DNA from: a virus
DNA: 64,000 nt
IMG/VR virus record: IMGVR_UViG_3300046697_000072
Direction: 5' to 3' (one strand)
This document shows positions 1-64,000 of this stretch, piece after piece. A program made the position numbers and the translations under genes. Numbering within the stretch: position 1 is the first letter of the stretch; each line of letters begins with the position of its first letter. The notes beneath the pieces were generated by a model, which was not told the origin of the DNA, searched no databases, and was given only the letters and a program-made list of their open reading frames with translations.

Positions 1-16
1 AACGTGGCACAAGCCG

Positions 17-280
17 GTGTATTGCGTTCACGTCCGGTGCCAAATTCGGCGTGGGGAGCTACCCCAGATTGCCCTGCTGAACCATGAACTCCAGTCGCAG
101 GCTGAGAACTGGTGGAGGTTCATTGGCCGGGAGTCTGGACGCGGCCAGCGTTCCAAGCAAGGCCGGATCACGCTTGCCAAACTCTACCGGCATTACCGCA
201 AGATGGCAATGGAGCGGAAGGAGTATGACCTCTGGAAGCTTGGCGGCGTCGGCATTGCGATGGTAGGAGTGATGGCATGA
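17..280 (+). CDS. hypothetical protein (start uncertain)
   Basis: 87-aa ORF; its TGA overlaps the next ATG (ATGA at 277-280); no recognisable motif. Confidence 0.35.
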   Translation: MYCVHVRCQIRRGELPQIALLNHELQSQAENWWRFIGRESGRGQRSKQGRITLAKLYRHYRKMAMERKEYDLWKLGGVGIAMVGVMA

Positions 281-480
281 GAGCACCCCGAACCATGACT
301 CGTTGCCGTAAGCTGGTGGCTACCAGCCACGACGGGCGCTACGCCTACTACCTGGATTCCCGCGATCTGTACATCTACCAACTCAGCCTGCTGAGTCAGG
401 TCTGGGTTGGATGGCTCTGTACCGTGGCCGTCTGGGACGCCGTGTTCAGTAAATCGGATTCGTTTCAACTCGCGGACTAG
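277..480 (+). CDS. hypothetical protein
   Basis: 67-aa ORF coupled to the previous ORF; followed by two hairpins. Confidence 0.4.
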   Translation: MRAPRTMTRCRKLVATSHDGRYAYYLDSRDLYIYQLSLLSQVWVGWLCTVAVWDAVFSKSDSFQLAD

Positions 481-495
481 GGGTTTTCAGCAGGA

Positions 496-541
496 TGGCC
501 TGTTGAGAGCAGGCCACCTTGCCGGGTATCCTTACACCCGG
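496..541 (+). terminator. two tandem stem-loops after ORF 277-480
   Basis: TGGCCTG-ttgagag-CAGGCCA (496-516) and CCGGGT-atccttac-ACCCGG (522-541); no U-tract. Confidence 0.35.
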
Positions 542-561
542 ATTTCACAGGAGAATAATCT

Positions 562-771
562 ATGGACCCTGACGCGAATTTGAAAGAACAACTCGAAATC
601 GCCCGCGCAATCCGGGCATCCTACGACGATTGCAACGCCGATGGTACGCTCACTGAAGGCCAGCAGCAATATGTGGCTGAGATAGCCGAGCGGTTTTCCG
701 AATTGGCGCTGGCCCTCGACGTATGGATAAGCAAGGGCGGATTCCTACCCGCCCGCTGGAGGAACGCATGA
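562..771 (+). CDS. hypothetical small protein
   Basis: 69-aa ORF; ACAGGAG RBS about 8 nt upstream of the ATG. Confidence 0.7.
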   Translation: MDPDANLKEQLEIARAIRASYDDCNADGTLTEGQQQYVAEIAERFSELALALDVWISKGGFLPARWRNA

Positions 772-1130
772 ACACCATACGACTCGACGAGAAAGCAGTC
801 AAGGCGATATTCGAGACGGCGGAAAACCAGTCCGACGCCCTTATCGCGCTTTACCGCATGGTATTCCCAGAGTGGGACCGCATCACGAAGATCGACGGCT
901 GGCCCACATGCAACAAGTCCACATGGAAGTCCATCTGTGAACGGTTCATGGACCTTGACCGGCGCAAGCACGCCGATGTTATGCCCGGCGGAATGTGGAT
1001 GAACAACGGGTTCTCCAGCCGCGAGGGGGAGCACCTGAAAGACTGGCAAGTGGAGCGCTGCCCGGTCGTCATGGAACCGGAAACGCCTGGACCGTCCAAC
1101 GTTGTACAGCCGCAAGCGATTGCGGCATAG
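768..1130 (+). CDS. hypothetical protein
   Basis: ATG 768 overlaps the stop of the previous gene (ATGA); GGAGGA RBS; 120 aa. Confidence 0.65.
   Translation: MNTIRLDEKAVKAIFETAENQSDALIALYRMVFPEWDRITKIDGWPTCNKSTWKSICERFMDLDRRKHADVMPGGMWMNNGFSSREGEHLKDWQVERCPVVMEPETPGPSNVVQPQAIAA
1094..1107. repeat. iterated palindrome copy GTCCAACGTTGTAC
   Basis: 3' end of gene 768-1130 (S-N-V-V); 31 nt upstream of ATG 1138. Confidence 0.9.
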
Positions 1131-1137
1131 GAGAGCG

Positions 1138-1254
1138 ATGAGATACCTTGAACTGGGCGGGGCGGCCATAGTTGGGCTGGCGATTCTGTCTCTGCTTATG
1201 GACTTGCTCAACGATTTCATCTGCCGGAGTATCGGCGGGAAGGTGGGACGGTAA
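1138..1254 (+). CDS. small membrane peptide (38 aa)
   Basis: Not in the ORF track (<60 aa). GGAGAG RBS; hydrophobic core GGAAIVGLAILSLLM; TAATG overlap with the next gene. Confidence 0.5.
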   Translation: MRYLELGGAAIVGLAILSLLMDLLNDFICRSIGGKVGR

Positions 1255-1511
1255 TGGCTCTCACGAAGAAACAACTTCGTAGGCTGGAGGAAATCCGCTA
1301 TGCCTTGTCGAGCGGCGTAGCGTACCTGAGAAAGCCGACTATCGCCGTCTGCATTAAAGGCTCCCCAGCCACCACAACCTATCACGCGGTACGCCCGCTC
1401 GATGGCGTCACGCTCTATGAAGTCGAGAAAGAGATGGGCTCGGAGTTGTGCATGGCTTTCACTGCCCTGCACTCCCTTGAGAAGATGATTGAAGAGGAGC
1501 GGCCCGCATGA
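1254..1511 (+). CDS. hypothetical protein
   Basis: 85-aa ORF, coupled on both sides. Confidence 0.6.
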   Translation: MALTKKQLRRLEEIRYALSSGVAYLRKPTIAVCIKGSPATTTYHAVRPLDGVTLYEVEKEMGSELCMAFTALHSLEKMIEEERPA

Positions 1512-1600
1512 CCCGCACTGTGGCTGGATGGCTGGCCGTGGCTGCTATCTTCATTGGGGCCTATGGCCTCTACTGCATCGCCACGGGGTTCTGGAGGTAG
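1508..1600 (+). CDS. small membrane peptide (30 aa)
   Basis: ATGA overlap with the previous stop; sequence MTRTVAGWLAVAAIFIGAYGLYCIATGFWR is one TM helix. Confidence 0.4.
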   Translation: MTRTVAGWLAVAAIFIGAYGLYCIATGFWR

Positions 1601-1604
1601 ACAA

Positions 1605-1910
1605 ATGGACAAAGAAATTCCTGACTTATCTCGCACAAAAGCCGCTCTCGAAGTGTACGACGCCTTTGACTCCGAGTTCGACGCGGAGGGGAGCCAAGAC
1701 GACGTTCTAGCTGAGTTTGCAGAGCTTGAGCGTTTTGGCAAGGCTGTAGGCAGGGCCTTTGGACTCGACACTGCCGACCGCAACAACGTGGACGACTGCG
1801 AAAGGTGCATCCGGCCAGGGAATAAGGTCCCTCCGGCAGGGATGCAACTGTCTTTTGTGCGCCGCATGGTGGAGCGATGGGAGGAACAGGAAGAACGCCA
1901 CAGCCGGTAA
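1605..1910 (+). CDS. hypothetical acidic protein
   Basis: GGAGG RBS 6 nt before ATG 1605 (internal Met of ORF 1554-1910). Confidence 0.6.
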   Translation: MDKEIPDLSRTKAALEVYDAFDSEFDAEGSQDDVLAEFAELERFGKAVGRAFGLDTADRNNVDDCERCIRPGNKVPPAGMQLSFVRRMVERWEEQEERHSR

Positions 1911-1967
1911 GGAAGCCTCTAGCCGCCACCCGGTGACAGCGGGCGGCGGATGGAGGAGGTCTTAACG

Positions 1968-2186
1968 ATGACGCCGTATATCGGATTTGGAAACGACACT
2001 TTGGCAAAACTGCCGAAGGTTAAATCTGGGGATTCTATCCGCTGCAAGTGTGGCCACGTCCACGCCCTGGAAGACAGCGAGCCACCGATGCTGCTGTGGT
2101 ATCACTGCGACGGAAAGACTTTCCTCGCTGGAATCAATGGATGCTTGACGGATGGCGTCAAAGCGGACGTTTCAGGAGAGATCTGA
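1968..2186 (+). CDS. small Cys/His protein (possible zinc ribbon)
   Basis: GGAGGAGG RBS before ATG 1968; CKCGH...HCDG. Confidence 0.55.
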   Translation: MTPYIGFGNDTLAKLPKVKSGDSIRCKCGHVHALEDSEPPMLLWYHCDGKTFLAGINGCLTDGVKADVSGEI

Positions 2187-2192
2187 AAACTC

Positions 2193-2224
2193 TTGACATG
2201 GAACCGTTTTCGTGTCACTATATT
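2193..2224 (+). promoter_or_regulatory. sigma70-like promoter (class A leader)
   Basis: aaaactcTTGACA, then CACTAT (17-nt spacer) or TATATT (20 nt), then attCACAGaccACAGGAG leader. Confidence 0.45.
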
Positions 2225-2243
2225 CACAGACCACAGGAGAAAT

Positions 2244-2507
2244 ATGACAATCTCAGCCGAACAAATCAGCAAGCTGGAGGAAGGACTTTCCAAGCCGAAC
2301 GTGGAATCTATGAAACACGATGTCCACGAGTGGCAGAATAGTCCTCCCTATAACTCTCTGGCTAATGTAGTCATTCTGTCATTCGTGACGGGAGATCTCC
2401 CCGTCATCCTTGCCGCTATCGGAGCGGCCCTGCACCACGGGTACACTCTGGGCTATGCCGCTGCCCAGTCCGAGAGCTTGGACCGCATGCTGGAGGATGG
2501 CCAATGA
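2244..2507 (+). CDS. hypothetical protein
   Basis: AGGAGA RBS before ATG 2244; 87 aa; stop overlaps the next start. Confidence 0.6.
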   Translation: MTISAEQISKLEEGLSKPNVESMKHDVHEWQNSPPYNSLANVVILSFVTGDLPVILAAIGAALHHGYTLGYAAAQSESLDRMLEDGQ

Positions 2508-3979
2508 ACCTACTGGCGAGCTTCCGTGCCGCAAGGCGCGTCTCAACTCCCTTAATTTGCATCCGGACGGCTGACCCGGCTGCAACCATGCGGACAATCA
2601 GCACGTCCTTCAACGGAGACCCGCCTCCGATCCTACACTGGGACACCGTGGCGGGAATCCGGGGTGTCAATAAACCCGGCGTGGCCGCAGCCGGGGACCT
2701 GGGCAGCGATCCTGGTAGCATCATCGGCCCAGTGGATGCGCTCATTGCGGCGGCGAAGCTACCGCCGCGCTCCATGCTGTTCTTCGCCAATGCCCATCGG
2801 GTGATCGGTGAGAATGGCGTTTCCCAAGCCGTATGGAATCTCCGGGACTCATTCAAGCGGGACACCCGGACTCTGGTCATGCTCTGTCCAACGTTGAACC
2901 TTCCGGCTGAAATCAGCCAAGATGTCCTGATGCTGGATGAGCCACTCCCGACCAGTGAAGAACTGGAGGCCATTGTCCGCGACACGTTCAAGAGCGCGGA
3001 CCTCACGATGGCCGAAGATGGCTCAATCACGAAAGCCGTGGACGCCATCTGCGGGCTAGCCGCGTTCCCGGCTGAACAGTCCTGCGCCATGAGCATCACC
3101 AAAGACGGTATGGACTTGGATGCGCTATGGGACCGGAAGAGAAGCTCAATCGAGGAACAACGCGGCCTATCAGTCTGGAGAGGAGGAGAGAAGTTCTGTG
3201 ACATCGGGGGCTACTCCAATCTCAAGAAATTCCTGATGGCTGTCCTGAAAGGCAGAGTCCCCCCGCGTGGAATAGTTTTCCTGGATGAACTTGAGAAGGG
3301 CATCGGCACCGGGCAAGACACGTCCGGTGTCAGCCAGGGGCTACTCCAGCAGCTTCTCACCTACATGCAGGATAAGGAGTCGATTGGCCTGCTTCTAATC
3401 GGCGCGGCGGGGACTTCCAAGTCCATGTTCGCCAAGGCTACCGGCAATGAGGGCGGTGTCCCGACTATCGCTCTGGACCTCGGTGGGATGAAGGGTTCTC
3501 TGGTAGGTGAATCCGAAGCCTCTCTCCGTAATGCCCTGAAAGTCTGCGATGCTGTCACTCAGAAACGAGCCCTATTTTTGGGAACGTGTAATTCTATCGG
3601 AGCTTTACCCCCGGAGCTACGGCGTCGGTTCAATCTAGGCATTTTCTTTTTGGATCTCCCGAACTCTGCCGAGCGTAAGGCCATCTGGGACCTGTATCTC
3701 AAGAAGTATGATTTACCGAAACAGACACTCCCGACAGATGACGGCTGGACAGGTGCAGAGATCCGGCAGGCTTGCTGGATTTCTTGGAACCTCAACATTC
3801 CCCTAGTGGAAGCGGCGGAGTACATTGTCCCGGTATCCCGGTCTGCATCGGAGCAGATCTCCAAGCTCCGGGATAGCGCCGATGGACGGTACATCAGTGC
3901 ATCGTACCCCGGAGTGTTCCTTAAAGCTGGCCCCTCTTCGGCTCAGACCGGACGCAAGATGAATCTGGAGGTCAACTGA
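2504..3979 (+). CDS. AAA+ ATPase, Ycf46-like
   Basis: C-terminal AAA module: GAAGTSKS (Walker A-like), IVFLDELEK, TCNSIGALPPELRRRF...PNSAERKAIW (sensor/Arg-finger region); ~490 aa; followed by DUF1257/DUF2997-like genes. Confidence 0.7.
   Translation: MNLLASFRAARRVSTPLICIRTADPAATMRTISTSFNGDPPPILHWDTVAGIRGVNKPGVAAAGDLGSDPGSIIGPVDALIAAAKLPPRSMLFFANAHRVIGENGVSQAVWNLRDSFKRDTRTLVMLCPTLNLPAEISQDVLMLDEPLPTSEELEAIVRDTFKSADLTMAEDGSITKAVDAICGLAAFPAEQSCAMSITKDGMDLDALWDRKRSSIEEQRGLSVWRGGEKFCDIGGYSNLKKFLMAVLKGRVPPRGIVFLDELEKGIGTGQDTSGVSQGLLQQLLTYMQDKESIGLLLIGAAGTSKSMFAKATGNEGGVPTIALDLGGMKGSLVGESEASLRNALKVCDAVTQKRALFLGTCNSIGALPPELRRRFNLGIFFLDLPNSAERKAIWDLYLKKYDLPKQTLPTDDGWTGAEIRQACWISWNLNIPLVEAAEYIVPVSRSASEQISKLRDSADGRYISASYPGVFLKAGPSSAQTGRKMNLEVN
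2886..2899. repeat. iterated palindrome copy GTCCAACGTTGAAC
   Basis: Internal to the AAA+ gene (P-T-L-N). Confidence 0.9.
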
Positions 3980-4221
3980 TGGAACAACAGCCGATAGACA
4001 ACAAAGCTGTTCTAAAAGACGGCTTCAACTTCACCCCGATCTATAAAAACGTGAGGGTACGTATGAAAATCAGCCGCGCCGATCACGCCAAACTGGGGAG
4101 GGGTCCGGGAATGTACGGGATTGTTACAGATCAACAGGACGGGAAGCGGTACAAAGTGTACGGACGGTCCTGCGGCCTTCCACGTTGCATGTGTGACGCC
4201 GAAATCAAAGATGTCGCCTAG
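3979..4221 (+). CDS. hypothetical protein
   Basis: 80-aa ORF; ATG overlaps the previous TGA. Confidence 0.6.
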   Translation: MEQQPIDNKAVLKDGFNFTPIYKNVRVRMKISRADHAKLGRGPGMYGIVTDQQDGKRYKVYGRSCGLPRCMCDAEIKDVA

Positions 4222-4236
4222 AACCCCTACACCCTT

Positions 4237-4256
4237 CCGCACTTGAGAGAGTGCGG
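4237..4256 (+). terminator. stem-loop after ORF 3979-4221
   Basis: CCGCAC-ttgagaga-GTGCGG; same TTGAGAG loop as the hairpin at 496-516; no U-tract. Confidence 0.35.
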
Positions 4257-4305
4257 CGGGGCGGAGGCTCTAGCAACTGAGCTATCCCACAGGAGAATTT
4301 AGCCT

Positions 4306-4710
4306 ATGTCAATGTATCACGAGCAGAAAACGAACTTGAAGGACGAGAAGCACCTTGTTTCCGCCCTTCACGATCTGGGGTTCCTAGTGGAATGCCACGA
4401 GCAGCCCCAGACGCTAATGGACTGGCACGGCCACGCCCAGCCTCAGAAGGCCAACATCATCATCCGGCGACAGAACACCGGATGCGGCGCGTCCAACGAT
4501 GTCGGGTTCCTCAAGACCGAGGATGGCACGTACCAAGCGATAATCTCCGAGTACGATCAATCGGTGAAGTTCAACCAGACGTGGCTCGGCCAACTCCGGG
4601 CCGGATACGTCGAGCACTGGCAGATCGCCAGCCAACGCGCCAGGGGCCGGGTGTTCCTGGGGAAAGAGAAGGTCGGGGATCACGTCCGGCTTTCGTTTGG
4701 GGTGCGCTAG
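4306..4710 (+). CDS. DUF1257 (Ycf35)-like protein
   Basis: N-terminus MSMYHEQKTNLKDEKHLVSALHDLGF matches the DUF1257 pattern from memory; ACAGGAG RBS. Confidence 0.6.
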   Translation: MSMYHEQKTNLKDEKHLVSALHDLGFLVECHEQPQTLMDWHGHAQPQKANIIIRRQNTGCGASNDVGFLKTEDGTYQAIISEYDQSVKFNQTWLGQLRAGYVEHWQIASQRARGRVFLGKEKVGDHVRLSFGVR

Positions 4711-4896
4711 ATGCGTAAAATCATCATCGACATCGACCCGGCCGGGGACTTCACTTTCGACCTTCAGGGCTTTCATGGGAAAGCCTGCGCGAAGATTGCC
4801 AATGAGTTCCTGGAGTCCTCCACCACCAAGACCGAACGGCTGAAGCGCGAGTACCATGAGGCTACAGCCCAGCAGACGGAGGTTCAGAAAAGCTGA
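4711..4896 (+). CDS. DUF2997-like small protein
   Basis: KIIIDIDPAGDFTFDLQGFHGKACAKI resembles the DUF2997 pattern; 61 aa. Confidence 0.5.
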   Translation: MRKIIIDIDPAGDFTFDLQGFHGKACAKIANEFLESSTTKTERLKREYHEATAQQTEVQKS

Positions 4897-5210
4897 TGGC
4901 ACCCCTCTGCGATCTGTGTTCCGAGCCGGACCCGGTATGGGTTCACCCGGCTCTCAGTTTCCCGGTGGAGATCGACGGGCTTGTCCTGTCCAACTCCATC
5001 GACGAATGGTATGCCTGCGAAACCTGCCACCGGCTGATTGAAGCCGGAGACCGGGATGCGCTCGCCATCCGTTCAGCAGACCGCTTCATGATGGATCACC
5101 CGGAGTTCATCTTGGATTACAAGTCCGTCGTGTCTCAACTCCGGCAGGTTCATGACCAGTTTTTCCAGTATCGCTACGGCGAATCGCACCGCGTGGAGGT
5201 GAACGTATGA
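4896..5210 (+). CDS. hypothetical Cys-containing protein
   Basis: 104-aa ORF; CDLC...CETC pairs; coupled starts. Confidence 0.6.
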   Translation: MAPLCDLCSEPDPVWVHPALSFPVEIDGLVLSNSIDEWYACETCHRLIEAGDRDALAIRSADRFMMDHPEFILDYKSVVSQLRQVHDQFFQYRYGESHRVEVNV

Positions 5211-5404
5211 CTCTCTACAAGACAACCATCGTGATTTGGTCCGGCACGCCGCCTGAAGATATCGAGATTGACGAGCTTGCGCGAGAAGCGATGGTCGGCG
5301 GGGCATACTGCTCTAAGCAGAACTTTGTCAAGGTTGATGACCCGCAATCCGACCCAGATTGGGATGGGACGGAGTTCTTCGATATGCCTGGGGATGAGGA
5401 GTAG
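5207..5404 (+). CDS. small acidic protein
   Basis: 65 aa, Asp/Glu-rich C-terminus (DDPQSDPDWDGTEFFDMPGDEE). Confidence 0.6.
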   Translation: MTLYKTTIVIWSGTPPEDIEIDELAREAMVGGAYCSKQNFVKVDDPQSDPDWDGTEFFDMPGDEE

Positions 5405-5406
5405 CT

Positions 5407-5952
5407 ATGCGCCTTCATGCAACGTTGCACGGAAGCCAGGCGAACGGTCCCGGCCTCCGGAGTGTGGTGTGGGTCCAGGGCTGCTCACTCGGCTGCAAGG
5501 GGTGTGTCAACCCGGAAACTTGGGACGCGGACGGCGGCTATGAAGTCCACCCGAACGTTATCGCCTGTCGCATAATTCGGAATGCCGCTCCGAACACTGA
5601 GGGACTTACCATATCAGGCGGTGAGCCACTCCAGCAGGGGATCGAACTGCTGTATATGATCCAAGAGATTAAGCGGCTTCGCCCGGCGTGGTCGGTTGGG
5701 CTTTTCTCGGGATACACCGAGTCGGAGTTGCGCAGAATCCCCCGATGGACCGCCATCCGTGCAACGTTGGACTTCGCGGTTTTGGGCCGGTATGACCGGA
5801 CCCAGGCGTGTAGCAAGCCACTGGTTTCAAGCGCAAACCAGGAGCTTGTGCTCTTGAGTTCCAGATATACGCTCAATGATTTTCCGGCTCAGTCCGAAGA
5901 GGTCTTCGTCGGGCCGGATGGATTATGTCAGATCACCGGGTTTGCCCGGTAA
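5407..5952 (+). CDS. radical-SAM activating enzyme, NrdG-like
   Basis: ANGPGLRSVVWVQGCSLGCKGCVNPETW (CxxxCxxC cluster in NrdG/PflA-type context); TISGGEPL SAM motif; ~180 aa. Confidence 0.75.
   Translation: MRLHATLHGSQANGPGLRSVVWVQGCSLGCKGCVNPETWDADGGYEVHPNVIACRIIRNAAPNTEGLTISGGEPLQQGIELLYMIQEIKRLRPAWSVGLFSGYTESELRRIPRWTAIRATLDFAVLGRYDRTQACSKPLVSSANQELVLLSSRYTLNDFPAQSEEVFVGPDGLCQITGFAR
5417..5430. repeat. iterated palindrome copy ATGCAACGTTGCAC
   Basis: Codons 4-8 of the radical-SAM gene (A-T-L-H). Confidence 0.9.
5759..5772. repeat. iterated palindrome copy GTGCAACGTTGGAC
   Basis: Internal to the radical-SAM gene (A-T-L-D). Confidence 0.9.
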
Positions 5953-5976
5953 ACAACAACACAGGAGAAACGAAGC

Positions 5977-6912
5977 ATGACGCCGACAGCAGCAACAAAC
6001 AACACCAACCAGTCGATGCTCGACAAAACAATTTGTATCAGCGTCTTCCTGGGAGGCTTAGGCAACAACCGCAAGGTCCGCAACTCCGAAGTGGGGATTG
6101 ACAGCGACGACATACACGTCTCTAAGACGTTACTTGAGTCGCCCGAGTACGAGGCCATCAAGCGGTTCGACCGGGCCACAATCAAGTGGCTCAACAACAA
6201 GTGCATCCCCAGCTTCTTCCGGGCCGGGATCTACTGCGTTCCTATCCCTTCGGTGCAAGAGGCCGAGGGCTTCATGAAGGAACGCTTCACGGGCCGGGCT
6301 GAACTGGTGGATAAGCTCCTGGAAGTCTACGACATTCAGAAAGCTCAGGCCGAAACCCGACTCGGGACCGTTCAAGTCGGCAGCGTTCAGGTGAATGTCT
6401 ACAACCCGCTTGAGTACCCGCCCAAGTCCGCAGTCCAGGCGGCGTATAAGTTCGAGTGGAACTGGATTAACCTCGGCACGCCCGGTAAGCTCAAAAGCAT
6501 ATCGATGTCGTTCTTCGAGCAAGAGCAGCAAAAGGCTGCTGCGAAGTGGGCAGAGGCCACAGATCAGGTCAAGGCCCTGATGCGGTCCCAGTTCAAAGAG
6601 TTGGTCGATCACCTCGTGGACAAGTTGACCCCGGATGAGAAGGGGGCTCGTAAGAAGTTCCACGCCACCACGGTCAACAAGGTCAAGGAGTTTCTGGATG
6701 CGTTCTCGGTCAAGAACGTCACCGACGACACCGAACTGGAGCAACTTGTCGGGGCTACGCGGAAGCTCATGGATGGGGTGGATGTCGATCAGATCAAGGA
6801 CTCGGACCACCTCCGTTCGAACATCCAGAAGGGCTTCGGGATCGTCAAGGACTGCCTGGATCAACTGGTGGTCGAGGGCGGCACCAGAAAGATTTCGTTT
6901 TTGGAAGAATGA
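5977..6912 (+). CDS. hypothetical protein (tentatively DUF3150-like)
   Basis: 311 aa; ACAGGAG RBS; N-terminal ISVFLGGLGNNRKV...SKTLL..PE...IK pattern; family assignment unverified. Confidence 0.4.
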   Translation: MTPTAATNNTNQSMLDKTICISVFLGGLGNNRKVRNSEVGIDSDDIHVSKTLLESPEYEAIKRFDRATIKWLNNKCIPSFFRAGIYCVPIPSVQEAEGFMKERFTGRAELVDKLLEVYDIQKAQAETRLGTVQVGSVQVNVYNPLEYPPKSAVQAAYKFEWNWINLGTPGKLKSISMSFFEQEQQKAAAKWAEATDQVKALMRSQFKELVDHLVDKLTPDEKGARKKFHATTVNKVKEFLDAFSVKNVTDDTELEQLVGATRKLMDGVDVDQIKDSDHLRSNIQKGFGIVKDCLDQLVVEGGTRKISFLEE

Positions 6913-6924
6913 GGAGTGAACCCA

Positions 6925-7866
6925 ATGAAGCTACAGATCAAATCATTAGCTGGCTCGCTGCTATTTGAGTCCGAGTCGGAATCACTGAAAGAGCTTCTGG
7001 TGGGAGCAGTTGAATCCCGTGCGAACCTCTCCGGTGCGAACCTCTACGGTGCGAACCTCTCCGGTGCGGACCTCTACCGTGCGAACCTCTCCGGTGCGAA
7101 CCTCTACGGTGCGAACCTCTCCGGTGCGAACCTCTCCGGTGCGAACCTCTACGGTGCGGACCTCTCCGGTGCGAACCTCTCCGGTGCGAACCTCTCCGGT
7201 GCGAACCTCTCCGGTGCGGACCTCTCCGGTGCGAACCTCTACGGTGCGGACCTCTCCGGTGCGAACCTCTCCGGTGCGAACCTCTCCGGTGCGAACCTCT
7301 ACAGTGCGAACCTCTCCGGTGCGAACCTCTACGGTGCGGACCTCTCCGGTGCGAACCTCTCCGGTGCGAACCTCTCCGGTGCGAACCTCTACCGTGCGAA
7401 CCTCTCCGGTGCGAACCTCTACGGTGCGGACCTCTCCCGTGCGAACCTCTCCGGTGCGAACCTCTACGGTGCGGACCTCTCCCGTGCGAACCTCTCCGGT
7501 GCGGAGGGTATAAAGGATCTCGCTTCTCTGGAGTGGTTCATGAGAAACTTCAAGAAAACCAAACATGGAGTGATCGTGTATAAGTGTTTTCACGGCACTT
7601 TCGCTCCAAATCCATGCTGGAAAATCGAACCGGGGACCGTCCTCACCGAGATCTGTGGACCAATGCCGACCGATGACTGCGCCTGCGGCTTAAACTTCGC
7701 CACGTTGGAATGGGTCAGAGCGAATCACCCCGGGAAAATCATCTGGCGTTGCCTGATCCGCTGGGCGTGGCTCCCCGGAGTTGTGATCCCGTGGAATACG
7801 AACGGGAAGGCCCGGTGTTCGAAACTGATGCTCTTACGGCCACTGAAGGAGGGTGAAACAAAATAG
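6925..7866 (+). CDS. pentapeptide-repeat protein with non-repeat C-terminal domain
   Basis: ~32 consecutive A(N/D)L(S/Y)(G/R) pentads, then a ~120-aa Cys/Trp-rich domain; GGAG RBS favours ATG 6925 over GTG 6916. Confidence 0.9.
7018..7500 (+). repeat. tandem 15-bp DNA repeat (about 32 units)
   Basis: Unit GGTGCGAACCTCTCC with few substitutions (AAC/GAC, TCC/TAC, GGT/CGT/AGT); codon choice is nearly identical in every unit. Confidence 0.95.
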
Positions 7867-7871
7867 TACGG

Positions 7872-7888
7872 GGCAGGCTCAGCCTGCC
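7872..7888 (+). terminator. stem-loop after the pentapeptide gene
   Basis: GGCAGGC-tca-GCCTGCC, 6 nt after the stop. Confidence 0.4.
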
Positions 7889-7912
7889 TCCCGCTCCAAT
7901 GGGTGCCTGCAC

Positions 7913-7926
7913 AGTGCAACTTTGGA
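7913..7926. repeat. 13/14 variant GTGCAACTTTGGAC
   Basis: Intergenic, 43 nt upstream of ATG 7969; central CG changed to CT. Confidence 0.6.
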
Positions 7927-7968
7927 CTCGGAGGCTGTCTGAACAACAGCCCACAGGAGGAAGCGCCT

Positions 7969-8508
7969 ATGTTAAAACCAGACCTAAATCCGCACTGTCT
8001 GTTCCCGGAGATATGCGGGCCGAAGAACGGGTACCAATGCGAGAACTGGCTTCGCAACTTGGAGGGGTGTGCGGCTGTTCACACCCGAAAAGCAGCGCGG
8101 TCCATGGCCACCGACAAACGCAAGAGCGCCCTAAGAGCCGATGTGGACGCAAAGATGAAGGCGCACGGCTACGACGGCACCTTTAGGCTCGAATTGCTCT
8201 GGGAGATCATCGACTCCCTGGTGGATGAGTGCGCCACCTGGGAGTGGGCGGTCGGCAAGAAGGACAAGCAGATCTTGGACCTGGCGGATGAGTGCGCGGG
8301 TTCTACCACGATGGAATACCGCTGCCTCTGGGAAGAGAGACTTGCAGGGGAGTGGTATCCATTCAGCGGAAAGGTGCAAACTTCGGAACTGTGCCTAGCC
8401 GAAGCCGAAAGACGAGGGCAATCCCCTGAATACCGTATGGTACACATCGAGGCCCGGCGGAAATCTAACCGGGAGTGGATACCCCCGTGTGACGTGCAGG
8501 GGTCCTGA
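7969..8508 (+). CDS. hypothetical protein
   Basis: ACAGGAGGA RBS before ATG 7969; 179 aa. Confidence 0.6.
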   Translation: MLKPDLNPHCLFPEICGPKNGYQCENWLRNLEGCAAVHTRKAARSMATDKRKSALRADVDAKMKAHGYDGTFRLELLWEIIDSLVDECATWEWAVGKKDKQILDLADECAGSTTMEYRCLWEERLAGEWYPFSGKVQTSELCLAEAERRGQSPEYRMVHIEARRKSNREWIPPCDVQGS

Positions 8509-8867
8509 TGTCTTTCCGCTTCACGCCCGAGCAGGTAAAGGAGATCTTCCAGAACAGCCGCGCGAAGAAGCCTCGTGCGCTGGTGATCCCGCCCGGAACC
8601 GAGCTTATGGTCCCGGACCTGGACTACATGCCGTGCCTGCCCAAGCGCCAGCCGTGGCAGCTATTCCCGACCCGACCACGGGAGTACAAGAAAGCCGTCG
8701 CCGTTCTGTCCAAGATGCAGCGATGCTCCCGCACAGGGAAGGCTTTCTCGGCTCTGTACGCCGAGCTTCCGACGTGGGCTCAGTGGCGGGAACGGTACAA
8801 CGTGATGGCTTGTGTTAGACCGGGGATGCGATTTCAGAAACGCGCTCCCCGCAGAAAAAAGTCTTGA
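8508..8867 (+). CDS. hypothetical basic protein
   Basis: 119 aa; ATG overlaps the previous TGA. Confidence 0.6.
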   Translation: MSFRFTPEQVKEIFQNSRAKKPRALVIPPGTELMVPDLDYMPCLPKRQPWQLFPTRPREYKKAVAVLSKMQRCSRTGKAFSALYAELPTWAQWRERYNVMACVRPGMRFQKRAPRRKKS

Positions 8868-8893
8868 CAACGACGCATTAAAAGAAGTATGAT
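8864..8893 (+). promoter_or_regulatory. sigma70-like promoter (class A leader)
   Basis: aaaaaagtcTTGACA-18 nt-TATGAT, then atCACAGaaaACACAGGAG leader. Confidence 0.6.
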
Positions 8894-8919
8894 ATCACAG
8901 AAAACACAGGAGATACCGA

Positions 8920-9102
8920 ATGCAGAACATCGACACCAATACCGCCCGCCTGTACTTCGATGACGGTACGGTGCGGACTTTTTCCGACCAATCCATAGCG
9001 TATTCCGTATGGCTTGGTCTTCGGCGCGGAATTCGTTGCGCCTTCCGGGGGGCCGGGGATATCCGCCCTGTCTATTCCTGGGATTACGTGGATAACTTAT
9101 GA
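8920..9102 (+). CDS. hypothetical small protein
   Basis: 60 aa, first gene after promoter 8864. Confidence 0.6.
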   Translation: MQNIDTNTARLYFDDGTVRTFSDQSIAYSVWLGLRRGIRCAFRGAGDIRPVYSWDYVDNL

Positions 9103-9407
9103 CCCACGAATACACGCCCGAGGAAGTGCGTGAGCGCTTCATTGAATCCGTGCGTAGCATCGTGGACTACTGGGAGCACGTCCCGAATCCGTATGGGACG
9201 AGAGAAAGCGGGGTAGCCTTCTCTATCTTGTCCATGTTGGATGGCTGCAATGGCGGACTCCCCGGCTTTGTAGTGGCACCGGCTCCGCACCCGGACGACA
9301 AGCAGTACTACATTGACCATGGAGAAAACTACTACCCCGAAGCCCCTGAAGTGAAATGTGATATCGCCGGGGGGCTGCATGAACATTTTGCCAAGGAGAA
9401 ACCATGA
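9099..9407 (+). CDS. hypothetical protein
   Basis: 102 aa, coupled starts. Confidence 0.6.
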   Translation: MTHEYTPEEVRERFIESVRSIVDYWEHVPNPYGTRESGVAFSILSMLDGCNGGLPGFVVAPAPHPDDKQYYIDHGENYYPEAPEVKCDIAGGLHEHFAKEKP

Positions 9408-9622
9408 CCCGCTTGCTGCTGGACTTCCTGAAATACCTGGGATGGTGCCAACACACGAAGTATTCTTTCCCCCGCACTGACCCGGCCACCGGCGTTATGA
9501 GCACGGTCTGTTTGGACTGCACGCATCGCTTCGAGTACGACTGGGAGCACATGCGCCGGGGTAAACCGGTGCCGGACCCCGCAACCCCGCGTCCAACGTT
9601 GCACAAGGAGGTGACACAGTGA
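9404..9622 (+). CDS. small Cys/His protein
   Basis: 72 aa; C..H...CLDCTH pattern. Confidence 0.55.
   Translation: MTRLLLDFLKYLGWCQHTKYSFPRTDPATGVMSTVCLDCTHRFEYDWEHMRRGKPVPDPATPRPTLHKEVTQ
9591..9604. repeat. iterated palindrome copy GTCCAACGTTGCAC
   Basis: 15 nt upstream of GTG 9619 (P-T-L-H in the upstream gene). Confidence 0.9.
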
Positions 9623-10209
9623 AGCTCATCAACCGAGCAAGATTGGTCTACCCCGATCAGCGGGTTCAACTACTCGGGCTTTTCCAGGTCGAAACCGCCG
9701 TGTTCCGTTGGGTCTGCCAAGACACCGACCGGCGCTTTGACGGCGTAGACTACGTGGACAAGCCCTCGGCGGTTGTCGGCCTGCGGGTGACCGTAGAGGG
9801 TGACCCGGCTTTCAAAGGGTGCGATCTAACGGTCAAAGAGATCGAGCCATCCCCGGAAGAACGGGCGGCACTATTGATGGCTCAAATGGCTGTGAGGGAA
9901 GTGGGACGGGCTGAAAACCTTGAGGATTTGTGCGATAGGATTGAAGCACTTCAACCCACGATTGCACTGATTATTCAGGAAGAGACCGGCCTGTCTGAAC
10001 TGTTGGAGCACGCCAACACGATTCTCGCCTACCTAATCACTCGTGGCGGCCATCGGGACTTATCCTTAGGTGGCCTGATGCTCAACCTTTTGGGGGCACT
10101 CGAAAAGACCTCTGGTGTCAAGTACGACGCCTTGCGGAAGGCTCTGACCGAGCCGCCCCCACAAATCATCCCCGCGCGCAACATGCCGGGGAACAAGTTG
10201 GTGCAGTAG
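9619..10209 (+). CDS. hypothetical protein
   Basis: 196 aa; GTG start after AAGGAGG. Confidence 0.6.
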   Translation: MKLINRARLVYPDQRVQLLGLFQVETAVFRWVCQDTDRRFDGVDYVDKPSAVVGLRVTVEGDPAFKGCDLTVKEIEPSPEERAALLMAQMAVREVGRAENLEDLCDRIEALQPTIALIIQEETGLSELLEHANTILAYLITRGGHRDLSLGGLMLNLLGALEKTSGVKYDALRKALTEPPPQIIPARNMPGNKLVQ

Positions 10210-10288
10210 TTCATCTCCTGTGGCTCTGCACCCTCCGGGGGGAGTGGTGGCGTTGCCCGTCCGCTCTCCCCGGTATGAAAGGATTCTC

Positions 10289-10528
10289 ATGAAAGACGAT
10301 ACACGAAGGAAAATCTTTTGTAAGGCTCGCCAATTGGGGTTCTCTGTCAAGATGTCTGCCGCCGCCTTTGACCTTGCCGCCCGCGCCTTATGCCGAATGG
10401 CACAGAACGGGGATAGCGACATCCGGAAAGCGCTGGAACAGGAAGCCCCAGATATCGACGCGGCCACGGACTACGCGGCAGAAGTTTTGTGCCGTGCAAC
10501 GTTGGATTGCTCTGAGGAGGTGAAATAG
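10289..10528 (+). CDS. hypothetical protein
   Basis: Internal ATG of ORF 10220-10528; start uncertain. Confidence 0.45.
   Translation: MKDDTRRKIFCKARQLGFSVKMSAAAFDLAARALCRMAQNGDSDIRKALEQEAPDIDAATDYAAEVLCRATLDCSEEVK
10494..10507. repeat. iterated palindrome copy GTGCAACGTTGGAT
   Basis: 24 nt upstream of ATG 10531 (A-T-L-D). Confidence 0.9.
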
Positions 10529-10530
10529 TC

Positions 10531-10773
10531 ATGAAGCACACAGTAGATCTAGTAGTGCAGTGCGATACCGTGGGCGACCTTTTGGACGCGCTTGCACAAA
10601 TCGCCAAAGACTCGCATACCAGCGACTTGCTTGACGCCTCGATTGACGGGCCGAACGGCGAGATATTCAACAGGTTCAAGATCGTTCGACGCACTTTGAG
10701 TGACAATTCCGAGGTGCTCGACTTTGAACTCATAGAAGAAGATCCCGGAGGTGATCCCGAAATCGTAACGTAG
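10531..10773 (+). CDS. small acidic protein
   Basis: 80 aa, strongly Asp/Glu-rich; GAGGAGG RBS. Confidence 0.6.
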   Translation: MKHTVDLVVQCDTVGDLLDALAQIAKDSHTSDLLDASIDGPNGEIFNRFKIVRRTLSDNSEVLDFELIEEDPGGDPEIVT

Positions 10774-10784
10774 GCACAATACGG

Positions 10785-10807
10785 GGGCCGGACAGGGATT
10801 CCGGCCC
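10785..10807 (+). terminator. perfect 8-bp stem-loop
   Basis: GGGCCGGA-cagggat-TCCGGCCC, 12 nt after the stop and upstream of the next promoter. Confidence 0.5.
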
Positions 10808-10889
10808 ATGGCGGCTTGCCCCACTTCCGGGTACGTTTCAAGATGCTCAAGTGCCGCTGGTAACTCAAACGGAGCACCGAAAAAACCTC

Positions 10890-10918
10890 TTGACATCGCA
10901 GCGCAAAACGGCTACGAT
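10890..10918 (+). promoter_or_regulatory. sigma70-like promoter (class A leader)
   Basis: aaaaacctcTTGACA-17 nt-TACGAT, then atCACAGagcaacaaaACACAGGAG. Confidence 0.65.
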
Positions 10919-10953
10919 ATCACAGAGCAACAAAACACAGGAGCAAAACACCG

Positions 10954-12018
10954 ATGCAGGTAAACACAAAAGAGTTCGCCGCCGAGGTCGATTTCGCGGC
11001 GAGATTTATCGACAAGAAAAGCACCGTCCCGATTCTGGGCAATGTCGCCCTGATTGCCGAACCCGGCAAGATCGGACTGGCTGCAACCGACCTGGAGACC
11101 GCAGGGATCACCAGCGTCAAAACCAAAGGCAAAGGCGAGTGGTCCGTCTGTACCCCGGCTGGACTGCTGCTCAAGTATTTGCGGAAAGTCGAAGAGGAGT
11201 CCGTCGAACTGAACGCCAACGGCCCAATCCTGGAGATCACCCACGGACACGGCGGGAAAGTGACGATCAACGGGATGTCCACGGAGTCATACCCGGAGTT
11301 GCCAGCACCCAAAGCAACCGTCCAGTTGAAGAACCTGGCTTTCGCCTTACCCCGCGTGATGTTCGCCATCTCTGCGGAGGAGTCCCGGTTTACGCTGAAC
11401 GGGGCACTCATGGAGATCGGCGAAGCCGGTTCCCGGATGGTTGCCACGGACGGCCACCGGTTATCGCTGGTCGATCTGGACTGCGAACCGAAGGACAAGC
11501 TCAGGACGCTGATCCCGAAGAAAGCACTGTTCGAGGTCAACCGGCTCGTCAAAGAGAACACCACGGTCTGGTTTGGGATGGATGACAACCACCAGATTTT
11601 CATAACCGGGAAACGGGCGATTGTCTCGAAAAAACTGACCGGGAATTTCCCTGACTGGCAGAGAGTGATCCCGAACAACCCGCCTCACAAGATCGACATC
11701 CCGGTGCAGGCTCTTTCCAAGATCTTGGACCGGGTGGTCATATTCGCAGATGTCCGGGCCAAAGCAGTTAGGTTCTCGCTTCAGAAGGGCTGCTTGACGG
11801 TTTCGGCCATGGCCGTCGAGGTTGGTAACGCCTCCGGCCAAATCCCGGTCGCATGGGGCGGTGAATCCATGGAGTTTGAATTCCATCAGCCCTATATACA
11901 GGACATCCTGAAGCTGTGCGCCACCCCGAACACCGAGTGGCAGTTCACCGAGCCAAAGAATGCCTCGCTGTTCAGCATGGATGGCTGGGTGGGGGTAGTT
12001 ATGCCGATGCGTTTGTAG
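10954..12018 (+). CDS. dnaN: DNA polymerase III beta sliding clamp
   Basis: 354 aa; TVPILGNV, ATDGHRLS, GNFPDWQRVIP and C-terminal VVMPMRL are classic clamp landmarks. Confidence 0.9.
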   Translation: MQVNTKEFAAEVDFAARFIDKKSTVPILGNVALIAEPGKIGLAATDLETAGITSVKTKGKGEWSVCTPAGLLLKYLRKVEEESVELNANGPILEITHGHGGKVTINGMSTESYPELPAPKATVQLKNLAFALPRVMFAISAEESRFTLNGALMEIGEAGSRMVATDGHRLSLVDLDCEPKDKLRTLIPKKALFEVNRLVKENTTVWFGMDDNHQIFITGKRAIVSKKLTGNFPDWQRVIPNNPPHKIDIPVQALSKILDRVVIFADVRAKAVRFSLQKGCLTVSAMAVEVGNASGQIPVAWGGESMEFEFHQPYIQDILKLCATPNTEWQFTEPKNASLFSMDGWVGVVMPMRL

Positions 12019-12020
12019 TA

Positions 12021-12034
12021 GTGCAACGTTGGAC
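12021..12034. repeat. iterated palindrome copy GTGCAACGTTGGAC
   Basis: Intergenic dnaN/recT, abutting the recT RBS. Confidence 0.9.
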
Positions 12035-12049
12035 AAAGGAGAGCAATAC

Positions 12050-13939
12050 GTGAACGAACAAACGACCGCGCTGGTCCCTCAACAGGACATGAGCGCATTC
12101 ACGGAATATAACCGTGATCAAATCGAACTCGTCAAAGCCACAGTTTGTCGTGGCGCAACCGACGATCAGTTGAAGCTGTTTCTAACGGTGTGCAAACGGA
12201 CTCAGTTGGACCCGTTTGTGCATCAAATCTATGCCATCCAGCGAAAGAGCCGGGACGCATCCGGAAACTGGGTGCAGAATATGACAATCCAGACCGGCAT
12301 CGACGGGCTTCGCCTAGTAGCCCAACGTTCCGGCGAGTACCAAGGGCAGGAAGGCCCTTTCTGGTGCGGAGACGACGGCGTATGGAAGGATGTATGGCTA
12401 TCTCCAGATCCTCCCGCTGCCGCAAAGGTGGCCGTCTACCGCAAGGGATTCGTCAAACCAGTCTGGGGCGTGGCCCGATTCTGGGAATACGCTCAAACGA
12501 CCTCCAAGGACGGTAAGAAGTTCCTGACCGGACTTTGGAAAACGATGTACAGCAACCAATTGGCCAAGTGCTCCGAGGCCCTAGCACTCCGCAAAGCATT
12601 CCCCAATGAAAGCTCTGGCCTCTATATCCGGGAAGAAATGGATCAAGCTGGGCCTTCCACGATGGATGAACCTACCGCCGATGACCAGCGCCGGGTGGAT
12701 AAGGTTGCCGACGATATGGGGGGCTACAAGGTCGGGCTGAAGGCCGTCCCGAAGACCGGACCGGCCCCGGAGCCGCAACCCGATCCGGTGAAGACGGTCG
12801 AGGTGAGGGCCGAAGCGCCAGATCCTGCCCCGGAGCCCGTCAAGGATGAACCGAAGCCCGATCCGGTGATCGAGTTCTGGGTGTGCTCTATCTCCAAGAA
12901 GTCCGGTAAAGACGTGCCTACGCCGGTTGAAGGGGAAGTACCCCAGAATCGACAGGACACGGCCACACTACGCGCCCGGTCTTTGTGCAACGAGAAGGGC
13001 GTGACGTTCGTAGTAATCAAAACCCAGGACGGGAAGTTCGTCGATACGGTGTCGATCTGCAATCCCCTGTCTAAGCCCGCTCCGGCCCCTGCTGCTGCCC
13101 CGGCACCGGCTCCGGCCCCAACACCCAAGCCGGTGGCTACCGGCGATCCCAAGGCCGCTGCGGAGACGATCAAGGCCCGGTTTAACGAGTTCGCGGCCCT
13201 GCTGGACCTGCCGGGTAAGACGGCCATTACGCGGTTCAAGGCGTTCGTGGCCGGTTACATGGGGATTAACCTGAAGGATCTCCCCAACAGCCCCCTGGAA
13301 TGGCTGGAAGCTGTCGAGGAACTGGGGTATAGCCTGGGATACGACCCGAACGAGTTCCGTTCCGGCCCGGAGTCTGCCGGCAAGCTGGCTCACCAGCGCC
13401 GGTTAGAGATTATGGGGTACATCCAGAAAGAATGGAAGGACAGCCAGACTCAGACCTTGGCTCTGGAGGTGGCCCGTAAGTACGGATATAGGGTCAGTGA
13501 CTTCCAGAAGTGGGCTGAGTTCATTGGGCTGGAGCCCAAACTAGCAGAGGATGGTGCCTATCACTCTCTGTCTACCAAAGATGCCAACGCTTTCCTCCGG
13601 GCCTTCAAAGTCACCCGCGAGGCCGGTATCCTGCCAAAACTGGCGAAGGATCACAACCTGGAGGTCTCCGCGATCATCGATCAGATCGAACAGCGCGGCC
13701 TGAAATGCAAGCTGGAGGAGTCCACGCCGGGCGACGTGGAGAACGCCATCAAGGGGTTCACGCTGGCCGTCAGGGAGGAAGCGAAAGCCGCCGCCGCCCC
13801 TACTCCGGTCTCGCCCTCAGCCCCAGTGAACGAGCCTTCTGGGACCGAGCCGCCAGCAGCCGAGGGTGGACCCGAAGCAGACGGATCTGGCGAGGAATCG
13901 GACGAAGGGCAAGATAACATCTTTGCGAGTCTGTTCTGA
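12050..13939 (+). CDS. recT: RecT/Bet-family annealing protein with long C-terminal extension
   Basis: N-terminal ~250 aa: DQIELVKATVCRGATDDQLKLFLTVCKRTQLDPFVHQIYAI...IDGLRLVAQRSGEY...LAKCSEALALRKAFPNE; then ~380 aa with Pro/Ala linkers, ending ...DEGQDNIFASLF; AAGGAG RBS before GTG 12050. Confidence 0.8.
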   Translation: MNEQTTALVPQQDMSAFTEYNRDQIELVKATVCRGATDDQLKLFLTVCKRTQLDPFVHQIYAIQRKSRDASGNWVQNMTIQTGIDGLRLVAQRSGEYQGQEGPFWCGDDGVWKDVWLSPDPPAAAKVAVYRKGFVKPVWGVARFWEYAQTTSKDGKKFLTGLWKTMYSNQLAKCSEALALRKAFPNESSGLYIREEMDQAGPSTMDEPTADDQRRVDKVADDMGGYKVGLKAVPKTGPAPEPQPDPVKTVEVRAEAPDPAPEPVKDEPKPDPVIEFWVCSISKKSGKDVPTPVEGEVPQNRQDTATLRARSLCNEKGVTFVVIKTQDGKFVDTVSICNPLSKPAPAPAAAPAPAPAPTPKPVATGDPKAAAETIKARFNEFAALLDLPGKTAITRFKAFVAGYMGINLKDLPNSPLEWLEAVEELGYSLGYDPNEFRSGPESAGKLAHQRRLEIMGYIQKEWKDSQTQTLALEVARKYGYRVSDFQKWAEFIGLEPKLAEDGAYHSLSTKDANAFLRAFKVTREAGILPKLAKDHNLEVSAIIDQIEQRGLKCKLEESTPGDVENAIKGFTLAVREEAKAAAAPTPVSPSAPVNEPSGTEPPAAEGGPEADGSGEESDEGQDNIFASLF

Positions 13940-13950
13940 GGAGATACATC

Positions 13951-14283
13951 ATGGGAAACAACGCAGCGTTTACAAGTTTTGAAGCGTCGGTAATCGCCGT
14001 CTACAACAGGGGCGTTCTCGACAAGGAACTGCTCGATGCTCTGGCCGCTCCCTACGAGGGCATGGACATCGACCGGGGCGGCATGGAAGGCACGCTTACC
14101 AAGGACGGCCTGGACATCGACGGGGTGATCTGCAAGGTGTACGGCATCGTGCTGGCACCGTATCCTGACATCCCGAAGGACTGGCGCGAACAGACACCCG
14201 AGCAGCAGGACCTCAACGATGAATGGGTGGAAGCCAAGTACGAGGCCATCCACAAGATCCAAGAGAAGTGGGGCTGGGGGTAG
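13951..14283 (+). CDS. hypothetical protein
   Basis: 110 aa; GAGGAGA RBS. Confidence 0.6.
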   Translation: MGNNAAFTSFEASVIAVYNRGVLDKELLDALAAPYEGMDIDRGGMEGTLTKDGLDIDGVICKVYGIVLAPYPDIPKDWREQTPEQQDLNDEWVEAKYEAIHKIQEKWGWG

Positions 14284-14286
14284 GCC

Positions 14287-14961
14287 GTGTCCAACGTTGA
14301 ACTAACGTACAACGCCGAGAAGCACGAATACCGAATCGGGGGCCGAAAGGCCCCCGGCATAACGACCGTGCTTTCGGCCATGTCGTACTATCCCTCTCAG
14401 GGGCACTACACGGATGAGAGCCGCAGGCGTGGAACGGCAGTACACCACGCCTGCTACCTCCTGGACGAGCACTGCCCCCAGGCAACCACGGTCGATGAGG
14501 CCCTGGAAGTCCTGGACCTGGACGACCGCCTGATCCCCTACATGCAGGGGTACTTGGCTTGGAAACGGGAGAGCGGGTTCATCCCTCAGAGGCATGAGTT
14601 TCAGGTTTGCTCTGCCAAGCTGAACATCGCGGCCACACCGGACCTGTACGGGATATTCCCCGGACCATGCGGAGGTGTGGTTGAACTGAAGACTTGGAAA
14701 GCCGCCCCGCCGAAGTGCCAGCGATCCGCTGAACTCCAGACCGCCGCGCAAGCCTTGATGATCGAAGAATACCTGGGGCTCCCGGTCGAGCGCCGGGTGG
14801 TGGTGGCGTTGACCGGGAACCCGGATCACCCACACCGGGCTTACGTCTGTGACCGGCCCGGAGACAAGAACATCGTAGCGTTCCTGGCACACGTGTTCTG
14901 GGACCGCGTTAACTCCCGGTTGCTGGAATGGACCGGGGAGGAAGAGGAGGATGAAGAATGA
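14287..14961 (+). CDS. PD-(D/E)XK family exonuclease
   Basis: HEYRIGGRKAPGITTVLS N-terminus; D (PDLYG) ... ELK (VVELKT) nuclease motif; adjacent to RecT. Confidence 0.65.
   Translation: MSNVELTYNAEKHEYRIGGRKAPGITTVLSAMSYYPSQGHYTDESRRRGTAVHHACYLLDEHCPQATTVDEALEVLDLDDRLIPYMQGYLAWKRESGFIPQRHEFQVCSAKLNIAATPDLYGIFPGPCGGVVELKTWKAAPPKCQRSAELQTAAQALMIEEYLGLPVERRVVVALTGNPDHPHRAYVCDRPGDKNIVAFLAHVFWDRVNSRLLEWTGEEEEDEE
14289..14302. repeat. iterated palindrome copy GTCCAACGTTGAAC
   Basis: Codons 1-6 of the exonuclease gene (S-N-V-E); extra half-site GTACAACG at 14307. Confidence 0.9.
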
Positions 14962-15278
14962 TATCTGATAGAAGAAACTTAAATGTCGTTCCATCAGAGT
15001 TGCCCTGCGGGGCGCACCTACTGGCCGTGGCCTACGGGACAGGTAAGGACGACTACCTAGCGGTAGTTCTTGGGTTCATCCCCGCCGAAGAAGGGATGCG
15101 GGAGAAGTGGGTGACCTGGATTTGGAACTCCGACCCCGGTTGTTTCGGGTTTGGGGATGGCCACTATATGAACCTGGGAGAAACTGGCTGGGCAAACTTT
15201 TGCGAGCGATCCAAGGAGTTCGTGCTGAAGGCAATTCTCTGGGACGAAGTTGGGCTGTTAAGGGGGACGGGTGTATGA
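14958..15278 (+). CDS. hypothetical protein
   Basis: 106 aa, ATGA-coupled. Confidence 0.55.
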   Translation: MISDRRNLNVVPSELPCGAHLLAVAYGTGKDDYLAVVLGFIPAEEGMREKWVTWIWNSDPGCFGFGDGHYMNLGETGWANFCERSKEFVLKAILWDEVGLLRGTGV

Positions 15279-15424
15279 ACGAAGAACGAGACTTCACGCT
15301 TGAGGAATTGCGTGATTTGAAGATCGCAGTAACACGGGCTATGGACACAACGCGCCCAAGCGAAACTGAGTTGTACGACCGATTTGAGGCGCTATACCAG
15401 AAGCTAAGAAATCTGGGGGCCTGA
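15275..15424 (+). CDS. small helical protein (49 aa)
   Basis: ATG 15275 overlaps the previous stop (GTATGA); internal Met of ORF 15107-15424. Confidence 0.45.
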   Translation: MNEERDFTLEELRDLKIAVTRAMDTTRPSETELYDRFEALYQKLRNLGA

Positions 15425-15427
15425 ATT

Positions 15428-15781
15428 ATGAGGACCGAGAAGCAGGTTTTGACCCCCATGACCGTAACCGAATGGCGGGCGGAGGCCGTAAGGCGTTTCG
15501 GCCCTGATCCGATGAATTGGCGCTTCATCTGTCCAGTCTGTCACCACGTAGCTTCGGTGTCCGACTGGAAGAACGCCGGTGCCACAGAGGGTGAGGCTGC
15601 CTTCTCTTGCGTCGGGCGGCGCACTGGAGGCCGTCAGGCATTTGAAGAGAAAGGTGTCGGCCCATGCAACTACGCTGGAGGAGGGCTCTTTCGGCTCAAC
15701 CCCCAACCCGTCATTAACGAAGATGGAAAGACACATCACGTGTTTGCCTTCGAACCGGAAGAAGAGGAGGCCGAAGAATGA
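15428..15781 (+). CDS. hypothetical Cys-rich protein
   Basis: 117 aa; CPVCHH...C...C; acidic tail. Confidence 0.6.
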   Translation: MRTEKQVLTPMTVTEWRAEAVRRFGPDPMNWRFICPVCHHVASVSDWKNAGATEGEAAFSCVGRRTGGRQAFEEKGVGPCNYAGGGLFRLNPQPVINEDGKTHHVFAFEPEEEEAEE

Positions 15782-15972
15782 TCACCGAGAATCACACGTG
15801 CGAAGAGAGGGTCTTCCGTAATTGGAGAGAGCATACCTGCGGGATAACCGCCCGGTTTGAGCACGGAGGAAGGGATTGTGCTTCGCCCGCGCGGATTCGG
15901 CCAAGTCAGTATTCGTACCGGCTCTGGCCTGACAATAACAACCGACACGAAAGACTTGGAGGTTATCCCTGA
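15778..15972 (+). CDS. questionable ORF
   Basis: ATGA-coupled to the previous gene but overlaps ORF 15878-16126 in another frame. Confidence 0.3.
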   Translation: MITENHTCEERVFRNWREHTCGITARFEHGGRDCASPARIRPSQYSYRLWPDNNNRHERLGGYP

Positions 15973-16126
15973 GGACCTAAGCCAACAGCACTTGGTCCTC
16001 AGGAAATCACCGAACGAAGTAATTCCATTCAACCTTGCGGCACACGAGTTTCAATCCACGCCCGGACATCCGGGCGAACTACAGACTGATTGTACCACAA
16101 CAAAGGAGCGTAAAAACACGTTATGA
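15878..16126 (+). CDS. hypothetical protein
   Basis: GGAGGAAGGG RBS before GTG 15878; frame supported by the peptide EVIPFNLAAHE, shared with the N-terminus of the next gene. Confidence 0.5.
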   Translation: MLRPRGFGQVSIRTGSGLTITTDTKDLEVIPEDLSQQHLVLRKSPNEVIPFNLAAHEFQSTPGHPGELQTDCTTTKERKNTL

Positions 16127-16872
16127 CACCGACTGAGGTAATCCCCTTCGATCTTGTCGCTCATGAGAAGGCCGCAGTCCGGCTGACGGAAGGCACCAAC
16201 ATGTCAGCCTTACAGGCTACTGCCAAGAGCTTGCAGGTCACCGACGAAGAATCCAACGTGGAGTGCCTGGGACTCAGGAACGCCTGCGCCACAATCGAGA
16301 AGCGAATCACCGACTACTGGGCTCCGCTGGCCGACATGGCAAACAAGCTCCACAAAGCCATCACCGGCAAACGCGGGCAGATGACCAAACCGTGGACCGA
16401 TCTCAAGGACGCCTTCACCAGCAAGAGCGAGAAGTTCATCATGGATCAACGCGCCGCCAAGCGCCGGGAAGAGGAAGCTCTCGCCCGGATCGAAGCTCAG
16501 CGCAAACGGGAACTGGAACAGGAAGCCGACGCACTGCTGTCACGCGGCTACGTGGAAGCGGCCCAAGCCAAGATCCAGCAGGCCGAGATCACGGACATGC
16601 CAACCCTGCCGGATGCCGTAGGAAAGATCGAGGGCTCCCGGATCGGCACGACCTGGAAGGCGGAAGGCGCGGACCTGATCGGCACCATGCGGGCGATTGT
16701 GGCCGGGCAGATCCCGATCCTGTGGGACAACGGCAAGGGTGAGCAGGAGCCGATCCTGGTCTACAACCAGCAGGTGCTCAACGCCATTGCCAAGCGGTCT
16801 CAGGGCAGTCTCAAGATCCCCGGCGTGAAGTTCATCGAGGGAGTTCGGATCGGCGCAGCGCGTCTAGGATAA
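16123..16872 (+). CDS. hypothetical coiled-coil protein
   Basis: 249 aa; central charged helix (RAAKRREEEALARIEAQRKRELEQEADALL). Confidence 0.6.
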   Translation: MTPTEVIPFDLVAHEKAAVRLTEGTNMSALQATAKSLQVTDEESNVECLGLRNACATIEKRITDYWAPLADMANKLHKAITGKRGQMTKPWTDLKDAFTSKSEKFIMDQRAAKRREEEALARIEAQRKRELEQEADALLSRGYVEAAQAKIQQAEITDMPTLPDAVGKIEGSRIGTTWKAEGADLIGTMRAIVAGQIPILWDNGKGEQEPILVYNQQVLNAIAKRSQGSLKIPGVKFIEGVRIGAARLG

Positions 16873-16885
16873 CAGGAGAATAACC

Positions 16886-17107
16886 ATGGAAAACAGAACA
16901 GCACTCGAATCAAGCAATCTGCATAGCGCCGGATGGGAATCCGGCATTCTCGAAGTCGCGTTCCGAGACAAAACCGGGGCTGTCCGGGCCGTGTGGCAGT
17001 ACTCGGCACCCAAGGAAGCCTACGACGGCCTGATTGCCGCCGAAAGTTCCGGGAAATACTTCAACTCTTCCATCAAGGGCGTCTTCGACGGACACCGGGT
17101 TGACTAG
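16886..17107 (+). CDS. KTSC-domain protein
   Basis: SSNLHSAGWESGILEVAF...VWQYSAPKEAYDGLIAAESSGKYFNSSIKG matches the KTSC pattern. Confidence 0.65.
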   Translation: MENRTALESSNLHSAGWESGILEVAFRDKTGAVRAVWQYSAPKEAYDGLIAAESSGKYFNSSIKGVFDGHRVD

Positions 17108-17109
17108 CC

Positions 17110-17355
17110 ATGTCCAACGTTGCACTGACCATACAGGAGCGGATCAATCTGGTCCGCTCCGCGATTGAGAAAATCCGGGATGCTGAAGCCCAGTTGAAGG
17201 AGTTCGGTTGTACGAGTTCCGAGAAGCCTTTCTTCGATCTGGTTAAGCGAGCTGAGGCTAGGGGCCGTCTCGAAGCCGCCCGATACAATTGGCGCGGACA
17301 ATGGTCCAACGTCGAAGTCATCTTGCAGGAAGGTCTGAGAGAGGAGCTGCGGTAA
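17110..17355 (+). CDS. hypothetical protein
   Basis: 81 aa; start codon is embedded in a palindrome copy. Confidence 0.6.
   Translation: MSNVALTIQERINLVRSAIEKIRDAEAQLKEFGCTSSEKPFFDLVKRAEARGRLEAARYNWRGQWSNVEVILQEGLREELR
17112..17125. repeat. iterated palindrome copy GTCCAACGTTGCAC
   Basis: Codons 1-6 of ORF 17110 (M-S-N-V-A-L). Confidence 0.9.
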
Positions 17356-19125
17356 GTGGGGCTGCGACCGTATCAGCAGGAGGCAATCCAGAGCATACAG
17401 GACGAGTTCTCCCATGGGATCTCCCGGCAACTGGTCGTGATGGCCACGGGATTGGGAAAGACGGTCGTAGCTGCCCACGTTCCGCACTTCATGCCGAAAC
17501 GTAAGCGGGGAATGTTCATCGTACACCGGAACGAACTTTGCCTACAGGCCCAACGTCAGTTTGAGAAACACAATCCCGAACTGAAGGTCGGAGTGGAACG
17601 AGCGGAATACCGAGCCGGTGATGCCGACATTGTGATCGCCTCTGTCCAGACCATCGGCAAGATGAACGGAGACGGCAAACCCGGTGACCGGCTCAAGCAG
17701 TTCCGGCCCGATGATTTCTCGTGGGTCATCTGTGATGAAGTTCACCACGGGACCTCGGACACGTACCGGGCGATCTTCCGGCACATGCGGGTTCTGAAGG
17801 GGGAGCCGGACTGTAACGAATTCAAGCTGTTCTGCGGCATAACCGCGACTCCAAACCGTTCAGATTCGATAGGGTTGGAGTGCCTGTTCGACAAGATAAC
17901 CGTAGTCAACGACATCCGATTCGGAGTCCGGGAAGGCTGGTTGTCTCGTATTCATTGCAACGTAGTGGAGACGGAAATAGATCTCAGCCGCGTTCACATT
18001 ACTGCCGGGGACTTCAACGCGGCGGAACTCAGCGCAACCGTGGATACTCCCACCAGGAATGAACTGATCGCGCAAGAGTACTTGAAGAACCGGCCAGACG
18101 GGCCATCGTTCTTCTTTGTTGTCGATATAAACCACGCCCATAATCTCTCGGAAGTCTTACGCGGGCACGGGATACGCACCTATGCCATCTCTGGGAAGAC
18201 TCCGGAAGATGAGTGCCGCCGCTTCATGAAGATGATCAATGAGGGATCGATAGACGGGCTGGCCTCCGCAGGTAAGTTGAACGAGGGCGTTGACGCTCCC
18301 AGGGTTTGCGCAGCTTGGATGTGCAGGCCGACAAAGAGCCAACTCCTCTATCAGCAGATGGTGGGCCGAGTTTTGAGGCCATTCCCCAGTCCGGAAGACC
18401 TACAGGCGTTGTCCAACGTTGGACAGGCCCCGGCATGGGTCAAGCCCTTTGCGTCCATCACGGACTTCGTAGACATCTGCGGGAGGCACAGCTTATGCAC
18501 AACCCCGACTCTGTTCAGCCTTCGGCACAAGTTTGACGCGAAGCGCAAGGATATCATCGAAGCCGTTGAAGAGATCGAGGCGTTGGAGGCCGAGCACCCC
18601 GGTCTGGACTTGCGGAGCGCCCCGAACCTGGACGCGATCAAGACCTCGCTGCACCGGCTGGATCTTCTTGCTACCCCAACCACTCCGCCCGAGCTTCGCA
18701 AGATCAGCAAGTTCGTATGGCTGAAAGAGCAGGAAGATTCTTTCCACCTGGGGCTTATGGATGGGGCGCTTTTATCAGTGCGCGTGAACACCCTTGGCCA
18801 GTGGGATGTCTACCGCCACATGAAGGGTATCCGGACCAAACTCTGGGTGGCACACGATCTCAAGGAGGCCGTGCAGAAGGCCGAAGAGGAGATCCCCTCA
18901 AGGGAGGCTCGAATCCTCTCTGCCGAAGCTGGCTGGCGTCGAGAGGGGCCTACCGAAAAACAAGCGGCACGATTGATTATGCGGGACCACAAGCTCCGTC
19001 AGGAGTTCGGTAACTCCGAAAATCTGTACGCTTTCCTGTGTGACCGGTTTGAGCATGGAGATCTATCCGCGTCACGCGGAAATATATCCGCCCGCATCTC
19101 GTCACTTGAGGAAGCAAGACGTTAG
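17356..19125 (+). CDS. superfamily-2 DEAD/DEAH (ResIII-type) helicase
   Basis: RPYQQEAI, MATGLGKT (motif I), CDEVHH (II), ITATP (III), QQMVGRVLR (VI). Confidence 0.85.
   Translation: MGLRPYQQEAIQSIQDEFSHGISRQLVVMATGLGKTVVAAHVPHFMPKRKRGMFIVHRNELCLQAQRQFEKHNPELKVGVERAEYRAGDADIVIASVQTIGKMNGDGKPGDRLKQFRPDDFSWVICDEVHHGTSDTYRAIFRHMRVLKGEPDCNEFKLFCGITATPNRSDSIGLECLFDKITVVNDIRFGVREGWLSRIHCNVVETEIDLSRVHITAGDFNAAELSATVDTPTRNELIAQEYLKNRPDGPSFFFVVDINHAHNLSEVLRGHGIRTYAISGKTPEDECRRFMKMINEGSIDGLASAGKLNEGVDAPRVCAAWMCRPTKSQLLYQQMVGRVLRPFPSPEDLQALSNVGQAPAWVKPFASITDFVDICGRHSLCTTPTLFSLRHKFDAKRKDIIEAVEEIEALEAEHPGLDLRSAPNLDAIKTSLHRLDLLATPTTPPELRKISKFVWLKEQEDSFHLGLMDGALLSVRVNTLGQWDVYRHMKGIRTKLWVAHDLKEAVQKAEEEIPSREARILSAEAGWRREGPTEKQAARLIMRDHKLRQEFGNSENLYAFLCDRFEHGDLSASRGNISARISSLEEARR
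18411..18424. repeat. iterated palindrome copy GTCCAACGTTGGAC (perfect)
   Basis: Internal to the helicase gene (S-N-V-G). Confidence 0.9.
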
Positions 19126-19137
19126 AACCCTGAACAC

Positions 19138-19160
19138 GGCCGGTGGCGTTACGCCCGGCC
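19138..19160 (+). terminator. bulged stem-loop after the helicase gene
   Basis: GGCCGGTGGCG-tta-CGCCCGGCC. Confidence 0.4.
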
Positions 19161-19175
19161 ACTGAAAGGAGAATC

Positions 19176-19403
19176 ATGGAACGTGTAGAGGTAACAAACG
19201 GATTTTTGGGGATCTGCCACATGCAGGTTTGTGCGGTGGCCGATGCTACCGACGATGAAATCCTGGAGGTGTGCGACTCGCGTAACCCCTCAGGAACATC
19301 GAACGGATGGTGCCACGTAATCAGAGAATCGGAACATCCGAACATGCAGCCGGTAGCCTGCAAGGAACACCCGGAGCGAAAGCATTTCCTGGTGGCCTGC
19401 TAA
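19176..19403 (+). CDS. hypothetical Cys/His protein
   Basis: AAGGAGA RBS before ATG 19176; 75 aa. Confidence 0.55.
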   Translation: MERVEVTNGFLGICHMQVCAVADATDDEILEVCDSRNPSGTSNGWCHVIRESEHPNMQPVACKEHPERKHFLVAC

Positions 19404-19540
19404 TGACCGAGGCCTTGCAATCCCTCACCGCCCGGGCCATCGACCACTGGCCCGGCATACTGGTGCCCATCGTTCTGTTGGGCTTCATTGGGATGGTATG
19501 GACGGCTACGGTGTGGGCATTCAGGAGAAAACAACGATGA
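19403..19540 (+). CDS. small membrane protein (45 aa)
   Basis: TAATG coupling; GILVPIVLLGFIGMVWTATVWAF TM helix followed by RRKQR. Confidence 0.5.
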   Translation: MTEALQSLTARAIDHWPGILVPIVLLGFIGMVWTATVWAFRRKQR

Positions 19541-19612
19541 CATACGAATTTCGCAGTAACGGACGGCCCGAGATCGAGCACTTCGACACCAAGGTCAGGA
19601 GTTTGACGATTG

Positions 19613-19936
19613 ATGGATAAAATAACCCCGCTGTGGCGGTCTTACGAATATGGCTTGCGGAATGGTTGGGGACAGCACCCGACTAAGGGCGCTGCGCTGC
19701 TGGACTCCGCCGCGCGCTCCCTGGTGGACGGCGAACCGGTCCTGGCGACTCCTAAGGAGATTTCCGAGGCCCTGGGAACCAATCCGTCGATTATGGGTAT
19801 GTGCCCATTCTGTGGCGCACATCCGCTGACTCCCTTTTGTGGCCCGAGATGCCGTGCGGAGCATTCTCCCGATTGCGAGGCACTGGAGGGAAGCCATCAG
19901 TGGGTGAAGGACAGGGAGGCCGCTTGTGGCCTGTAG
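19613..19936 (+). CDS. hypothetical protein
   Basis: AGGAG RBS; 107 aa; CPFC...C..C cluster; last + strand gene of block 1. Confidence 0.55.
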   Translation: MDKITPLWRSYEYGLRNGWGQHPTKGAALLDSAARSLVDGEPVLATPKEISEALGTNPSIMGMCPFCGAHPLTPFCGPRCRAEHSPDCEALEGSHQWVKDREAACGL

Positions 19937-20106
19937 AATATGCGGTCGAGGAGCGTGTACCGAATCCTTCCATTCGATCCAAGATCAGGAAGAGTGGCAA
20001 ACGAAGACGGGCCGGTATGCCCCCGAAGATACAGAGGATACCCAGCACCGCGAGCAGGACGCCGCTGCGATTCTGGTAGAGCGGGCGGAGGAAATCGGAG
20101 AGAATC

Positions 20107-20123
20107 GGTGAGGCTACCTCACC
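20107..20123. terminator. stem-loop between convergent blocks
   Basis: GGTGAGG-cta-CCTCACC, 9 nt beyond the stop of the 1227-aa gene. Confidence 0.3.
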
Positions 20124-20131
20124 ACTCCCCG

Positions 20132-23100
20132 TTACCGTGTTACCGTGCCGCTCCCGAACACGGGCCGGTAGGTCACGACGCCAGAGACCCCCATCAGGAT
20201 CGCGGCCTCTCCTGCCCGGAGCGAGACGCTCGTCACCGGAGCGCCCAGAGTTCCGTCCGCGCTCAGAAGCTGGTACGTGCCCCCCAAGGCGATGGCCTGC
20301 GATGGCGTATCCAGTTCGGCCTCCAGGTGCAGGCTGCCCCGAAACGGCCTCATTAACACGATGCCATTCGTGAAATCCCGCCGCCATACGTTCGGGCATC
20401 CGCCGGTTGAGCAATCTCCAAGAGGAGAGTGCCCAGAGATCGCGCTGCCGTACAACCAGGGCGTCCCCCCGGTTTCATCAGCCGCACGAACGCCGGCCCT
20501 GTACCCTGCAGTGTTTGGAACACCCAGATCCACGCCCATAGCTGGAAACCAGGTGGTCCAACCCCATACGTTCGCCACGGACGGACTTGTAATGGCAGCC
20601 AAGTGCTGAGACTGAATGCAGCTTGCCGCCGCGCCAGCGAGGTACGAATTGTAGATCGGGCTTGTGGTGCTGAAAATCTTCCAGTCAGAACTGCGGATCG
20701 TGCTCACTGTTGGCTGATGTCCCGTCGTGTCCAGGGTGCCCGTGATCCAATACGCGGTCACTCCCCCTATCGAGGTAGTGGCCCAGTCGCCGGGTGGGGT
20801 GAATGTGATTGTCCCCGAGTTGTGGAGGACGTTCGTGCCGTCTGCCACTGTCAGTGCCACCTGAGCCGAACCATTCCAATAAGTCCAAGTGAGATACGCG
20901 CCACCTGACGGATCAACCACGCCGAAAGACAGGTGGCTGAACGGTGTAGAATACCCGGCCTGAATCGTGGCAGTCGGGTACGAACCCAAGAGCATGGTGG
21001 GTGATCCACCCCACGCCTGCAAAGAAACATCCCCTCCGAGGACCCGAACATAGCCAGGAGCCGATGCTTTTACCACATCCCCCGACGGTCCCAACTGCAT
21101 CACTATCCCATTTGCCTCAAACACGCTCCCCACACAAGTATCGACACTCATCAAGCTGATCGCCTTGGCGCCGGATGACGTATCTGCTGGAATAGGGGAC
21201 GCCAAAGTGGTAGGCGTGTCGTATGTGTCCACTTGATCCGTGACTAAATAGTACCCGACAATCTCTTGCCCACCGTGATACATGTACCCCGTGTTGCTGT
21301 TGGTCCCCATATAGTGCATGGCCAGGGTGAGCATAGGTGTGCGGTTCGCTCGGTCCACAAAATGCCAAGTCGCCATCGAACCATTTCCCGGACTCCAACT
21401 TGATGCCGCGTTGAGGGAACTGGTGTCATAGAATGCCGTGTATACCTTGACGTTGTTCGGGTTGTTCGCCGTCAAAAAGTCGTCGTAGTTAACACAGCAG
21501 GCCCCCCCAAACGTGTAATCCGGGAAAGGATTCCGGGTGGCTGCCGCCGAGTAATAGTTGCCCGGCATGATCGCGGTTTCGAGCAGGTTCGCATCTCCGA
21601 TCGGGTAGCCTCCCAAGAGCAAGGTCTGTCCATTGTTCGTGACCCAGAAGTTAGAGCCATGCTCAGACTTGAGGCGGGCAATCAATTCGGTGTGGAGCGC
21701 CCCCCACGCAGGCAACCAACCCTCGGTGTGATTGTAGTCCAGCGAGGCATCGGCATTCGAGGGCAGATTCGTCGCATCGTCATAAAACACGGCGTCGTAA
21801 TTGTCGGTTGGGTTGAGGGCTGAATCTACTATGTCTGCAAGCGCCCGTCCCCAAGTCCGAATGCCGCTTTGAACATCGGACGGATTGCCGTACATGTTAT
21901 TGCCGCCAGCTGTGGCGCGAGCCTGATATTGGAACTTGGCGGAAGCGGTTCCCGGTGGCGTCGGGTTGTACTCTAGGCGCGTTCCCACGTTAATCCGATT
22001 CGCGTCTGTTGCGTTCCATCCCCTGAAGGTATTGCCTGCCGACGAGACTGCCCAATCGTCACCCTTCACGGTGGAGTATATCGGAGAAACCGATGCACCG
22101 CTCACTACGATCTGCACCCAGTATTTCAGGTGAGTGGTCGTAATTGGGAATGGAGTCGTCACGTTCACCGTGAGAGTTTTCTGCGCCCAGTCCGACGGCG
22201 GATACCAGTATACCTTGCCAGAGGTCGTCAACCCCGAAGTTCCATCCGAGAGGTGACTCGATAGCGCGGTCCATGCTGAACCGTTCCAGTAATTGTAGGC
22301 CACCGTCCCACCCGTCCGGGCGGTTGTAATGGCAAAGTTCATCTGGTCGAACGGCTCCTGATAGCCAACGTATAAGGTGCTGGCTACGGTCGTGGTCGGA
22401 GAACCGAACCAGCTTCCATTCGTCACGTCGGCGTAAGCGCCGCTCGAATACGTGAACACGCCGCCGTCGTAATTTCCCCCACCCAGGTAGGGCTCGAAAG
22501 CGTCGAACCGAGTCATGTCTGATGTATACGCGGTAAGGGCTGAATCCACGTTGGCGTGGAGGTACATGTTCTCCAGTACGAATCCGTTAGTTATCGCTGT
22601 GTCTTGCGCCAAGTATCCAACCTCGGCGGTGAAGTCTGGCATGTCCTTATAAGTCGAGTAGTACGTCTTCGTGAGATTCCCGCCATGCGCATCTCCAGTA
22701 CCGCCGCCACCGAGAACCCAGTCGAAACGGCTGCCCAACCAGGTGTTGATTGTGCTCCAGAGCCCTGGCGGAGTGGTGTACTGGCCGTAGTCTACTATGG
22801 CCGTTGAGAGGTGTGGGAAATGGGGCGTGTGGGCTGCCACCGTCATCGGCGCAACCGTGAAAGGAGACGAGTAGCCGGAAGTCCCTCCGGCGGCGGTAAC
22901 GTCCATCTTCCACGATCCAGCCGTAAGGGATTGACTGTTGACGGTCAAGAGCGTCGAACTGTTGACGGTCACGCTGGAAGCTGCCGTGCAAGCTCCGCCT
23001 CCAGTCGGACAAAAGTTGACGCCCACGGGGGCAATAAAGGTGGTCCCTATGATGGAAGCGTTGAACGGAACCGACGGCCATGGAGATCCAGCCGATAGCG

Positions 23101-23815
23101 TATAGCCGCTCAGTGTAGGCGCGGCCGGCGCGACGTAGGGCTTGAACGCCGCGATCAAAGCTGCCGATGCGTTCGTGGTCGGAGAGAGCGCCCACGTCGG
23201 ATTGCGTGCGGTGGCCGTCGCTTGGATCTCATAAGCGAGACCCACTGAGTTGTTCGTGCCATTCGAGGAGGCCACATGCTGCGCGTAGTTGGAACTGAAA
23301 GGAGAATCTACACCGCTGATGTCGATGCTCTGGTACGTGCCTCCTACCGTTATCAGCAGTTCCCCGTTTCCGGCTGGCGTGAGCGTTCCAGGCTGGAGTG
23401 TTGCTCCTGTATCCTGGCCGCCGCCCGTAATCGCGTCCAACACCAGACTTGATGCCGTACCCGAAAATGCGGTCACAGCAAAACTCATGTAGGCACCATA
23501 GGTTGTGAACGTGTGGCCCGTTCCCACGCTCGTCGGAATGCTGTACCAGAGCGTCGCGTTCGCTGCCATCCCTGGTGCATGATAAGTTCCCGCGCAGGTC
23601 CATCCGTTACTCTTCGAATCGGCTACACCGTAGCTGCAATTTCCACCCGTGGTGTAGTTGGATAGACCAATGACCAGCAGGGTGGCTCCAGTGGTGTCAA
23701 TTGCAGACGTGGTAGTCGTCGCAAGGTTGCTCGGGTTCGCCACACTCGTGCTGGCCACGGGAGCGATCTGCCCCCACGCCGGAGCGCAGAGCAAGAGGAT
23801 GAGCAGGGGCCTCAT
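20132..23815 (-). CDS. secreted giant Ser/Thr/Gly-rich protein, putative glycan-binding or glycan-degrading fibre
   Basis: Start MRPLLILLLCAPAWG/QIAP (Sec signal) overlaps the upstream stop (ATGA); 1227 aa; N-terminal ~230 aa resemble the 248-aa protein at 26378-27124. Confidence 0.6.
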   Translation of the reverse strand: MRPLLILLLCAPAWGQIAPVASTSVANPSNLATTTTSAIDTTGATLLVIGLSNYTTGGNCSYGVADSKSNGWTCAGTYHAPGMAANATLWYSIPTSVGTGHTFTTYGAYMSFAVTAFSGTASSLVLDAITGGGQDTGATLQPGTLTPAGNGELLITVGGTYQSIDISGVDSPFSSNYAQHVASSNGTNNSVGLAYEIQATATARNPTWALSPTTNASAALIAAFKPYVAPAAPTLSGYTLSAGSPWPSVPFNASIIGTTFIAPVGVNFCPTGGGACTAASSVTVNSSTLLTVNSQSLTAGSWKMDVTAAGGTSGYSSPFTVAPMTVAAHTPHFPHLSTAIVDYGQYTTPPGLWSTINTWLGSRFDWVLGGGGTGDAHGGNLTKTYYSTYKDMPDFTAEVGYLAQDTAITNGFVLENMYLHANVDSALTAYTSDMTRFDAFEPYLGGGNYDGGVFTYSSGAYADVTNGSWFGSPTTTVASTLYVGYQEPFDQMNFAITTARTGGTVAYNYWNGSAWTALSSHLSDGTSGLTTSGKVYWYPPSDWAQKTLTVNVTTPFPITTTHLKYWVQIVVSGASVSPIYSTVKGDDWAVSSAGNTFRGWNATDANRINVGTRLEYNPTPPGTASAKFQYQARATAGGNNMYGNPSDVQSGIRTWGRALADIVDSALNPTDNYDAVFYDDATNLPSNADASLDYNHTEGWLPAWGALHTELIARLKSEHGSNFWVTNNGQTLLLGGYPIGDANLLETAIMPGNYYSAAATRNPFPDYTFGGACCVNYDDFLTANNPNNVKVYTAFYDTSSLNAASSWSPGNGSMATWHFVDRANRTPMLTLAMHYMGTNSNTGYMYHGGQEIVGYYLVTDQVDTYDTPTTLASPIPADTSSGAKAISLMSVDTCVGSVFEANGIVMQLGPSGDVVKASAPGYVRVLGGDVSLQAWGGSPTMLLGSYPTATIQAGYSTPFSHLSFGVVDPSGGAYLTWTYWNGSAQVALTVADGTNVLHNSGTITFTPPGDWATTSIGGVTAYWITGTLDTTGHQPTVSTIRSSDWKIFSTTSPIYNSYLAGAAASCIQSQHLAAITSPSVANVWGWTTWFPAMGVDLGVPNTAGYRAGVRAADETGGTPWLYGSAISGHSPLGDCSTGGCPNVWRRDFTNGIVLMRPFRGSLHLEAELDTPSQAIALGGTYQLLSADGTLGAPVTSVSLRAGEAAILMGVSGVVTYRPVFGSGTVTR

Positions 23816-26367
23816 TGCACCTTCACTCCCTTGCAGAGGATGCACTGCTTTATAGGCGACGCGCCGGCCCCTTCCGTGATCTGGTAGACGTGCGCTCCGT
23901 ATGCGCCGAATGAATCCGTGAACGTGGAACCACTTGGCGTGATCGTGCGGCTCTCGTTGTAGACTGTCACGGTCGAAATCGGAGCGTGCCAGGTGAATGT
24001 CGGGGCCACTGTCCCGCTGGTGGTGTTGCTGGCGATCAAGGTCGGAGTCGCCCCGGACTTTACGCGCGTGTGGACGGTGGCCGTATCGTTGCTAGTCAGT
24101 TTGGTATTGTCATCCAACGCGGCGAGAGGAGTGGCTAAACCATCGATCTCTCCTATGACGTTCTTCAAATTGGTCCAGTTTGCAATCCATGTTGCATTTT
24201 GTAGACTTCGAACGGTTCCATCGAACGATCCAGAGAAGGCCGATGAGTTCACGGGTATAGTGAATGTATTGGCATCTATGACCGTAGGCCGGTAGCTCTG
24301 ATCGTTCATGGCAGACCAGCTACCAGTCGCGCCGTAAGTATAGACGTAGCTAAAATCAGCAGTCAATCCGTGCCCAGGGATAGTAAACGTCGTTACCGCT
24401 CCCTTGGTCACAGTGTCTAGTGCTGCATTCGTATCATCGACAGGCGTCCCCGTCCCAAACACTAAGTGCCCGTTGAATGTACCAGCGAAACCGGTAGAGT
24501 TTACTGGAACGGTGATATTGGATGAACTAGACGTAGCGGTAATCGTCTGCGCTCCATTCAGCGCAGTCCAATCTCCCGTAGCCCCGGTGATTGTGGCGCT
24601 GCACGTCCCCCCGCACTGCGGATGCCAAGGCGAAATAATAGTCGTTGGAGACCCAGGAGTCACAGACGTAATACCGCCTAGTTCCGTAAAGATAGAACTC
24701 AACTGCCCCGCAGACCAGTACATCAATCCATTGGCTCCGTCTGCTACTGCCATGTAGCTCATATCTCGCAGTTCGGCCTGTGTGGGCCATCTAATAGTTC
24801 CAGTAAACTGGAAGTACTGAATAACAGTCATTACTGGGCGTGATGATTGAACCGCTGACATTGCAGCAGTTGTCCATGTGCTCACTTCGTTGAGTGGGTA
24901 GCCAGATCCTTCGGCTCCAAACAGGGGGTACGGATCGGTAGCCAAAATATCCACGGTATCTCTCCACAGGGGTAGAGAGGAGTCCCCCAACTGAGCTCCG
25001 AGTATGGCCGCTCCTGGTGCCAACCTATCAGTGCGGGCCTTCGTCGCAAACGTGGTGGCTGCCACCGATGCGGCGCATTCGTCTGTACGATAGATTCCCC
25101 AAAACCCAGGCATTGCCGCCCGCGCTTCTATCTCCGCGTCTGACCCGATGTACCAAAAAAAGCTCGAACCTGGGATGCTGGTGGTTACGCAGTTATCTGT
25201 TTCTATCCACCCCACACCACTACCGTAAGTCTGGAGAGCTGCAATGAATGGGGAGGCTGCCAAGTTTGCCAAGTCTCCCATCCAGTAATTCAAATAGAGA
25301 TTCACTCCCGTGAGCCCAGACAACTCTATCGTGCTATTCAATTGGTTCAGGAAAAAGGATTCTGAGGTGCTGTACCCGCCCCCTGAGTCATACAACCCCA
25401 ACATGAACGTCGGCACACCGTTTTTCAAAATTCTCTGATTCTGGTCTGCGCTTGTCTGGAATCCGGTGCGCGTGCTCCCTGGGTATTTGTAGATCGAGTA
25501 GTATGGATACTGATTGTTGGAACTTGCGTTTCCTCCACTGGAAGTCTGAGTCAACTGAAACGACACACGGTACTCAGTGGACTCCGAGAGTGCGGCCATG
25601 TCAAAGGTTGCCGTGGTGCTGGCTAACGCGGGCCACGATCCCGCCAGAACTGTGGTTCCATCCGCTGTCTTGATTGTGCCATCAACCGTGTAGTCAGAAA
25701 GCGTCAAGTCTGTTGGATACATCCCCTGTGATGGATTTGGGACCACACTGAAAGTTGTGATCTGTGATTGATCGTCAAACAGCATCCCCTTCCAATTCGG
25801 GTACTGCATGAAGACAGAGATCGGCCTCTGCTCTTGGGTAAGTACTACATCATCGAACCAAGCCGTTCCGCTGGTGCCATTGTAGGCTGCCTCAAGACTC
25901 ACTTGGATCTGAGCCGCGCTGCCCAAGGATAACCCCGGAAGAAGTATCTCGGTCCAATCATTTGTCCCCGTTAACGCTGGCGAGGAAGTCCAGATCAATG
26001 CGTAAGGAAATGACGGAGGAGCAAATACGCTCACTCGCACTCCATTTCCCGTTATTGAGCTAGTCTTTACCCACACGCTCAAGTCATACACTCCTGCTGG
26101 CTGTGTGGAGATAGTCTGCTGAAGATTCACAACAGACCCGGAGAGGACCATCTTGGCGCTGTATGTACCAGTGTGTGCGTAATCACTAGCCACAGTAATG
26201 GCCCCCCCTCCGCCAGTCCAACCCGTGAAGTCCCCAGACTCTAATCCAGGATTGGATAGAAGGTTGGAGCTAGGAACTGCTGCGGGATAGGAAGACAGTC
26301 CGCCGGGAGTCTGTGCCAAAGCAGTGCTAGCAAGCGCCAGAAAACACAGTAATTGTTTCATAGTCAT
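23812..26367 (-). CDS. secreted protein with carbohydrate-binding-like N-domain and glycosidase-like core
   Basis: MKQLLCFLALASTALA/QTPG signal; NLLSNPGLESGDFTGWTGGG...AHTGTYSAKM (CBM4/9-like); central TIM-barrel-like region; function inferred. Confidence 0.5.
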   Translation of the reverse strand: MTMKQLLCFLALASTALAQTPGGLSSYPAAVPSSNLLSNPGLESGDFTGWTGGGGAITVASDYAHTGTYSAKMVLSGSVVNLQQTISTQPAGVYDLSVWVKTSSITGNGVRVSVFAPPSFPYALIWTSSPALTGTNDWTEILLPGLSLGSAAQIQVSLEAAYNGTSGTAWFDDVVLTQEQRPISVFMQYPNWKGMLFDDQSQITTFSVVPNPSQGMYPTDLTLSDYTVDGTIKTADGTTVLAGSWPALASTTATFDMAALSESTEYRVSFQLTQTSSGGNASSNNQYPYYSIYKYPGSTRTGFQTSADQNQRILKNGVPTFMLGLYDSGGGYSTSESFFLNQLNSTIELSGLTGVNLYLNYWMGDLANLAASPFIAALQTYGSGVGWIETDNCVTTSIPGSSFFWYIGSDAEIEARAAMPGFWGIYRTDECAASVAATTFATKARTDRLAPGAAILGAQLGDSSLPLWRDTVDILATDPYPLFGAEGSGYPLNEVSTWTTAAMSAVQSSRPVMTVIQYFQFTGTIRWPTQAELRDMSYMAVADGANGLMYWSAGQLSSIFTELGGITSVTPGSPTTIISPWHPQCGGTCSATITGATGDWTALNGAQTITATSSSSNITVPVNSTGFAGTFNGHLVFGTGTPVDDTNAALDTVTKGAVTTFTIPGHGLTADFSYVYTYGATGSWSAMNDQSYRPTVIDANTFTIPVNSSAFSGSFDGTVRSLQNATWIANWTNLKNVIGEIDGLATPLAALDDNTKLTSNDTATVHTRVKSGATPTLIASNTTSGTVAPTFTWHAPISTVTVYNESRTITPSGSTFTDSFGAYGAHVYQITEGAGASPIKQCILCKGVKVQ

Positions 26368-26377
26368 TGTCTCATGG

Positions 26378-27124
26378 TCAGGGGTGTATGGTTATGATAA
26401 TCCCGCCACCAGTTACACTGCGATCTCCGGTCGCCGTTGCGGTATAAGCTGCCTTAGCTGATACCGCTGCGGTCTCCAACAGCACGTTTCCGGGATTAGT
26501 GGGGCTCCGTTGCTGAAAACTAATGGGCGAAGATTCTGGAGTAAAGTTTATGCACCACGGGTAATCTGGCTGGACCGCAGACAAAACCGCCACTAATGCT
26601 TCATTTGTGTAGCTGGTGGTTGCTGTGGTTCCAGTCGTGTACGTGGAAGTTGCCACAAAGGTGCTGGTGGCATACAAATCAACCGGCGATGCGGACGCCC
26701 CGCTATACTCTATGACGTTTGTTATGTAGTTTGAGTTTGTGCCGCTACAGAAAATAGACACCGTAGTAGCCCCAGTAGTTGCTACGCTTGCCCACCACGC
26801 GGCGGTCTCAGTGACGCCGGAAGTGTCCAGGTAGTCAACAATCAAATGCCAAGTCACAGCATTCGGCGTATTTGAAACCGTAAAACTAGAGCAGGTCGAG
26901 CTTGTGACGGCTCCGAAGACAAATAGTTTATAGCCGGCAGTGGGCGAGTAGCTAACGCTATCGCTGTAAGCCGACACGGAATGTGATGCGCTTCCCACGT
27001 AGGCTGGAGCTGCTGAATCGGCCGCCGTCTGATACATCCCCGGCCCCGGAAACGGGAACATCTGAAACATCGGCCCCAGGAGGGCGCGAAGCATTAGAGT
27101 TGCGATTGCGATTGTGCTGGTCAT
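26378..27124 (-). CDS. hypothetical Ser/Thr-rich protein
   Basis: ATGA-coupled start at 27124; hydrophobic N-terminus; 248 aa. Confidence 0.55.
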   Translation of the reverse strand: MTSTIAIATLMLRALLGPMFQMFPFPGPGMYQTAADSAAPAYVGSASHSVSAYSDSVSYSPTAGYKLFVFGAVTSSTCSSFTVSNTPNAVTWHLIVDYLDTSGVTETAAWWASVATTGATTVSIFCSGTNSNYITNVIEYSGASASPVDLYATSTFVATSTYTTGTTATTSYTNEALVAVLSAVQPDYPWCINFTPESSPISFQQRSPTNPGNVLLETAAVSAKAAYTATATGDRSVTGGGIIITIHP

Positions 27125-28932
27125 CGGGTTACACTCCAATTTAAGGTTACTGCTCCTGGAACGATGGCCGTTCCTGTTTTGTTTGCCAGGCGGAAATGCA
27201 CGTAACCAGCGGTGGGCCACCAATACACAGCCAAGCCGTCTGTGGTCAGTGCTCCGTAGCCGGTGACCCCGCTAATGTCAGCATTTGGAGTGATGTAAAT
27301 TGTGTCGGTTGAAACTACTCCGGTTGCAACCACATTCGTGGCCGTGTCTTGTGCGTTCAGCGCAATTGAGGTTGTGCGAAGCGCCTGCGCTCCAGCAGCG
27401 ATCCTGATAGGGCTGTTCGGCATGATCCAATCTGTTCCGTTGTAGTAGAGCAGCACGGGCACGCTAGTTTGAAGTTCGCTTCCCAACAGAGCCGCTCCGT
27501 TGTGAAAGATCGGAACCGCGCCCCCTGAGTTGATCGCCAGCGTCATGGTTGAGGCGTTCACCGCGCCAGGAACGAACCAGATAAAATCCCCGGTGGCGAG
27601 CGTGAACGTGGGAGCTAGAGTACAGGTCTGGGCCGACGTGCTGGAAGACCCCGTGCAGGTCATCGGCACCGTGATGTTATGCGCTGTAGCTGCCACAGGA
27701 GCGCCATAGGCCCCAGTCCCAACAAGATTAGCCGAAGCGGGCACCGCAACCGCAGTAGGGGCAGCCGCGCCGCTGGTGTTGTTCAGCAGTTCGGTGGCGC
27801 TGGCCTGTGTTGCTAAATTCGTGAGCGGCACTGTCGGCGTGCAGGATGTACCGCTCGTGCAGGTTGTTCCGTAAACGCTCACGGTCGGATTCGACTTGTG
27901 AACCACGCCCGCGGGGGTGATGTAATCCACCCACTGGTTACTCGTGGCACTGGATTCGGGTGCCACCATCGTGCCGGTTAGAACGCTTGAGGCATTTAGG
28001 TACTGCGGCATGTGGGCCGTTGAATCCAGATAGACTGTCGGAACCGTAACCGTAGGAGCGGCCTCTTCCAGTCCCTGCAATAGCAGAGCCGTGCTCGATC
28101 CAGTGCTGAACCCTCCATCGGCCTCAATGATTCCGCTGACGTTGATGTTCCCTGTCTGCTGTGTGCCAGGAGCAGAGGATTGCAGGTTCACGCCAGCGAC
28201 AGACCCTGTTGGCACTACGAACGCCGAACCGTTCCACGAACACATGGAATAGGTGGGTATCGTGCCGCCACCCGTTGGAGGACATGCCCCGGCTACGGTG
28301 GCATCCGTAAACAACATCGTGTCACCGGCAGACGGAGATCCGGGCTTGCTCCCGAAAACGCCACGATAAGTGAAGCCTGTGCCGTTCGTGCCCGCTGCAC
28401 CGTTCGTTCCGTTCGTGCCATTGGTCCCGTTGCTGCCTGCCGCTCCAGTTGTGCCCATCGCGCCCGTCGTTCCGGTAGCGCCCTGTATGCCTTGGATTCC
28501 CTGAATACCTTGCGAACCTGTTGCGCCAGCCGCACCCTGTGGCCCAACCAACGACGTGCAGGTCCCTGGCCACGCCCCCGCCGCCTTGGGGCCGTACATG
28601 CAAGTGGTGTCGGTCTTCAGGTAGAAGTCCCCGTTGTTTCCCCCGGATGGCGCACCGGTCCCATTGAGGATCGAGTTTCCGTTGGTTCCGTTCGTTCCAT
28701 TCCCGGCGATGACTTCCCAGGAATAACTTCCTGACCCAACTTGGGAGCACCCGTAGAGGCTGGCATTCGCCGCTTGGGTGTTTTTCCGGTAGTAGACCTT
28801 CCCTACGTCACTGATGGTTCCACAGCCGCCCGATGGGGCCCCCGTGCCACTTGTGATCCTCTGTGCCGTCGAAGTGAACTGCGCCAACACCGGGGTGGAC
28901 AGGAACAGGATTGTTGCCAGTAAGCGTTTCAT
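27121..28932 (-). CDS. secreted collagen-like fibre protein
   Basis: GAGGTG RBS; MKRLLATILFLSTPVLA/QFTS signal; about 19 uninterrupted G-X-Y triplets. Confidence 0.75.
   Translation of the reverse strand: MKRLLATILFLSTPVLAQFTSTAQRITSGTGAPSGGCGTISDVGKVYYRKNTQAANASLYGCSQVGSGSYSWEVIAGNGTNGTNGNSILNGTGAPSGGNNGDFYLKTDTTCMYGPKAAGAWPGTCTSLVGPQGAAGATGSQGIQGIQGIQGATGTTGAMGTTGAAGSNGTNGTNGTNGAAGTNGTGFTYRGVFGSKPGSPSAGDTMLFTDATVAGACPPTGGGTIPTYSMCSWNGSAFVVPTGSVAGVNLQSSAPGTQQTGNINVSGIIEADGGFSTGSSTALLLQGLEEAAPTVTVPTVYLDSTAHMPQYLNASSVLTGTMVAPESSATSNQWVDYITPAGVVHKSNPTVSVYGTTCTSGTSCTPTVPLTNLATQASATELLNNTSGAAAPTAVAVPASANLVGTGAYGAPVAATAHNITVPMTCTGSSSTSAQTCTLAPTFTLATGDFIWFVPGAVNASTMTLAINSGGAVPIFHNGAALLGSELQTSVPVLLYYNGTDWIMPNSPIRIAAGAQALRTTSIALNAQDTATNVVATGVVSTDTIYITPNADISGVTGYGALTTDGLAVYWWPTAGYVHFRLANKTGTAIVPGAVTLNWSVTR
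28375..28545 (-). repeat. collagen-like G-X-Y triplet region
   Basis: GPQGAAGATGSQGIQGIQGIQGATGTTGAMGTTGAAGSNGTNGTNGTNGAAGTNGTG. Confidence 0.85.
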
Positions 28933-28939
28933 GGTCACC

Positions 28940-29263
28940 TCACAGGAGCCCGTACAAGTACTGAACGCCGTCCCCGGAATTGTCCAAATCAACGTAGACG
29001 GTCCTCAGGTCGTAATCATGAACCGGCCATGCGACACTCGCATCTCCGGGGTGGATCGGGCATCCGGAGCCGGAAGGGATCGCCCCGGAATCAGCAGCAT
29101 TGGGGACCCCGCCGATCCGGACTTCTCCGACGTTCGCTACCCCGCCTACAACACGGGGAAAGAACGTGATCCATGTTGCCGGGACGGGATTCAGACCCGA
29201 GGCTAAAGGAACGGCGGTTCCAGGGGTGGTGGAAGTTTTGAAGCCGTGATACAGTGCGGCCAT
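28940..29263 (-). CDS. hypothetical protein, first gene of the fibre operon
   Basis: 107 aa; GAGGT RBS; downstream of predicted promoter 29281-29309. Confidence 0.6.
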   Translation of the reverse strand: MAALYHGFKTSTTPGTAVPLASGLNPVPATWITFFPRVVGGVANVGEVRIGGVPNAADSGAIPSGSGCPIHPGDASVAWPVHDYDLRTVYVDLDNSGDGVQYLYGLL

Positions 29264-29280
29264 AGGTATACCTCACCCCG

Positions 29281-29309
29281 ATGCTACACCTTATTTAGCT
29301 TGATTTCAA
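29281..29309 (-). promoter_or_regulatory. sigma70-like promoter for the fibre operon
   Basis: Minus strand: TTGAAA-17 nt-TAGCAT, then GAGGT RBS and ATG 29263. Confidence 0.5.
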
Positions 29310-29330
29310 GTGCTTGAGCGGGTAATTCTG

Positions 29331-29486
29331 TCAGGCTGCGGCTGCGGAGTCCAACGTTGCACAAGCCAACGCCGACTCGGTGTCTTCCCGCTTCTGCTCA
29401 GGATCGAACGGGACGGACAGGGCTTCGGCCAGGAGAGTGATCTCGTCCTCGTCGTAGTCGAGTTTTCGTAGCCAGTGCCGATCCAT
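29331..29486 (-). CDS. small acidic ORF (51 aa) in the control region
   Basis: Not in the ORF track. MDRHWLRKLDYDEDEITLLAEAL...; downstream of minus-strand promoter 29511-29538; weak RBS; contains a palindrome copy. Confidence 0.35.
   Translation of the reverse strand: MDRHWLRKLDYDEDEITLLAEALSVPFDPEQKREDTESALACATLDSAAAA
29349..29362. repeat. iterated palindrome copy GTCCAACGTTGCAC
   Basis: 39 nt upstream of the -35 box of the fibre-operon promoter; inside the 51-aa ORF (A-T-L-D). Confidence 0.9.
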
Positions 29487-29510
29487 ACAAACTACCATCT
29501 TGACTACTAG

Positions 29511-29538
29511 GATATACCCACGATCATGTGGTTGTCAA
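29511..29538 (-). promoter_or_regulatory. sigma70-like leftward promoter
   Basis: Minus strand: TTGACA-16 nt-TATATC. Confidence 0.45.
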
Positions 29539-29823
29539 GGGGTTTGTGGCGGGAGGGTATTCCGGGAGCGGGTGGCATAAGTCTGGGATCGGCCCATTAT
29601 GCTCACCCGCCCTATTACACCTACTTGCGTTACGTCGCGTGAGGTTATCGAACCGGGGTACGGATCATCGCTCGTGTCGAGGGCCACTACCGTTTCGCAA
29701 GGGCGCAGAGCCGTGAGGACGCGCTTGCCCGCTAACAGGGGGACTCCAAAACCGTAGCTCCCCAGATACCCCAGCAAGTACGATTCTACGGCAACCCCGG
29801 TTTTATGTCAAGAGTTTTTTCGC

Positions 29824-29853
29824 TTGACAGCGGAAACCGGGCGGGTGTAGTAT
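29824..29853 (+). promoter_or_regulatory. sigma70-like rightward promoter (class B leader)
   Basis: TTGACA-18 nt-TAGTAT, then cgaagtg; compare TAGAATcgaaatg at 34355. Confidence 0.6.
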
Positions 29854-29856
29854 CGA

Positions 29857-29889
29857 AGTGTCTGCCGGTCGCGCAAACCGGCAGACACT
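29857..29889 (+). promoter_or_regulatory. perfect 11-12-bp stem-loop at the predicted transcript 5' end
   Basis: (A)GTGTCTGCCGG-tcgcgcaaa-CCGGCAGACAC(T), starting about 4 nt after the -10 box. Confidence 0.5.
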
Positions 29890-29978
29890 CTGGGTCCGGG
29901 ACGGGTCAAGAGTTTCAGTGGGTCCAGCGGGGCGGCTCCATACGCCCCGCCCCCACAACCACATGGAGGTGGTTGACG

Positions 29979-30542
29979 ATGCATTCTGACGCTTTGAAAT
30001 CCTTCAGGGTTGACCTTTCTGAAGATCGACTCGAATCCCTCTTTGAAGAATTTCTCGTAATGTTCCTGGGGGAATGTAACGAGGAGCCCTCCTTCATTCT
30101 GTTCACTGATAAACACCGGCAGAAACTGATCGATCTTGTTGGTGAGGCATACACGACTTCCCGGCACTACAACCAAATAGCGGAGTGGTCAATTGCTTGG
30201 GAAAACGGTAAGGCCGATGCCGACCAGATACTCTCTGTTTATGTTTTCGACCACTGTAGAACCCTTGAACAGGCAGAGGAACACCTTCGGGAAATGAAGT
30301 CTCTCCCGTATGTGGAATTCCTTAAGACGGATTACTGGTCAATCGTGCGGCGGGCCGTCATACGGATGCACAACGGGAAATGCGGGGTTTGTCTGTCTTC
30401 CGACCATCTCCACGTTCATCATAAATCCTACGATCACCACGGGGAGGAGCATGAACATCTTGAGGATTTGATCCCATTATGCCGTTCGTGTCACGAAAAG
30501 TTTCACAATAAAGTCCCAACTCCCGGAGTATCTGCTCAATGA
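29979..30542 (+). CDS. HNH-motif nuclease-like protein
   Basis: GGAGGTGG RBS before ATG 29979; C-terminus CGVC..SDHLHVHHKSY...DLIPLCRSCHEKFH. Confidence 0.65.
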   Translation: MHSDALKSFRVDLSEDRLESLFEEFLVMFLGECNEEPSFILFTDKHRQKLIDLVGEAYTTSRHYNQIAEWSIAWENGKADADQILSVYVFDHCRTLEQAEEHLREMKSLPYVEFLKTDYWSIVRRAVIRMHNGKCGVCLSSDHLHVHHKSYDHHGEEHEHLEDLIPLCRSCHEKFHNKVPTPGVSAQ

Positions 30543-31762
30543 AAACCGATGACCCGGTGTTCAAGCTCCTCACGGAGTTTTGCGGGCAGAGTGCCCAGGT
30601 CACCATACCAAGGGCGCTCATCTCCCTTACGGGTGACTTGAAAACCGCGATGGTTCTTTCTCAGGTCGTCTATTGGTCTGGCAAGAAAGACCAGTCTGAC
30701 GGTTGGTTCTATAAAACTTACGACCAATGGAATGAGGAATTAGCGCTTTCCAAGCATGAGGTTTCTAGGGCTGTTGATTGGCTTTCTAGTGAGGGATTAG
30801 TTGAGTTCGAAACCCGCAAGGAAGGTGGTGTCCCGAAGCTCCATTACCACTTTTCGATCTCCGGTTTCCGGAAGTGGATAGTTAAAAAAGGGGAAGTCGA
30901 TAGTGAAAAAATCGGAGATCTGAACAGCGAAAAACCGGAAGTCCCTAATAAGGAACAGAAGAATACTCCAGAAGAGTACAAACAGAAGAATACAGAAGAA
31001 CCTCCGCCGGAGGAAAACGGAACTATAACCGGAATTGAAAACCAAGAACCTTTTGACCGGGAGGCCCTTCCAAAACTTTTGTGTTCGCGGTTCAAGAGGC
31101 TGAGGGGGGTTCGGTCGTTTCCGAAAAGTTGCAGGGATCTCGTCCAACGTTGCACGGGCATTCTTAATTCGAACTGGTCCGAAGACCAAGTTCTATCTGT
31201 GTTCGAGGATTGGGAATCTGAGGAGTTCTGGAGATCCTTTACCATTGAGCATAAAGTGCATTCATTCTTCAAGTATACCGAGTCTCACTCCCCTCGCCAG
31301 AAGACCGAACTACTGGAGCCCCCCGGAGCATCCCCCCAGCCTGAGATCCCGGTGCTGGTTACGGCAACTCCAGTGGCCCCTGCGATTGATTTCCCGGCCC
31401 GGTGGAACGAGCTTGTACCAGCGCGGCCTACGGTTTGGAACCAAGCTCGGGATTCATGGCGCGGGGTGGGGGTGTTTTCAGACCCAGAATTTGCAGCCAA
31501 ATTTGACGACTTGTGCCGCACATGCCAGAAGTTCATCACAGCCAAGCCGGATGCAGATTGGGTTCACTTCCGCTGGATGATCGGAGCCAAGGACGGACAC
31601 CCGAACTGGCACCGGGTAGACAGTGACGAGTTCCATATCAGCGAGAAGCGCCACGGGTCCGGCATGACCGCTGAAGAGAAAGGCCAGATGACCCGTAATC
31701 TAGCCAAACAGATGGAGGAAGAGAATGAAACTCGAAAGAAAGCAGCCGCTCAGAAGTCTTGA
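30539..31762 (+). CDS. putative replication initiator / replisome organiser (winged-helix N-domain)
   Basis: GDLKTAMVLSQVVYWSGK...GWFYKTYDQWNEELALSKHEVSRAVDWLSSEGLVE; lies upstream of dnaB. Confidence 0.5.
   Translation: MKTDDPVFKLLTEFCGQSAQVTIPRALISLTGDLKTAMVLSQVVYWSGKKDQSDGWFYKTYDQWNEELALSKHEVSRAVDWLSSEGLVEFETRKEGGVPKLHYHFSISGFRKWIVKKGEVDSEKIGDLNSEKPEVPNKEQKNTPEEYKQKNTEEPPPEENGTITGIENQEPFDREALPKLLCSRFKRLRGVRSFPKSCRDLVQRCTGILNSNWSEDQVLSVFEDWESEEFWRSFTIEHKVHSFFKYTESHSPRQKTELLEPPGASPQPEIPVLVTATPVAPAIDFPARWNELVPARPTVWNQARDSWRGVGVFSDPEFAAKFDDLCRTCQKFITAKPDADWVHFRWMIGAKDGHPNWHRVDSDEFHISEKRHGSGMTAEEKGQMTRNLAKQMEEENETRKKAAAQKS
31142..31155. repeat. iterated palindrome copy GTCCAACGTTGCAC
   Basis: Internal to the initiator gene; the only coding copy in the Q-R-C frame. 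Confidence 0.9.
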
Positions 31763-32111
31763 GGACCGCACCACTGATGTCATGAAATCCATCGACAGTC
31801 TCTCTTGGATGCCGAAGTACCCGGAAAAACCTGAACACCTGAAACTCATCGCATCCTGTATCGCGTCATTCTGTGACACCGGGGAGATCAACTACACGGA
31901 CTTCGACCCGGACGATCCGACGCAAACCAAACCCGGCCCGATGGCCTGGGGCTGGCAGAAGCCTCTCGATTGGACGGTTAAGCGGGTGGCCGAAACCTGC
32001 TACTCGTTCCCGCCTCCCATACGCTGGCGTCAGATCTACTGTGAGGGAACCCCGTTCTGGCCGGTGGACGGGAAGACGGCGAACAACCTTCTGGCGGTGA
32101 TCGAGGCATGA
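31725..32111 (+). CDS. hypothetical protein (possible helicase-loading partner)
   Basis: 128 aa between the initiator and DnaB; role inferred from position only. Confidence 0.35.
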   Translation: MKLERKQPLRSLEDRTTDVMKSIDSLSWMPKYPEKPEHLKLIASCIASFCDTGEINYTDFDPDDPTQTKPGPMAWGWQKPLDWTVKRVAETCYSFPPPIRWRQIYCEGTPFWPVDGKTANNLLAVIEA

Positions 32112-33469
32112 AGACGGGCACCGAACAGAGCTTGCCTTGTAACGTAGACGCCGAGCGGGCCGTCCTTGGCTGTCTACTACTCGACGACTCGCTTGTCAAA
32201 GAGATCGACATCGGGCCGGATGCGTTCAGCCTGGATACTCACCGGAAGATCCTGAAGCATATCCTCAGCGTCTACGAGGAACAGAAACAGGTTGACTACA
32301 TCACGGTGGCGAACTCCCTGGTCTCAACTGGAGAGATCGAGTCGGTTGGCGGGGTGAGTTACCTGACATCGCTAACAGAGGGATTGCCGGAACATACGCG
32401 CATTACCGGATATCTCGGAATCGTCAAAGAGAAAGCCGCTCTTCGACGGCTGGTATTTCTGGGAGAGCATCTTGTCAACACTTCACTGGCTCAAGAGTTC
32501 ACGTCTCTGAAGATTGTCCACGACCTCGAAAAAGCCATCACCAAGATGGAGATAGGCGCGGAGAAGTCTTCATTCCAGAGCCTCGCGGATATTGTGGAGT
32601 CCTACGGAGGCCGGAAAGAATTCATCTCCCATGCGGTTGACCCCGGTGTCAGCTTCGGGTTTCCTCAGTGGGACAACCTGCTGGTTGGGTTGCAGCCGGA
32701 ATGCCAGTACATCATAGCTGGACGCACCAGTTCCGGGAAGTCTGCTCTGGCCGGGAACGTCGCGGTCAGCCTCGCCAAACGAGGCATCCCGGTCGCCATC
32801 CTGGGGCTGGAAATGGGACGAGGGATCACGCTGGCCAGAATGCTTTGCTCGCAGGCTCAGGCCCCGATCAAGTACTACTTGCGGCAGGAACTCACAGCTA
32901 CCCAGATGATGTACGTCGATCACGCCATGGAGGAAATACTGGGGCTCCCGATCTACATTGACGATGATCCACACTTGACCATCACAGACATGGCCCACAA
33001 GATCAACCGGATTGTGGCAGAGAAGAAAGTCCGCGTGGTGTTCTTAGACCACGTACACCGAGTCAACTGGCAAGGCGACAAAGACCTAAAGATCCGAAAT
33101 GAGTACGAGGGGATCACTACCGCAAGTTGGACATGCTGCCTACTGGCTCGACAGAACAAGATCTCAACGGTGGTTCTGTGCCAGTTGAATCGGCCACCTG
33201 ACAAACGCAAGGACGATGCCCCGCCGACACTCAACGATCTTCGGTCCACGGGGGCTCTTGAGTTCGATGCCACCGGGGTTCTGATGCTCCACCGTCCCGA
33301 ACTCTACGACAAGACCAAGACTGATTATAAGGGGATTGCGGAAGCATACGTCCGTAAGTCTAGGAACGGAGAACTCGGGATGGTGAGGATGAAGTTCAAG
33401 GGCTACTGCGTTACGTTTGAAGAAGACGAGCCGGGACTGGTGCCACCGGAAGAGGAGCACACGACATGA
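32108..33469 (+). CDS. dnaB: replicative DNA helicase DnaB
   Basis: N-terminal NVDAERAVLGCLLLD; Walker A GRTSSGKSALAGN; RecA-like C-domain ending LRSTGALEFDA...RKSRNGE. Confidence 0.9.
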   Translation: MKTGTEQSLPCNVDAERAVLGCLLLDDSLVKEIDIGPDAFSLDTHRKILKHILSVYEEQKQVDYITVANSLVSTGEIESVGGVSYLTSLTEGLPEHTRITGYLGIVKEKAALRRLVFLGEHLVNTSLAQEFTSLKIVHDLEKAITKMEIGAEKSSFQSLADIVESYGGRKEFISHAVDPGVSFGFPQWDNLLVGLQPECQYIIAGRTSSGKSALAGNVAVSLAKRGIPVAILGLEMGRGITLARMLCSQAQAPIKYYLRQELTATQMMYVDHAMEEILGLPIYIDDDPHLTITDMAHKINRIVAEKKVRVVFLDHVHRVNWQGDKDLKIRNEYEGITTASWTCCLLARQNKISTVVLCQLNRPPDKRKDDAPPTLNDLRSTGALEFDATGVLMLHRPELYDKTKTDYKGIAEAYVRKSRNGELGMVRMKFKGYCVTFEEDEPGLVPPEEEHTT

Positions 33470-33648
33470 CGCCGAGTACAACGTTGGACAAAGGCAAACG
33501 GGACACTTGCAAGGGCTGCGGTGCTACCATCTGGTGGCGTCCGTGGCCGACAACCGGGAAGATGCACCCGTTCAATGAGAACGGGACTTCGCATTTCGGG
33601 ACATGCCCGAATGCTTCCCAATTTCGGAAACCGAGGGTAAAGGCATGA
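33466..33648 (+). CDS. small zinc-ribbon-like protein
   Basis: 60 aa; CKGC...H..H.GTC. Confidence 0.55.
   Translation: MTPSTTLDKGKRDTCKGCGATIWWRPWPTTGKMHPFNENGTSHFGTCPNASQFRKPRVKA
33477..33490. repeat. iterated palindrome copy GTACAACGTTGGAC
   Basis: Codons 4-9 of ORF 33466 (T-T-L-D). Confidence 0.9.
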
Positions 33649-34088
33649 CCCACATGCCCGCAGCACGCGCTCACCGACTGGTGGAGAAGCTACCCACCGG
33701 ATTTCGGATCTATCCAGAGAAAAGCAGTGAGTATTTCTGGGTCTGGGTCTACCCGACGCAGGCCCAAATGATTCGCTTTAGCGCCCATCTACGGAGGACC
33801 GCCGCCGATCTGGTGCCAGACGCTCTCGCTTATGTTCACCCGGTTACTACAAAGGGCATGATTGGCTACGTTCTGATCTGGGAGAAGCACCTGAACCACG
33901 CGACGGTCAGCCATGAGATCTTCCATGCCGTCGCGTGGTGGGCGCACCGGAAGCGCCTGGACCCAGTGAAGTGCCTCTCGTGGAAAGGCTGGAAGACCCA
34001 GCGCGGCATTGCCACCCATGAGCGCATGGCGGAAGCGATGGGCAAGATGGCAGCGCAGTTCTGGAGGCACATTCATGATGCGAGGTAA
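33645..34088 (+). CDS. hypothetical protein with HExxH motif
   Basis: ATGA-coupled start; ATVSHEIFHAVAWWAH; 147 aa. Confidence 0.5.
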   Translation: MTHMPAARAHRLVEKLPTGFRIYPEKSSEYFWVWVYPTQAQMIRFSAHLRRTAADLVPDALAYVHPVTTKGMIGYVLIWEKHLNHATVSHEIFHAVAWWAHRKRLDPVKCLSWKGWKTQRGIATHERMAEAMGKMAAQFWRHIHDAR

Positions 34089-34299
34089 CGGAGGCGGAGG
34101 CTCGGGATGGGACTACTACGATATCATCCATCCCAACTCCAGCCAAATCCATTTCAATAACCATCGCAAGGGTACATGCCGATTCCGGCTTCCCGATAAA
34201 ACTCTCTGCGGGGCTCCGTTCTCTGGTCCCCCTAACCGCAAGTACTGCTCGGAGCACAGCACCTACACGCAGTACACCGGGATTTTATCCAGAGTGTAA
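34075..34299 (+). CDS. hypothetical small protein
   Basis: GGAGG RBS before ATG 34075; the TAA stop lies inside a palindrome copy. Confidence 0.5.
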   Translation: MMRGNGGGGSGWDYYDIIHPNSSQIHFNNHRKGTCRFRLPDKTLCGAPFSGPPNRKYCSEHSTYTQYTGILSRV

Positions 34300-34307
34300 C
34301 GTTGGAC
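34294..34307. repeat. iterated palindrome copy GTGTAACGTTGGAC
   Basis: The C-to-T variant creates the TAA stop of gene 34075-34299; 24 nt upstream of the -35 box at 34332. Confidence 0.85.
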
Positions 34308-34331
34308 TCCCACGATCCCCAAGAAAAACTC

Positions 34332-34360
34332 TTGACATCATGAAACGGCCAGCGTAGAAT
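34332..34360 (+). promoter_or_regulatory. sigma70-like promoter (class B leader)
   Basis: aaaaactcTTGACA-17 nt-TAGAAT; palindrome copy 24 nt upstream of the -35 box. Confidence 0.65.
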
Positions 34361-34381
34361 CGAAATGCAAAGGAGATTTAC

Positions 34382-35143
34382 ATGCCGGAAGCAAACACCG
34401 CTTTAGAGTTAATCAAGAAGAAGCCGACTGAAAAAGAAATGAAGTTCTTGGCCGAGACGGCCAAAGAAGGCGTTACCCTGGAGAAGTTGATCCCGGACGA
34501 CATGGACCCCGGCGACTTGCTGGGCAACATGGACATCGTGTGCCGAGGGCTGGCGCGGGCCGACACGGTAACCAACGGGCTGATCCCGGTCCTGGGCCGG
34601 ATGCTGGCCGTGGCGAAGTCGAACCCTGCCGTCATGGAGAAGGCCGGGGTGGATACCTGGGACAAGTTCCTGGAAGAGAAGGTCTATCCGTACTTCCAGC
34701 GGGGCCGGTCCACGGCGTTTTTCGCCCTGCGGTTGGCGAAGCGATGGCCGAGCCTGGACACCCAGACCTACACCGCCGTCTCCCGGCGCGGGTTCCAGAT
34801 TCTCATGAAGGCCATCCCGGAGAAACAGACCACGGAGCCGTGGGCCAAGGCGCTGGTCAAGAAAGCCGCCAAGCTCAGCGTGGACGCGCTGGAGCAGCAC
34901 TGCGAGGAGCAGGGCTACCTGACGCATGGGTCCGTTACGGGCGCGGTGATTAGGGTAGCCACGAACAAGGCCACGGCGCGGGCTTGGGAGAAGTTCTGCA
35001 AGAACAAGAAAATCCAGGCGTACTGCCAGTCCGACCAGCCGGACGTGATCCTCAACAAACTCATGGAAGAGTGCGAGATCGAGTGGATGTCGCGGGCCGA
35101 AGACGCCGCTGCCGCACCCGTTCAACCCGTGGAGGCCGCATGA
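34382..35143 (+). CDS. hypothetical protein
   Basis: 253 aa; AAGGAGA RBS; first gene after promoter 34332. Confidence 0.6.
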   Translation: MPEANTALELIKKKPTEKEMKFLAETAKEGVTLEKLIPDDMDPGDLLGNMDIVCRGLARADTVTNGLIPVLGRMLAVAKSNPAVMEKAGVDTWDKFLEEKVYPYFQRGRSTAFFALRLAKRWPSLDTQTYTAVSRRGFQILMKAIPEKQTTEPWAKALVKKAAKLSVDALEQHCEEQGYLTHGSVTGAVIRVATNKATARAWEKFCKNKKIQAYCQSDQPDVILNKLMEECEIEWMSRAEDAAAAPVQPVEAA

Positions 35144-35526
35144 AACGATCCGCTTTTCTAGCCTCGTTACTAGGGGTGTTGGGGATCGGACAGGCGCAGC
35201 AGTGGAGAGAGGATGAACCGGAACGGAGGCTCGACCCCTTAAACTGCATGGGCTGGGACAAGGAAGGGAATATCACGCGAGTTGCCTGCGGACATTCTGG
35301 CAAGCACAAGCCGGCGCTCAACAACCAGTGCCCAGTGTGCGGCACAATGGCAAAGCCGTACAGCGGCAAGCGGGCGTATAGTGAACCGTGGTGCGAAGGC
35401 GGACCGCAGCAATTCCCGCCAACTAAGGAAATGTTGGCACAGTGCGAAGACCTGCCGCGACAGAGGATCACTCGCTGCCTACGTTGCTCCGCAGCCTTTT
35501 GGCAAAATTCGGAGGATAAGAAATGA
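35140..35526 (+). CDS. secreted Cys-rich protein
   Basis: ATGA-coupled; MKRSAFLASLLGVLGIGQA/QQ signal; 9 Cys including CPVC and CLRC. Confidence 0.55.
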   Translation: MKRSAFLASLLGVLGIGQAQQWREDEPERRLDPLNCMGWDKEGNITRVACGHSGKHKPALNNQCPVCGTMAKPYSGKRAYSEPWCEGGPQQFPPTKEMLAQCEDLPRQRITRCLRCSAAFWQNSEDKK

Positions 35527-35840
35527 CGACGCTAACGGATTTCCAGACTCACTGCTCGAAGACGGGGACAGCCCCGGATTTCGATGGCTTGGCCGACATG
35601 TTCGGTGGGGCCGATAAGGTCTTCACGAGCTACCTCGAAGGCTCGATGGATCAGGATCTCAAGGACTGGGTGCTGATGCACGGCTCCCGCGCCCTGACCG
35701 CCTTCACCATGGCTCAACTGGCGCAGTTTGAGGCCAGTTCGTTCTTCTCGATCATGGGGATGCTCAACCAAATCAACTTGAACCTGAAGGAGATCAACGC
35801 CGGGATGAAGGCCATGATCCAGACACCCAAAGTGCAATGA
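35523..35840 (+). CDS. hypothetical protein
   Basis: 105 aa, coupled. Confidence 0.55.
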   Translation: MTTLTDFQTHCSKTGTAPDFDGLADMFGGADKVFTSYLEGSMDQDLKDWVLMHGSRALTAFTMAQLAQFEASSFFSIMGMLNQINLNLKEINAGMKAMIQTPKVQ

Positions 35841-36268
35841 CCCGTTCAAGAGCAGAACGCATCATCGGGTGTGAGGTCTTCCTCGTGGGGCCGAACGGAC
35901 TTCACGGGCGCACGTGGCGGGCGATGGACGGTGAGACCGAGATCGCCCGCGTCACCGAGCCAGATGACGACCGGGCTTGGGATAAGCTGGTGCATGTTCT
36001 CTACCAGCGCCGGAGCCTTCAGGCGTTCGAGGAACAGGACTGGCAGTGCCTCCAGTGCCAAAGTTACCAGCCACTGCAATCGCACCATCTGATTCCGAGG
36101 GCGAGGGGACGGTCGGATGTCAGGCCCAACTTGGCCGGTCTGTGCCCTGCGTGCCACGACAATATCACCCAGAACCGGGTGAAACTCACGCCCCATCCCC
36201 GCGTTCTGGAAGCGGTATTCCAGGCATCCGGCCTCCGGTGGAGCGATACTGGGTGGGTGAGGGAGTGA
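35837..36268 (+). CDS. HNH endonuclease
   Basis: CLQCQS...LQSHHLIPRARG...NLAGLCPACHDNI. Confidence 0.8.
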   Translation: MTRSRAERIIGCEVFLVGPNGLHGRTWRAMDGETEIARVTEPDDDRAWDKLVHVLYQRRSLQAFEEQDWQCLQCQSYQPLQSHHLIPRARGRSDVRPNLAGLCPACHDNITQNRVKLTPHPRVLEAVFQASGLRWSDTGWVRE

Positions 36269-36269
36269 C

Positions 36270-36803
36270 ATGGCAACCTCGAACACTGTCGGGTTGGAGG
36301 AAGACTGGTACGACGACCCCCTGATGGATGAAGATCCGGGACCGGACAAACCCGGCCCGCTTCTTCCGCCACCGCCGAACCCCGCAGCAATAGGCGTTCC
36401 CCCTCCTCCGCAGATCGGAGATTACAAACTGACTCAAGATGGGACCGAGATGGTCTACACCCTTACTGGGTGGAAACAGGTTCCTGCTACTGACCTGACC
36501 GAATGGCAGGATACCGAATGGACGGATTTCGGTTCACCTAAGAAAATCCTGAAAGGGGTTCATCTTAACGTTGATGCCCCTCCCGGCATGAAGTTCAAGG
36601 TGTCAGTTGATGGCGAGGAGGTCCCATTCAAGTTTTATCCGGGCTCGGTGACCAAATCTACCGAGGTTTTTCTGGGGACAGCGCTCCCCTATCCGTGGGA
36701 AGCCCCCCCCTATTCCTCGAAACCAGCCCCACCGACGCCCAAGAAACCGGCCCCGGAGCCCATGGACCTGACCAGCAAACGGAGGATCGCGCTAAATGAG
36801 TGA
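36270..36803 (+). CDS. hypothetical Pro-rich protein
   Basis: 177 aa. Confidence 0.55.
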   Translation: MATSNTVGLEEDWYDDPLMDEDPGPDKPGPLLPPPPNPAAIGVPPPPQIGDYKLTQDGTEMVYTLTGWKQVPATDLTEWQDTEWTDFGSPKKILKGVHLNVDAPPGMKFKVSVDGEEVPFKFYPGSVTKSTEVFLGTALPYPWEAPPYSSKPAPPTPKKPAPEPMDLTSKRRIALNE

Positions 36804-37026
36804 CACCCGCGAGATCGAAGAACACATGGAAGAGTTCAAGTTCCTGTGTGAAAAGTACATCGTCGGCCAAGAGGTCAAGGGCGTTATGGTCTATGCGGAC
36901 ATCGTGGAGTTAAGTATGGAAGGCGGGGGACGGGTGGTGTTCCAGTCCGGGTCCGGGCCGATCCAAATCAGCTTCGGCGGGGAGGAACCGGGAGAGATGG
37001 CGCTGGCTACGGGGAAGGTGCAGTGA
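36796..37026 (+). CDS. hypothetical small protein
   Basis: 76 aa, overlapping starts. Confidence 0.55.
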   Translation: MSDTREIEEHMEEFKFLCEKYIVGQEVKGVMVYADIVELSMEGGGRVVFQSGSGPIQISFGGEEPGEMALATGKVQ

Positions 37027-37463
37027 TGGGTATTCTCGAAGACCTCAAAGAGATCGACCGCCTCATATCCGAAGTCGATCCGATAGAAATCGTCCTGCTC
37101 GGAAAAGTCCCAAGTAAAAAAAATCGATATAGGCCACGTAAGGGAGGCAAGGGGTTTTTCAAGGATTCCACTCTTCAGGACGAGCTTGACCGGCTTGCTC
37201 TACAAATCCCCGCTGAGGCCCGCGATCTTCGGCTGCGCCACCCGGCCATCGATTTCTACTTCACGTACACGAAAGCGAATTATGATCGCGACAATGCCTG
37301 CCAGTGTCTTTTGGACCTGCTCGTTTCGCCGTACCGAGTTCTGGAGGACGACAACATCGCTCAGTGCAACGGCACGATCACCATCCACCCGGCAGTACGC
37401 GGAGAGCAGGACAGCGTGCGGATCGTTCTGACACCGAGTGCAACGTTGGACAAGAGCCGATGA
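37023..37463 (+). CDS. rusA: RusA-family Holliday-junction resolvase
   Basis: VPSKKNRYRPRKGG...YDRDNACQCLLDLLV...VLEDDNIA matches the RusA catalytic Asp pattern. Confidence 0.75.
   Translation: MMGILEDLKEIDRLISEVDPIEIVLLGKVPSKKNRYRPRKGGKGFFKDSTLQDELDRLALQIPAEARDLRLRHPAIDFYFTYTKANYDRDNACQCLLDLLVSPYRVLEDDNIAQCNGTITIHPAVRGEQDSVRIVLTPSATLDKSR
37438..37451. repeat. iterated palindrome copy GTGCAACGTTGGAC
   Basis: 3' end of rusA (A-T-L-D); 9 nt upstream of ATG 37460. Confidence 0.9.
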
Positions 37464-37810
37464 GCCGCCTTAAGGAGAAGGTGCGCGAGCAGTTGGCTGG
37501 CCAGGAAATTCGCAACGCTATGCGTCAGGCCGGCCGTAGAACCGCAAGCCAACTCAAGTTGATTTACAATGCCCGCCGCCAGCACAAGCTGGACACCCTG
37601 GAGCAAGCCAGTGATTGGCTGCTGCTGGCTGGGATACACCAAAGCGATGAAACGTATTACGGAGTAACGATGTTGTACGCGGGCGGCGCAACGCTAGTCT
37701 ATTCCCCGGACGGGAAGCTCTCAAGCCGGTATGCTCCCCGGATTTCCGGGGATGAACCCGAGCAGTGGGTTCTGTTCAGCGACGAGTGCCCCGAGATTTC
37801 TTCCTCTTAG
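37460..37810 (+). CDS. hypothetical protein
   Basis: ATGA-coupled start (internal Met of ORF 37304-37810); last + gene of block 3. Confidence 0.55.
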   Translation: MSRLKEKVREQLAGQEIRNAMRQAGRRTASQLKLIYNARRQHKLDTLEQASDWLLLAGIHQSDETYYGVTMLYAGGATLVYSPDGKLSSRYAPRISGDEPEQWVLFSDECPEISSS

Positions 37811-37937
37811 AACGCTTCGGGATGTTGTGCCCCTCTTTCCTCAAGTAGCTCAACTGTATGGCGCGGGCCTGTTTCTTCGAGCGGACGATCTTTCCGCCCT
37901 TACCTGAATGCAGCTTGCGCTTTCTGAATCGACTCAT
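37776..37937 (-). CDS. small very basic protein (53 aa)
   Basis: Not in the ORF track. MSRFRKRKLHSGKGGKIVRSKKQARAIQLSYLRKEGHNIPKRSKRKKSRGTRR; 22 of 53 residues are K/R; resembles the widespread LHSG...V.S.KQAIAI.LS.ARK small-protein pattern (unverified). Confidence 0.5.
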   Translation of the reverse strand: MSRFRKRKLHSGKGGKIVRSKKQARAIQLSYLRKEGHNIPKRSKRKKSRGTRR

Positions 37938-37959
37938 GACTTCCGAGGCTGGCATATTA

Positions 37960-40746
37960 CTACTCCCTTCTCAGTGGAGGCTTCACCGGCTTCCGGCCTT
38001 TTGGCGTTGGTTCTTCTGGCGGCTTCGGAGGGGGAGTGCCGCCCCGCTCAGCTATGATCGCTTCAATTTTCTCGTTGAGTTGCGCCATCTCTTCCGGGCT
38101 GAGTTGGTGCGAGCGGAAGATATCTTCGGCGGCTTCCGGCATGGGCACAAATTTGGATTGAGGAGTCTCTTCGCCCGCAGCTTCGGCTCTATTCGCTTCG
38201 CCTCGGGTTACTCCCCGTTCCAGCTTACTGTTCTTCCGCATGTAATCCACGGCGGCTCCCTGAGCCCGCTGATTCACAAAAGCTTGTTGGTCGACTTGAC
38301 TTTTACTGGGGTCGAACCGTTCAAGGGCTTTGAAAGCTTCCACGGCAACTTCCTGCCGGGCATCTTCGCGTAGGCTCGGGGGAACCTTGCGGACGGCCTT
38401 ATCCAGAACGCCGTCGAACCAGTCGGGAATCTCGGGAGTAGTTCCGGGCAGTCCCTCCGCTGAAGGTTCAGCCGCCTGCCCCGGTGCTTTTGGGGGGTCT
38501 TCCCCTCCGAGATTCTCCGTCCACCGCTTCACTCCCTTTGGGTTCCCGACCGGCTCAATGTCCAAAGTCGTAGCGCCGGGAGTACTGACGATCAACTGCG
38601 CCAATCCCTCCGGGGTAGACTGCCCCAAAGTAATCGTGCTTTCGCTGAGAACTTTCCCCTTGATTCCGGGCGCGTCTTTGATCTGAACTCGGAATCCCTT
38701 CATCCCGCCGTCCTGGGCTTTCTTGAATACCGCATCCGCCTGGGCAGTAATCTGCGGGGTAACTTCCGGTGCAACGTTGGACTTACCGGCCTTTGATTTA
38801 GGCGTGGGGGGCGGCTCACCTTTCTCCGCCCCTTGTTTGGCGGGCGCTGGTTCCGTGGATTCGGAGGATTTAGAAGCGCGGAGCTTGGCTGGGTATGATG
38901 CCTCGTATATCTTCTCTAAGTCGTAAGAATTGAACTGCTTACCGCCTGTCCTGCTTTCCCATACGTGCGGGGATACCTGGGTGTAATTCTTCTTTTTCCA
39001 TGCCTCCAGGCCCGGCCTTCGCCCGGATGTCGCAGCCTGTGCCGTAGTATCCGGTGGGGTTACAGCCGGGCCAGCGGTCGTATCAGGCGGTGTCACTGGG
39101 GGTGGCGGAGGGGTTTCAGCCGGTTTCAGCGGAGGCTGAATTGGCGCTGGCTTGGGTGCGGGCGGGGCGGGCACCGGGGTAGGGGCCTCTGCCGGGGCCG
39201 GAGCGGGGGCAGGGGCCGCAACCGGGGGAGTTGGGGGCACGGGAGCTTCCGGAGCGTCCTGGGGTGCCGGAGCCGGAGCAACCGGAGCCGGGGTGGCTGG
39301 CGGCGCTGGCGCTAAAGGGTCCGGGGCTGGAGCAGCGGCTGGCGCTGGGGCCGGTGGCGGCGTTTCCACGGGGGTAGGGGCGGGTTTTGGCTCCGGTGCA
39401 GCCTGAGGCCCCGGAGGAGGGGTTCCTGCCGTCTTAGGCCGGGGGGCGATCCATCCATCCGTCTGCAACTTCTTAATTGTCGCAAACGGCAAGCTGACCG
39501 GAGAGGTCTTCCCGGTTGGATCTGTGACGACCCCAGACACCCCATCCTGGGATATCTTACTGAAAACAACCGTACTGCCCGATGGAGCCCCAGGGAATCC
39601 TTTCTTGGTGACGTACTCCTGAGACGGGGCGGCGGCTGGCGTTGTCGGGGGAGAGGCTGGTTTCGGGGTCTCAGTGGCGGCTGCTGGTGTCGGAGGGGGT
39701 TCTGGAGCCGCTTGCGCTTCAGCCGGTGGATTCGGGGGTGCTTCCCCCTCAAACGTGCTGGGCGGAACTTTCGGAGGTTTGGGAATCGGGGCGATCTTAT
39801 CCTGGAGCTTGGCACCAGCCCTGCGAACGGGGGCTGTGACTTTCCGAGCACCTTCCTTGGCCAGATTCTTGGCCTCAACCAGCATGTCCTTCGCGGCAGC
39901 GGGATCAGCCCCGACCAGAGCCGCCATGGTAGCTCCAGAAGTGACCATCTTCTGGATGATCTTCTGGGGATCTTCCCCAGATTCCAGACCTTGAATTAGA
40001 TCGATGGCCATGTTCGGACCACCAGCCCAAATCAGTTTCTGAAGTCCGGGGACTTTCTGAACGATCCCCAGGTACTTTCCCATCAGGGCCGCACCGACAC
40101 CGGACTGTACGGCGGGCCAGAACCCCTTGTCGGATTCTTCCAGAGCTCCAATTCCTCCCATGACCAAAGGGGCCGCTGGTCCCGCCGCCATCGCCGGAGC
40201 GTAGGTTGCTACCTGGGGGACTGCTGCGCCGAGTCCCTTGTAAATCGGAGACGCAAGGCTCTCTGTCTTCGGGGCCACTTCCTCTGACTGTTTCTCGTAG
40301 GCTCCGGACTGCTCCCGGAGATACTTATCTAGTTTTTTTGCCCCAACCAACTTGGCGGCGTTTGCCCCAGTTCTCAGAAACCCAGATGTCCCTTTCAGGT
40401 ATCCGCTGTAAACCTCTTTCGCTGGGTTGACGAATGCTTCTTCCATGAAGCCGGGACCGGGGGGGCCGGCTGGTTTCTCCGGCTGCGATACACCCCCCAG
40501 GTTCTTCAGAGTATCTTGGATCTTGTTCTCAGGGAGATCGGCAAACTTAAACCCTGTGCGCTGTCCCGGATCAAGAGAACTGTACCAGAGTGAAGCGAAC
40601 TCAGGCCGGGTGAGCTTGCGACCGAGTTTGCTGTACTTCTGTCCGACTTCATTGGCGAACTTCACCGCATCGGGATTGTTCGATTGGAGAGCCTGTTTGA
40701 AAGAATCGTAGTATTGATCGACGGTAACGCCTTGCTCTTGGCTCAT
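37960..40746 (-). CDS. 928-aa Pro/Ala-rich protein (putative internal or ejected virion protein) with sigma region-2-like C-terminal segment
   Basis: N-terminal Gly/Ala-rich hydrophobic stretches, ~250-aa P/A/T low-complexity core, C-terminal REDARQEVAVEAFKALERFDP...AAVDYMRK. Confidence 0.5.
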   Translation of the reverse strand: MSQEQGVTVDQYYDSFKQALQSNNPDAVKFANEVGQKYSKLGRKLTRPEFASLWYSSLDPGQRTGFKFADLPENKIQDTLKNLGGVSQPEKPAGPPGPGFMEEAFVNPAKEVYSGYLKGTSGFLRTGANAAKLVGAKKLDKYLREQSGAYEKQSEEVAPKTESLASPIYKGLGAAVPQVATYAPAMAAGPAAPLVMGGIGALEESDKGFWPAVQSGVGAALMGKYLGIVQKVPGLQKLIWAGGPNMAIDLIQGLESGEDPQKIIQKMVTSGATMAALVGADPAAAKDMLVEAKNLAKEGARKVTAPVRRAGAKLQDKIAPIPKPPKVPPSTFEGEAPPNPPAEAQAAPEPPPTPAAATETPKPASPPTTPAAAPSQEYVTKKGFPGAPSGSTVVFSKISQDGVSGVVTDPTGKTSPVSLPFATIKKLQTDGWIAPRPKTAGTPPPGPQAAPEPKPAPTPVETPPPAPAPAAAPAPDPLAPAPPATPAPVAPAPAPQDAPEAPVPPTPPVAAPAPAPAPAEAPTPVPAPPAPKPAPIQPPLKPAETPPPPPVTPPDTTAGPAVTPPDTTAQAATSGRRPGLEAWKKKNYTQVSPHVWESRTGGKQFNSYDLEKIYEASYPAKLRASKSSESTEPAPAKQGAEKGEPPPTPKSKAGKSNVAPEVTPQITAQADAVFKKAQDGGMKGFRVQIKDAPGIKGKVLSESTITLGQSTPEGLAQLIVSTPGATTLDIEPVGNPKGVKRWTENLGGEDPPKAPGQAAEPSAEGLPGTTPEIPDWFDGVLDKAVRKVPPSLREDARQEVAVEAFKALERFDPSKSQVDQQAFVNQRAQGAAVDYMRKNSKLERGVTRGEANRAEAAGEETPQSKFVPMPEAAEDIFRSHQLSPEEMAQLNEKIEAIIAERGGTPPPKPPEEPTPKGRKPVKPPLRRE
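38769..38782. repeat. iterated palindrome copy GTGCAACGTTGGAC
   Basis: Internal to the 928-aa gene (S-N-V-A on the minus strand). Confidence 0.9.
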
Positions 40747-43700
40747 TGTGACGCTCTCCTCTGCCTCTTGCGCTCATCGGACTTATAGGTCTGCACGACC
40801 TGCCTCCAGTTGATATTGTTTGCCGCCGCCACAGCCAGGACATCCCGAGCCCGGTCCCCATCCCCGTCATCGAGCGCATCCCGGTACGCCTTCTCGGCCC
40901 GCATGAAGCTGGCACCCTTGCTGGTGGGTAGGCTGGCAAACTGGGATGCGGACTGTGGGGCAGCAACGGCTCTCGGGAATAAGGCGTGTGCGGTTCCTTT
41001 CACAATATCTCGGGCGACGAATGGAAGGCCAACGGATTCCGTGAGCGCTGAAGCTCTCTGCTGGATCTGCTCTGAAGTGGAAGCCCTCGGATCAATCTCT
41101 TCAAAACCGGTCCCGGCAGTATGGCCGGTGGCTTGTACTAGCGCCCCCCGCACCGGTAGAGAGAGCTTCCCCCAGAACATCTGCATCGGGTCGGTAGCCC
41201 ATCGAAATGGTTCACGAAAACCCTTACCGAACAAGATATACCGGTCACTGCCATCCGTGTTTTTACCTGCGTAGATGTTGAACGAGTTTTCATTTAGCCC
41301 GGTCACTGGTTGTCCTGCAACCGTGAATGGCAAACCAGGGTTGTCGTAAGTCAAGCGCGGCTGGGGTTTCCCTTTGTCGTCCCGGTTGTACCATCCTGAA
41401 AGAGCCATGTTCATAGCCTGAGTAGTCAGAAACCAAGACGCTGCTGCACCCGCTACATAGCGGTTCGTGAGCCGCACGCCGGCTTCGGTCTCGTATCCAG
41501 AAGTCAGAATCCGGATGTTTGAAAACGTCCAGGCCGGGGCTAGGAACATCCAGTTCAATGACTGCCGGACCTTGGGGCTTAGAAGCATTTTTTCGAAGCT
41601 GACCGATCCGAAAGCATTGTTGATGTGCTCAGCGATGGCCCTCTTGGTCTCAGCTACTTTGGCCGGGCTGGCGTTCTCTCCAAGTTTGGCCAGTTCCTGA
41701 GACTTCAGCATCTCATAGCTGTCCAACATCATCCCCTGGTGGTAGAAATCCCAGAGCGCCCGGTCCCAGCCTTTCAAGACTGCCATCACCGGCTTTGCTG
41801 CGACTCCAATCGCCTTGGCGATGGCGTTATGGCTCATCGCCATGTCCTGCATCTTGGAATAGATAAAGTGCTCCGTTTCTTCGGACTTCAGATTGACCCC
41901 GTGCTCGACGGCATCTCCGACGATCTTCTCGTCCATCCGCATGACTGGGGGAGCGCCGCCATCTCTTCCGATTGCTTCCCAGACTCCTGACTTCACGCCA
42001 CGGTAGAACTCCGGGTTGAACATAAAAGCTTTGGAAAGAGTTGTGATTGGGTTCTTGCGCGTGGCGTAAATGGCTTGCGCTTGTTCGCTGAGCGCCCAGT
42101 GGTGAAACATGGAAAACGTCAGGGCCGTCTTCTTGCCAAGAGCCCGAATGGTCTCAGAGGTGTTGAACGCCGGGTTGTCGAATCCCTTGCCGTAGACCGC
42201 ATTCACGGCATCGTAGAAGTCCGGGTGAACGTAAACCGGTTTTCGCATGGCCCCCGGTTCCATAGGCTTATCAGTATAGGACGCTCGATAGAGAGCTACG
42301 GCATCGGTGGCGGGTTGCCAGTCAGAGAATGCCCGTTTGGTCTCGGAGCCGAACGGCACGCCGGTTGGTGTCTGCCCTTGTTCCCCGGCTTTCAGGAGCT
42401 TCCGGGCCGGTCGCATTTTCATGTACTCCGGTTCGCTGACAATCGCACCGAGGTCCCGCAACCATCCAGCCATGCGCCGGTTAGCGATTGCTTTGCTTGC
42501 GAAGTCCGCACGGAGTTTCAGGAGATCGAAAACATCGTCGTATTTTTGCTCTAGCCCTAACGTCTCAATGCCGAACTTGTAGCTGTCGATGGTCTTCTTC
42601 TTCAGGAAAGGGTCGTTCATCAGGGTCCGCGCCGCTCGGCTCCTGGTTGCCTTATCCATCCCCTCCGTTTTCCAGGCTTGCGTCAAGTACGTCTCAGCCT
42701 CCTGTAACGGGAGGTCGTTTCCGTATGCTTCATGGAGCAGCGCATCCTGCTGCTTCACCCATTCGCGGATGATTGGCAGGGTCGCCTTTGCTTCTGGCGA
42801 GAGACCGACTTCTTCCGGGGTGGCGTCACCCTGGAGCACGTACCCCATCTTGGTGATCTTTCGATCCTCAACCGGGACGGTCTTCTTCCAGTCATACAGC
42901 ATGTGATTGATTTCGTAATTGCGTTTTGCCAAAAACGCTGCCCGGTCGAAGACGACATCGGCGGATACTTGCATCAGACGGGGCTTCGGGATGTTAATGA
43001 TCTTCGCCGGTTCCCGCAACCACGCATTGGCGTAGATCTTCTCCGAAAACTTTTGGGACCGCGTAGGGTCTTGAACGGCCTTGGCCTCTTCGAGAGCTTT
43101 GGTCTTAGCTGGCTGGAGTACGTCCCCCATGGATTTCAGGAACCGCATGGGCTCGCTGGCCGATCTCAGCATCTGCTTCTCAGGAGAAGTTAAGACGCGC
43201 TTCTCTTCCCGCGCCCGCTTGAGGGTCTTTTCCCGCAAGGTCTTGTACTTGTTCTCGGCATTGCGCCGCGCATCTTCTACTTCGCTGAGCGGTTTCTTGG
43301 CCCATGACGCGATCTCGGAAGCTGGGACTTTCTTGTACTTCTCGGCAATGGTCATCAGGGAATTGATGCTCGGAGGCGTAGTCTGGATATCCGACCGCAA
43401 TGCTTCCCGTTGTTCCAAGGGTTCGGCCCGGAACTTCATAGTTCTAGACAGTAACGTCTTTGAGCCGCCCTTCACCATGCCAACAGAGAATGCGATCCCC
43501 TTGATCGCAGAAGCCCATGACTCAGGTGTCCCATCGGACATCGCCTTCCTGATCTCCGGGATCGACTGCATCATTCCTATGCCGCCAAGACCGACATCCA
43601 CGATGGCCGCGAATGGGAGTGTGGCCGGGAACATGTGCGCGGCGGTCAGTGCCGCGCCTAACGGCGACTGGATGAAGTCTAGGATCTCCGGGCCACCCTT

Positions 43701-44033
43701 GGCGATCTCAGTGGTGAACCTCCCCATCCAGCTACTGCCACGTTCTTTCTGCATGGAGTCCGGCAGCAGGCGCTTGACGGCAGACTCATACGCCGAGGTC
43801 GCGGTCCCCCCCATGAGAGTTTCGCTGAGTGGTCGAGACAGGACCGATCCTTTGAGTTCTTTCTCGGGTCCTGAAGTGCCAGGGGCGGTCGGAGCCGGAG
43901 CGAACCACTGGAACCCTGCGCTAGATGCCTGTTTAGGGGGCTGGGGCGGAGGTTGTGGCGGCTCTACCTTGGGAGTGGCTGCACCTGGAGCGAACCACTG
44001 AAACCCTTGCGCTGGTGCTTTCTCCTGGGCCAT
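40743..44033 (-). CDS. 1096-aa virion-associated protein, function unknown
   Basis: ATGA-coupled to the next gene; hydrophobic Gly-rich N-region; no catalytic motif recognised. Confidence 0.5.
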   Translation of the reverse strand: MAQEKAPAQGFQWFAPGAATPKVEPPQPPPQPPKQASSAGFQWFAPAPTAPGTSGPEKELKGSVLSRPLSETLMGGTATSAYESAVKRLLPDSMQKERGSSWMGRFTTEIAKGGPEILDFIQSPLGAALTAAHMFPATLPFAAIVDVGLGGIGMMQSIPEIRKAMSDGTPESWASAIKGIAFSVGMVKGGSKTLLSRTMKFRAEPLEQREALRSDIQTTPPSINSLMTIAEKYKKVPASEIASWAKKPLSEVEDARRNAENKYKTLREKTLKRAREEKRVLTSPEKQMLRSASEPMRFLKSMGDVLQPAKTKALEEAKAVQDPTRSQKFSEKIYANAWLREPAKIINIPKPRLMQVSADVVFDRAAFLAKRNYEINHMLYDWKKTVPVEDRKITKMGYVLQGDATPEEVGLSPEAKATLPIIREWVKQQDALLHEAYGNDLPLQEAETYLTQAWKTEGMDKATRSRAARTLMNDPFLKKKTIDSYKFGIETLGLEQKYDDVFDLLKLRADFASKAIANRRMAGWLRDLGAIVSEPEYMKMRPARKLLKAGEQGQTPTGVPFGSETKRAFSDWQPATDAVALYRASYTDKPMEPGAMRKPVYVHPDFYDAVNAVYGKGFDNPAFNTSETIRALGKKTALTFSMFHHWALSEQAQAIYATRKNPITTLSKAFMFNPEFYRGVKSGVWEAIGRDGGAPPVMRMDEKIVGDAVEHGVNLKSEETEHFIYSKMQDMAMSHNAIAKAIGVAAKPVMAVLKGWDRALWDFYHQGMMLDSYEMLKSQELAKLGENASPAKVAETKRAIAEHINNAFGSVSFEKMLLSPKVRQSLNWMFLAPAWTFSNIRILTSGYETEAGVRLTNRYVAGAAASWFLTTQAMNMALSGWYNRDDKGKPQPRLTYDNPGLPFTVAGQPVTGLNENSFNIYAGKNTDGSDRYILFGKGFREPFRWATDPMQMFWGKLSLPVRGALVQATGHTAGTGFEEIDPRASTSEQIQQRASALTESVGLPFVARDIVKGTAHALFPRAVAAPQSASQFASLPTSKGASFMRAEKAYRDALDDGDGDRARDVLAVAAANNINWRQVVQTYKSDERKRQRRASQ

Positions 44034-44039
44034 GGATCA

Positions 44040-45743
44040 TCAATCGGGCAGCACTGCTTGCGCTCCCAGTGCAACGTTGGACTTTGGTGGTTTCTTCGGG
44101 GTAGTTGGTGTCTCTTCTCCGCCCGGTTTCGGAGGAGGAGCGCCCTGTCCGTACATCCCCCCGAGCGATTCCACCATGTCATCGTGGTCTTTCTCTAAGT
44201 CCTGTAGCTCCGCAGCCTGTAATCCCTGGTACTCTTTCTTCTTGGCCTCTTTCTCCTTAGGCTTCAGCAGCGGAAGGTCTTTGTCGATGGACGCTATTTT
44301 CTGAACCCAGGTCCGCTTGATCCGGTTCTTCTCCGTGGTGTACTGGGCCTCAGCCCGCACTTGAGCATTACGCGCCTCTTTCTGATCCCGGATCTGTTCG
44401 GTGATATTGAAGTGTTGTAGCCATCGGTCGGGAGCTTGCCTGACGGTTCCAGGGCCTGTGTAGAATTCCCCGCTAGCCTTCTGGAATACCTGTTGCCCCT
44501 GTGCGTTCACATACGCCTTGCGGTCCTGGTAGCCCCGGTAAAATCCAGACCCTTCCTGCCAGTTCTGCATATCCGGGGGGAGGGGAATTCCATCTGAGTC
44601 GTACATTTTCCCGGTAGCTACGTCAAGCCGTACCGACCTAGAATCCGTAGGATCGTTAGGGTTCACAATGTTTCTCATCTGAACCCCTTGGTACGGGATC
44701 AGCTTGCCGATGTCTACCGAAACCTCCCGGTTGTTCTGATCGAAGAATGCAGCTCGGTCGGGGAGGTCGATGATGTTCCCTCGTATCCGGTTTCCGCCAA
44801 TCTCCCAATCTTCTCCGGGACGGACTCGCTTCATCCTTTCAGCGGCTTGCCTTTGGTTGCCAGTCAGTGTTACCCCGGTGAACCCGATGCCTTGGGGCTT
44901 GGCCCCTGGTTGCGCCGTGGCGGGAGGCCCCGGTGGAGGAGTGCCGCCTCCTGCGGCTGGCTTGCCAACCCCCGCCAGCGTCTGCATTTCCGCCGCTGTA
45001 GATGGTGCAGTGGGGTATGCCTGTGCTGCCATCTGCGAAAACGATTGTGCCCCCTGCGGGTCCACCCGAGCCCACTCGTTGAACTTCGCCCTCAATTCTG
45101 GATCGGCGTTGACCGTCTCCGGGGGAGTCCCTGGGGGATACTTTTTCAGGATGTTGTTGACCTGGGATGCGTATTGCCCACTGACCGCTTGCACGCTGTA
45201 CTTGTTTTGATTGCCGTGGTACTCTGCTTCCATCTGCCCGATGAGTTCATGCGGGTTCACGTCGGGAGCGCCCTTAGGCATTTCCCCGCCAACCAGCCCG
45301 GTGGCAACATGTTTCAGGATTCCTGCTACCATTCCCTCCGGTCCCTGCTGCTGCTGGTCCCCAGCCCCTTTGCCCTTCTTTCCTTTACCGCCTTTCTGCC
45401 CGTCGAAGGACTTCAGCGTTTCCGACCCCAGGGCGCTGAAGTACTTCTGCCGAACAAGCGCCTTGTACTCATCGGTCTTGGTTGGGTCGCTCTCCACGCT
45501 CTGCACGTACTGCCCCAGGATGGCGATATTCTTCAGCCGCTCGTTCTGCTCCATGGAGAACTTGCGAATCCGGCCCTGCGCGGCCCCGCCGACAAACTCC
45601 GTGAAGATTTTGGCGATGGCCCCGGCTTTGCTGCCACCACCAACTTGAGACGGAGGAGTGGACGGCTGAGGCACCACGCTCTGCTGCGGGTAGGGACCGA
45701 CCAAGGCGTTGGGGTCAACGGGCTGAAACTGGGTTTGTGGCAT
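44040..45743 (-). CDS. 567-aa hypothetical protein
   Basis: Gln/Pro/Gly-rich; same operon. Confidence 0.55.
   Translation of the reverse strand: MPQTQFQPVDPNALVGPYPQQSVVPQPSTPPSQVGGGSKAGAIAKIFTEFVGGAAQGRIRKFSMEQNERLKNIAILGQYVQSVESDPTKTDEYKALVRQKYFSALGSETLKSFDGQKGGKGKKGKGAGDQQQQGPEGMVAGILKHVATGLVGGEMPKGAPDVNPHELIGQMEAEYHGNQNKYSVQAVSGQYASQVNNILKKYPPGTPPETVNADPELRAKFNEWARVDPQGAQSFSQMAAQAYPTAPSTAAEMQTLAGVGKPAAGGGTPPPGPPATAQPGAKPQGIGFTGVTLTGNQRQAAERMKRVRPGEDWEIGGNRIRGNIIDLPDRAAFFDQNNREVSVDIGKLIPYQGVQMRNIVNPNDPTDSRSVRLDVATGKMYDSDGIPLPPDMQNWQEGSGFYRGYQDRKAYVNAQGQQVFQKASGEFYTGPGTVRQAPDRWLQHFNITEQIRDQKEARNAQVRAEAQYTTEKNRIKRTWVQKIASIDKDLPLLKPKEKEAKKKEYQGLQAAELQDLEKDHDDMVESLGGMYGQGAPPPKPGGEETPTTPKKPPKSNVALGAQAVLPD
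44069..44082. repeat. iterated palindrome copy GTGCAACGTTGGAC
   Basis: 3' end of the 567-aa gene (S-N-V-A); 36 nt upstream of start 44033. Confidence 0.9.
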
Positions 45744-45747
45744 AGGT

Positions 45748-46422
45748 TTACACCGATATGGGCTTAGAAGTGTTTTTCGTCAAAGCCGACGCCATCAGCC
45801 CTCCGGTCACCGCGCTCCCCGCTACCCCCGCCAGTGACGAGATGAAGTTGAGCGCTTCGGCTTGCTGCGCTTGCTCTTGGTTGTAGACGGTGCCGAACAC
45901 ATTCGCCGCGTTCGCGGTCGCACCCGTGCCCCCGCTGAGATATCCCAGCGCGGCCTGCTCCTGCTGGCCAGCCAGATTCGCCAGGACACTCGGGGCCTGC
46001 TGAACTGCTGACGCCTCCCCTCCGCCAATTGCGGTGGCCTTCTGGGTCTCCAGTTGCGCCAGCGCTTGATCGCGGGCGGCTCCCGGTGGGACGTTGTTCA
46101 TGATCTGGGCTTTCGCCGCTGCATACCCACTGGAGACTTGAGCGCCGCCTCCGGTCCCCATGAACGCAGAGAGCGCAGCCTTGGGGTCACCTCCGGCAAG
46201 GGCGGTCTCCTGCTTAATGAGCGGGGCCTGAAGCTTGCCTACTTGGTCCTGAAGTGCCGTGGACGTATCCAGCGCATTTGTGCCTGCTCCTGTGAGCGTG
46301 TTGGCGGCTCCGGATTCCCCGGCTGACGCCGACTTCATTTCCCCCGATGGTCCGATGCACTGGATTACTGGGCAGGCCCGCAACTCCAGTTTTGCCCACG
46401 CTTTCAGAATGTCATTGAACAT
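45748..46422 (-). CDS. Gly/Ala/Gln-rich protein (224 aa)
   Basis: AAGGAG RBS before ATG 46422 (internal Met of ORF 45748-46545). Confidence 0.5.
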   Translation of the reverse strand: MFNDILKAWAKLELRACPVIQCIGPSGEMKSASAGESGAANTLTGAGTNALDTSTALQDQVGKLQAPLIKQETALAGGDPKAALSAFMGTGGGAQVSSGYAAAKAQIMNNVPPGAARDQALAQLETQKATAIGGGEASAVQQAPSVLANLAGQQEQAALGYLSGGTGATANAANVFGTVYNQEQAQQAEALNFISSLAGVAGSAVTGGLMASALTKNTSKPISV

Positions 46423-46960
46423 ACGACTCCTTCGCCAGATGTAGCAGCATTCCGTCGCACCGGGCTCCACGCCACTGTGACCAGATCGGCAGCGGCCCGA
46501 CTTCGGTAAACCCGATATCCCGCGCCAACTTCCGGCCAAAGACATTCGGCACCGGGATGCTCCCGTAGAGTGCGTCGAGATTCAACTCTTCGAAGCAGTA
46601 CTGTACCATAAGCCGGGTAAGGGCCAGCGGGATGCCCCGGCCCCAGTACTCCCGGAAGTATCCAAACCCGACTTCACCGCGCCCGTTCTGAAGATTCGAC
46701 GCCCAGCCCATCCCGGCGAATCCGGTCGAGTCCAACGTTGGACTGGGGTAGACGAACCCACCCAGGAACTTGACGGATTTCTGGTCGTGCAAGTTCAGGA
46801 AAGCCTTAATGGTCGGGACTCCCTGCGAGAAAATCACTGGCAGTAATCTCTCATCGTGAAACCGGATGTATGCCCTGGCGATCTGATTGTCATCGAGAGC
46901 TGGGGAGATGCTGAAGCTCTGCCGGACTGCGGTGCTCTCTAAAACTTTCGTGCCCATCAT
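46412..46960 (-). CDS. GNAT-family N-acetyltransferase (RimJ/RimL-like)
   Basis: GFGYFREYWGRGIPLALTRLMVQYCFEELNL...FGRKLARDIGFTEVG (acetyl-CoA motif A region). Confidence 0.7.
   Translation of the reverse strand: MMGTKVLESTAVRQSFSISPALDDNQIARAYIRFHDERLLPVIFSQGVPTIKAFLNLHDQKSVKFLGGFVYPSPTLDSTGFAGMGWASNLQNGRGEVGFGYFREYWGRGIPLALTRLMVQYCFEELNLDALYGSIPVPNVFGRKLARDIGFTEVGPLPIWSQWRGARCDGMLLHLAKESYVQ
46730..46743. repeat. iterated palindrome copy GTCCAACGTTGGAC (perfect)
   Basis: Internal to the GNAT gene (P-T-L-D). Confidence 0.9.
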
Positions 46961-47016
46961 TCTCCACGCTACTCCTAAACCTTCTTCAATTCAAGACTTA
47001 CAGGCAATTCCAGTCT

Positions 47017-47355
47017 TTAAGTCGGTGCCGTATACGCTGTGATTCGTCCATGCCTGTCCACCGTTAAGGAGCCGAGCGCTCCGCCCGTGGTGAGCTTTGC
47101 CAGCTTGACGGTCCAGCCGGGTACAGTAAGCGACGGATCGGCCCCTACCTGATCCGAAGTTGGGATCGTGCCTGCGGCCTTCGTTGCCGCCGCCGCAGCC
47201 GCAGCAGCGTTGTTCGCCGCATTCGCCGCTGCCTGAGTCTGCTGGTCCATCAGGTCCAGCCGATGGTTTAGCCGGTAAAGCTGCGGGTCTTTCAAGTCGT
47301 TGGCGTTGATCTGAATACCTGAAGTGCCGCCAGGGGTCGTATTGGTTGTGCCCAT
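47017..47355 (-). CDS. hypothetical protein with poly-Ala/Asn tract
   Basis: GGAGGT RBS 6 nt before ATG 47355; 112 aa. Confidence 0.55.
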   Translation of the reverse strand: MGTTNTTPGGTSGIQINANDLKDPQLYRLNHRLDLMDQQTQAAANAANNAAAAAAAATKAAGTIPTSDQVGADPSLTVPGWTVKLAKLTTGGALGSLTVDRHGRITAYTAPT

Positions 47356-47368
47356 CAGCACACCTCCG

Positions 47369-47377
47369 TGCTATAAT
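47369..47377 (+). promoter_or_regulatory. extended -10 element for the inverted HNH gene
   Basis: TGcTATAAT, about 68 nt upstream of ATG 47445; no clear -35. Confidence 0.4.
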
Positions 47378-47444
47378 GCAAGTTGGGCCACGAGTGGTTG
47401 TAGCCACGCGCGGCCCTGACCAAGAGATCTTGAAAGGAGATCAG

Positions 47445-47978
47445 ATGGCTACTAACCAGTGTAAACCTCTTCCGCCGCTCACGCCAGCCGACATCGCTCG
47501 ATTTTGGTCCCGCGTTGATAAACGTGGGCCGGATGAGTGCTGGCCATGGATGAGAGGCCGAGACAAACATGGCTATGGAGTTATTAGCATTGCGAACCGC
47601 AACCTTTACGCTGCTCGGGTGGCGTACTCCCTGACAACCGGGGATGATCCTTACCCACTCGGCGTACTCCATATTTGCGACAACCCTCCCTGCTGTAACG
47701 GGAAGCATTTGTTTAAGGGAACGGATGCCGACAATATGGCAGATAAGATGAAGAAGGGGCGACACCGTGGCGGAGGCGGTCTTAAACATTGCCCTGAGCG
47801 AGCTTGCCGTGGAGAGTCTATTCAGTGGGCTAGGCTCACCAACCACACAGTTATAGAGATCAGGCATCGATACGAGATCCTTGGACAACACAATTTTCAT
47901 GAACTTTCCAGAGTGTTTGGAGTCTCTCCAACGACAATCTCGAACGTTGTTTACCGTAAAACTTGGGCTCATATCTAA
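47445..47978 (+). CDS. HNH (HNH_3-type) homing endonuclease
   Basis: AAGGAGA RBS; FWSRVDKRGPDECWPW...GYG...VLHICDNPPCCNGKHLFKGTDADN; opposite strand to all its neighbours. Confidence 0.8.
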   Translation: MATNQCKPLPPLTPADIARFWSRVDKRGPDECWPWMRGRDKHGYGVISIANRNLYAARVAYSLTTGDDPYPLGVLHICDNPPCCNGKHLFKGTDADNMADKMKKGRHRGGGGLKHCPERACRGESIQWARLTNHTVIEIRHRYEILGQHNFHELSRVFGVSPTTISNVVYRKTWAHI

Positions 47979-50900
47979 ATCATCATCTGCATGAAAGAAG
48001 ACAGGGTGGTTTTGGTATACCCTGCATGTCGGTCAGAGCCAAGCGGCAACCATTCAATCCCAGAGGGATCTCCGTACAAAGAGAAGGTCGTCTCCCCGTC
48101 GCTCGATGCTATCGAAATGTCGTAAAGGACGGACTTGTTCAACCCGGAGCCGAACACGCTCGGGAAAAGATACCGCTCAACTGAGCGAGTAGGATGCGCC
48201 GGAAAGGGGACCACCAATGTCCCCGTGCTCGATACGAACGTCACGTTGATTGGGACCGCCGACACGTATTCGATCCACAATTGCTTCAGTAACTTGAACG
48301 CCGAATACCCAAAACTCTGCTGGTATGAGGTCCACTGGGTCACTGCGGGAGGCTCTTTCACGATATCCAGGGTCCAATCCCACAGTTGCGCCCGGCCTCC
48401 GGTTCCCGGAGTGAACAGCAACCTCCACATAAGCCCTGACAGTTCCGGGTTGCAAGCAAGGACTATTCGCCGATTCGTATAAGTCGTGTTCACCAGAAAC
48501 GTCTGTTGGGTAACTCCGTCGCTTGTTTGAAGTGCCACTGAGCACGTCACCCCTCCAGTGTTTATGGTTGCGATAAAGTTTCTGGCCAACTTCGGATAGG
48601 GGTAGCCGAAATCCTGCCATGGGGTATAAAGTATGACTTCCGGGGGATCTATAGGCCCGGCTTGATCGAAAGCGTGCCAACGCTCAAACCCCCAATTGAA
48701 CAATTGAAAGCGCCCGCCAGCCCCTTCGGTAGCAAGGATGCGCCACATCTTCGCGTGAGTATCAGCCGGGATTGCGTAGTTGAACTTTCGATTGGTGGGC
48801 GTGCCAGTATGTGTTACGGTTAGAACCGTCCCATTTTCATTTTGCAGATATACTGTGGAGGGAACGCCAGCCGTATCAGCGTCGAGCCAGAGCCATGAAG
48901 GTTCCTTGTCGTTTGGGTCTGAAGCGTCTCGCCAGTCCGTGGTGTGGATTATGTCTGGTGGGTAATCGACCTTCTGGAAAGTATACTTCCACTGCTTGTA
49001 ACCAGCCGGGATCGTAACCCCTGTAGGATAGATGCGAATCATCTTGGCGACGGTATCGGCGGCAATCGGAAATTCAGTTTTGCCGCGCCCTGTACCGAGC
49101 ACAAATTGTGCAACGTTGGAGTTCAACGTCACGCCTCCGATGCCAGTGAGGGTATCCATCTGAAGCGTGATCGGGCCGCCCAATGTCGTATCGTATTCGA
49201 AGACTACCGACAACAGCAGTTTGTCGTAGGGGTGCTCCAACTCGTCCCAGTCGAATGTGTGCTGCACTTCTCCTTTGTCTGCCTGCTGGAACTTCAGGGA
49301 GTGGTTAAAAAGCTGCCACGTCCCTTCCCTGGTGGCGAGAGCGGGTTGAGTTAAGTCAACGAAAAGCCTCCAGCGGTAACCCGTCAGTCCGGTCGGGACT
49401 GTGATGTTCCTTTGCCGGTCGGCTTCAGTTGAGATCACGGTAAACTTGAACTTGGTAACATTGTCGGCTTGGAGCCAGCACTCAACAGCTACCCCGTTCG
49501 TGTTCACTTCCAAGACCACTTGGTTGGCATACTTGAGGTACGACAGCCCGCCGTCCTCCCAGGGGGTGAATCCCGTAACATCCTCAGGGTACGTCTCTTT
49601 CTGAAAGTCAACAGAATGGATCTTGAAGAATGCGACTGAGGATTGGCCAACCGCCCCTACTGTGGCAACAGGCCGCACGCGCACCAGCTTGGCGATAATC
49701 CCATCCGTCACAGGGAAAGACTTCTTGGCTCGCCCTGCTCCCAGAATCGTGGGATTCGAAAGGACAAACGTCTGCACGGCTTCGTTGTAGGTATCCCCGT
49801 CCTTCCCTGATATCGTATCCAGAACTATCGTGCGGTCAGTTCCTTCCGTGTCGAACGTAACCGTCATCTGGTGGAGCTTTTTGTCGAAGGGATGATCCAG
49901 GTCCATCCAGTCTGTCGTCCCCCCAGCCGTCAGAAGCCCCGTCTCCTGGTACTGGAACATCAGGCTATAGAAGGTCGCTTGAGCCGGGTATGCGGTGCCG
50001 TAAATATGAAAAGAGATCGCCCGCGCTTCCCGGCCAAACGACTGAAGGCCCGCAGCCTTTGACACTACATTGGCAAGCAAGGCCACCGGCTGTCGCCCGG
50101 TCAGGCTTGTTCCAGAAGGGATGGTGACTGCCACCGAGTCTACTGCCGTGTCTGAGTAATCGAGCAGGATCTCCACCGTCATCGAAGAGGCCGGGGAACC
50201 TGTGAACAATTGCGGATCTACATCCAGCCAAATCTCCTCAAATAGTTTTTTGGCGTTCGGAAGACCGAGATCAAACCATGGGAGCCAAATATCGTATGGG
50301 ACTGCCGATCCCCCGGAAAACGGATCGACCCATCCATCTGCGGTCTGGTCTGTCCCAGCCGCGATATTCACCGCATCTGCGATAACGAACGTGGCCCCGA
50401 GAGAGGGGCTGTCCAGCGCCAGAATTAGAGACTGAGTATCCGGCTCGGTGTAGATTGTTGAGATTTCGGAAAATGGCGAATAGGTCTCCGGGTACAGGCT
50501 CCATCGATCCCCATAAAGGGGTTCGCACATCAATTCCTGCATGACGTTATTGATGTCTCTGTAGAGCAGGCGGATCACTCCACGCCGGTATTCCATGCGG
50601 GCGTAGAGGAGCGCGTTGGGCTGCATACTGATCGGCGGAATCCCGTTGACTTCCATACTGTGGAAGATCGGGTCGATGGCCTCAGTCCGTTTCTGGAGCG
50701 ATCCACCATCCCAGGACCAGATGCCATCCGTGGACAGGAACCAGACTTCAGTTTCCGTCTTACACCATGCCGGCTGCGCGACGAGCCCCTTCTCCGCTAT
50801 CTTTACCGGAGTCAGCAAAGAGCCTGAGATGAGCGGCACTTCAAATAGGCTGCTGACATTCATGGAAAGGATCTGGCCCCGGTACTCACAAAAGTTCACG

Positions 50901-52624
50901 ATCCCGTTGGCTGGGGTTCCGACCCCAATGTTAGTCACGGCCCCGGAAGCGTCCGTGCCCACAGGGAAGGCTTCGGGGTAGCCCGACTTGCTCTTGTAGA
51001 GTATGTGCGGATTGTTGGGATCACCAGCCACCAGAACAGCATCTCCCACGTTGGCTGTCAGGTTGCACGGCTGGCCAGCGATGGCATCCACGGTGATGAC
51101 ATCCCCGTCTTCGTGGACGTACTGGAAGTACACGATGATCGTGGTGCCGGAGATCGCTCCGATTATGCAGTCTTCGCTCCCGCTGGTTGCGGCTATGTGT
51201 GCCAATGTTCCTGGGGTGAGATTATAGGCGGATGGCAACGCTGCCAGAGACACAGCCATCCACCCGGCATCGAAGATTCCCCCCGCAGCAGAGATCGTGC
51301 TGGAGTACGGGACCGGGACCGTGCTGGTCACCGGCATGTCGTTGTCGATCTCGATCTGATTGTTGTAAATCTGAACGGTGTCTGCGATGTTGTCCACGAA
51401 AGTTGCGGGGTTGGGGACCCCGGCGGTTACTCCTGGATTGGGGACAGATCCAACGAATCTCCAGGTATCGTAGTTTAGACCCCCACGGCGGTAGATGTTG
51501 AGTGTCTTGATATCCACGTCGGGGCTTCCCCAGACGGTAACCGCGACTTGGCCCAAATGAACAGCAAGAGGGATGCCGGAATTGTTCCCTCCCATCGCAA
51601 AAGAGGCATCCGGCACCATCACCTGAGAAGGGTTCCCTTCATTGCCTGTCAGCCCAGAAATGCCAGTCCATCGCCAATCGTAAGGGATCGAACTGGCCGG
51701 GCTTTCGTCCGCGCCGCCATCTAGCAGCCCGATGGCCAGCCCGTTGGGAGATCCAATCTGGGTGATCGTCCCAGCGGCAGTGATCGTACCTGAACCTGTC
51801 ACCATCTGGCCGTTGCTGTCGAAGAGGCGGAACATCGTGGTCGGGTTGTCGATTGTCACTCCATCCGCATCGACTACCCCAACTCGGATGTCCCATGTGT
51901 CGTTAATGTCCGTGCGCCCATCGGTCGTTGTGACGGCGAAGGTGCCCGTCACCCCCGCGATCTTGACCGTGCTATCGTCCAACATGGGGACCGAAGGTGT
52001 TTGATCTTGAGGGGCGGAATCAAGTACGATGACCACCCCGCCCCAGGTGGGCCAGTTCGTGTAGATGTAGTCAATGGAGATAGCCGGGGCCAAAGTCTTC
52101 GGCGTTGCATCTGGGACTTGTACCGCTTGCGCCACTCCGGCGGATGGTGGAGTACCCCATAGCGGCAACGGAGACTGTGGAGTTACCCCGCTGTCCTTGA
52201 GCATGGCCTTCGGACAGGCGAAGAATCCGAATGGCTGACCAGTTTCCCCAGCCGCATACGACGCCATCTCCCAGTGCTTGCCAACTCCCTCTACGCTAGC
52301 CGCCACCACTACTGCGGTTTTGTAATCGTATGTCCGAAGGATGTTCTGGTTGATGTCCAGATAGCGAGGGTTGGAAGATGGAACAAGTGGGTCCTCATTT
52401 GGCGTCACCACCAACTTTCGTACAACGTTGCACGGGGACAAGCCCGCGCCCAAACTGCCAATGAGCTTGGACCCGGTGCGGCTCGAAAGAGCGCCCTCCT
52501 GGACGGAATAGACCCCGGACAGACGGCGATACCTTCCGTCTTTCAGGAGATCCGGGCTCTCTTTGTTCACCATCCCTTGGTGAGAGAACCGAAAGGCGGA
52601 AGTTTTTGAGCCCGGATTTTCCAC
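47975..52624 (-). CDS. 1549-aa giant structural protein (possibly tail-hub or nozzle-like)
   Basis: N-terminus QGMVNKESPDLLKDGRYRRLSGVYSVQEGALSSRTG recalls podovirus tail-tubular-B N-termini (weak). Confidence 0.45.
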   Translation of the reverse strand: MENPGSKTSAFRFSHQGMVNKESPDLLKDGRYRRLSGVYSVQEGALSSRTGSKLIGSLGAGLSPCNVVRKLVVTPNEDPLVPSSNPRYLDINQNILRTYDYKTAVVVAASVEGVGKHWEMASYAAGETGQPFGFFACPKAMLKDSGVTPQSPLPLWGTPPSAGVAQAVQVPDATPKTLAPAISIDYIYTNWPTWGGVVIVLDSAPQDQTPSVPMLDDSTVKIAGVTGTFAVTTTDGRTDINDTWDIRVGVVDADGVTIDNPTTMFRLFDSNGQMVTGSGTITAAGTITQIGSPNGLAIGLLDGGADESPASSIPYDWRWTGISGLTGNEGNPSQVMVPDASFAMGGNNSGIPLAVHLGQVAVTVWGSPDVDIKTLNIYRRGGLNYDTWRFVGSVPNPGVTAGVPNPATFVDNIADTVQIYNNQIEIDNDMPVTSTVPVPYSSTISAAGGIFDAGWMAVSLAALPSAYNLTPGTLAHIAATSGSEDCIIGAISGTTIIVYFQYVHEDGDVITVDAIAGQPCNLTANVGDAVLVAGDPNNPHILYKSKSGYPEAFPVGTDASGAVTNIGVGTPANGIVNFCEYRGQILSMNVSSLFEVPLISGSLLTPVKIAEKGLVAQPAWCKTETEVWFLSTDGIWSWDGGSLQKRTEAIDPIFHSMEVNGIPPISMQPNALLYARMEYRRGVIRLLYRDINNVMQELMCEPLYGDRWSLYPETYSPFSEISTIYTEPDTQSLILALDSPSLGATFVIADAVNIAAGTDQTADGWVDPFSGGSAVPYDIWLPWFDLGLPNAKKLFEEIWLDVDPQLFTGSPASSMTVEILLDYSDTAVDSVAVTIPSGTSLTGRQPVALLANVVSKAAGLQSFGREARAISFHIYGTAYPAQATFYSLMFQYQETGLLTAGGTTDWMDLDHPFDKKLHQMTVTFDTEGTDRTIVLDTISGKDGDTYNEAVQTFVLSNPTILGAGRAKKSFPVTDGIIAKLVRVRPVATVGAVGQSSVAFFKIHSVDFQKETYPEDVTGFTPWEDGGLSYLKYANQVVLEVNTNGVAVECWLQADNVTKFKFTVISTEADRQRNITVPTGLTGYRWRLFVDLTQPALATREGTWQLFNHSLKFQQADKGEVQHTFDWDELEHPYDKLLLSVVFEYDTTLGGPITLQMDTLTGIGGVTLNSNVAQFVLGTGRGKTEFPIAADTVAKMIRIYPTGVTIPAGYKQWKYTFQKVDYPPDIIHTTDWRDASDPNDKEPSWLWLDADTAGVPSTVYLQNENGTVLTVTHTGTPTNRKFNYAIPADTHAKMWRILATEGAGGRFQLFNWGFERWHAFDQAGPIDPPEVILYTPWQDFGYPYPKLARNFIATINTGGVTCSVALQTSDGVTQQTFLVNTTYTNRRIVLACNPELSGLMWRLLFTPGTGGRAQLWDWTLDIVKEPPAVTQWTSYQQSFGYSAFKLLKQLWIEYVSAVPINVTFVSSTGTLVVPFPAHPTRSVERYLFPSVFGSGLNKSVLYDISIASSDGETTFSLYGDPSGIEWLPLGSDRHAGYTKTTLSSFMQMMI
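49108..49121. repeat. iterated palindrome copy GTGCAACGTTGGAG
   Basis: Internal to the 1549-aa gene (S-N-V-A); adjacent half-site GTTCAACGT at 49121. Confidence 0.9.
52420..52433. repeat. iterated palindrome copy GTACAACGTTGCAC
   Basis: About 200 nt into the 1549-aa gene (C-N-V-V). Confidence 0.9.
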
Positions 52625-53127
52625 TACTTCTCCTCAAAGGTGAACGTCAGGGTGTACGTGGCCTCGATGTGGATGGGCCTCCCGGTGTCGTTCATCCAAC
52701 TCGCCATCTTCAGGATGAGCTTATTGTCAGGCGGCAGCACCCAATCCACCTCATTGTCGAACGCAAAGCGGGACTTCCGGTTCTCTGAGGTCAGAACATC
52801 CTGGTGGTAGAGCGGGGTGTTATCCGCGCACCAATCACAGCGCGTAGACCCATCCGGCCCGCTATCATGGAAGGCCAAGAGCACCCCGACTGTGCTCTCT
52901 AGCGGCATGGGTGCGCCGGTTGAGGACGAACGCACCCAAGCCACCAGATCGCCGCGCAGTCGGGTTATGCGGACGCGGAGGCCCGGCGGCGGCGAAAACG
53001 TAATGACCTTCTCCTGAGAGTCGGCGTATCCCCAGCATCCGGGTCGTGTGTCCTGCACTCCGTAGAGATCAACGGCAAAGTTCCCAGACGGCATGAACGA
53101 CGCCAGCACCAGGAGAATCGGGATCAT
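52624..53127 (-). CDS. small exported protein (167 aa)
   Basis: ATGA-coupled start; MIPILLVLASFMPSG hydrophobic N-terminus. Confidence 0.5.
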   Translation of the reverse strand: MIPILLVLASFMPSGNFAVDLYGVQDTRPGCWGYADSQEKVITFSPPPGLRVRITRLRGDLVAWVRSSSTGAPMPLESTVGVLLAFHDSGPDGSTRCDWCADNTPLYHQDVLTSENRKSRFAFDNEVDWVLPPDNKLILKMASWMNDTGRPIHIEATYTLTFTFEEK

Positions 53128-53444
53128 TTCTTGTCTGCCCCCTTGGCTTCCGTTGGCGGTGCCGGAGGAGCGCATTGAGGCTTTCCCTGTGCGTCCAGCA
53201 TCAGTGGGCAGACGGCCTCCATGGACTTCACGGATTCCTGCATCCGTTTCTGCGCGTCGGTCAGTTTTGCTTGCGCCTCCAGCACATCCGCTTTGGCTTG
53301 AAAGAACGTCTCGCGCATCTCAGCCGTGATCTTCGGCGGGTCTGCTGGCTTGGCCGGTTCTGTCGGCTTCGCCGGTTTCTGTTGCGCCAGTCCCGCAAGG
53401 GCAATGGCGAGAATCAAAATGCATCGTGTCGGTGTGTGTTTCAT
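53124..53444 (-). CDS. exported coiled-coil protein (106 aa)
   Basis: GGAGGA RBS before ATG 53444; MKHTPTRCILILAIALAGLA/QQ signal; Pro/Lys linker, helix, C-terminal Cys pair. Confidence 0.55.
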   Translation of the reverse strand: MKHTPTRCILILAIALAGLAQQKPAKPTEPAKPADPPKITAEMRETFFQAKADVLEAQAKLTDAQKRMQESVKSMEAVCPLMLDAQGKPQCAPPAPPTEAKGADKK

Positions 53445-53458
53445 ACGTCCTCCTATAA

Positions 53459-56400
53459 TTAGTGTGTCCATGCTCCGTTTACCTTAACACAGGACTGCCC
53501 CGTGGAACTCCCTAACGTGCAGGTTATGTTGCAGTCTAGGCAGTACGTGTGAGAACTATTCCCTGTGTTTCCTAGACCCACGCTTGTGCTGGTCATCGTG
53601 GCATAGGACATCTGCCCCCCCTCAACGATTACCCCGGAAGACACAGCGTAGGCTTGGCTGGTATATATCGTCCGAGTATTCCCTAAAGTCACGGTGACCC
53701 CGGTAGGACTCCCATTGATTAGATATGCGTAATCCACCCCTTGGATGGTGTTCCCGGTAATCGTCCAGTCGCTAGTAGTCCCCTGGAGCCAAGCCGCGAT
53801 GTTCGAGTTGGAACCACTTGCCCCTTGAATCGTGTTTCCGGTAATAGTGCCCCATGGGAATCCTGCGCCGCTCGATCCATTTACCAAAATCGCATCCCAA
53901 CTGGCGAAGTTACCGGAGTTAGCCATCGTGTTGGCGGTGATCGCGGTCTGCGCCCCGTATCCGGTGAGCACGATACAGCCCAACGTCGTGTTCTCGCACT
54001 TGTTGTTGGCAATGTTGATCCATCCGCCGCTGGTGGTCGAATTGTACTCAACGAAATACTTAACCGCGTTTCCGCCATCCAGCGTGTTGTTGGAGATCAT
54101 GTGCTCTGAACTGCTGTTAATCAGGATCGCGGCTTCCGCTGCTGGACTAACCGAGTAATTGAGGAACCTGTTACTCGTTACTGTCGGACCTCCGCAGTCC
54201 GGGCAAGCGGTGTCCTGAGCAGTGATTGCGGTATGGTGAAACTGGTAAAATGTGGAGTCGCTGACGCTCAATTGGTTCATCGAGACCCCAAGGATCTCAT
54301 CGTAGAAGTTGTTGAACAGGACGTGATCCACGCTTGAGAACGAAGTCTCTACATTGGAGCCAATGCGGATCGCGTAGTTTCCGCTCGACACCGTTCCTAT
54401 CGAATCCATCCGTAAATTGGAAAAGCTGACTGCTGGGCCACCGTCTACATCGAATAACCCATTGCTCCCATTCCAATTCACAATCAAGGATTGCGATGTC
54501 CCGCCTCCGAAGACTCTTGCTCCATTGTCAATGTAAACAGGAGCGTAAAACGAATATGTCCCAAAGGGAAAGTAAAGCGGTCCTGTCGGGTTTCCGGCGT
54601 TCGACGCTCCGGCCGCAATTGCCGCCTCTTGAGCGCCAGCCGTCGCTGACCCAATGACAAACGACCCACCGTGGGAATAAGACAATCCGTACAGGGTCAT
54701 CGTTCCGGTTGACGATCCCGAAGTGCAGGTGGTTCCACTGACGTAAGCAGCCTCGGCTGTCCCACTCCCGCCGCTGATGTAGTACCAGAATGCATGGGGT
54801 GAGGCGGGCACGAAAGATGCCGCCCCAACTGGGCAGGGAGTGAAGGTGAGTGCGTGAGTTCCGCTGGATAATGTGCCGCTGCTGGTTCCTCCAGGGACAC
54901 AGGTGGAAGTGGTCATGTTACAGGAGTATGGAGTAAAATTGTATCCTTGCACGTTGTATGGACCGCTGCTCCCGGATACGCAGATTCCCCCAATGAAAGA
55001 CGCACATTCGGGACTTGAGGCCCCAATGTAATTCCTCGACCCGATTTGCAAGGTGATATAAGGAGTAGACGAAGCCACTGCTACCATTTGGAAAGCACTG
55101 TACGTTGCTCCAACACCCGCAGAAAAAACTAGGTCCGCATAGGTAGCGGATGGCAAAAATTCCAGTGAAGACCAGTTAGAAGACCCGGACCCGAATGCTA
55201 AGAGTTGTCCAGAGTGAGTTATCGAGAACACTTTACCGCCGCCGCTAGGTTGGCTGTATACATCCAGCAGGTCAGCCGAGCCTCCGGTATAGCCAATTAG
55301 CGTTTCGGCAACAATATCCGATGACGGAGTTGCCGCAAGGTGCCCTGTGGTGAAGATCGTGCCGCCTGCGGTGATGTCCTGAACGTGTCCGATGTCTACC
55401 ACGGACGGGCTGCCGGTCGCGTACTGGATGATGCCTGTATTACCCGTGTACCCGAACGGGTTGGAGGACGGGAACTGAATGTAGAAGCCTGCCGTGTTCG
55501 TCGGCGTGGCGTTGGCTGTTACCGATCCGGTGAAAGTCCCACTTGAACTGTTGACGGTGCCGAGGTGCGCGTTGGCGCTACCGTCGATGATCTGGGTGTT
55601 GTAGATGTAATAGCCGCCGTATGTTCCAGCGCCCGACCCGACATGCCCCGTGCCCGCTCCGACGCACGATCCACCATAAATCTGGCACGTCACGATGTTA
55701 CCGCTGTTCGAGTTGATGTTGAATACATTCCCGATGTTCACTACGCCGCCCAGGGACGCGCTATACTGAATGACCCCGGTGGTCCCGACGTAGTATCCCG
55801 CGTCGGGAGTTAGAGCCGTGTTCGCCGTGACCGAACCCGCGAATGGGTTCCCTCCACCACCGCCGCCACTTATTGTGGCCGTCGATGATGCCGTGACAAG
55901 GCCCTTCCCGTTGATGGTAAGAACGCAGGACTGGGTGCTGCTACCGCAAGACACCGGGCTGGAGTTCACGGTGTTCAGAGTGAAACTCGGCTGGCTGAAA
56001 GTCAGATCGCCGCCAGCAGTGAAGCCCCCGAACACGCCTCCGTTGTTGTACTGAATTTGCCCAGAGCTTCCGCCGGGCGTCCCGCCGCCGCCCCCGCTCC
56101 CGCAGTCGGAGCCTGTGCCACTCAACTCCCCCAGCGCGTTGAAGTGAGCGCACTGAACAGTCCCAGTGATGCCGGAGAATGTCACCGTTCCGGGGAGAAT
56201 CGTATCGTTAGAGGATGACGTGCAAGTTGCAGGCCAGCTCGTTCCGTCGTACTTCCCGGAGCAAGTCATGCTCGAATTGATAGGCATGAGCGCCCACAGG
56301 CTGCCATCGAACGGAGAGGGAAGCGTGACAGCGTAGACTGTACTGCCCTGGCTGAAGGTGAACGAAAGATCCACGTATCCGCCAGAGGCCGGTGGGCACG

Positions 56401-58681
56401 TAACAGATGAGATCGTGACCGGAGCCGTGAGCGTGGTACTGGCCTCAAACCATGAGTTTGCTACCGACGTGCAAGTCAGAGTCGATGTGGTATTCGGGTT
56501 GAAAGAATAAGACACGCCTGCGCCAGAACCGCCCCCACCGCCCGAACCGCACTCCGTACCAGTCCCGGTGACCGCTCCTGTAGGACCAGCATGGAGGCAC
56601 TGATTGCCAGACCCGGTGACGGTGAGGAGCGTAAGGATTCCGCTGCCATCAATGATGCTCTGCGCGGACCCGCCCACGCCCAACCAGAATCCGCCGTTGC
56701 TCCCCGTGCCTGCGCTGACATGCTGGCCGTTGGCCGTGCTGATCGTTCCTGCCGCCGCGACGTTGTAGACATTCCCAATTGAGATCGTCGGGCATCCGGT
56801 AGCGTCACATTGGATAATCCCGGTGGTCCCGACGTAGTATCCCGCTACAGCCGTCAGGCTCGTGTTGGCCGTGACTGAACCGGGGAACGGGTTCCCTCCA
56901 CCTCCCCCGCCGCCTCCACCTGATCCGCAATCTGACCCGGTTCCGCCGACAACGCCAAGCGAATTGACGTGAAGGCATTGCGTCATCCCCGCCACGTCGA
57001 TTGTCAGATGTCCAAGCAGGGACGTGGCACCGGAAACCGTCAGACCTGAGAACGATCCGTTCCTGCTGGAATCGATGGCCGTTACGCCGCTGATCTCAAA
57101 AGCATTGGACGTGTTGACGTAGCCGGTGGTGCTGATGTTCAAGCTGCCGTCGATGATCGTTGTTCCACCTACTGCGTAACTGCCCGCCGCGATCCCCGCA
57201 TTTGCTCCGCTCCCTCCAACCTTGAACCCCACCCCTGCTGCGGTCTGAACTCCGACAGTTCCGCTGAACTCCAATGTGCCCGAGGTGGGCACATAGGCGC
57301 TTGCGCCCTGCCACAAGATACGACCAAAGTTCCCTAACCCGTCGATCTTGATGGCCACAACATTGGCCGAATTCAAGATGGAATTCGCGTCTTGCAGGTT
57401 TTGAACCCAGACCCCGTATCCGTTGACCACATGACCGCCGCCGCCGCCGTAACCTCCTGGTTGCCCAACGATGAGTCCCGCCCAGGTGTTCAGCGTCACA
57501 CCGGAAGAGACTTGCGCCAAACTTGCCAGGTAGTTCATGCCCAGATTTGCGGTGTACGCCGATGCGGGAGTCTGGTAGTACAGTTCGGAGTCCACCGCTT
57601 TCTGCTGGCCGCGAATGTAAGGCGAACCGTATCCGGAATCGGTCGGGAGATTCATCGCTCCAAGGACTACCACTCCGGCCAATCCGAACTGGTCCCATCC
57701 GTTCGATCCTTCGTCAACCGTGGTCCGCACCACTCGCACTACCGAAGACACGCCCCTCGATTCGTTGTCCTGGTTCAACCAGGTATGGTCGATGTTTGAC
57801 ACCACGTACCCGAGCGCGGTTGAATCGTTCAGGCTCGCGCCGCCCCAAGCGGTGAACCCGTTCCCGTCGATGACTTGGTTAGAGCCTACGTACACCCCTC
57901 CGTTGAAGGTCTTGGCTCCTGTGATCGTTTGCGTGGTGTTGGTCGTAACGCACGTCGGGCAGTTCGCTGCCGAGATCCCCGTGAGCCATGCCGGGGCGTT
58001 GTAGGTCTGCGTGGTGTCCACGGCGTTGGTCACCATGGCAGCCGTGTAGTCTCCCGTGGTAGGGACCACCGCCCCCGTCCTGGTGTTGAACGAATTGACA
58101 ATAGCCTGAAAGGTCGGGTCCGCACTTGCCTCGTTGGACACCAGACCGTAGTTGGCTGTACCTGCCGCCGTCACAGAGAGCGCCGAACTCCCTTCCCCGA
58201 CAAGCACCCCATGAGCAGTGAACGACGAGGCTCCGGTCCCTCCTTGCGCCAAAGTGATCGGATATACCGCAGACGCCAGCGATGTTGACAAGTAGAAATC
58301 TTTGCAGGCCGAGTAGGTCACGGTGGCAGCCCCGGTCACAACGATCTGGATGTACGGGTGATAGCCATTTGAATAGGCAATGGGCGGGTTGCTAACCTGA
58401 GTGATCGTAGCCTGAGAGCCAAAACTTGTCCACGGACCCGCGCAAGAAGTGTCGGAGAAGTTCATGGCAACGGTCCATGCTCCGGCCCCGGTGGCGTAGA
58501 TGCTGTGGTAGTTGTTATGGCGGGAAACTGCGCTGGAGTTATTTATTCCGTTGGTGCCGCATTCCGCAGAAGCCCAGGAACTTGTGATCCCGTAAATCCT
58601 GGTAATCATCAAGCTGGTCTGAGAGGTCTGGGATAGTCCAACGTTGCACAGCAGAAATAAAAACGGCAGTAGTTTTTTCAT
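53459..58681 (-). CDS. 1740-aa secreted giant fibre or tailspike-like protein with C-terminal parallel beta-helix repeats
   Basis: MKKLLPFLFLLCNVGLS/QTSQ signal; three G(T/S)GS(D/E)CGSGGGGG modules; C-terminal NNTLDGG.. / IANNKCEN.. / ITANTMAN.. / ITGNTIQG x2 repeats. Confidence 0.65.
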   Translation of the reverse strand: MKKLLPFLFLLCNVGLSQTSQTSLMITRIYGITSSWASAECGTNGINNSSAVSRHNNYHSIYATGAGAWTVAMNFSDTSCAGPWTSFGSQATITQVSNPPIAYSNGYHPYIQIVVTGAATVTYSACKDFYLSTSLASAVYPITLAQGGTGASSFTAHGVLVGEGSSALSVTAAGTANYGLVSNEASADPTFQAIVNSFNTRTGAVVPTTGDYTAAMVTNAVDTTQTYNAPAWLTGISAANCPTCVTTNTTQTITGAKTFNGGVYVGSNQVIDGNGFTAWGGASLNDSTALGYVVSNIDHTWLNQDNESRGVSSVVRVVRTTVDEGSNGWDQFGLAGVVVLGAMNLPTDSGYGSPYIRGQQKAVDSELYYQTPASAYTANLGMNYLASLAQVSSGVTLNTWAGLIVGQPGGYGGGGGHVVNGYGVWVQNLQDANSILNSANVVAIKIDGLGNFGRILWQGASAYVPTSGTLEFSGTVGVQTAAGVGFKVGGSGANAGIAAGSYAVGGTTIIDGSLNISTTGYVNTSNAFEISGVTAIDSSRNGSFSGLTVSGATSLLGHLTIDVAGMTQCLHVNSLGVVGGTGSDCGSGGGGGGGGGNPFPGSVTANTSLTAVAGYYVGTTGIIQCDATGCPTISIGNVYNVAAAGTISTANGQHVSAGTGSNGGFWLGVGGSAQSIIDGSGILTLLTVTGSGNQCLHAGPTGAVTGTGTECGSGGGGGSGAGVSYSFNPNTTSTLTCTSVANSWFEASTTLTAPVTISSVTCPPASGGYVDLSFTFSQGSTVYAVTLPSPFDGSLWALMPINSSMTCSGKYDGTSWPATCTSSSNDTILPGTVTFSGITGTVQCAHFNALGELSGTGSDCGSGGGGGTPGGSSGQIQYNNGGVFGGFTAGGDLTFSQPSFTLNTVNSSPVSCGSSTQSCVLTINGKGLVTASSTATISGGGGGGNPFAGSVTANTALTPDAGYYVGTTGVIQYSASLGGVVNIGNVFNINSNSGNIVTCQIYGGSCVGAGTGHVGSGAGTYGGYYIYNTQIIDGSANAHLGTVNSSSGTFTGSVTANATPTNTAGFYIQFPSSNPFGYTGNTGIIQYATGSPSVVDIGHVQDITAGGTIFTTGHLAATPSSDIVAETLIGYTGGSADLLDVYSQPSGGGKVFSITHSGQLLAFGSGSSNWSSLEFLPSATYADLVFSAGVGATYSAFQMVAVASSTPYITLQIGSRNYIGASSPECASFIGGICVSGSSGPYNVQGYNFTPYSCNMTTSTCVPGGTSSGTLSSGTHALTFTPCPVGAASFVPASPHAFWYYISGGSGTAEAAYVSGTTCTSGSSTGTMTLYGLSYSHGGSFVIGSATAGAQEAAIAAGASNAGNPTGPLYFPFGTYSFYAPVYIDNGARVFGGGTSQSLIVNWNGSNGLFDVDGGPAVSFSNLRMDSIGTVSSGNYAIRIGSNVETSFSSVDHVLFNNFYDEILGVSMNQLSVSDSTFYQFHHTAITAQDTACPDCGGPTVTSNRFLNYSVSPAAEAAILINSSSEHMISNNTLDGGNAVKYFVEYNSTTSGGWINIANNKCENTTLGCIVLTGYGAQTAITANTMANSGNFASWDAILVNGSSGAGFPWGTITGNTIQGASGSNSNIAAWLQGTTSDWTITGNTIQGVDYAYLINGSPTGVTVTLGNTRTIYTSQAYAVSSGVIVEGGQMSYATMTSTSVGLGNTGNSSHTYCLDCNITCTLGSSTGQSCVKVNGAWTH
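58636..58649. repeat. iterated palindrome copy GTCCAACGTTGCAC
   Basis: Signal-peptide codons of the 1740-aa gene (C-N-V-G). Confidence 0.9.
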
Positions 58682-59409
58682 GGCAAATCTCGACTATTGA
58701 TTGCTTCACACACACCTAAGCACTCGCGCCATTGCGCCCCGGCGTAAAGCGCGGCCTGGGCGTTCTTGAGTTCGTTATCTCCAGAGTAGATCCGCTCCTC
58801 GATGGAGAAAATAAGGTACGCCAAGCTGAACTCATCCGGGATCAGCGGCAACGGGTCCGTCAATGCCGACACCTGCGTTGTAGCCGCCTGGGTGCCCACG
58901 ATGCTCAACCCCCGGTGTTGGGCCGGATTCTGTAAAACCGGGCCACCAATCGTGCTCACGGTCGCGGAGAATGAATCGTAGATCGCAAATGGCGCGTTCG
59001 GCCAGTTCGCCCCAATGATCGACTCGGAATTCTGATCCGGAGTCGGTGCCAGCCCTATGCTCTTGATTGGCAGGCCGTCTTCGTAGAAGTACTGGGGAGC
59101 CCCCGGTTTCCGCCGCCAGTCTCTCAGCTTGTTATTCAGTTCGGCCTGCGTAGCGCGGGGTATCCACTTGCCACCGACAAAGACATCAGAAACTGTGAGA
59201 ATGTCATCCGGCACGGTGTACACCGCTTGCCCGGCCAGGATGCTCTGCGTGTAGATGCGCTTGAAGAGTTCGCCGCGAGTGAAGAAGTCCAGAAGTGAGA
59301 GGTTCAGGAGATCGAAGAACTGGGGGAGCGTCAAGATTCCCAGGACAAGCCCTCCGTCTTCTAGAACGTCGTAGCAGAGCGCATCGTAAACATCCTGTGC
59401 GGTCGCCAT
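58678..59409 (-). CDS. virion structural protein (243 aa), paralogue-like to the next gene
   Basis: ATGA-coupled to the giant fibre gene; shares AGQ..Y..P...G......EL....W pattern with 59409-60068. Confidence 0.45.
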   Translation of the reverse strand: MATAQDVYDALCYDVLEDGGLVLGILTLPQFFDLLNLSLLDFFTRGELFKRIYTQSILAGQAVYTVPDDILTVSDVFVGGKWIPRATQAELNNKLRDWRRKPGAPQYFYEDGLPIKSIGLAPTPDQNSESIIGANWPNAPFAIYDSFSATVSTIGGPVLQNPAQHRGLSIVGTQAATTQVSALTDPLPLIPDEFSLAYLIFSIEERIYSGDNELKNAQAALYAGAQWRECLGVCEAINSRDLP

Positions 59410-60068
59410 CAGGCACCCACCTTCTGCTGCACAGGGTCGCTAACCAAGAAATACGGAGGGAATTTCAGGTCTTTCCACAAACTTAGCGGCTTCAATTTGC
59501 GGATCATCTCTTGGTAATTAAAAGACGCATCCGCAAACGGCTTCCCGCTTTCCTTGATCATAATCCGACTTTTGGCATAGTCGATCAGGATGTCGCACAT
59601 CTGGTCTTCCAGAGAGATCGCCTGCCCGGCAGCGGTGAGCGGGATCATGGGGACTACACCCTGCACTTCGATCATGTTCCCGCCAGCGGCGTCAATGGGG
59701 TGAATCACGAACATCCCGAGTCCGATGGGTGCCCAACGGTTAACCGGTCCATAGTTGGCCGTGGTGTCCGTCGCCCACTTCCGAAACCGGGTAGCCAATT
59801 CTCGCAGACTGAAAGGCTCCAAGATGCGGCCTTCAAAGTAAATCTTGATCGGTATGACAATGCCGGTAGGAGAGGCATACTCCCGCTGCCCTGCCACGCT
59901 GAAACCGGGAACCGGGATGGTGTCCTGCGCGATGCCTACCGCGACGTTGAGGCGGCGTAATCCCTCATTGAGCACACCCCTGACGTTGGGTTCCGGGTAG
60001 AGGCCAACATTGCCATCCAGGCCATCCCATACGCGCTGCTCAAGGTCTGCCAGTGTGAAGGTCGGCAC
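59409..60068 (-). CDS. virion structural protein (219 aa)
   Basis: Coupled start/stop; see previous entry. Confidence 0.45.
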   Translation of the reverse strand: MPTFTLADLEQRVWDGLDGNVGLYPEPNVRGVLNEGLRRLNVAVGIAQDTIPVPGFSVAGQREYASPTGIVIPIKIYFEGRILEPFSLRELATRFRKWATDTTANYGPVNRWAPIGLGMFVIHPIDAAGGNMIEVQGVVPMIPLTAAGQAISLEDQMCDILIDYAKSRIMIKESGKPFADASFNYQEMIRKLKPLSLWKDLKFPPYFLVSDPVQQKVGA

Positions 60069-60079
60069 CGTTCGCCACC

Positions 60080-60322
60080 TTACCCGATGATATGCCCGGC
60101 CTTGAACATTGACCCGCCGCGTTCGAGGCGCTTGCCGAAGTTTCGCAGAGCCCTGTAGTCATGACGAGAAGCTTCGACGAACGGCATCGGCCCACCGTGC
60201 TCCATGACCTCGTGGGCTTCGTGAAGATGGTCCTGAGCCTGCATCATCGCCTGATCTGGGCCGACGAGACGCCGCCCCTTCAATTCGTTGGGAGCCATGT
60301 ACTCCCGGAAACTGTCGCACAT
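60080..60322 (-). CDS. hypothetical small protein
   Basis: 80 aa. Confidence 0.5.
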   Translation of the reverse strand: MCDSFREYMAPNELKGRRLVGPDQAMMQAQDHLHEAHEVMEHGGPMPFVEASRHDYRALRNFGKRLERGGSMFKAGHIIG

Positions 60323-60325
60323 ACG

Positions 60326-61480
60326 TTATCCTCCTAATTGATCGTACACCGAGAAATCGGGCCGAGCCTGCATCGCATTGTAGGAACTCACCCCACGAAC
60401 CTTGTCGATGAAGTTCGAGAGCATCTGCATGTAGCGCCCCTGGTCCATGTTGATGGCGTCTTCGAGATAATCTTTGTACTGCTGCTCGCAGAAAGCTGCC
60501 GCCGATGGGTCGTAAAAAGGATCGACGCGACCTTCTCGGGGGATTACTCTCGCGAGAAGAGCATCGGCCTGCGCCCCCGCGATGAAGATCTCTTCGTTCA
60601 GGAAGTACGGTGACAGGTCGTTGTCGTTCACCAGCCGGGGCCAGCCGTCTTCGTAGACGAGATTGATGAGCCTGCCTGTCATCTGCTGGGGGTAAAGCTC
60701 CCACTGCATGACTCCAGCCGGGTGCGGTGCCATCATGCACATCGCCTCCGGGTCACCGGTGTTCGTCCGCTGCGGGTCCCCCATGTTCAGGAAGTCCTGG
60801 GTCTGCTCGGTGTTCAGGACATTCCCGGCCAGTGCGTCATAGGCGAAGCGCAGGCGCTTGGCCGTAGGGGTGATCTGGCAGTAGGCCGAGTAGATGACGT
60901 ATGGGTTGCTGGTCACAGCCAGCCCGCCCCATGGCCGGTCCATAACGGCGCTGGTGGCCGACAGAATCCCGGTGATGGTGAAGATGTAGTCGTTCACGTC
61001 CAGTTGCCGGTTAGCAAGGGTGGATGCCTGGACCGTGGCCCCGGTGTTGTGCTGATACCGGCAGTAGACCGTGAACGTGTCCGGCCCGGTCTTGCGGATC
61101 GGCAGGATCTCCATGATCGAGGGGTTCTCCATCTCGATCACAACGTAGATCCCCTGCTGAATCTTGTCCATTGAGGCCGGGGATAGCTCCACAAACCCGG
61201 TGTCCCTGGAGTCTGAAGTGAGGGTGGTGTTGACCAGATCGTTGACCGGCCACGCGGTTGCGACTCCGGTGACAGCCGTTGAGCCTGGGGTGAGGTCCAC
61301 AGATCCGGTGCTGTAGGCGTCCGGGACCACCAGTGATCCCATCCGGAGCGTGTCGCTCCAGCGGTACTTCTCCAGAACGGACCTGATCCGGCGATTTATG
61401 AATCCGTCGATTTGTGACGGAGGGGCATTGGGCTTCCGGTCGGCCACCAATCCGCGCATCGTCCAGAGCGATTCCGCCAT
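60326..61480 (-). CDS. 384-aa structural protein, first gene after the late promoter
   Basis: GAGGGT RBS; downstream of promoter 61498-61526. Confidence 0.5.
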   Translation of the reverse strand: MAESLWTMRGLVADRKPNAPPSQIDGFINRRIRSVLEKYRWSDTLRMGSLVVPDAYSTGSVDLTPGSTAVTGVATAWPVNDLVNTTLTSDSRDTGFVELSPASMDKIQQGIYVVIEMENPSIMEILPIRKTGPDTFTVYCRYQHNTGATVQASTLANRQLDVNDYIFTITGILSATSAVMDRPWGGLAVTSNPYVIYSAYCQITPTAKRLRFAYDALAGNVLNTEQTQDFLNMGDPQRTNTGDPEAMCMMAPHPAGVMQWELYPQQMTGRLINLVYEDGWPRLVNDNDLSPYFLNEEIFIAGAQADALLARVIPREGRVDPFYDPSAAAFCEQQYKDYLEDAINMDQGRYMQMLSNFIDKVRGVSSYNAMQARPDFSVYDQLGG

Positions 61481-61497
61481 ACACTACCCTCACCGGC

Positions 61498-61526
61498 ATC
61501 ATACGACAACCGGGCAAGGTTTTCAA
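61498..61526 (-). promoter_or_regulatory. sigma70-like promoter for the tail/fibre operon
   Basis: Minus strand: TTGAAA-17 nt-TATGAT; palindrome copy 27 nt upstream of the -35 box. Confidence 0.6.
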
Positions 61527-61553
61527 TAGCTTAGGGCAGAATCAGATGGGCGC

Positions 61554-61567
61554 GTGCAACGTTGGAC
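61554..61567. repeat. iterated palindrome copy GTGCAACGTTGGAC
   Basis: Intergenic; 27 nt upstream of the -35 box of the late promoter. Confidence 0.9.
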
Positions 61568-61570
61568 GGA

Positions 61571-62266
61571 TTACGCTGGGGTGACTGCCACCGTTCCCCC
61601 GCTGGGCATGGGCACCGCCACCACCTCGGACGGGTCGAACATGTCGTTCGTAACCCCGGTTACCCGGAGGTGCGTGCTGTAGATCTTCGGGGCCACGTAG
61701 CAGGCGATCCCCAGTTTCATGCAGCGCTGGAAGAAGCTGAAGTCCTCACTGAACTTCCCGATGATATCGAACGGCTCCTCGTGAAGTTCGTTCCAGATGC
61801 GCTCGAACACCCGCCTGCGGACCAGCAGGCACCCGGCCCCGGCGCAGTCGATCTTCACCAAGTCGGCGTTCCAGTCCATCTGCGACACGATCATGTAGGC
61901 ATTGTTCACCCACATATAGGTGGTTGGCAGGAACGGACCTGCCTTGTACCGATACAACCCTGTGAGCACGTCGAGGTCTTTCTGCTTCATCAGGGAGACC
62001 ATCCGACAAACAATATCAGGCCCGAATTGGTGGTCGCTGTCGGTGGTCCAAAGCCAATCACCGAGCATCGTTCGGGCCAGCCCGTTGCGGGCCGTGACGT
62101 GGTAGCTGCTGATCGATCTATCCCGGTGAACAAACTCCCCCGTCTGGCACATGTATTCCTGATTGTAGACTCGCATGTCTGCCCAGGAATCTGTGAACTC
62201 GGTTGGTACGGACATCAGCCCGCCTAAATAGGCCACCGTTCCTATTGGCCTTCGTAGAATCAGCAC
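61571..62266 (-). CDS. glycosyltransferase (GT2-like)
   Basis: ARNGLARTMLGDWLWTTDSDHQF...GAGCLLVRRRVF...SEDFSFFQRCMKLG...H; AAGGAG RBS before GTG 62266. Confidence 0.6.
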   Translation of the reverse strand: MLILRRPIGTVAYLGGLMSVPTEFTDSWADMRVYNQEYMCQTGEFVHRDRSISSYHVTARNGLARTMLGDWLWTTDSDHQFGPDIVCRMVSLMKQKDLDVLTGLYRYKAGPFLPTTYMWVNNAYMIVSQMDWNADLVKIDCAGAGCLLVRRRVFERIWNELHEEPFDIIGKFSEDFSFFQRCMKLGIACYVAPKIYSTHLRVTGVTNDMFDPSEVVAVPMPSGGTVAVTPA

Positions 62267-62943
62267 GCGCGCTCCTTTGCCAAATACTTCTCCGCCGCTT
62301 TCAGACCTTCCGGGGTTCCGATGTCCAAGTAGGGTCCGGAGGACTCAATCGCAATGACTTGACCTCCGGCCTCCACCCAACGGTTAATCACCGTGCCGAC
62401 GTAAGGCTCTTGCTGCCACATCCTAGAAAGGGTTCTCAACTCCAGGCAGGTCATTCGCATCGCGCCCCATACCCATCCCGATGCTGGCTTTGAAGCCTTG
62501 ACCGCTACCCTTCTGACCATCCCGGCCTCGTCGTATTCCACGGAGTCGAAGTTCTCTGGATCGGGAACCTGGAATACAAGTAGGGACATTCTCTGTGGGA
62601 GTTTCTGAAAACCGTACTCTGGGAACCAGACCGTATCCGGCAACCCGATCAACACATCCCCACTTACAAAAGGCTCGCAGATGAAAATGGCGTCTGCCAG
62701 ACCAATCGGCTCCGGCTGAATCAGGTAGCAGAGTTTAGCTGACTTGTAGGTAGTGCCGTACTTACGAAGGATGTCGGCCTTCCCCGGTGCGATCACGATG
62801 CAGATCTTATCGGCCCCGCCAATCACCATACGGTCCAGCAAGTACTCGATCACCGGCTTACCGGCAACCGGGATCAGTTCTTTCGAGCACTGCCGGTTCG
62901 GAAGCCGGGTGCCTGATCCCGCTGCCGGGACTATTCCCCACAT
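62260..62943 (-). CDS. sugar-phosphate nucleotidyltransferase
   Basis: GIVPAAGSGTRL....SKELIPVAGKPVIEYLL signature; GGGAGG RBS before ATG 62943. Confidence 0.85.
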   Translation of the reverse strand: MWGIVPAAGSGTRLPNRQCSKELIPVAGKPVIEYLLDRMVIGGADKICIVIAPGKADILRKYGTTYKSAKLCYLIQPEPIGLADAIFICEPFVSGDVLIGLPDTVWFPEYGFQKLPQRMSLLVFQVPDPENFDSVEYDEAGMVRRVAVKASKPASGWVWGAMRMTCLELRTLSRMWQQEPYVGTVINRWVEAGGQVIAIESSGPYLDIGTPEGLKAAEKYLAKERAC

Positions 62944-63677
62944 ATTGCCTCCCAGTTCACACACGGTGCCAACCACTCCGTCTCACAGTGGGTGGCCAAA
63001 GACGGGATCGGACCCCACAGGGTCCGCTGCGGCTTGCAGCGCGGATACCGTCCAAGGGACTGAAGGTGCATGAACAACTCCCGATCTTGGGGATGAACGG
63101 TCCCTAGGTATGCCGAGATCCTGGCGTAGTCCCATCGCAGTGTTTCCACCCTAGCCGCGAACGTCATGCACGTAGACTCCTGCGTGCGCCAGTGGTGGCT
63201 CCCGGAATGAATAATCTGCTCTCCTCCGGGCCGATCAAAGTCTTGGCCGTTGTACCGGGCTGGGTGATCGTACAACGTTGCATAATCCGGGTGCTTCTCT
63301 TCAAAGAACTCCACCAGTTTCACCAGCGCGTCCGGGGTGTGCAGATAGTCGTCTTCCACGAAGTACACGATGTCATCGTCCGGGAAACCGGAAGTCGTAG
63401 CCAGCCGGAGGGCGTGCCGGAATGATGCCGCGTTCCCGATGGGACCACCGGATTCGTCCTTCAGAACCTCTACATCAGCGCCCGACCATAATCCACGGAG
63501 CCAATCAGGAGGGTGGTTCCCGTCGTATAGAACTCTTATTGCAACCGGAGTAGTCATCCGAGATGCTCTCTGGAGCGCTTCCATCAGACTCTTCAGACAG
63601 GCTCTTTTGGAGTACCACGCTGGCCGGTGCTTCGCCGGGTTCTCGGTCATGCACAGACGGTAGTAGATTCTCAGCAT
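62931..63677 (-). CDS. glycosyltransferase-like protein
   Basis: FVEDDYL (DxD-like) in a Rossmann-like N-half; start MLRIYY overlaps the upstream stop. Confidence 0.55.
   Translation of the reverse strand: MLRIYYRLCMTENPAKHRPAWYSKRACLKSLMEALQRASRMTTPVAIRVLYDGNHPPDWLRGLWSGADVEVLKDESGGPIGNAASFRHALRLATTSGFPDDDIVYFVEDDYLHTPDALVKLVEFFEEKHPDYATLYDHPARYNGQDFDRPGGEQIIHSGSHHWRTQESTCMTFAARVETLRWDYARISAYLGTVHPQDRELFMHLQSLGRYPRCKPQRTLWGPIPSLATHCETEWLAPCVNWEAICGE
63270..63283. repeat. iterated palindrome copy GTACAACGTTGCAT
   Basis: Internal to glycosyltransferase-like gene 62931-63677 (A-T-L-Y). Confidence 0.9.
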
Positions 63678-64000
63678 CAGAGCACCAGCTTCAACCCGGC
63701 ATCGAACGCCCGTAGCCTGTCTTCGCTCCACTGGGGGTCATGTTGGTGGCGGAACGGGTGGCTTACGAATAGGTCATGGTTCAGGCCCATAGCCGGGTTG
63801 TTTCTCAGGTTCCAGAACAGCCAGCCTGCTTTCATGGCTCGATACCCTAAGTTCGAATTGTCGTTGCCCCATTTTTGGTCCTGGTATTCATCGAAGCCGC
63901 CAAGATCTTTGAGAGCCTGAAGAGGCGCTGCGGCCCAGTCGCATTCCCAGTGCCGCCAGTCGATCATCCCGCCCCATGCCGACCGCCACTCTTCCACCAC
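63677..64000 (-). CDS. glycosyltransferase C-terminal fragment (gene continues beyond the window)
   Basis: LGGFDEYQDQKWGNDNSNLGYRAMKAGW resembles the GGFDE..WG.ED.dl..R...G motif of GT2/GT7-type enzymes. Confidence 0.55.
   Translation of the reverse strand: MVEEWRSAWGGMIDWRHWECDWAAAPLQALKDLGGFDEYQDQKWGNDNSNLGYRAMKAGWLFWNLRNNPAMGLNHDLFVSHPFRHQHDPQWSEDRLRAFDAGLKLVL

Follow-up and report, generated by a model that had tools for sequence, protein, structure and literature searches.

The Cluster O mycobacteriophages (Corndog and relatives) have no integrase and carry more than 30 almost invariant 17-bp dyad repeats, for which a dimeric binder has been predicted and whose function is unexplained (PMC4351075). 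At the stoperators of Cluster A phages, one protein is thought to act at all sites, and the start-associated sequences of Cluster K are conserved elements of roughly 13 bp that lie just upstream of some start codons (both as discussed in PMC4351075). The operators of LacI/GalR regulators are usually even palindromes of 16-22 bp with a central CG, and fewer than 1% of them lie inside genes (PMC4052901).

Here, we describe an uncultivated freshwater phage with 24 near-identical copies of a 14-bp quasi-palindrome, GTGCAACGTTGGAC, in a window of 64,000 nt (the whole stretch that was analysed) out of a phage genome of roughly 104 kb. HIP1, an 8-mer palindrome with thousands of copies in the cyanobacterial host chromosome, is likewise short, highly over-represented and found in both coding and non-coding DNA. 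However, the 14-mer has 12 specified positions and no host-wide counterpart of it showed up in the data searched, and the HIP1 sequence GCGATCGC has no occurrence in the window. The PeSL mobile cassettes of T4-type phages, which consist of a promoter and a stem-loop and are oriented, also place a short conserved element at the 5' boundary of small genes, where it coincides with gene insertion or replacement between relatives. In contrast, the window element is a bare 14-mer that also occurs inside large genes.

The Cluster O repeats are like the 14-mer in being dispersed, dyad-symmetric and unoriented with respect to transcription, with a mix of intergenic, near-5'-end and mid-gene copies that mostly lie off promoters (PMC4351075). 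The gene sets of these phages and the window phage are also alike, with a beta clamp, an AAA ATPase and glycosyltransferases adjoining capsid genes. The architecture differs, being 7-3-7 with a spacer in Cluster O and 7+7 abutting on a central CG here, as does the coding share, which is about one third in Cluster O and 79% for the 14-mer. Rearrangements reportedly do not coincide with the Cluster O repeats, whereas several differences between the window and its relatives fall at 14-mer edges. INPHARED searches gave no match, and no sequence relationship to the Cluster O phages was found. Stoperators resemble the 14-mer as tens of conserved 13-14-bp sites that are spread genome-wide, also within transcription units. 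Yet they are asymmetric, oriented with transcription and found in temperate phages with a known repressor, and it is on asymmetry and orientation that the quasi-palindromic, unoriented 14-mer falls outside this class.

Number, shape and position of the copies

The 8-mer CAACGTTG occurs 22 times exactly in the window, against 1.2 expected (dinucleotide shuffles: mean 1.16, maximum 5). Allowing at most one mismatch, GTNCAACGTTGNAC has 24 matches versus 0.16 expected, 18 of them exact and 6 with one mismatch, while a two-mismatch search adds just 2 further matches, which is chance level. This sharp distribution means that copies are either near-perfect or absent. The iteration reported in the initial annotation is therefore real, and its density is about one copy per 2.7 kb in the phage lineage. 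Nearly all AACGTT hexamers of the window (23/27) lie inside the motif. The excess also holds against a codon control, in which coding DNA was subjected to synonymous-codon shuffling and intergenic DNA was left untouched. This shuffle leaves 6.9 +/- 1.6 copies of CAACGTTG (maximum 13; observed 22), a figure that includes 4 copies with all or part of their sequence outside the coding DNA, hence retained by design. As most coding copies are removed, selection acts on the DNA sequence and not on the peptide. The copies are:

1094..1107: GTCCAACGTTGTAC, exact, inside ORF 621-1472(-)
2886..2899: GTCCAACGTTGAAC, exact, within the AAA ATPase gene 2504-3979
5417..5430: ATGCAACGTTGCAC, one mismatch, codons 4-8 of the radical-SAM gene 5407-5952
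5759..5772: GTGCAACGTTGGAC, within the same radical-SAM gene 5407-5952
7914..7927: GTGCAACTTTGGAC, degenerate, 11 nt into ORF 7903-8508
9591..9604: GTCCAACGTTGCAC, directly preceding the ribosome-binding site (AAGGAGG) and GTG start of gene 9619-10209
10494..10507: GTGCAACGTTGGAT, one mismatch, 24 nt ahead of the start codon (ATG) of gene 10531-10773
12021..12034: GTGCAACGTTGGAC, intergenic between the pol III beta-clamp and RecT-fusion genes, directly 5' of a ribosome-binding site
14289..14302: GTCCAACGTTGAAC, overlapping the start codon (GTG) of the exonuclease-like gene 14287-14961 (MSNVE..)
17112..17125: GTCCAACGTTGCAC, overlapping the ATG start of gene 17110-17355 (MSNVA..)
18411..18424: GTCCAACGTTGGAC, perfect palindrome, within the helicase gene 17356-19125
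29349..29362: GTCCAACGTTGCAC, in a control region where several sigma70-like promoters diverge; distance to the -35 box of the promoter-like site 29309(-), 39 nt
31142..31155: GTCCAACGTTGCAC, mid-gene in the O-like/DnaD-like replication initiator gene 30539-31762
33476..33489: GTACAACGTTGGAC, 7 nt past the stop codon of the DnaB gene 32108-33469
34294..34307: GTGTAACGTTGGAC, one mismatch, intergenic, with the -35 box of a promoter (TTGACA-17-TAGAAT) that drives gene 34382-35143 lying 24 nt downstream
37438..37451: GTGCAACGTTGGAC, ending 9 nt before the ATG at 37460 (stop/start ATGA overlap)
38769..38782: GTGCAACGTTGGAC, mid-gene in the 928-aa ORF 37960-40746(-)
44069..44082: GTGCAACGTTGGAC, 3' end of ORF 44040-45743(-), 36 nt before the first codon of ORF 40743-44033(-)
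46730..46743: GTCCAACGTTGGAC, perfect palindrome, within the GNAT gene 46412-46960(-)
49108..49121: GTGCAACGTTGGAG, one mismatch, then half-site GTTCAACGT, within a 1549-aa ORF
52420..52433: GTACAACGTTGCAC, in the 1549-aa ORF, 191 nt from the ORF start
58636..58649: GTCCAACGTTGCAC, codons 12-16 of the 1740-aa ORF 53459-58681(-)
61554..61567: GTGCAACGTTGGAC, intergenic, 3 nt past a glycosyltransferase stop codon; the capsid-gene promoter TTGAAA-17-TATGAT follows, its -35 box 27 nt downstream of the copy
63270..63283: GTACAACGTTGCAT, one mismatch, within the GT2-like gene 62931-63731(-)

Some details of the initial annotation shift on recounting. Eleven copies, not twelve, are exactly GTGCAACGTTGGAC in forward (n=6: 5759, 12021, 37438, 38769, 44069, 61554) or reverse-complement form (n=5: 9591, 17112, 29349, 31142, 58636), and the 13/14 variant placed at 7913 starts at 7914. 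GTN...NAC flanks, said to accompany every 8-mer copy, have one mismatch in four of them (5417, ATG..; 10494, ..GAT; 49108, ..GAG; 63270, ..CAT). The initial description holds for both perfect palindromes (18411, 46730), for the TAACGTTG copy (34294) and for the pair of additional half-sites.

Information in the aligned sites is limited to the 14 bp, and the consensus consists of two abutting GTSCAAC half-sites with a central CpG. Positions 3 and 12 are non-symmetric (GTG…GAC; G/G or C/C) in 15/18 sites (P = 0.004). This preference means that the 14-mer is no true palindrome, which is not what a simple homodimer model predicts. The copies show no strand bias, and their orientation relative to transcription is also unbiased.

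Coding DNA holds 19/24 sites (79%), most of them distant from promoter-like sites. Four copies lie entirely in intergenic DNA and a fifth partly so, in a window with 6% non-coding DNA; for three of the intergenic copies, the -35 box of a sigma70-like promoter follows 24-39 nt downstream. The copies are biased towards gene starts, with 10/24 site centres within 45 nt of a start codon versus 2.3 expected (P = 5e-5); these copies either closely precede the ribosome-binding site or extend over the start codon itself (MSNVA/E). This gives the proposed analogy with Cluster K start-associated sequences some basis, but only about 40% of copies are near starts, their distances vary (site centre at -42 to +38 nt), some overlap the start and many are mid-gene. 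Pfam confirms the AAA ATPase, radical SAM/Fer4_12, ResIII/DEAD helicase, GNAT and GT2 glycosyltransferase contexts that had been listed. The RusA identity of gene 37023-37463 was not confirmed, and the tail-fibre block at 20.1-29.0 kb holds no motif copy, those of the structural module being in large virion-module ORFs. Across the window, 6-bp palindromes are avoided to an extreme degree, in the tail-fibre block as much as in the rest.

Conservation in relatives and occurrence elsewhere

Alignment of related phages shows that in close relatives (about 72–92% nucleotide identity) the sites are kept exactly amid diverged flanks, whereas the motif is absent from distant relatives. Orthologous pairs, which were chosen because both members carry the motif, show 0/108 mismatches in the motif versus 134/360 in the flanks. 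The copy at 5759 is exact in L079:1040 inside a 74%-identity block, that at 9591 is kept in L079:4695 (block identity 72%), and that at 17112 in L079:13844, where homology begins at its left edge. The 14289 copy is kept in L079, L080 and L081, and the 12021 copy in these three and L083; it is missing from L082, which has another gene in the upstream position. The 61554 copy, which precedes the capsid gene, is identical in L204, L205 and L206 despite differing flanks. At 5417, L079 has other codons and amino acids, and the window carries the site by virtue of its different residues. The orthologue of the 7914 copy (L079:3549) is degenerate too, at another position, the perfect palindrome at 18411 is missing at the orthologous place in L079, and at 10494 homology with L079 stops exactly at the left edge of the copy.

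IMG/VR yielded 68 matches to the motif, all single copies, and none of its contigs has several. In a GTDB scan, which may have covered about one sixth of the collection (an estimate), no motif-rich genome was found among the at least 120 loci listed, which come from different organisms and have single copies, except L134. Within 2.7 kb, this unrelated bacterial MAG contig (66% GC) carries three 14-mer copies. One is found 88 nt upstream of a LacI-family regulator gene, the typical autoregulatory position, and another occupies the intergenic stretch that separates a divergent pair of genes, an SDR gene and a TetR-like gene. In this small regulon-like cluster, the 14-mer behaves like a cellular operator. 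The absence from distant relatives and the lack of iteration in IMG/VR fit a lineage-specific pairing of protein and site.

Candidate binders and alternative readings

Pfam and PHROGs comparisons of nearly all window ORFs gave no match to HTH, LacI or ParB proteins, and neither a repressor nor an integrase was seen in the window. One candidate binder, the 253-aa product of the gene behind the 34294 site, has a confident predicted model that matches nothing known. We consider it unlikely that the copies are operators of a host-encoded regulator, e.g. a LacI-family repressor, which would tie phage development to a host metabolic signal or be titrated after genome replication. The even palindrome with central CG is a LacI-family hallmark (PMC4052901), the window ORFs gave no phage-encoded candidate binder, and L134 has its LacI-family gene. 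But L134 is a single locus, and a LacI-family gene is present at 4 of the at least 120 GTDB loci listed, about the chance rate; moreover, the 14-mer is shorter than the usual LacI operator and is mostly coding, where such operators are rare (PMC4052901).

The edges seen in relatives raise the question whether the motif serves as a hot spot of recombination or cleavage, a boundary where a phage nuclease or the RecT-exonuclease system would let related phages exchange gene cassettes, as with PeSL. L079 homology ends at the left edge of 10494 and begins at that of 17112. Inserts directly follow the 12021 copy in L081 (36 nt) and the 14289 copy in L079 (3 nt); L082 departs from the window at its own copy, and an extra L079 gene begins with another. 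The window also encodes a RecT fusion, two exonuclease-like and two HNH proteins. We nevertheless regard this reading as quite improbable, as module boundaries are gene boundaries, where the motif is enriched, and any block fixed by selection looks like the edge of neighbouring diverged sequence. A homology of 14 bp is short for Red/RecT-type recombination, and eleven mid-gene copies show no rearrangement. The analogous Cluster O repeats take no part in rearrangements (PMC4351075).

A HIP1-type iterated palindrome, inherited by the phage from a methyltransferase- or repair-linked drive in the host, is very unlikely. The AACGTT core is of the type II restriction-modification type, its hexamers are concentrated in the motif, and the phage genome has clearly been shaped by restriction pressure. 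A host-wide palindrome does not agree with the single copies in all 68 IMG/VR matches and, bar the small L134 cluster, among the listed GTDB loci. The 12 specified positions of the 14-mer far exceed the 8 of HIP1, a mutational drive would not be expected to favour gene starts, and the tail-fibre block lacks copies despite equal palindrome avoidance. There is also little probability, and hardly any more than slight, that the element acts in RNA, as a protein-binding site near start codons or through forward and reverse copies pairing as a processing site. The 12 specified bases are identical in transcripts of either orientation, the 10 start-proximal sites flank or overlap start codons and ribosome-binding sites, and the G/G versus C/C asymmetry, which prevents perfect self-pairing, would let a forward and a reverse copy form a perfect 14-bp duplex. 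However, a single copy would give a very weak hairpin, and over half of all copies are mid-gene. Three intergenic ones precede promoter-like sites instead of lying in the leader of the following gene, and an Rfam search gave no match.

A proposed genome-wide operator or roadblock array

A site that is selected, dyad-symmetric, unoriented, present in coding and non-coding DNA and conserved amid diverging flanks fits a dimeric DNA-binding protein, as the initial annotation had suggested; the asymmetry at positions 3 and 12 and the outcome of the binder search do not speak for that suggestion. We tentatively propose, at somewhat less than an even chance, that the 14-mer is a genome-wide operator or roadblock array read by one sequence-specific, probably dimeric DNA-binding protein. 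This proposal also draws on the operator-like behaviour of the 14-mer in L134, on the LacI-operator form of the site, an even palindrome with central CG (PMC4052901), and on a published analogue of the same distribution, the Cluster O dyad repeats (PMC4351075). It is weakened by the 19/24 coding sites, the G/G asymmetry and the lack of a binder among the window ORFs. In this model, the protein would recognise the 14-mer in double-stranded DNA, and copies would be placed wherever coding constraints permit, with a preference for 5' gene boundaries: before a ribosome-binding site, over a start codon or ahead of a sigma70-like promoter. A side effect of the conservation would be that the 14-mer marks the cassette boundaries at which relatives differ. 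A single protein may modulate transcription over many units simultaneously, following the logic of the stoperators and of the unexplained Cluster O repeats.

A sharply defined quasi-palindrome selected at the DNA level

The 14-mer GTNCAACGTTGNAC / GTGCAACGTTGGAC, also written GTSCAACGTTGSAC, with its palindromic 8-mer CAACGTTG and hexamer core AACGTT, is a real, selected and lineage-specific iterated quasi-palindrome. It belongs to a kind of element that is already known, the mechanism of which is unsolved. The initial annotation had claimed 22 copies of the 8-mer, and 22 were counted in the 64-kb window, where 100 dinucleotide-preserving shuffles averaged 1.16 and never exceeded 5. At a tolerance of one mismatch, GTNCAACGTTGNAC occurs at 24 sites in the window (18 exact, 6 with one mismatch), where 0.16 would be expected. 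Two mismatches add just 2 further sites, which is the chance level, so that copies are either near-perfect or absent. Relative entropy over the 24 sites is high solely at the 12 specified positions and drops to background one base outside. The element is therefore exactly 14 bp long, and comparison of sites and flanks gave no extension past this length.

Several details of the initial annotation needed correction. Both flanks had been ascribed to every 8-mer copy, yet 4 of the 22 show one flank mismatch; the copies that are exactly GTGCAACGTTGGAC or its complement number 11, not twelve; the reported 13/14 variant exists but starts at 7914 instead of 7913. A ‘RusA’ gene context was not confirmed, and the tail-fibre block holds no copy, fibre genes having been named among the contexts. 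Small slips apart, the rest of the copy list was correct.

The excess is not a by-product of coding. When synonymous codons were shuffled within each gene and intergenic DNA was held fixed, 6.9 ± 1.6 8-mers remained (maximum 13) against the 22 observed; four copies survive by design, as they fall in whole or in part beyond the coding DNA that was shuffled. The excess hence persists over both the dinucleotide and the synonymous-codon shuffle, a control that the initial annotation had proposed, and the two together rule out chance or a codon artefact. Coding copies are found in all three frames, with G-TSC-AAC-GTT-GSA-C as the favoured reading, and 9 of the 12 Asn-Val dipeptides encoded by AACGTT fall within motif copies. 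The occurrence in all three frames and in non-coding DNA rules out a peptide-driven motif. At site 5417, the window encodes His-Ala-Thr-Leu-His with the motif, and the related contig L079 encodes His-Ser-Ile-Leu-His without it. Since the amino acids here differ along with the site, the DNA word can override protein conservation.

Neither the window nor distant relatives showed any other dyad motif above resampling. Another over-represented k-mer, TGCGAACC, is merely the 15-bp tandem repeat of the pentapeptide-repeat gene (6916-7866), where it occurs about 25 times at a 15-bp period. This gene is 90 bp shorter in the otherwise 99.6% identical relative L077 (283 vs 316 aa as called) and encodes 238 aa in L079, so the number of pentapeptide repeats varies between relatives.

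The motif stands out against a strong avoidance of palindromes. The window contains 356 palindromes of 6 bp where 988 are expected. Of the 47 palindromic hexamers expected 8 times or more, 24 fall below 0.2 of expectation, compared with 0.1% of non-palindromic hexamers, and 28 palindromic hexamers are almost absent. Examples, as observed/expected, are GGATCC (0/28), GACGTC (0/22), CTCGAG (0/22), GTGCAC (0/18), GGGCCC (1/36), CCGCGG (1/33), CGATCG (1/26) and CCCGGG (2/39). The avoidance is uniform along the window, recurs in L077 and L079 and partly in the distant relatives L001 and L006, and points to intense type II restriction pressure in the host population. Outside the motif, AACGTT is depleted like other palindromes (4 observed, about 12 expected), and 23 of its 27 occurrences in the window fall inside motif copies. 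This means that the motif is maintained against a general palindrome purge.

Placement of the copies and their conservation among relatives

The window comes from the genome of a tailed phage that has not been cultivated. A JGI contig, 3300046698 Ga0495367_000140 (103.7 kb), is 99.6% identical to it over 22 kb, and closer and more distant relatives come from freshwater-lake metagenomes, those with about 85-92% protein identity from ERZ14268xx and ERZ273131xx. No relatives of the window were detected in INPHARED, none of the putative capsid gene in IMG/VR, and two scans of JGI metagenomes returned no matches. The 64-kb window yielded no detectable integrase, repressor, LacI, ParB or methyltransferase, and no tRNA, tmRNA or Rfam family above gathering score.

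Gene products recognised in the window
AAA ATPase; radical-SAM/Fer4_12 protein; pentapeptide-repeat protein
Pol III beta clamp; RecT fusion; two exonuclease-like proteins
ResIII/DEAD helicase; O-like/DnaD-like initiator; DnaB
Two HNH proteins
SU10-type adaptor proteins; glycosyltransferases adjoining the putative capsid gene; very large virion-module ORFs

The recombination module (12029-14961 and 16123-16872) includes a 636-aa protein that joins a RecT domain to a C-terminal region of about 400 aa without a recognised domain. A 110-aa ORF and an exonuclease-like gene follow, with a second exonuclease-like gene further on, and a 112-aa ORF inserted after RecT distinguishes relatives. At the end of the virion module, a 928-aa ORF (37960-40746, minus strand) weakly resembles Sigma-70 region 2 over residues 792-840, with a score just under the Pfam cut-off.

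Twelve of the 14 motif positions are symmetric, with CAAC-GTTG centred on CG. Positions 3 and 12 are almost always G or C, yet non-symmetric: of the 18 sites where both are G or C, 15 read GTG..GAC or its complement GTC..CAC (binomial P = 0.004), two read GTC..GAC and one ..G..C. All copies found in relatives are of the non-symmetric type as well. Because these positions are non-symmetric in both window and relatives, the true consensus is the quasi-palindrome GTGCAACGTTGGAC. Relative to strand or transcription, the motif has no orientation bias; forward and reverse copies occur in similar numbers on either transcription strand, and both are present inside single transcription units.

With respect to genes, 19 of the 24 copies lie within coding DNA. 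Five are wholly (four) or partly (one) intergenic in a window with 6% non-coding sequence, about 8 are 5'-proximal and 11 mid-gene. A start codon lies within 45 nt of the site centre in 10 of 24 cases, where 2.3 are expected (P = 5e-5); the offsets of these ten vary, and the other 14 copies lie elsewhere.

Copies placed near gene starts or promoters (start coordinates)
9591, 10494, 12021: directly 5' of the ribosome-binding site
44069 (minus strand): directly 5' of the ribosome-binding site
37438: motif ends 9 nt ahead of the ATG
14289, 17112 and L079:13657: first motif G is the last base of the start codon; N-terminus Met-Ser-Asn-Val-Ala/Glu
5417, 7914, 58636: a few codons into the gene
34294, 61554, 29349: intergenic, 24-39 nt upstream of the -35 box of a sigma70-like promoter

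Strong sigma70-like promoters in the window have the form TTGACA-17-TAGAAT, and those other than the promoters listed have no motif copy. Within 29260-29860, sigma70-like matches are found on both strands, at least five in all (29309-, 29500+, 29538-, 29811-, 29824+), along with small ORFs and a perfect inverted repeat of 13 bp (29857-29889); this compact region is probably the early/divergent switch of the phage. Spacing of the motif copies is no more regular than random (interval CV 0.83, P = 0.22), so a structural or packaging ruler is not supported. Taken alone, the 10.9-kb gap without the motif over the tail-fibre genes is not significant (P = 0.25).

Several unrelated genes share their first 16-21 nt, (TAG)CC-ATG/GTG-TCCAACGTTGCAC, at 14287 and 17110 in the window, 13655 and 13842 in L079 and 2153 in the related contig L082; such starts encode Met-Ser-Asn-Val-Ala/Glu. 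L079 also carries two extra genes between its KTSC gene and its MSNVALT gene, the second of which begins with its own motif copy.

As to conservation, the initial annotation had suggested aligning related phages, and the motif is indeed kept in L079-L081 and L204-L206 while its flanks diverge. L079, a 17.5-kb contig with homologous blocks 72-92% identical to the window, has seven copies. Five match window sites 5759, 9591, 12021, 14289 and 17112, a degenerate one corresponds to the degenerate 7914, though the mismatched position is not the same, and the seventh is extra and starts an extra gene. Sites 5759 and 9591 lie in blocks of 74% and 72% identity, where by our calculation a neutral 12-position word would stay intact with a probability of about 0.02-0.03 each. 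Over nine orthologous comparisons, the 12 specified positions show 0 differences in 108 and the 20-nt flanks 134 in 360, a contrast that is illustrative and not an unbiased test, because the pairs were chosen as both motif-bearing. Upstream of the putative capsid gene, L204, L205 and L206 carry the intergenic copy unchanged, with different immediate flanks; the glycosyltransferase of these contigs shows 83% protein identity. The promoter of the putative capsid gene (TTGAAA-17-TATGAT, 61498-61526, minus strand) keeps its position and hexamers in L204 and L205, with changed spacer and surroundings.

Sites are also gained or lost: 5417, 10494 and 18411 have no counterpart in L079. Relatives with a capsid protein only about 45% identical have neither the motif nor a comparable dyad motif of their own, and no convincing analogous iterated motif was found in the distant relatives L001, L003, L006 and L008.

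Several differences between relatives fall at motif edges. Homology with L079 stops exactly at the left edge of 10494 and begins 3 nt before 17112, and L079 has a 3-nt insert immediately after its 14289 copy. In L081, and in this relative only, the 12021 copy is followed directly by a 36-nt insert with a GC-rich hairpin (35-70, CGCCCGGAATTTCGGGCG), which separates it from the RecT gene’s ribosome-binding site. Gene 13951 agrees with L082 over its first 8 codons, after which the two sequences part at a motif copy that L082 has of its own; in L082 a different gene stands upstream and the 12021 copy is absent, the break coinciding with the motif’s right edge. The pattern fits cassettes of ‘motif + ribosome-binding site + gene’, a coincidence that is confounded because module boundaries fall at gene boundaries anyway and because a selected block always looks like the edge of diverged DNA.

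Occurrence elsewhere and comparison with known systems

In IMG/VR, 68 stretches contain the exact 14-mer, none of them more than once. A scan of GTDB, with one genome per species and perhaps about one sixth of the collection covered (our estimate from the IMG/VR hit rate), gave at least 120 loci. Among the matches listed, which come from different organisms, each has one full copy, the exception being L134, and second CAACGTTG 8-mers without flanks occur at chance rate. L134 is a contig of a GTDB metagenome-assembled genome (CAVAUD010000031.1, 66% GC) with no protein similarity to the window. It carries two exact copies and one with a single mismatch within 2.7 kb, a triple that we estimate to have a chance probability of about 1e-3 across the 120 listed loci.

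Motif copies in L134
2304-2317
3406-3419
4981-4994

One of these copies precedes a LacI-family regulator gene (5082-6080) by 88 nt, and another occupies the intergenic space between divergent genes for an SDR dehydrogenase and a TetR-like protein. Judged by this arrangement, they look like a small cellular regulon that uses this operator. Together with the LacI-type form of the motif, L134 is a lead on the type of the putative binder and not proof.

To our knowledge, dispersed near-invariant short repeats are known in several actinobacteriophage clusters, and their function is unsolved except for stoperators. The closest published analogue of the motif is the 17-bp dyad repeat of Cluster O mycobacteriophages, present in more than 30 invariant copies without orientation, about a third each intergenic, 5'-proximal and mid-gene, and mostly away from promoters; its binder is predicted to be dimeric, and what it does is unsolved (PMC4351075). 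The phage studied here likewise has tens of nearly invariant dyad copies in one genome (24 in 64 kb) with no fixed orientation, placed in intergenic, 5'-proximal and mid-gene positions and conserved among relatives (L079-L081, L204-L206). The Cluster O repeat differs from it in sequence, TGTTCGGNNNCCGAACA, and in architecture, and no homologous phage is found in INPHARED.

The analogues named by the initial annotation fit less well. Stoperators of Cluster A are asymmetric and transcription-oriented, whereas the motif is quasi-palindromic and unoriented, with both orientations within a transcription unit; neither a stoperator-type immunity repressor nor an integrase of a temperate phage was found in this 64-kb window of a genome of about 104 kb. 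The start-associated sequences of Cluster K are a partial match: 10 of 24 copies do lie near starts, but the fixed position a few bp upstream of start codons has no equivalent here, as offsets vary and 14 copies lie elsewhere. A HIP1-like motif would be expected at comparable or higher density in the host chromosome and iterated in other phages of the same hosts. The IMG/VR stretches each hold a single copy and distant relatives are free of the motif; the at least 120 GTDB loci, from perhaps about one sixth of that collection, hold single copies too, bar L134. A HIP1-like host-wide motif is thus disfavoured within the genomes scanned. A search of the literature on CAACGTTG or on HIP-type palindromes with AACGTT found nothing relevant.

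The putative binder and competing readings

Pfam and PHROGs searches of nearly all window ORFs gave no DNA-binding candidate. We considered the product of 34382-35143 (253 aa, all-helical), the gene of which surpasses all others in the window in third-position GC content and sits behind a strong TTGACA-17-TAGAAT promoter with a motif copy upstream. The family to which it belongs comprises at least 262 representatives, each about 250 aa long, and its AlphaFold model is confident (pLDDT 93.7). Nothing pointed to a role as binder: it has no Pfam, PDB-sequence or significant PDB-fold match, and its fold matches solely uncharacterised phage proteins.

We tentatively favour the reading that the motif is the double-stranded DNA site of one sequence-specific, probably dimeric, putative protein. 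A single such protein would recognise the 14-mer at all sites, and the bound sites would form an operator or roadblock array across the whole genome, mostly at gene 5' boundaries. That the sites are operators for a host LacI-type regulator seems unlikely. LacI-family operators are even palindromes with a central CG, as is the motif, and 72% of the regulators are autoregulated (PMC4052901), which the L134 copy upstream of a LacI-family gene recalls. Such operators, however, lie at -140 to -30 from start codons and are seldom coding, whereas 19 of 24 copies here are in coding DNA; LacI-family genes occur in only 4 of the 120 listed GTDB loci, about the chance rate, and neither Pfam nor tblastn with the L134 LacI protein and E. 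coli PurR revealed a cognate regulator in the window.

A recombination or cleavage hot spot would account for differences between relatives falling at motif edges, but given how gene boundaries and the selected block confound that coincidence, we consider it improbable. Given the single copies in IMG/VR and in the listed GTDB loci, L134 excepted, we consider a host-wide iterated palindrome very unlikely. An RNA-level element is compatible with the lack of orientation, because the 12 specified bases read alike in both transcripts, and is in our judgement the most doubtful of these readings. We also give little credence to a dual-role boundary element, in which the sites would be high-affinity operators for one host or phage LacI-like regulator (with central-CpG insertion and metabolite sensing, tying the lytic programme to host physiology through about 24 transcription blocks) and at the same time the joint for swapping ‘motif + ribosome-binding site + gene’ cassettes among related phages. 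If true, the motif would be the lytic-phage equivalent of stoperators, kept against an extreme palindrome purge.

Taken together, the Cluster O type gains a clean second case in this motif, which belongs to a freshwater phage lineage that is unrelated, uncultivated and of a different host range. The motif offers clues beyond Cluster O: the overlap with start codons, the central CpG of the LacI-operator type, the non-symmetric position pair and the persistence despite palindrome removal. Because the site is 14 bp long and nearly invariant, its putative binder could be fished directly by DNA-affinity pull-down or DAP-seq and its effect tested by synonymous recoding. The motif is therefore a tractable route to what such arrays do.

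Follow-up and report, generated by a model that had tools for sequence, protein, structure and literature searches.

Repeats of unknown function that resemble the motif described here are already known from other phages, and among them it comes closest to a 17-bp dyad (5'-TGTTCGGNNNCCGAACA) repeated in the Cluster O mycobacteriophages, Corndog and its relatives, which has no known function and is predicted to be bound by a dimeric protein (PMC4351075). As in the phage analyzed here, the Cluster O repeats are short dyads in about 30 or more copies per genome, spread throughout it and lying between genes, near gene 5' ends, and within genes; their orientation to transcription has no meaning, only a few of them are close to predicted SigA promoters, point changes lead to their loss, two copies flank some of the indels, and the phages are apparently lytic (PMC4351075). 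Their sequence is their own, however, and is 17 bp long instead of 14 bp (PMC4351075). In contrast to Cluster O, our phage belongs to an unrelated, uncultured lineage, its motif keeps an asymmetric position pair, and the core can be traced over deeply diverged relatives with a changing center, which has not been reported for Cluster O.

The stoperators of Cluster A phages (L5, Bxb1, and TipsytheTRex) are likewise short, number more than 20 along the genome, occur in promoters and short intergenic spaces, and are plausible as elongation roadblocks at gene boundaries, but they are 13-mers with full asymmetry that an immunity repressor recognizes as a two-domain monomer, and they are active in only one orientation to transcription (PMC9283540). 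The start-associated sequences (SAS/ESAS) of Cluster K, whose function is unknown, are also short repeats at gene starts in the non-structural region, whereas SAS are non-palindromic, contain a Shine-Dalgarno core 3 to 7 bp before the start, and occur in one orientation in the non-structural genome half only (PMC3203893). We rejected the identification of our motif as an SAS, since it lacks these defining features. Dispersed operators of another kind are the KorB OB palindromes of the IncP plasmid RK2, the phiC31 repressor inverted repeats, and the P1 C1 operators, in which a dozen or more palindromic or near-palindromic sites are distributed over a 40- to 100-kb replicon and one protein coordinates many transcription units, sometimes at a distance. 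Those regulators belong to recognizable families (ParB-type and HTH) and their sites are mostly promoter associated, whereas here neither such a protein, in ~82 kb, nor such a promoter geometry was found.

The window, that is, the whole 64-kb stretch of DNA analyzed, contains 24 copies of GTSCAACGTTGSAC (up to two mismatches) against about one expected (shuffled sequences: mean, 0.99; maximum, 5), and the ~104-kb genome of this uncultured phage holds about 30 conserved copies. All 24 copies of the preliminary description were recovered in place, two of them starting 1 nt off (7914 and 33476). They are given below with no strand assigned and with reference to L072, a relative whose RecT protein is 91% identical to that of the window phage, and L080, another relative.

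1094-1107: dyad copy GTCCAACGTTGTAC (1 mismatch), in the 3'-terminal part of gene 768-1130; start 1138 follows after 30 nt
2886-2899: dyad copy GTCCAACGTTGAAC, deep within AAA-ATPase gene 2504-3979
5417-5430: dyad copy ATGCAACGTTGCAC, codons 4-8 of radical-SAM gene 5407-5952; missing from L072
5759-5772: dyad copy GTGCAACGTTGGAC, deep within gene 5407-5952; 14/14 in L072, flanks ~74% identical
7914-7927: dyad copy GTGCAACTTTGGAC, intergenic, 41 nt before start 7969; degenerate L072 orthologue
9591-9604: dyad copy GTCCAACGTTGCAC, C-terminal tail codons of a 72-aa zinc-ribbon gene; abuts the RBS of a 196-aa gene (start 9619), position kept in L072 and L080
10494-10507: dyad copy GTGCAACGTTGGAT, ends 23 nt before start 10531; L072 homology breaks exactly here
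12021-12034: dyad copy GTGCAACGTTGGAC, intergenic, between clamp stop and RecT-fusion RBS
14289-14302: dyad copy GTCCAACGTTGAAC, codons 1-6 (VSNVE) of exonuclease gene 14287-14961; kept in L072
17112-17125: dyad copy GTCCAACGTTGCAC, codons 1-6 (MSNVA) of 81-aa ORF 17110-17355, after the KTSC gene; an indel breakpoint relative to L072
18411-18424: dyad copy GTCCAACGTTGGAC (perfect palindrome), deep within helicase gene; not kept in L072
29349-29362: dyad copy GTCCAACGTTGCAC, non-coding leader preceding the tail-fibre block (minus strand), start 29263 following after 86 nt; about +146 from promoter-like site 29538-29509
31142-31155: dyad copy GTCCAACGTTGCAC, within O-like initiator gene, as its single motif copy and with no iteron cluster
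33476-33489: dyad copy GTACAACGTTGGAC, codons 4-8 of 60-aa zinc-ribbon gene 33466-33648
34294-34307: dyad copy GTGTAACGTTGGAC, overlaps stop of gene 34075-34299; center about -66.5 from P34332
37438-37451: dyad copy GTGCAACGTTGGAC, 3' end of gene 37026-37463; 29 nt before start 37481
38769-38782: dyad copy GTGCAACGTTGGAC, deep within 928-aa gene
44069-44082: dyad copy GTGCAACGTTGGAC, 3' end of minus-strand gene 44040-45743; 35 nt before start of minus-strand gene 40743-44033
46730-46743: dyad copy GTCCAACGTTGGAC (perfect palindrome), within minus-strand gene 46412-46960
49108-49121: dyad copy GTGCAACGTTGGAG, deep within 1549-aa gene
52420-52433: dyad copy GTACAACGTTGCAC, within 1549-aa gene, about 200 nt from start
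58636-58649: dyad copy GTCCAACGTTGCAC, codons 11-16 (LCNVGL), signal-peptide-like N-terminus of 1740-aa gene
61554-61567: dyad copy GTGCAACGTTGGAC, intergenic; center about -69.5 from P61526 (minus strand)
63270-63283: dyad copy GTACAACGTTGCAT (2 mismatches), within minus-strand gene 62931-63557

The flanks of the copies are without information, and thus the repeat unit is exactly 14 bp, arranged as a 5-N4-5 dyad with two 5- to 6-bp arms one helical turn apart (GTSCA-N4-TGSAC). It had been called a palindrome; it is instead a quasi-palindrome, as 15 of the 18 scoreable copies, those with G or C at both variable positions, join a GTGCAAC half to a GTCCAAC half (hetero:homo, 15:3; p=0.0075), one asymmetric position pair being enforced in the dyad. 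AACGTT hexamers fall inside the motif in 23 of 27 cases, though the genome purges palindromic hexamers. Besides, 18 of 19 coding copies use the two cheapest reading frames, which indicates that the DNA sequence and not a peptide is being kept. Over three genomes the asymmetric site was co-oriented with transcription 29 times and anti-oriented 26 times. On account of this random orientation and the quasi-palindromic form, we rejected the motif as a stoperator; the 82 kb examined yielded neither a repressor nor an integrase. A stoperator-like roadblock, one of the roles proposed earlier, may survive as a working mode, but not with an orientation tied to transcription.

When independent JGI/Logan gene calls (starts at 1138 and 17110) are included, half of the 24 copies are no more than 50 nt from a start codon, against 3.0 expected (p=7.8e-6), in agreement with the earlier statement that random placement would put few copies there. 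The classes then distinguished hold as well: four copies (5417, 14289, 17112, and 33476) fall within codons 1-8, seven (1094, 7914, 9591, 10494, 12021, 37438, and 44069) end 14 to 41 nt before a start, and the copy at 58636 lies in an N-terminus, MKKLLPFLFLLCNVGLSQ, that is signal-peptide-like. The wider claim of a concentration at gene starts is correct as to the enrichment but incomplete, since 13 of the 24 copies lie within 50 nt of a stop codon (p=1.2e-6), an enrichment at least as strong, and nine are deep intragenic, more than 150 nt from any gene boundary. Thus, the signal is one of gene junctions and not of starts as such.

The crowding of many copies at -43 to +16 around starts, several of them abutting the RBS, is what an RNA-level element, a hairpin or translational operator in the mRNA just before start codons, would produce. 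We consider this scarcely probable, and it is largely refuted by the folding and orientation data: the hetero forms, which are the preferred ones, reach just 0 to -0.6 kcal/mol on folding and give no useful hairpin, against about -4.8 kcal/mol for the rare perfect palindromes, and 30-mers with native flanks show no extra structure over random 30-mers (-4.83 versus -4.88). Furthermore, both orientations occur on the sense strand upstream of start codons, the spacing to starts varies from about -86 to +45, and some copies are deep in genes or in non-transcribed-sense contexts. For the same reasons the translation-linked role suggested previously is disfavored.

Comparison with relatives points to selection on the site itself. 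Six orthologous sites in L072 are 81/84 identical (96%), against 375/480 (78%) in their flanks (p=8.6e-6), and one of these copies lies deep in a gene with just 63% protein identity between the two phages. In distant relatives, variants of one core, TCCAA-NN-TTGGA, occur with a center that follows lineage (CG in the window phage and L072, TA in L087 and L088, and a free N4 in L080), and in all five of these phages T[CG]CAA-NN-TTG[CG]A is far more frequent than in simulations. The most widely kept position is that 5' of the RecT RBS (copy 12021), found in L072, L088, and L080 and degenerate in L077; it is kept in four to five lineages. Two further relatives of ~60 kb from IMG/VR contain 21 and 16 copies, which are likewise enriched at junctions (p=0.004 and 0.0017), share the asymmetry, and show no orientation bias. 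The site is shown to be real and selected, conserved in its core as a family, independent of orientation, and not a hairpin.

The earlier idea of a protein-binding regulatory site at gene boundaries fits the dyad architecture, the purifying selection, and the core conservation across diverged relatives, while its more specific versions fare less well. We put at about an even chance the prediction that a sequence-specific dsDNA-binding protein recognizes the 14-mer at many sites kept by selection, and we infer that this protein binds the motif, is encoded by the phage, and affects transcription. A dimer or a two-headed protein would contact the two arms one helical turn apart and would most probably be a phage product. 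Selection keeps about 30 sites over the ~104-kb genome, with a preference for the boundary between successive genes, and the bound protein would act there on RNA polymerase traffic in either orientation. As a roadblock or insulator at junctions it could time or partition the long early and late transcription units, and at the few promoter-proximal copies it might serve as an ordinary operator-type regulator. Searches of ~82 kb of the genome against Pfam, PHROGs, and PDB sequences recognized no DNA-binding protein, and two conserved neighbor proteins, when folded, gave no significant match to a DNA-binding fold. Against this reading, the strict single asymmetry is not predicted by a symmetric dimer, one third of the copies lie deep in genes, which a purely junction-directed role does not explain, and most copies are not near recognizable promoters and have no fixed geometry.

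The promoter-like sites concerned are as follows.

34332-34360, plus strand: sigma70-type promoter-like site TTGACA-17-TAGAAT, 11/12 match
61498-61526, minus strand: sigma70-type promoter-like site TTGAAA-17-TATGAT, 10/12 match, ahead of a 384-aa gene

The preliminary description placed copies 24, 27, and 39 nt from the -35 boxes of three promoters. These distances are correct, but the promoters are uneven: next to the two sites above, the third, at the fibre operon (29281-29309), matches at only 9/12, a level as frequent in shuffled sequence. Among ~12 strong sigma70-like sites in the genome, a copy is nearby at only four (-66.5, -69.5, +16.5, and +146.5); none was found near the stronger promoter-like sites 8864, 10890, 29811, and 29824, and two promoters conserved in L072 have no copy. 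The copies at -66.5 and -69.5 would suit the proposed activator or UP-site role, whereas ten other strong sites do not, and the link of the motif to promoters is weak.

Alternatively, the motif may be a position-independent genomic tag for a protein that needs many copies per genome for purposes other than gene expression, such as loading of a ParB/KorB-like or condensing protein, organization of replication or packaging, or self-marking. The junction bias could then mirror only where a fixed 14-mer is tolerated in a genome that is 93 to 96% coding. We regard this as rather unlikely, although the nine deep intragenic copies, the use of the least costly frames, the similar occupancy of early and late blocks, the irrelevance of orientation, and the turnover of sites (three of nine not shared with L072) all speak for it, and the Cluster O authors likewise doubted a transcriptional role (PMC4351075). 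Against it, 82 kb of the genome gave no candidate protein, of the ParB family or otherwise, the spacing of copies is no more regular than random (CV, 0.83; p=0.22), copies are missing from a 6.8-kb block that contains 22 gene junctions, and the one junction 5' of the RecT RBS retains its copy through deep divergence, contrary to a pure copy-number model.

The binder could also be a host transcription factor or nucleoid protein, borrowed for regulation or decoyed as the genome amplifies. This alternative, which we hold to be distinctly unlikely, would agree with the failure to find a phage-encoded binder in ~82 kb and with the occurrence of the dyad GTCCAA-NN-TTGGAC in 2 to 5 copies on other IMG/VR contigs (36 to 62% GC) with no detectable protein in common with the window phage in the stretches compared. 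However, the half-sites differ among related phage lineages (GTGCAAC, GTCTAAC, and GTCCAAT), which looks like coevolution with a fast-evolving phage protein, and 1.07 Mb of bacterial and MAG control DNA contained no locus with two or more copies, the motif density being 0.09 per 10 kb there versus 2.4 to 6 per 10 kb in motif-bearing phages.

We hold it to be highly improbable that a site-specific endonuclease, nickase, or DNA-modifying enzyme acts on the motif, for instance a phage HNH enzyme that makes localized nicks. Phages with sequence-specific nicks exist, the site is asymmetric, and HNH endonucleases are encoded by two ORFs of the window and endonuclease VII by a gene in the extension, but the asymmetric site shows no strand bias and the HNH gene positions are not conserved among relatives.

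Finally, the copies might be microhomology or recombination sequences at module boundaries, serving the gain, loss, and exchange of small genes, perhaps via RecT and the exonuclease, which we judge very unlikely. The dyad symmetry, the deep intragenic copies, and the core conservation across lineages would remain unexplained, and 14 bp is a short stretch for recombination by annealing. The homology of the window to L072 does break exactly at copies 10494 and 17112, and within about 50 nt of 5417 and 7914; yet about 4 of 12 indel events touching a site is roughly the expectation, because sites occupy about one-fourth of the junctions and whole-gene indels must end at junctions. In L072, two copies in the same orientation (13657 and 13844) bracket a 61-aa gene, and repeat-flanked indels have likewise been reported for Cluster O (PMC4351075).

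We searched the window for the near-palindromic 14-bp repeat (hereafter, the dyad; GTSCAACGTTGSAC) and found 24 copies at ≤2 mismatches, exactly the set listed in the preliminary description, whereas dinucleotide shuffles at the same threshold gave 0.99 copies on average and never more than 5. The control DNA, 1.07 Mb of bacterial and MAG sequence that contains RecT but is unrelated, had six isolated matches and no multi-copy locus; together, the shuffles and the control DNA rule out chance or composition as the origin of the repeat. The window is 99.9 to 100% identical to a 103,751-bp metagenome contig (JGI 3300046698; Ga0495367_000140), and the extensions read through this contig, 8.9 kb on the right (L084) and 9.2 kb on the left (L093), added six copies. 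Regular spacing of the copies was unsupported (CV, 0.83; p=0.22). An oriented alignment of the window copies contained no information beyond the 14 bp, implying that the dyad stands alone; the uninformative flanks rule out a larger repeat or mobile element in the window and likewise in contigs A and B, two ~60-kb IMG/VR phages carrying the dyad.

The repeat had been called a palindrome, and its dyad symmetry is borne out; strictly, however, it is a quasi-palindrome. When only those window copies are counted whose two variable positions are both G or C, 15 are hetero, joining a GTGCAAC half to a GTCCAAC half (GTGCAACGTTGGAC), and only 3 are fully symmetric (p=0.0075), the hetero form having a single asymmetric position pair in a dyad. 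Besides, the window avoids palindromic hexamers: GGATCC is absent, versus 22 expected, as are CTCGAG, GACGTC, CGTACG, ACGCGT, and GTGCAC, each with ~11 expected, and nearly every 6-bp palindrome lies at or below expectation, whereas 23 of the 27 AACGTT hexamers fall within the dyad. The dyad is thus kept against the compositional grain of a genome purged of such hexamers elsewhere. This avoidance suggests that the host has many type II restriction systems. That the dyad is a nuclease target is a less likely reading than that of a protein-binding site. The hetero forms are unable to fold as RNA (0 and -0.6 kcal/mol, versus about -4.8 for perfect palindromes), and sites with their native flanks show no excess structure (-4.83, versus -4.88 for random 30-mers), which rules out an RNA or DNA hairpin, a cruciform, and an intrinsic terminator; RNA-based readings are likewise less likely.

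The window derives from a phage encoding a RecT-fusion protein, two exonuclease-like proteins, a beta-clamp, DnaB, an O-like initiator, helicases, and long tail genes. Placement was analyzed on a gene map from our own codon-usage call, corrected with independent JGI/Logan calls, with the following features.

L093 1-7041 (window -9232 to -2192), leftward: block of ~22 small genes
L093 6780-7041: divergent control region
6925-7866: pentapeptide-repeat gene (Pfam E=1e-70), whose 15-nt-period DNA repeat is the source of the window's commonest 12-mers
9619-10209: gene for a 196-aa protein
12050-13939: RecT-fusion gene
17110-17355: 81-aa ORF, with its stop directly before, and in frame with, a helicase ORF starting at 17356 (region 17110-19125)
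29281-29309: predicted fibre-operon promoter
29805-30542 and 35837-36268: HNH endonuclease ORFs
30880-31060: purine-rich short direct repeats (AACAGAAGAATAC and related) within the O-like initiator gene, just upstream of the dyad copy at 31142
37960-40746, minus strand: last late-block gene (928 aa)
58678-64000 and L084 5232-11373: glycosyltransferase, methyltransferase, and nucleotidyltransferase genes and SU10-type adaptor domains, beside the gene for a 384-aa capsid-region protein
L084 3628-4108 (window about 68836-69316): Acb2/Tad1-like gene (anti-CBASS/anti-Thoeris sponge family, precomputed Pfam)

We confirmed that 12 of the 24 copies have a start codon no more than 50 nt away, where 3.0 are expected (p=7.8e-6). 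The proposed concentration at gene starts therefore holds as an enrichment but not as a specificity for starts, since stop codons are equally close (13 of 24 copies within 50 nt; p=1.2e-6) and for nine copies the nearest gene boundary is over 150 nt away. The actual placement is at gene junctions, with a minority of deep intragenic copies: five copies are wholly or partly noncoding, about 10 are at gene ends or starts, and nine are deep within genes. Distances from dyad to start range from about -86 to +45, in both orientations and with structural genes included, and no Shine-Dalgarno sequence lies inside the dyad. Of the 19 copies in coding sequence, 18 fall in two of the three frames, being translated to (P/A/T)TL(D/H/N/Y) or (S/C)NV(A/G/E/V); in a 72-aa zinc-ribbon protein, the residues encoded by the motif are the sole conserved ones in an otherwise free C-terminal tail, indicating that the DNA constrains the protein there and not the reverse. 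Both the deep intragenic copies and the reading-frame usage favor the main rival explanation, in which the dyad is a position-independent genomic tag and the junction bias merely reflects coding tolerance. However, the leftward early block, with 22 junctions in 6.8 kb, has no dyad copy, which speaks against such a tag. In the divergent control region, a single perfect copy precedes the first rightward gene by 56 nt, and a 20-bp direct repeat (GGATTCGGCTGGCAACAACC) is present twice.

Orientation proved to be independent of transcription. The two orientations stand at 7:6 on plus-strand and 4:4 on minus-strand genes in the window (Fisher p=1), at 10:6 and 2:2 in contig A, and at 0:1 and 7:6 in contig B; pooled over the three genomes, 29 copies are co-oriented (variant half upstream with respect to transcription) and 26 anti-oriented (variant half downstream). 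Nor was there a consistent switch in orientation around a putative origin. The O-like initiator gene has a single copy, at 31142, with no half-site cluster, which rules out replication-initiator iterons of the lambda O type; the purine-rich repeats in that gene are a possible origin region.

The preliminary description also placed copies upstream of three predicted sigma70-like promoters. Two of these, P34332 (11/12) and P61526 on the minus strand (10/12), are good sigma70-type matches, with copy centers at -66.5 and -69.5, respectively, but the fibre-operon promoter scores 9/12, a match as frequent in shuffles. In the window and its extensions, about 12 sigma70-like sites score ≥10/12, of which only four have a copy between -150 and +200 (at -66.5, -69.5, +16.5, and +146.5), and two promoters conserved in the relative L072 have no copy nearby. 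With 2 of about 12 strong sites showing a copy at -66.5 or -69.5, the suggested activator or UP-site role comes down to two copies, and the fixed position upstream of the -35 box that marks a class I activator or UP-type site is not seen. CGTTAGA resembles the SPO1 late -35 element; random orientation, empty oriented flanks in the window and in contigs A and B, and the lack of a -10-like partner (2 of 28 cases) rule out a promoter for an alternative sigma factor or a phage RNA polymerase. The Acb2/Tad1-like gene is preceded by a 10/12 sigma70-like promoter with a dyad copy at about +16.5.

We obtained graded relatives via the RecT-fusion protein. L072, whose RecT protein is 91% identical, has the identical 14-mer in 7 copies within 17.5 kb, and the six sites orthologous between it and the window are 81/84 identical, versus 375/480 in the flanks (p=8.6e-6). 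L072 lacks three of the window sites, implying site turnover, which is a further point in favor of the tag. An association with recombination breakpoints is present, but at about chance level, and a recombination role is among the less likely readings. L080 (RecT 42% identical) has (A)TGTCCA-N4-TGGACA(T) in 6 copies, versus 0.02 expected, L087 and L088 have the form (G/A)TCCAATATTGGA(C/T), and L077 has degenerate copies only; the shared core T[CG]CAA-NN-TTG[CG]A exceeds simulation by far in each relative that carries the motif. The window, L072, and L088 all have a copy at the same position directly 5' of the RecT ribosome-binding site; L077 has it in degenerate form, and in L080 it lies just after the clamp gene. 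The deep conservation of this copy argues against a position-independent tag.

When IMG/VR was scanned for the variant GTCTAACGTTGGAC, two ~59.6-kb contigs and one 13-kb contig emerged, bearing 16, 13, and 6 exact matches. Here, too, the site is hetero: its GTCCAAC half stays constant and is joined to a variant half, GTCTAAC (hetero:homo, 20:0, 14:2, and 7:1), and the two ~60-kb contigs show junction enrichment (8/21, p=0.004; 8/16, p=0.0017) with random orientation. One of the variant-bearing contigs has an AAA ATPase, a 311-aa protein, DnaB, exonucleases, and KTSC in common with the window. Besides, a TA-centered form (GTCCAATATTGGAC) occurs in 2 to 5 copies at gene junctions on IMG/VR contigs of 36 to 62% GC, often with ATTAAA 3 to 5 nt later, followed by a ribosome-binding site and start codon. 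In L198, L141, and L162, which are unrelated viral contigs, this order is GTCCAA-NN-TTGGAC, ATTAAA after 3 to 5 nt, a ribosome-binding site, and ATG. In the stretches compared, phmmer of all phage proteins against all ORFs detected no protein that these contigs have in common with the window lineage, and the wide spread of this form may be due either to a host factor that they share or to a phage protein family that is widespread. L212, an unrelated IMG/VR contig, has five dyad copies in 1.7 kb.

From its sequence characteristics, the dyad is best read as a predicted binding site for a sequence-specific dsDNA-binding protein, because its arms are one helical turn apart, it is under purifying selection even within genes, it is conserved as a family with lineage-specific changes, and it is independent of orientation and free of secondary structure. 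The putative binding protein is most likely phage encoded, since the half-sites co-vary with the phage lineage; a host factor is less likely. We infer that such a protein would most likely act on transcription as it crosses gene boundaries, whichever way it runs, and that a few copies would serve as ordinary operators. A constraint on the mechanism is that the site has one enforced asymmetry and yet no orientation dependence.

We searched for this protein among about 75 proteins of the genome, using Pfam, PHROGs, and PDB sequences, and found no helix-turn-helix, ribbon-helix-helix, or ParB-type protein. Within the ~82 kb examined, there was no repressor, integrase, or helix-turn-helix protein, and neither the scanned proteins nor the precomputed Pfam annotation of the extensions had a Pfam or PHROG match to the ParB family (ParBc/KorB), so that a centromere or operator of the ParB/KorB type lacks its protein in the ~82 kb seen. 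The AlphaFold model of the RecT fusion comprises a RecT core, an α/β domain, and a helical domain, of which only the RecT core matches the PDB significantly; its sigma-like structural matches (E>0.1) are not evidence. The C-terminal region of ~380 aa (α/β plus helical) is conserved in full-length relatives and is without a significant structural match. The 196-aa protein was modeled with confidence (pLDDT, 81), and neither PDB nor BFVD contained a significant match to it. It is a conserved neighbor of the RecT-proximal site, with a nearly invariant C-terminal tail (...PARNMPGNKLVQ), and its gene adjoins the RecT gene in L077 and L088 and is one small gene away in L087. KTSC, a ubiquitous protein, belongs to an ssDNA-binding family. 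Resemblances of the dyad to NtcA, LacI-family, NrdR, LexA, and TraR-box sites were set aside as leads, the half-site registers being mismatched or the centers of the relatives' sites speaking against them.

The closest parallel among described repeats comes from the Cluster O mycobacteriophages, whose 17-bp dyad repeat (TGTTCGGNNNCCGAACA) is present in 34 copies in Corndog, ~40% of them intergenic, 30% near 5' ends, and 30% internal (PMC4351075). The Cluster O repeats have no orientation bias, are seldom at SigA promoters, are occasionally associated with indels flanked by two repeats, and have no assigned function (PMC4351075). Likewise, the present dyad is short and symmetric, has ~30 or more copies genome-wide (here, 24 plus 6), mixes intergenic, 5'-proximal, and internal copies, is orientation-free, and lies mostly away from predicted promoters. 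Every descriptive feature thus matches, with a kind of repeat that is itself mechanistically unsolved. This is an analogy, not a homology, since the sequence differs and neither the window DNA nor the 384-aa protein has a match in INPHARED, where no close phage was found; the phage is another one, and the asymmetry is enforced here. Cluster A stoperators, by contrast, have an orientation tied to the direction of transcription and lose function on reversal (PMC9283540). The dyad shares with them dispersal in more than 20 copies (24 in the window and 6 in the extensions) and junction enrichment, whereas stoperators are fully asymmetric 13-mers bound by a monomeric two-domain immunity repressor of temperate phages and the dyad has one asymmetric pair. 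The orientation-transcription link that defines stoperators is absent in three genomes (29 versus 26), so that stoperator logic in this sense is rejected. Cluster K SAS elements are asymmetric 13-mers with a Shine-Dalgarno core, 3 to 7 bp before the start, in one orientation and only in the nonstructural half (PMC3203893), and the dyad departs from them in every defining feature.

Scattered short repeats in phage genomes are a recurring puzzle, with a mechanism known only for stoperators; those of Cluster O have been without one since 2015. What is new here is their occurrence outside actinobacteriophages, in a lineage of ~60- to 104-kb environmental phages, and the family-wise evolution of the site, in which the GTCCAA(C) half stays constant, the other half varies with lineage (GTGCAAC, GTCTAAC, or GTCCAAT), and the center shifts; this evolution offers a handle for finding the binding protein via co-variation. 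The interest of the dyad lies in this cross-lineage family structure and in asymmetry without polarity. Were the protein found, it would reveal how transcription is organized in large lytic phages with few recognizable regulators, and could also provide a compact, orthogonal DNA-protein pair; for annotation pipelines, such motifs could mark gene boundaries in "dark-matter" phages. A bolder and, in our judgment, rather improbable proposal is that GTCCAA-NN-TTGGAC "junction boxes" are the DNA part of a new genome-wide control system common to deeply diverged uncultured phage lineages. As no helix-turn-helix, ribbon-helix-helix, or ParB protein is detectable, the binding protein would have a fold so far unlinked to DNA binding; it would bind an asymmetric quasi-palindrome and work in either orientation at gene boundaries, as a symmetric lytic-phage counterpart of stoperators timing early, middle, and late expression. 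If true, this would at last give Cluster O-type repeats a function.

Several further observations concern the phage itself. As to the host, no tRNAs were found, a genome scan returned only the widespread RecT core, and a metagenome scan gave a 1-kb fragment. The pentapeptide array is shorter in the 99.9%-identical 103.7-kb contig (283 aa) than in the window (313 aa). The 81-aa ORF and the helicase may be a split or read-through gene; the helicase matches its PHROG profile only from position 271, and the L077 homologue has 895 aa. In relatives, HNH genes are placed elsewhere (12233-12841 in L072; 3761-4525 and 17119-17970 in L080), and the HNH ORFs of the window are consistent with mobile homing endonucleases. 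The 928-aa late-block protein has a borderline Sigma70_r2 match (residues 792-840; 23.3 bits versus a cut-off of 24), which is probably spurious. Finally, the transferase genes beside the 384-aa capsid-region gene parallel the capsid-modification genes reported in Cluster O phages.
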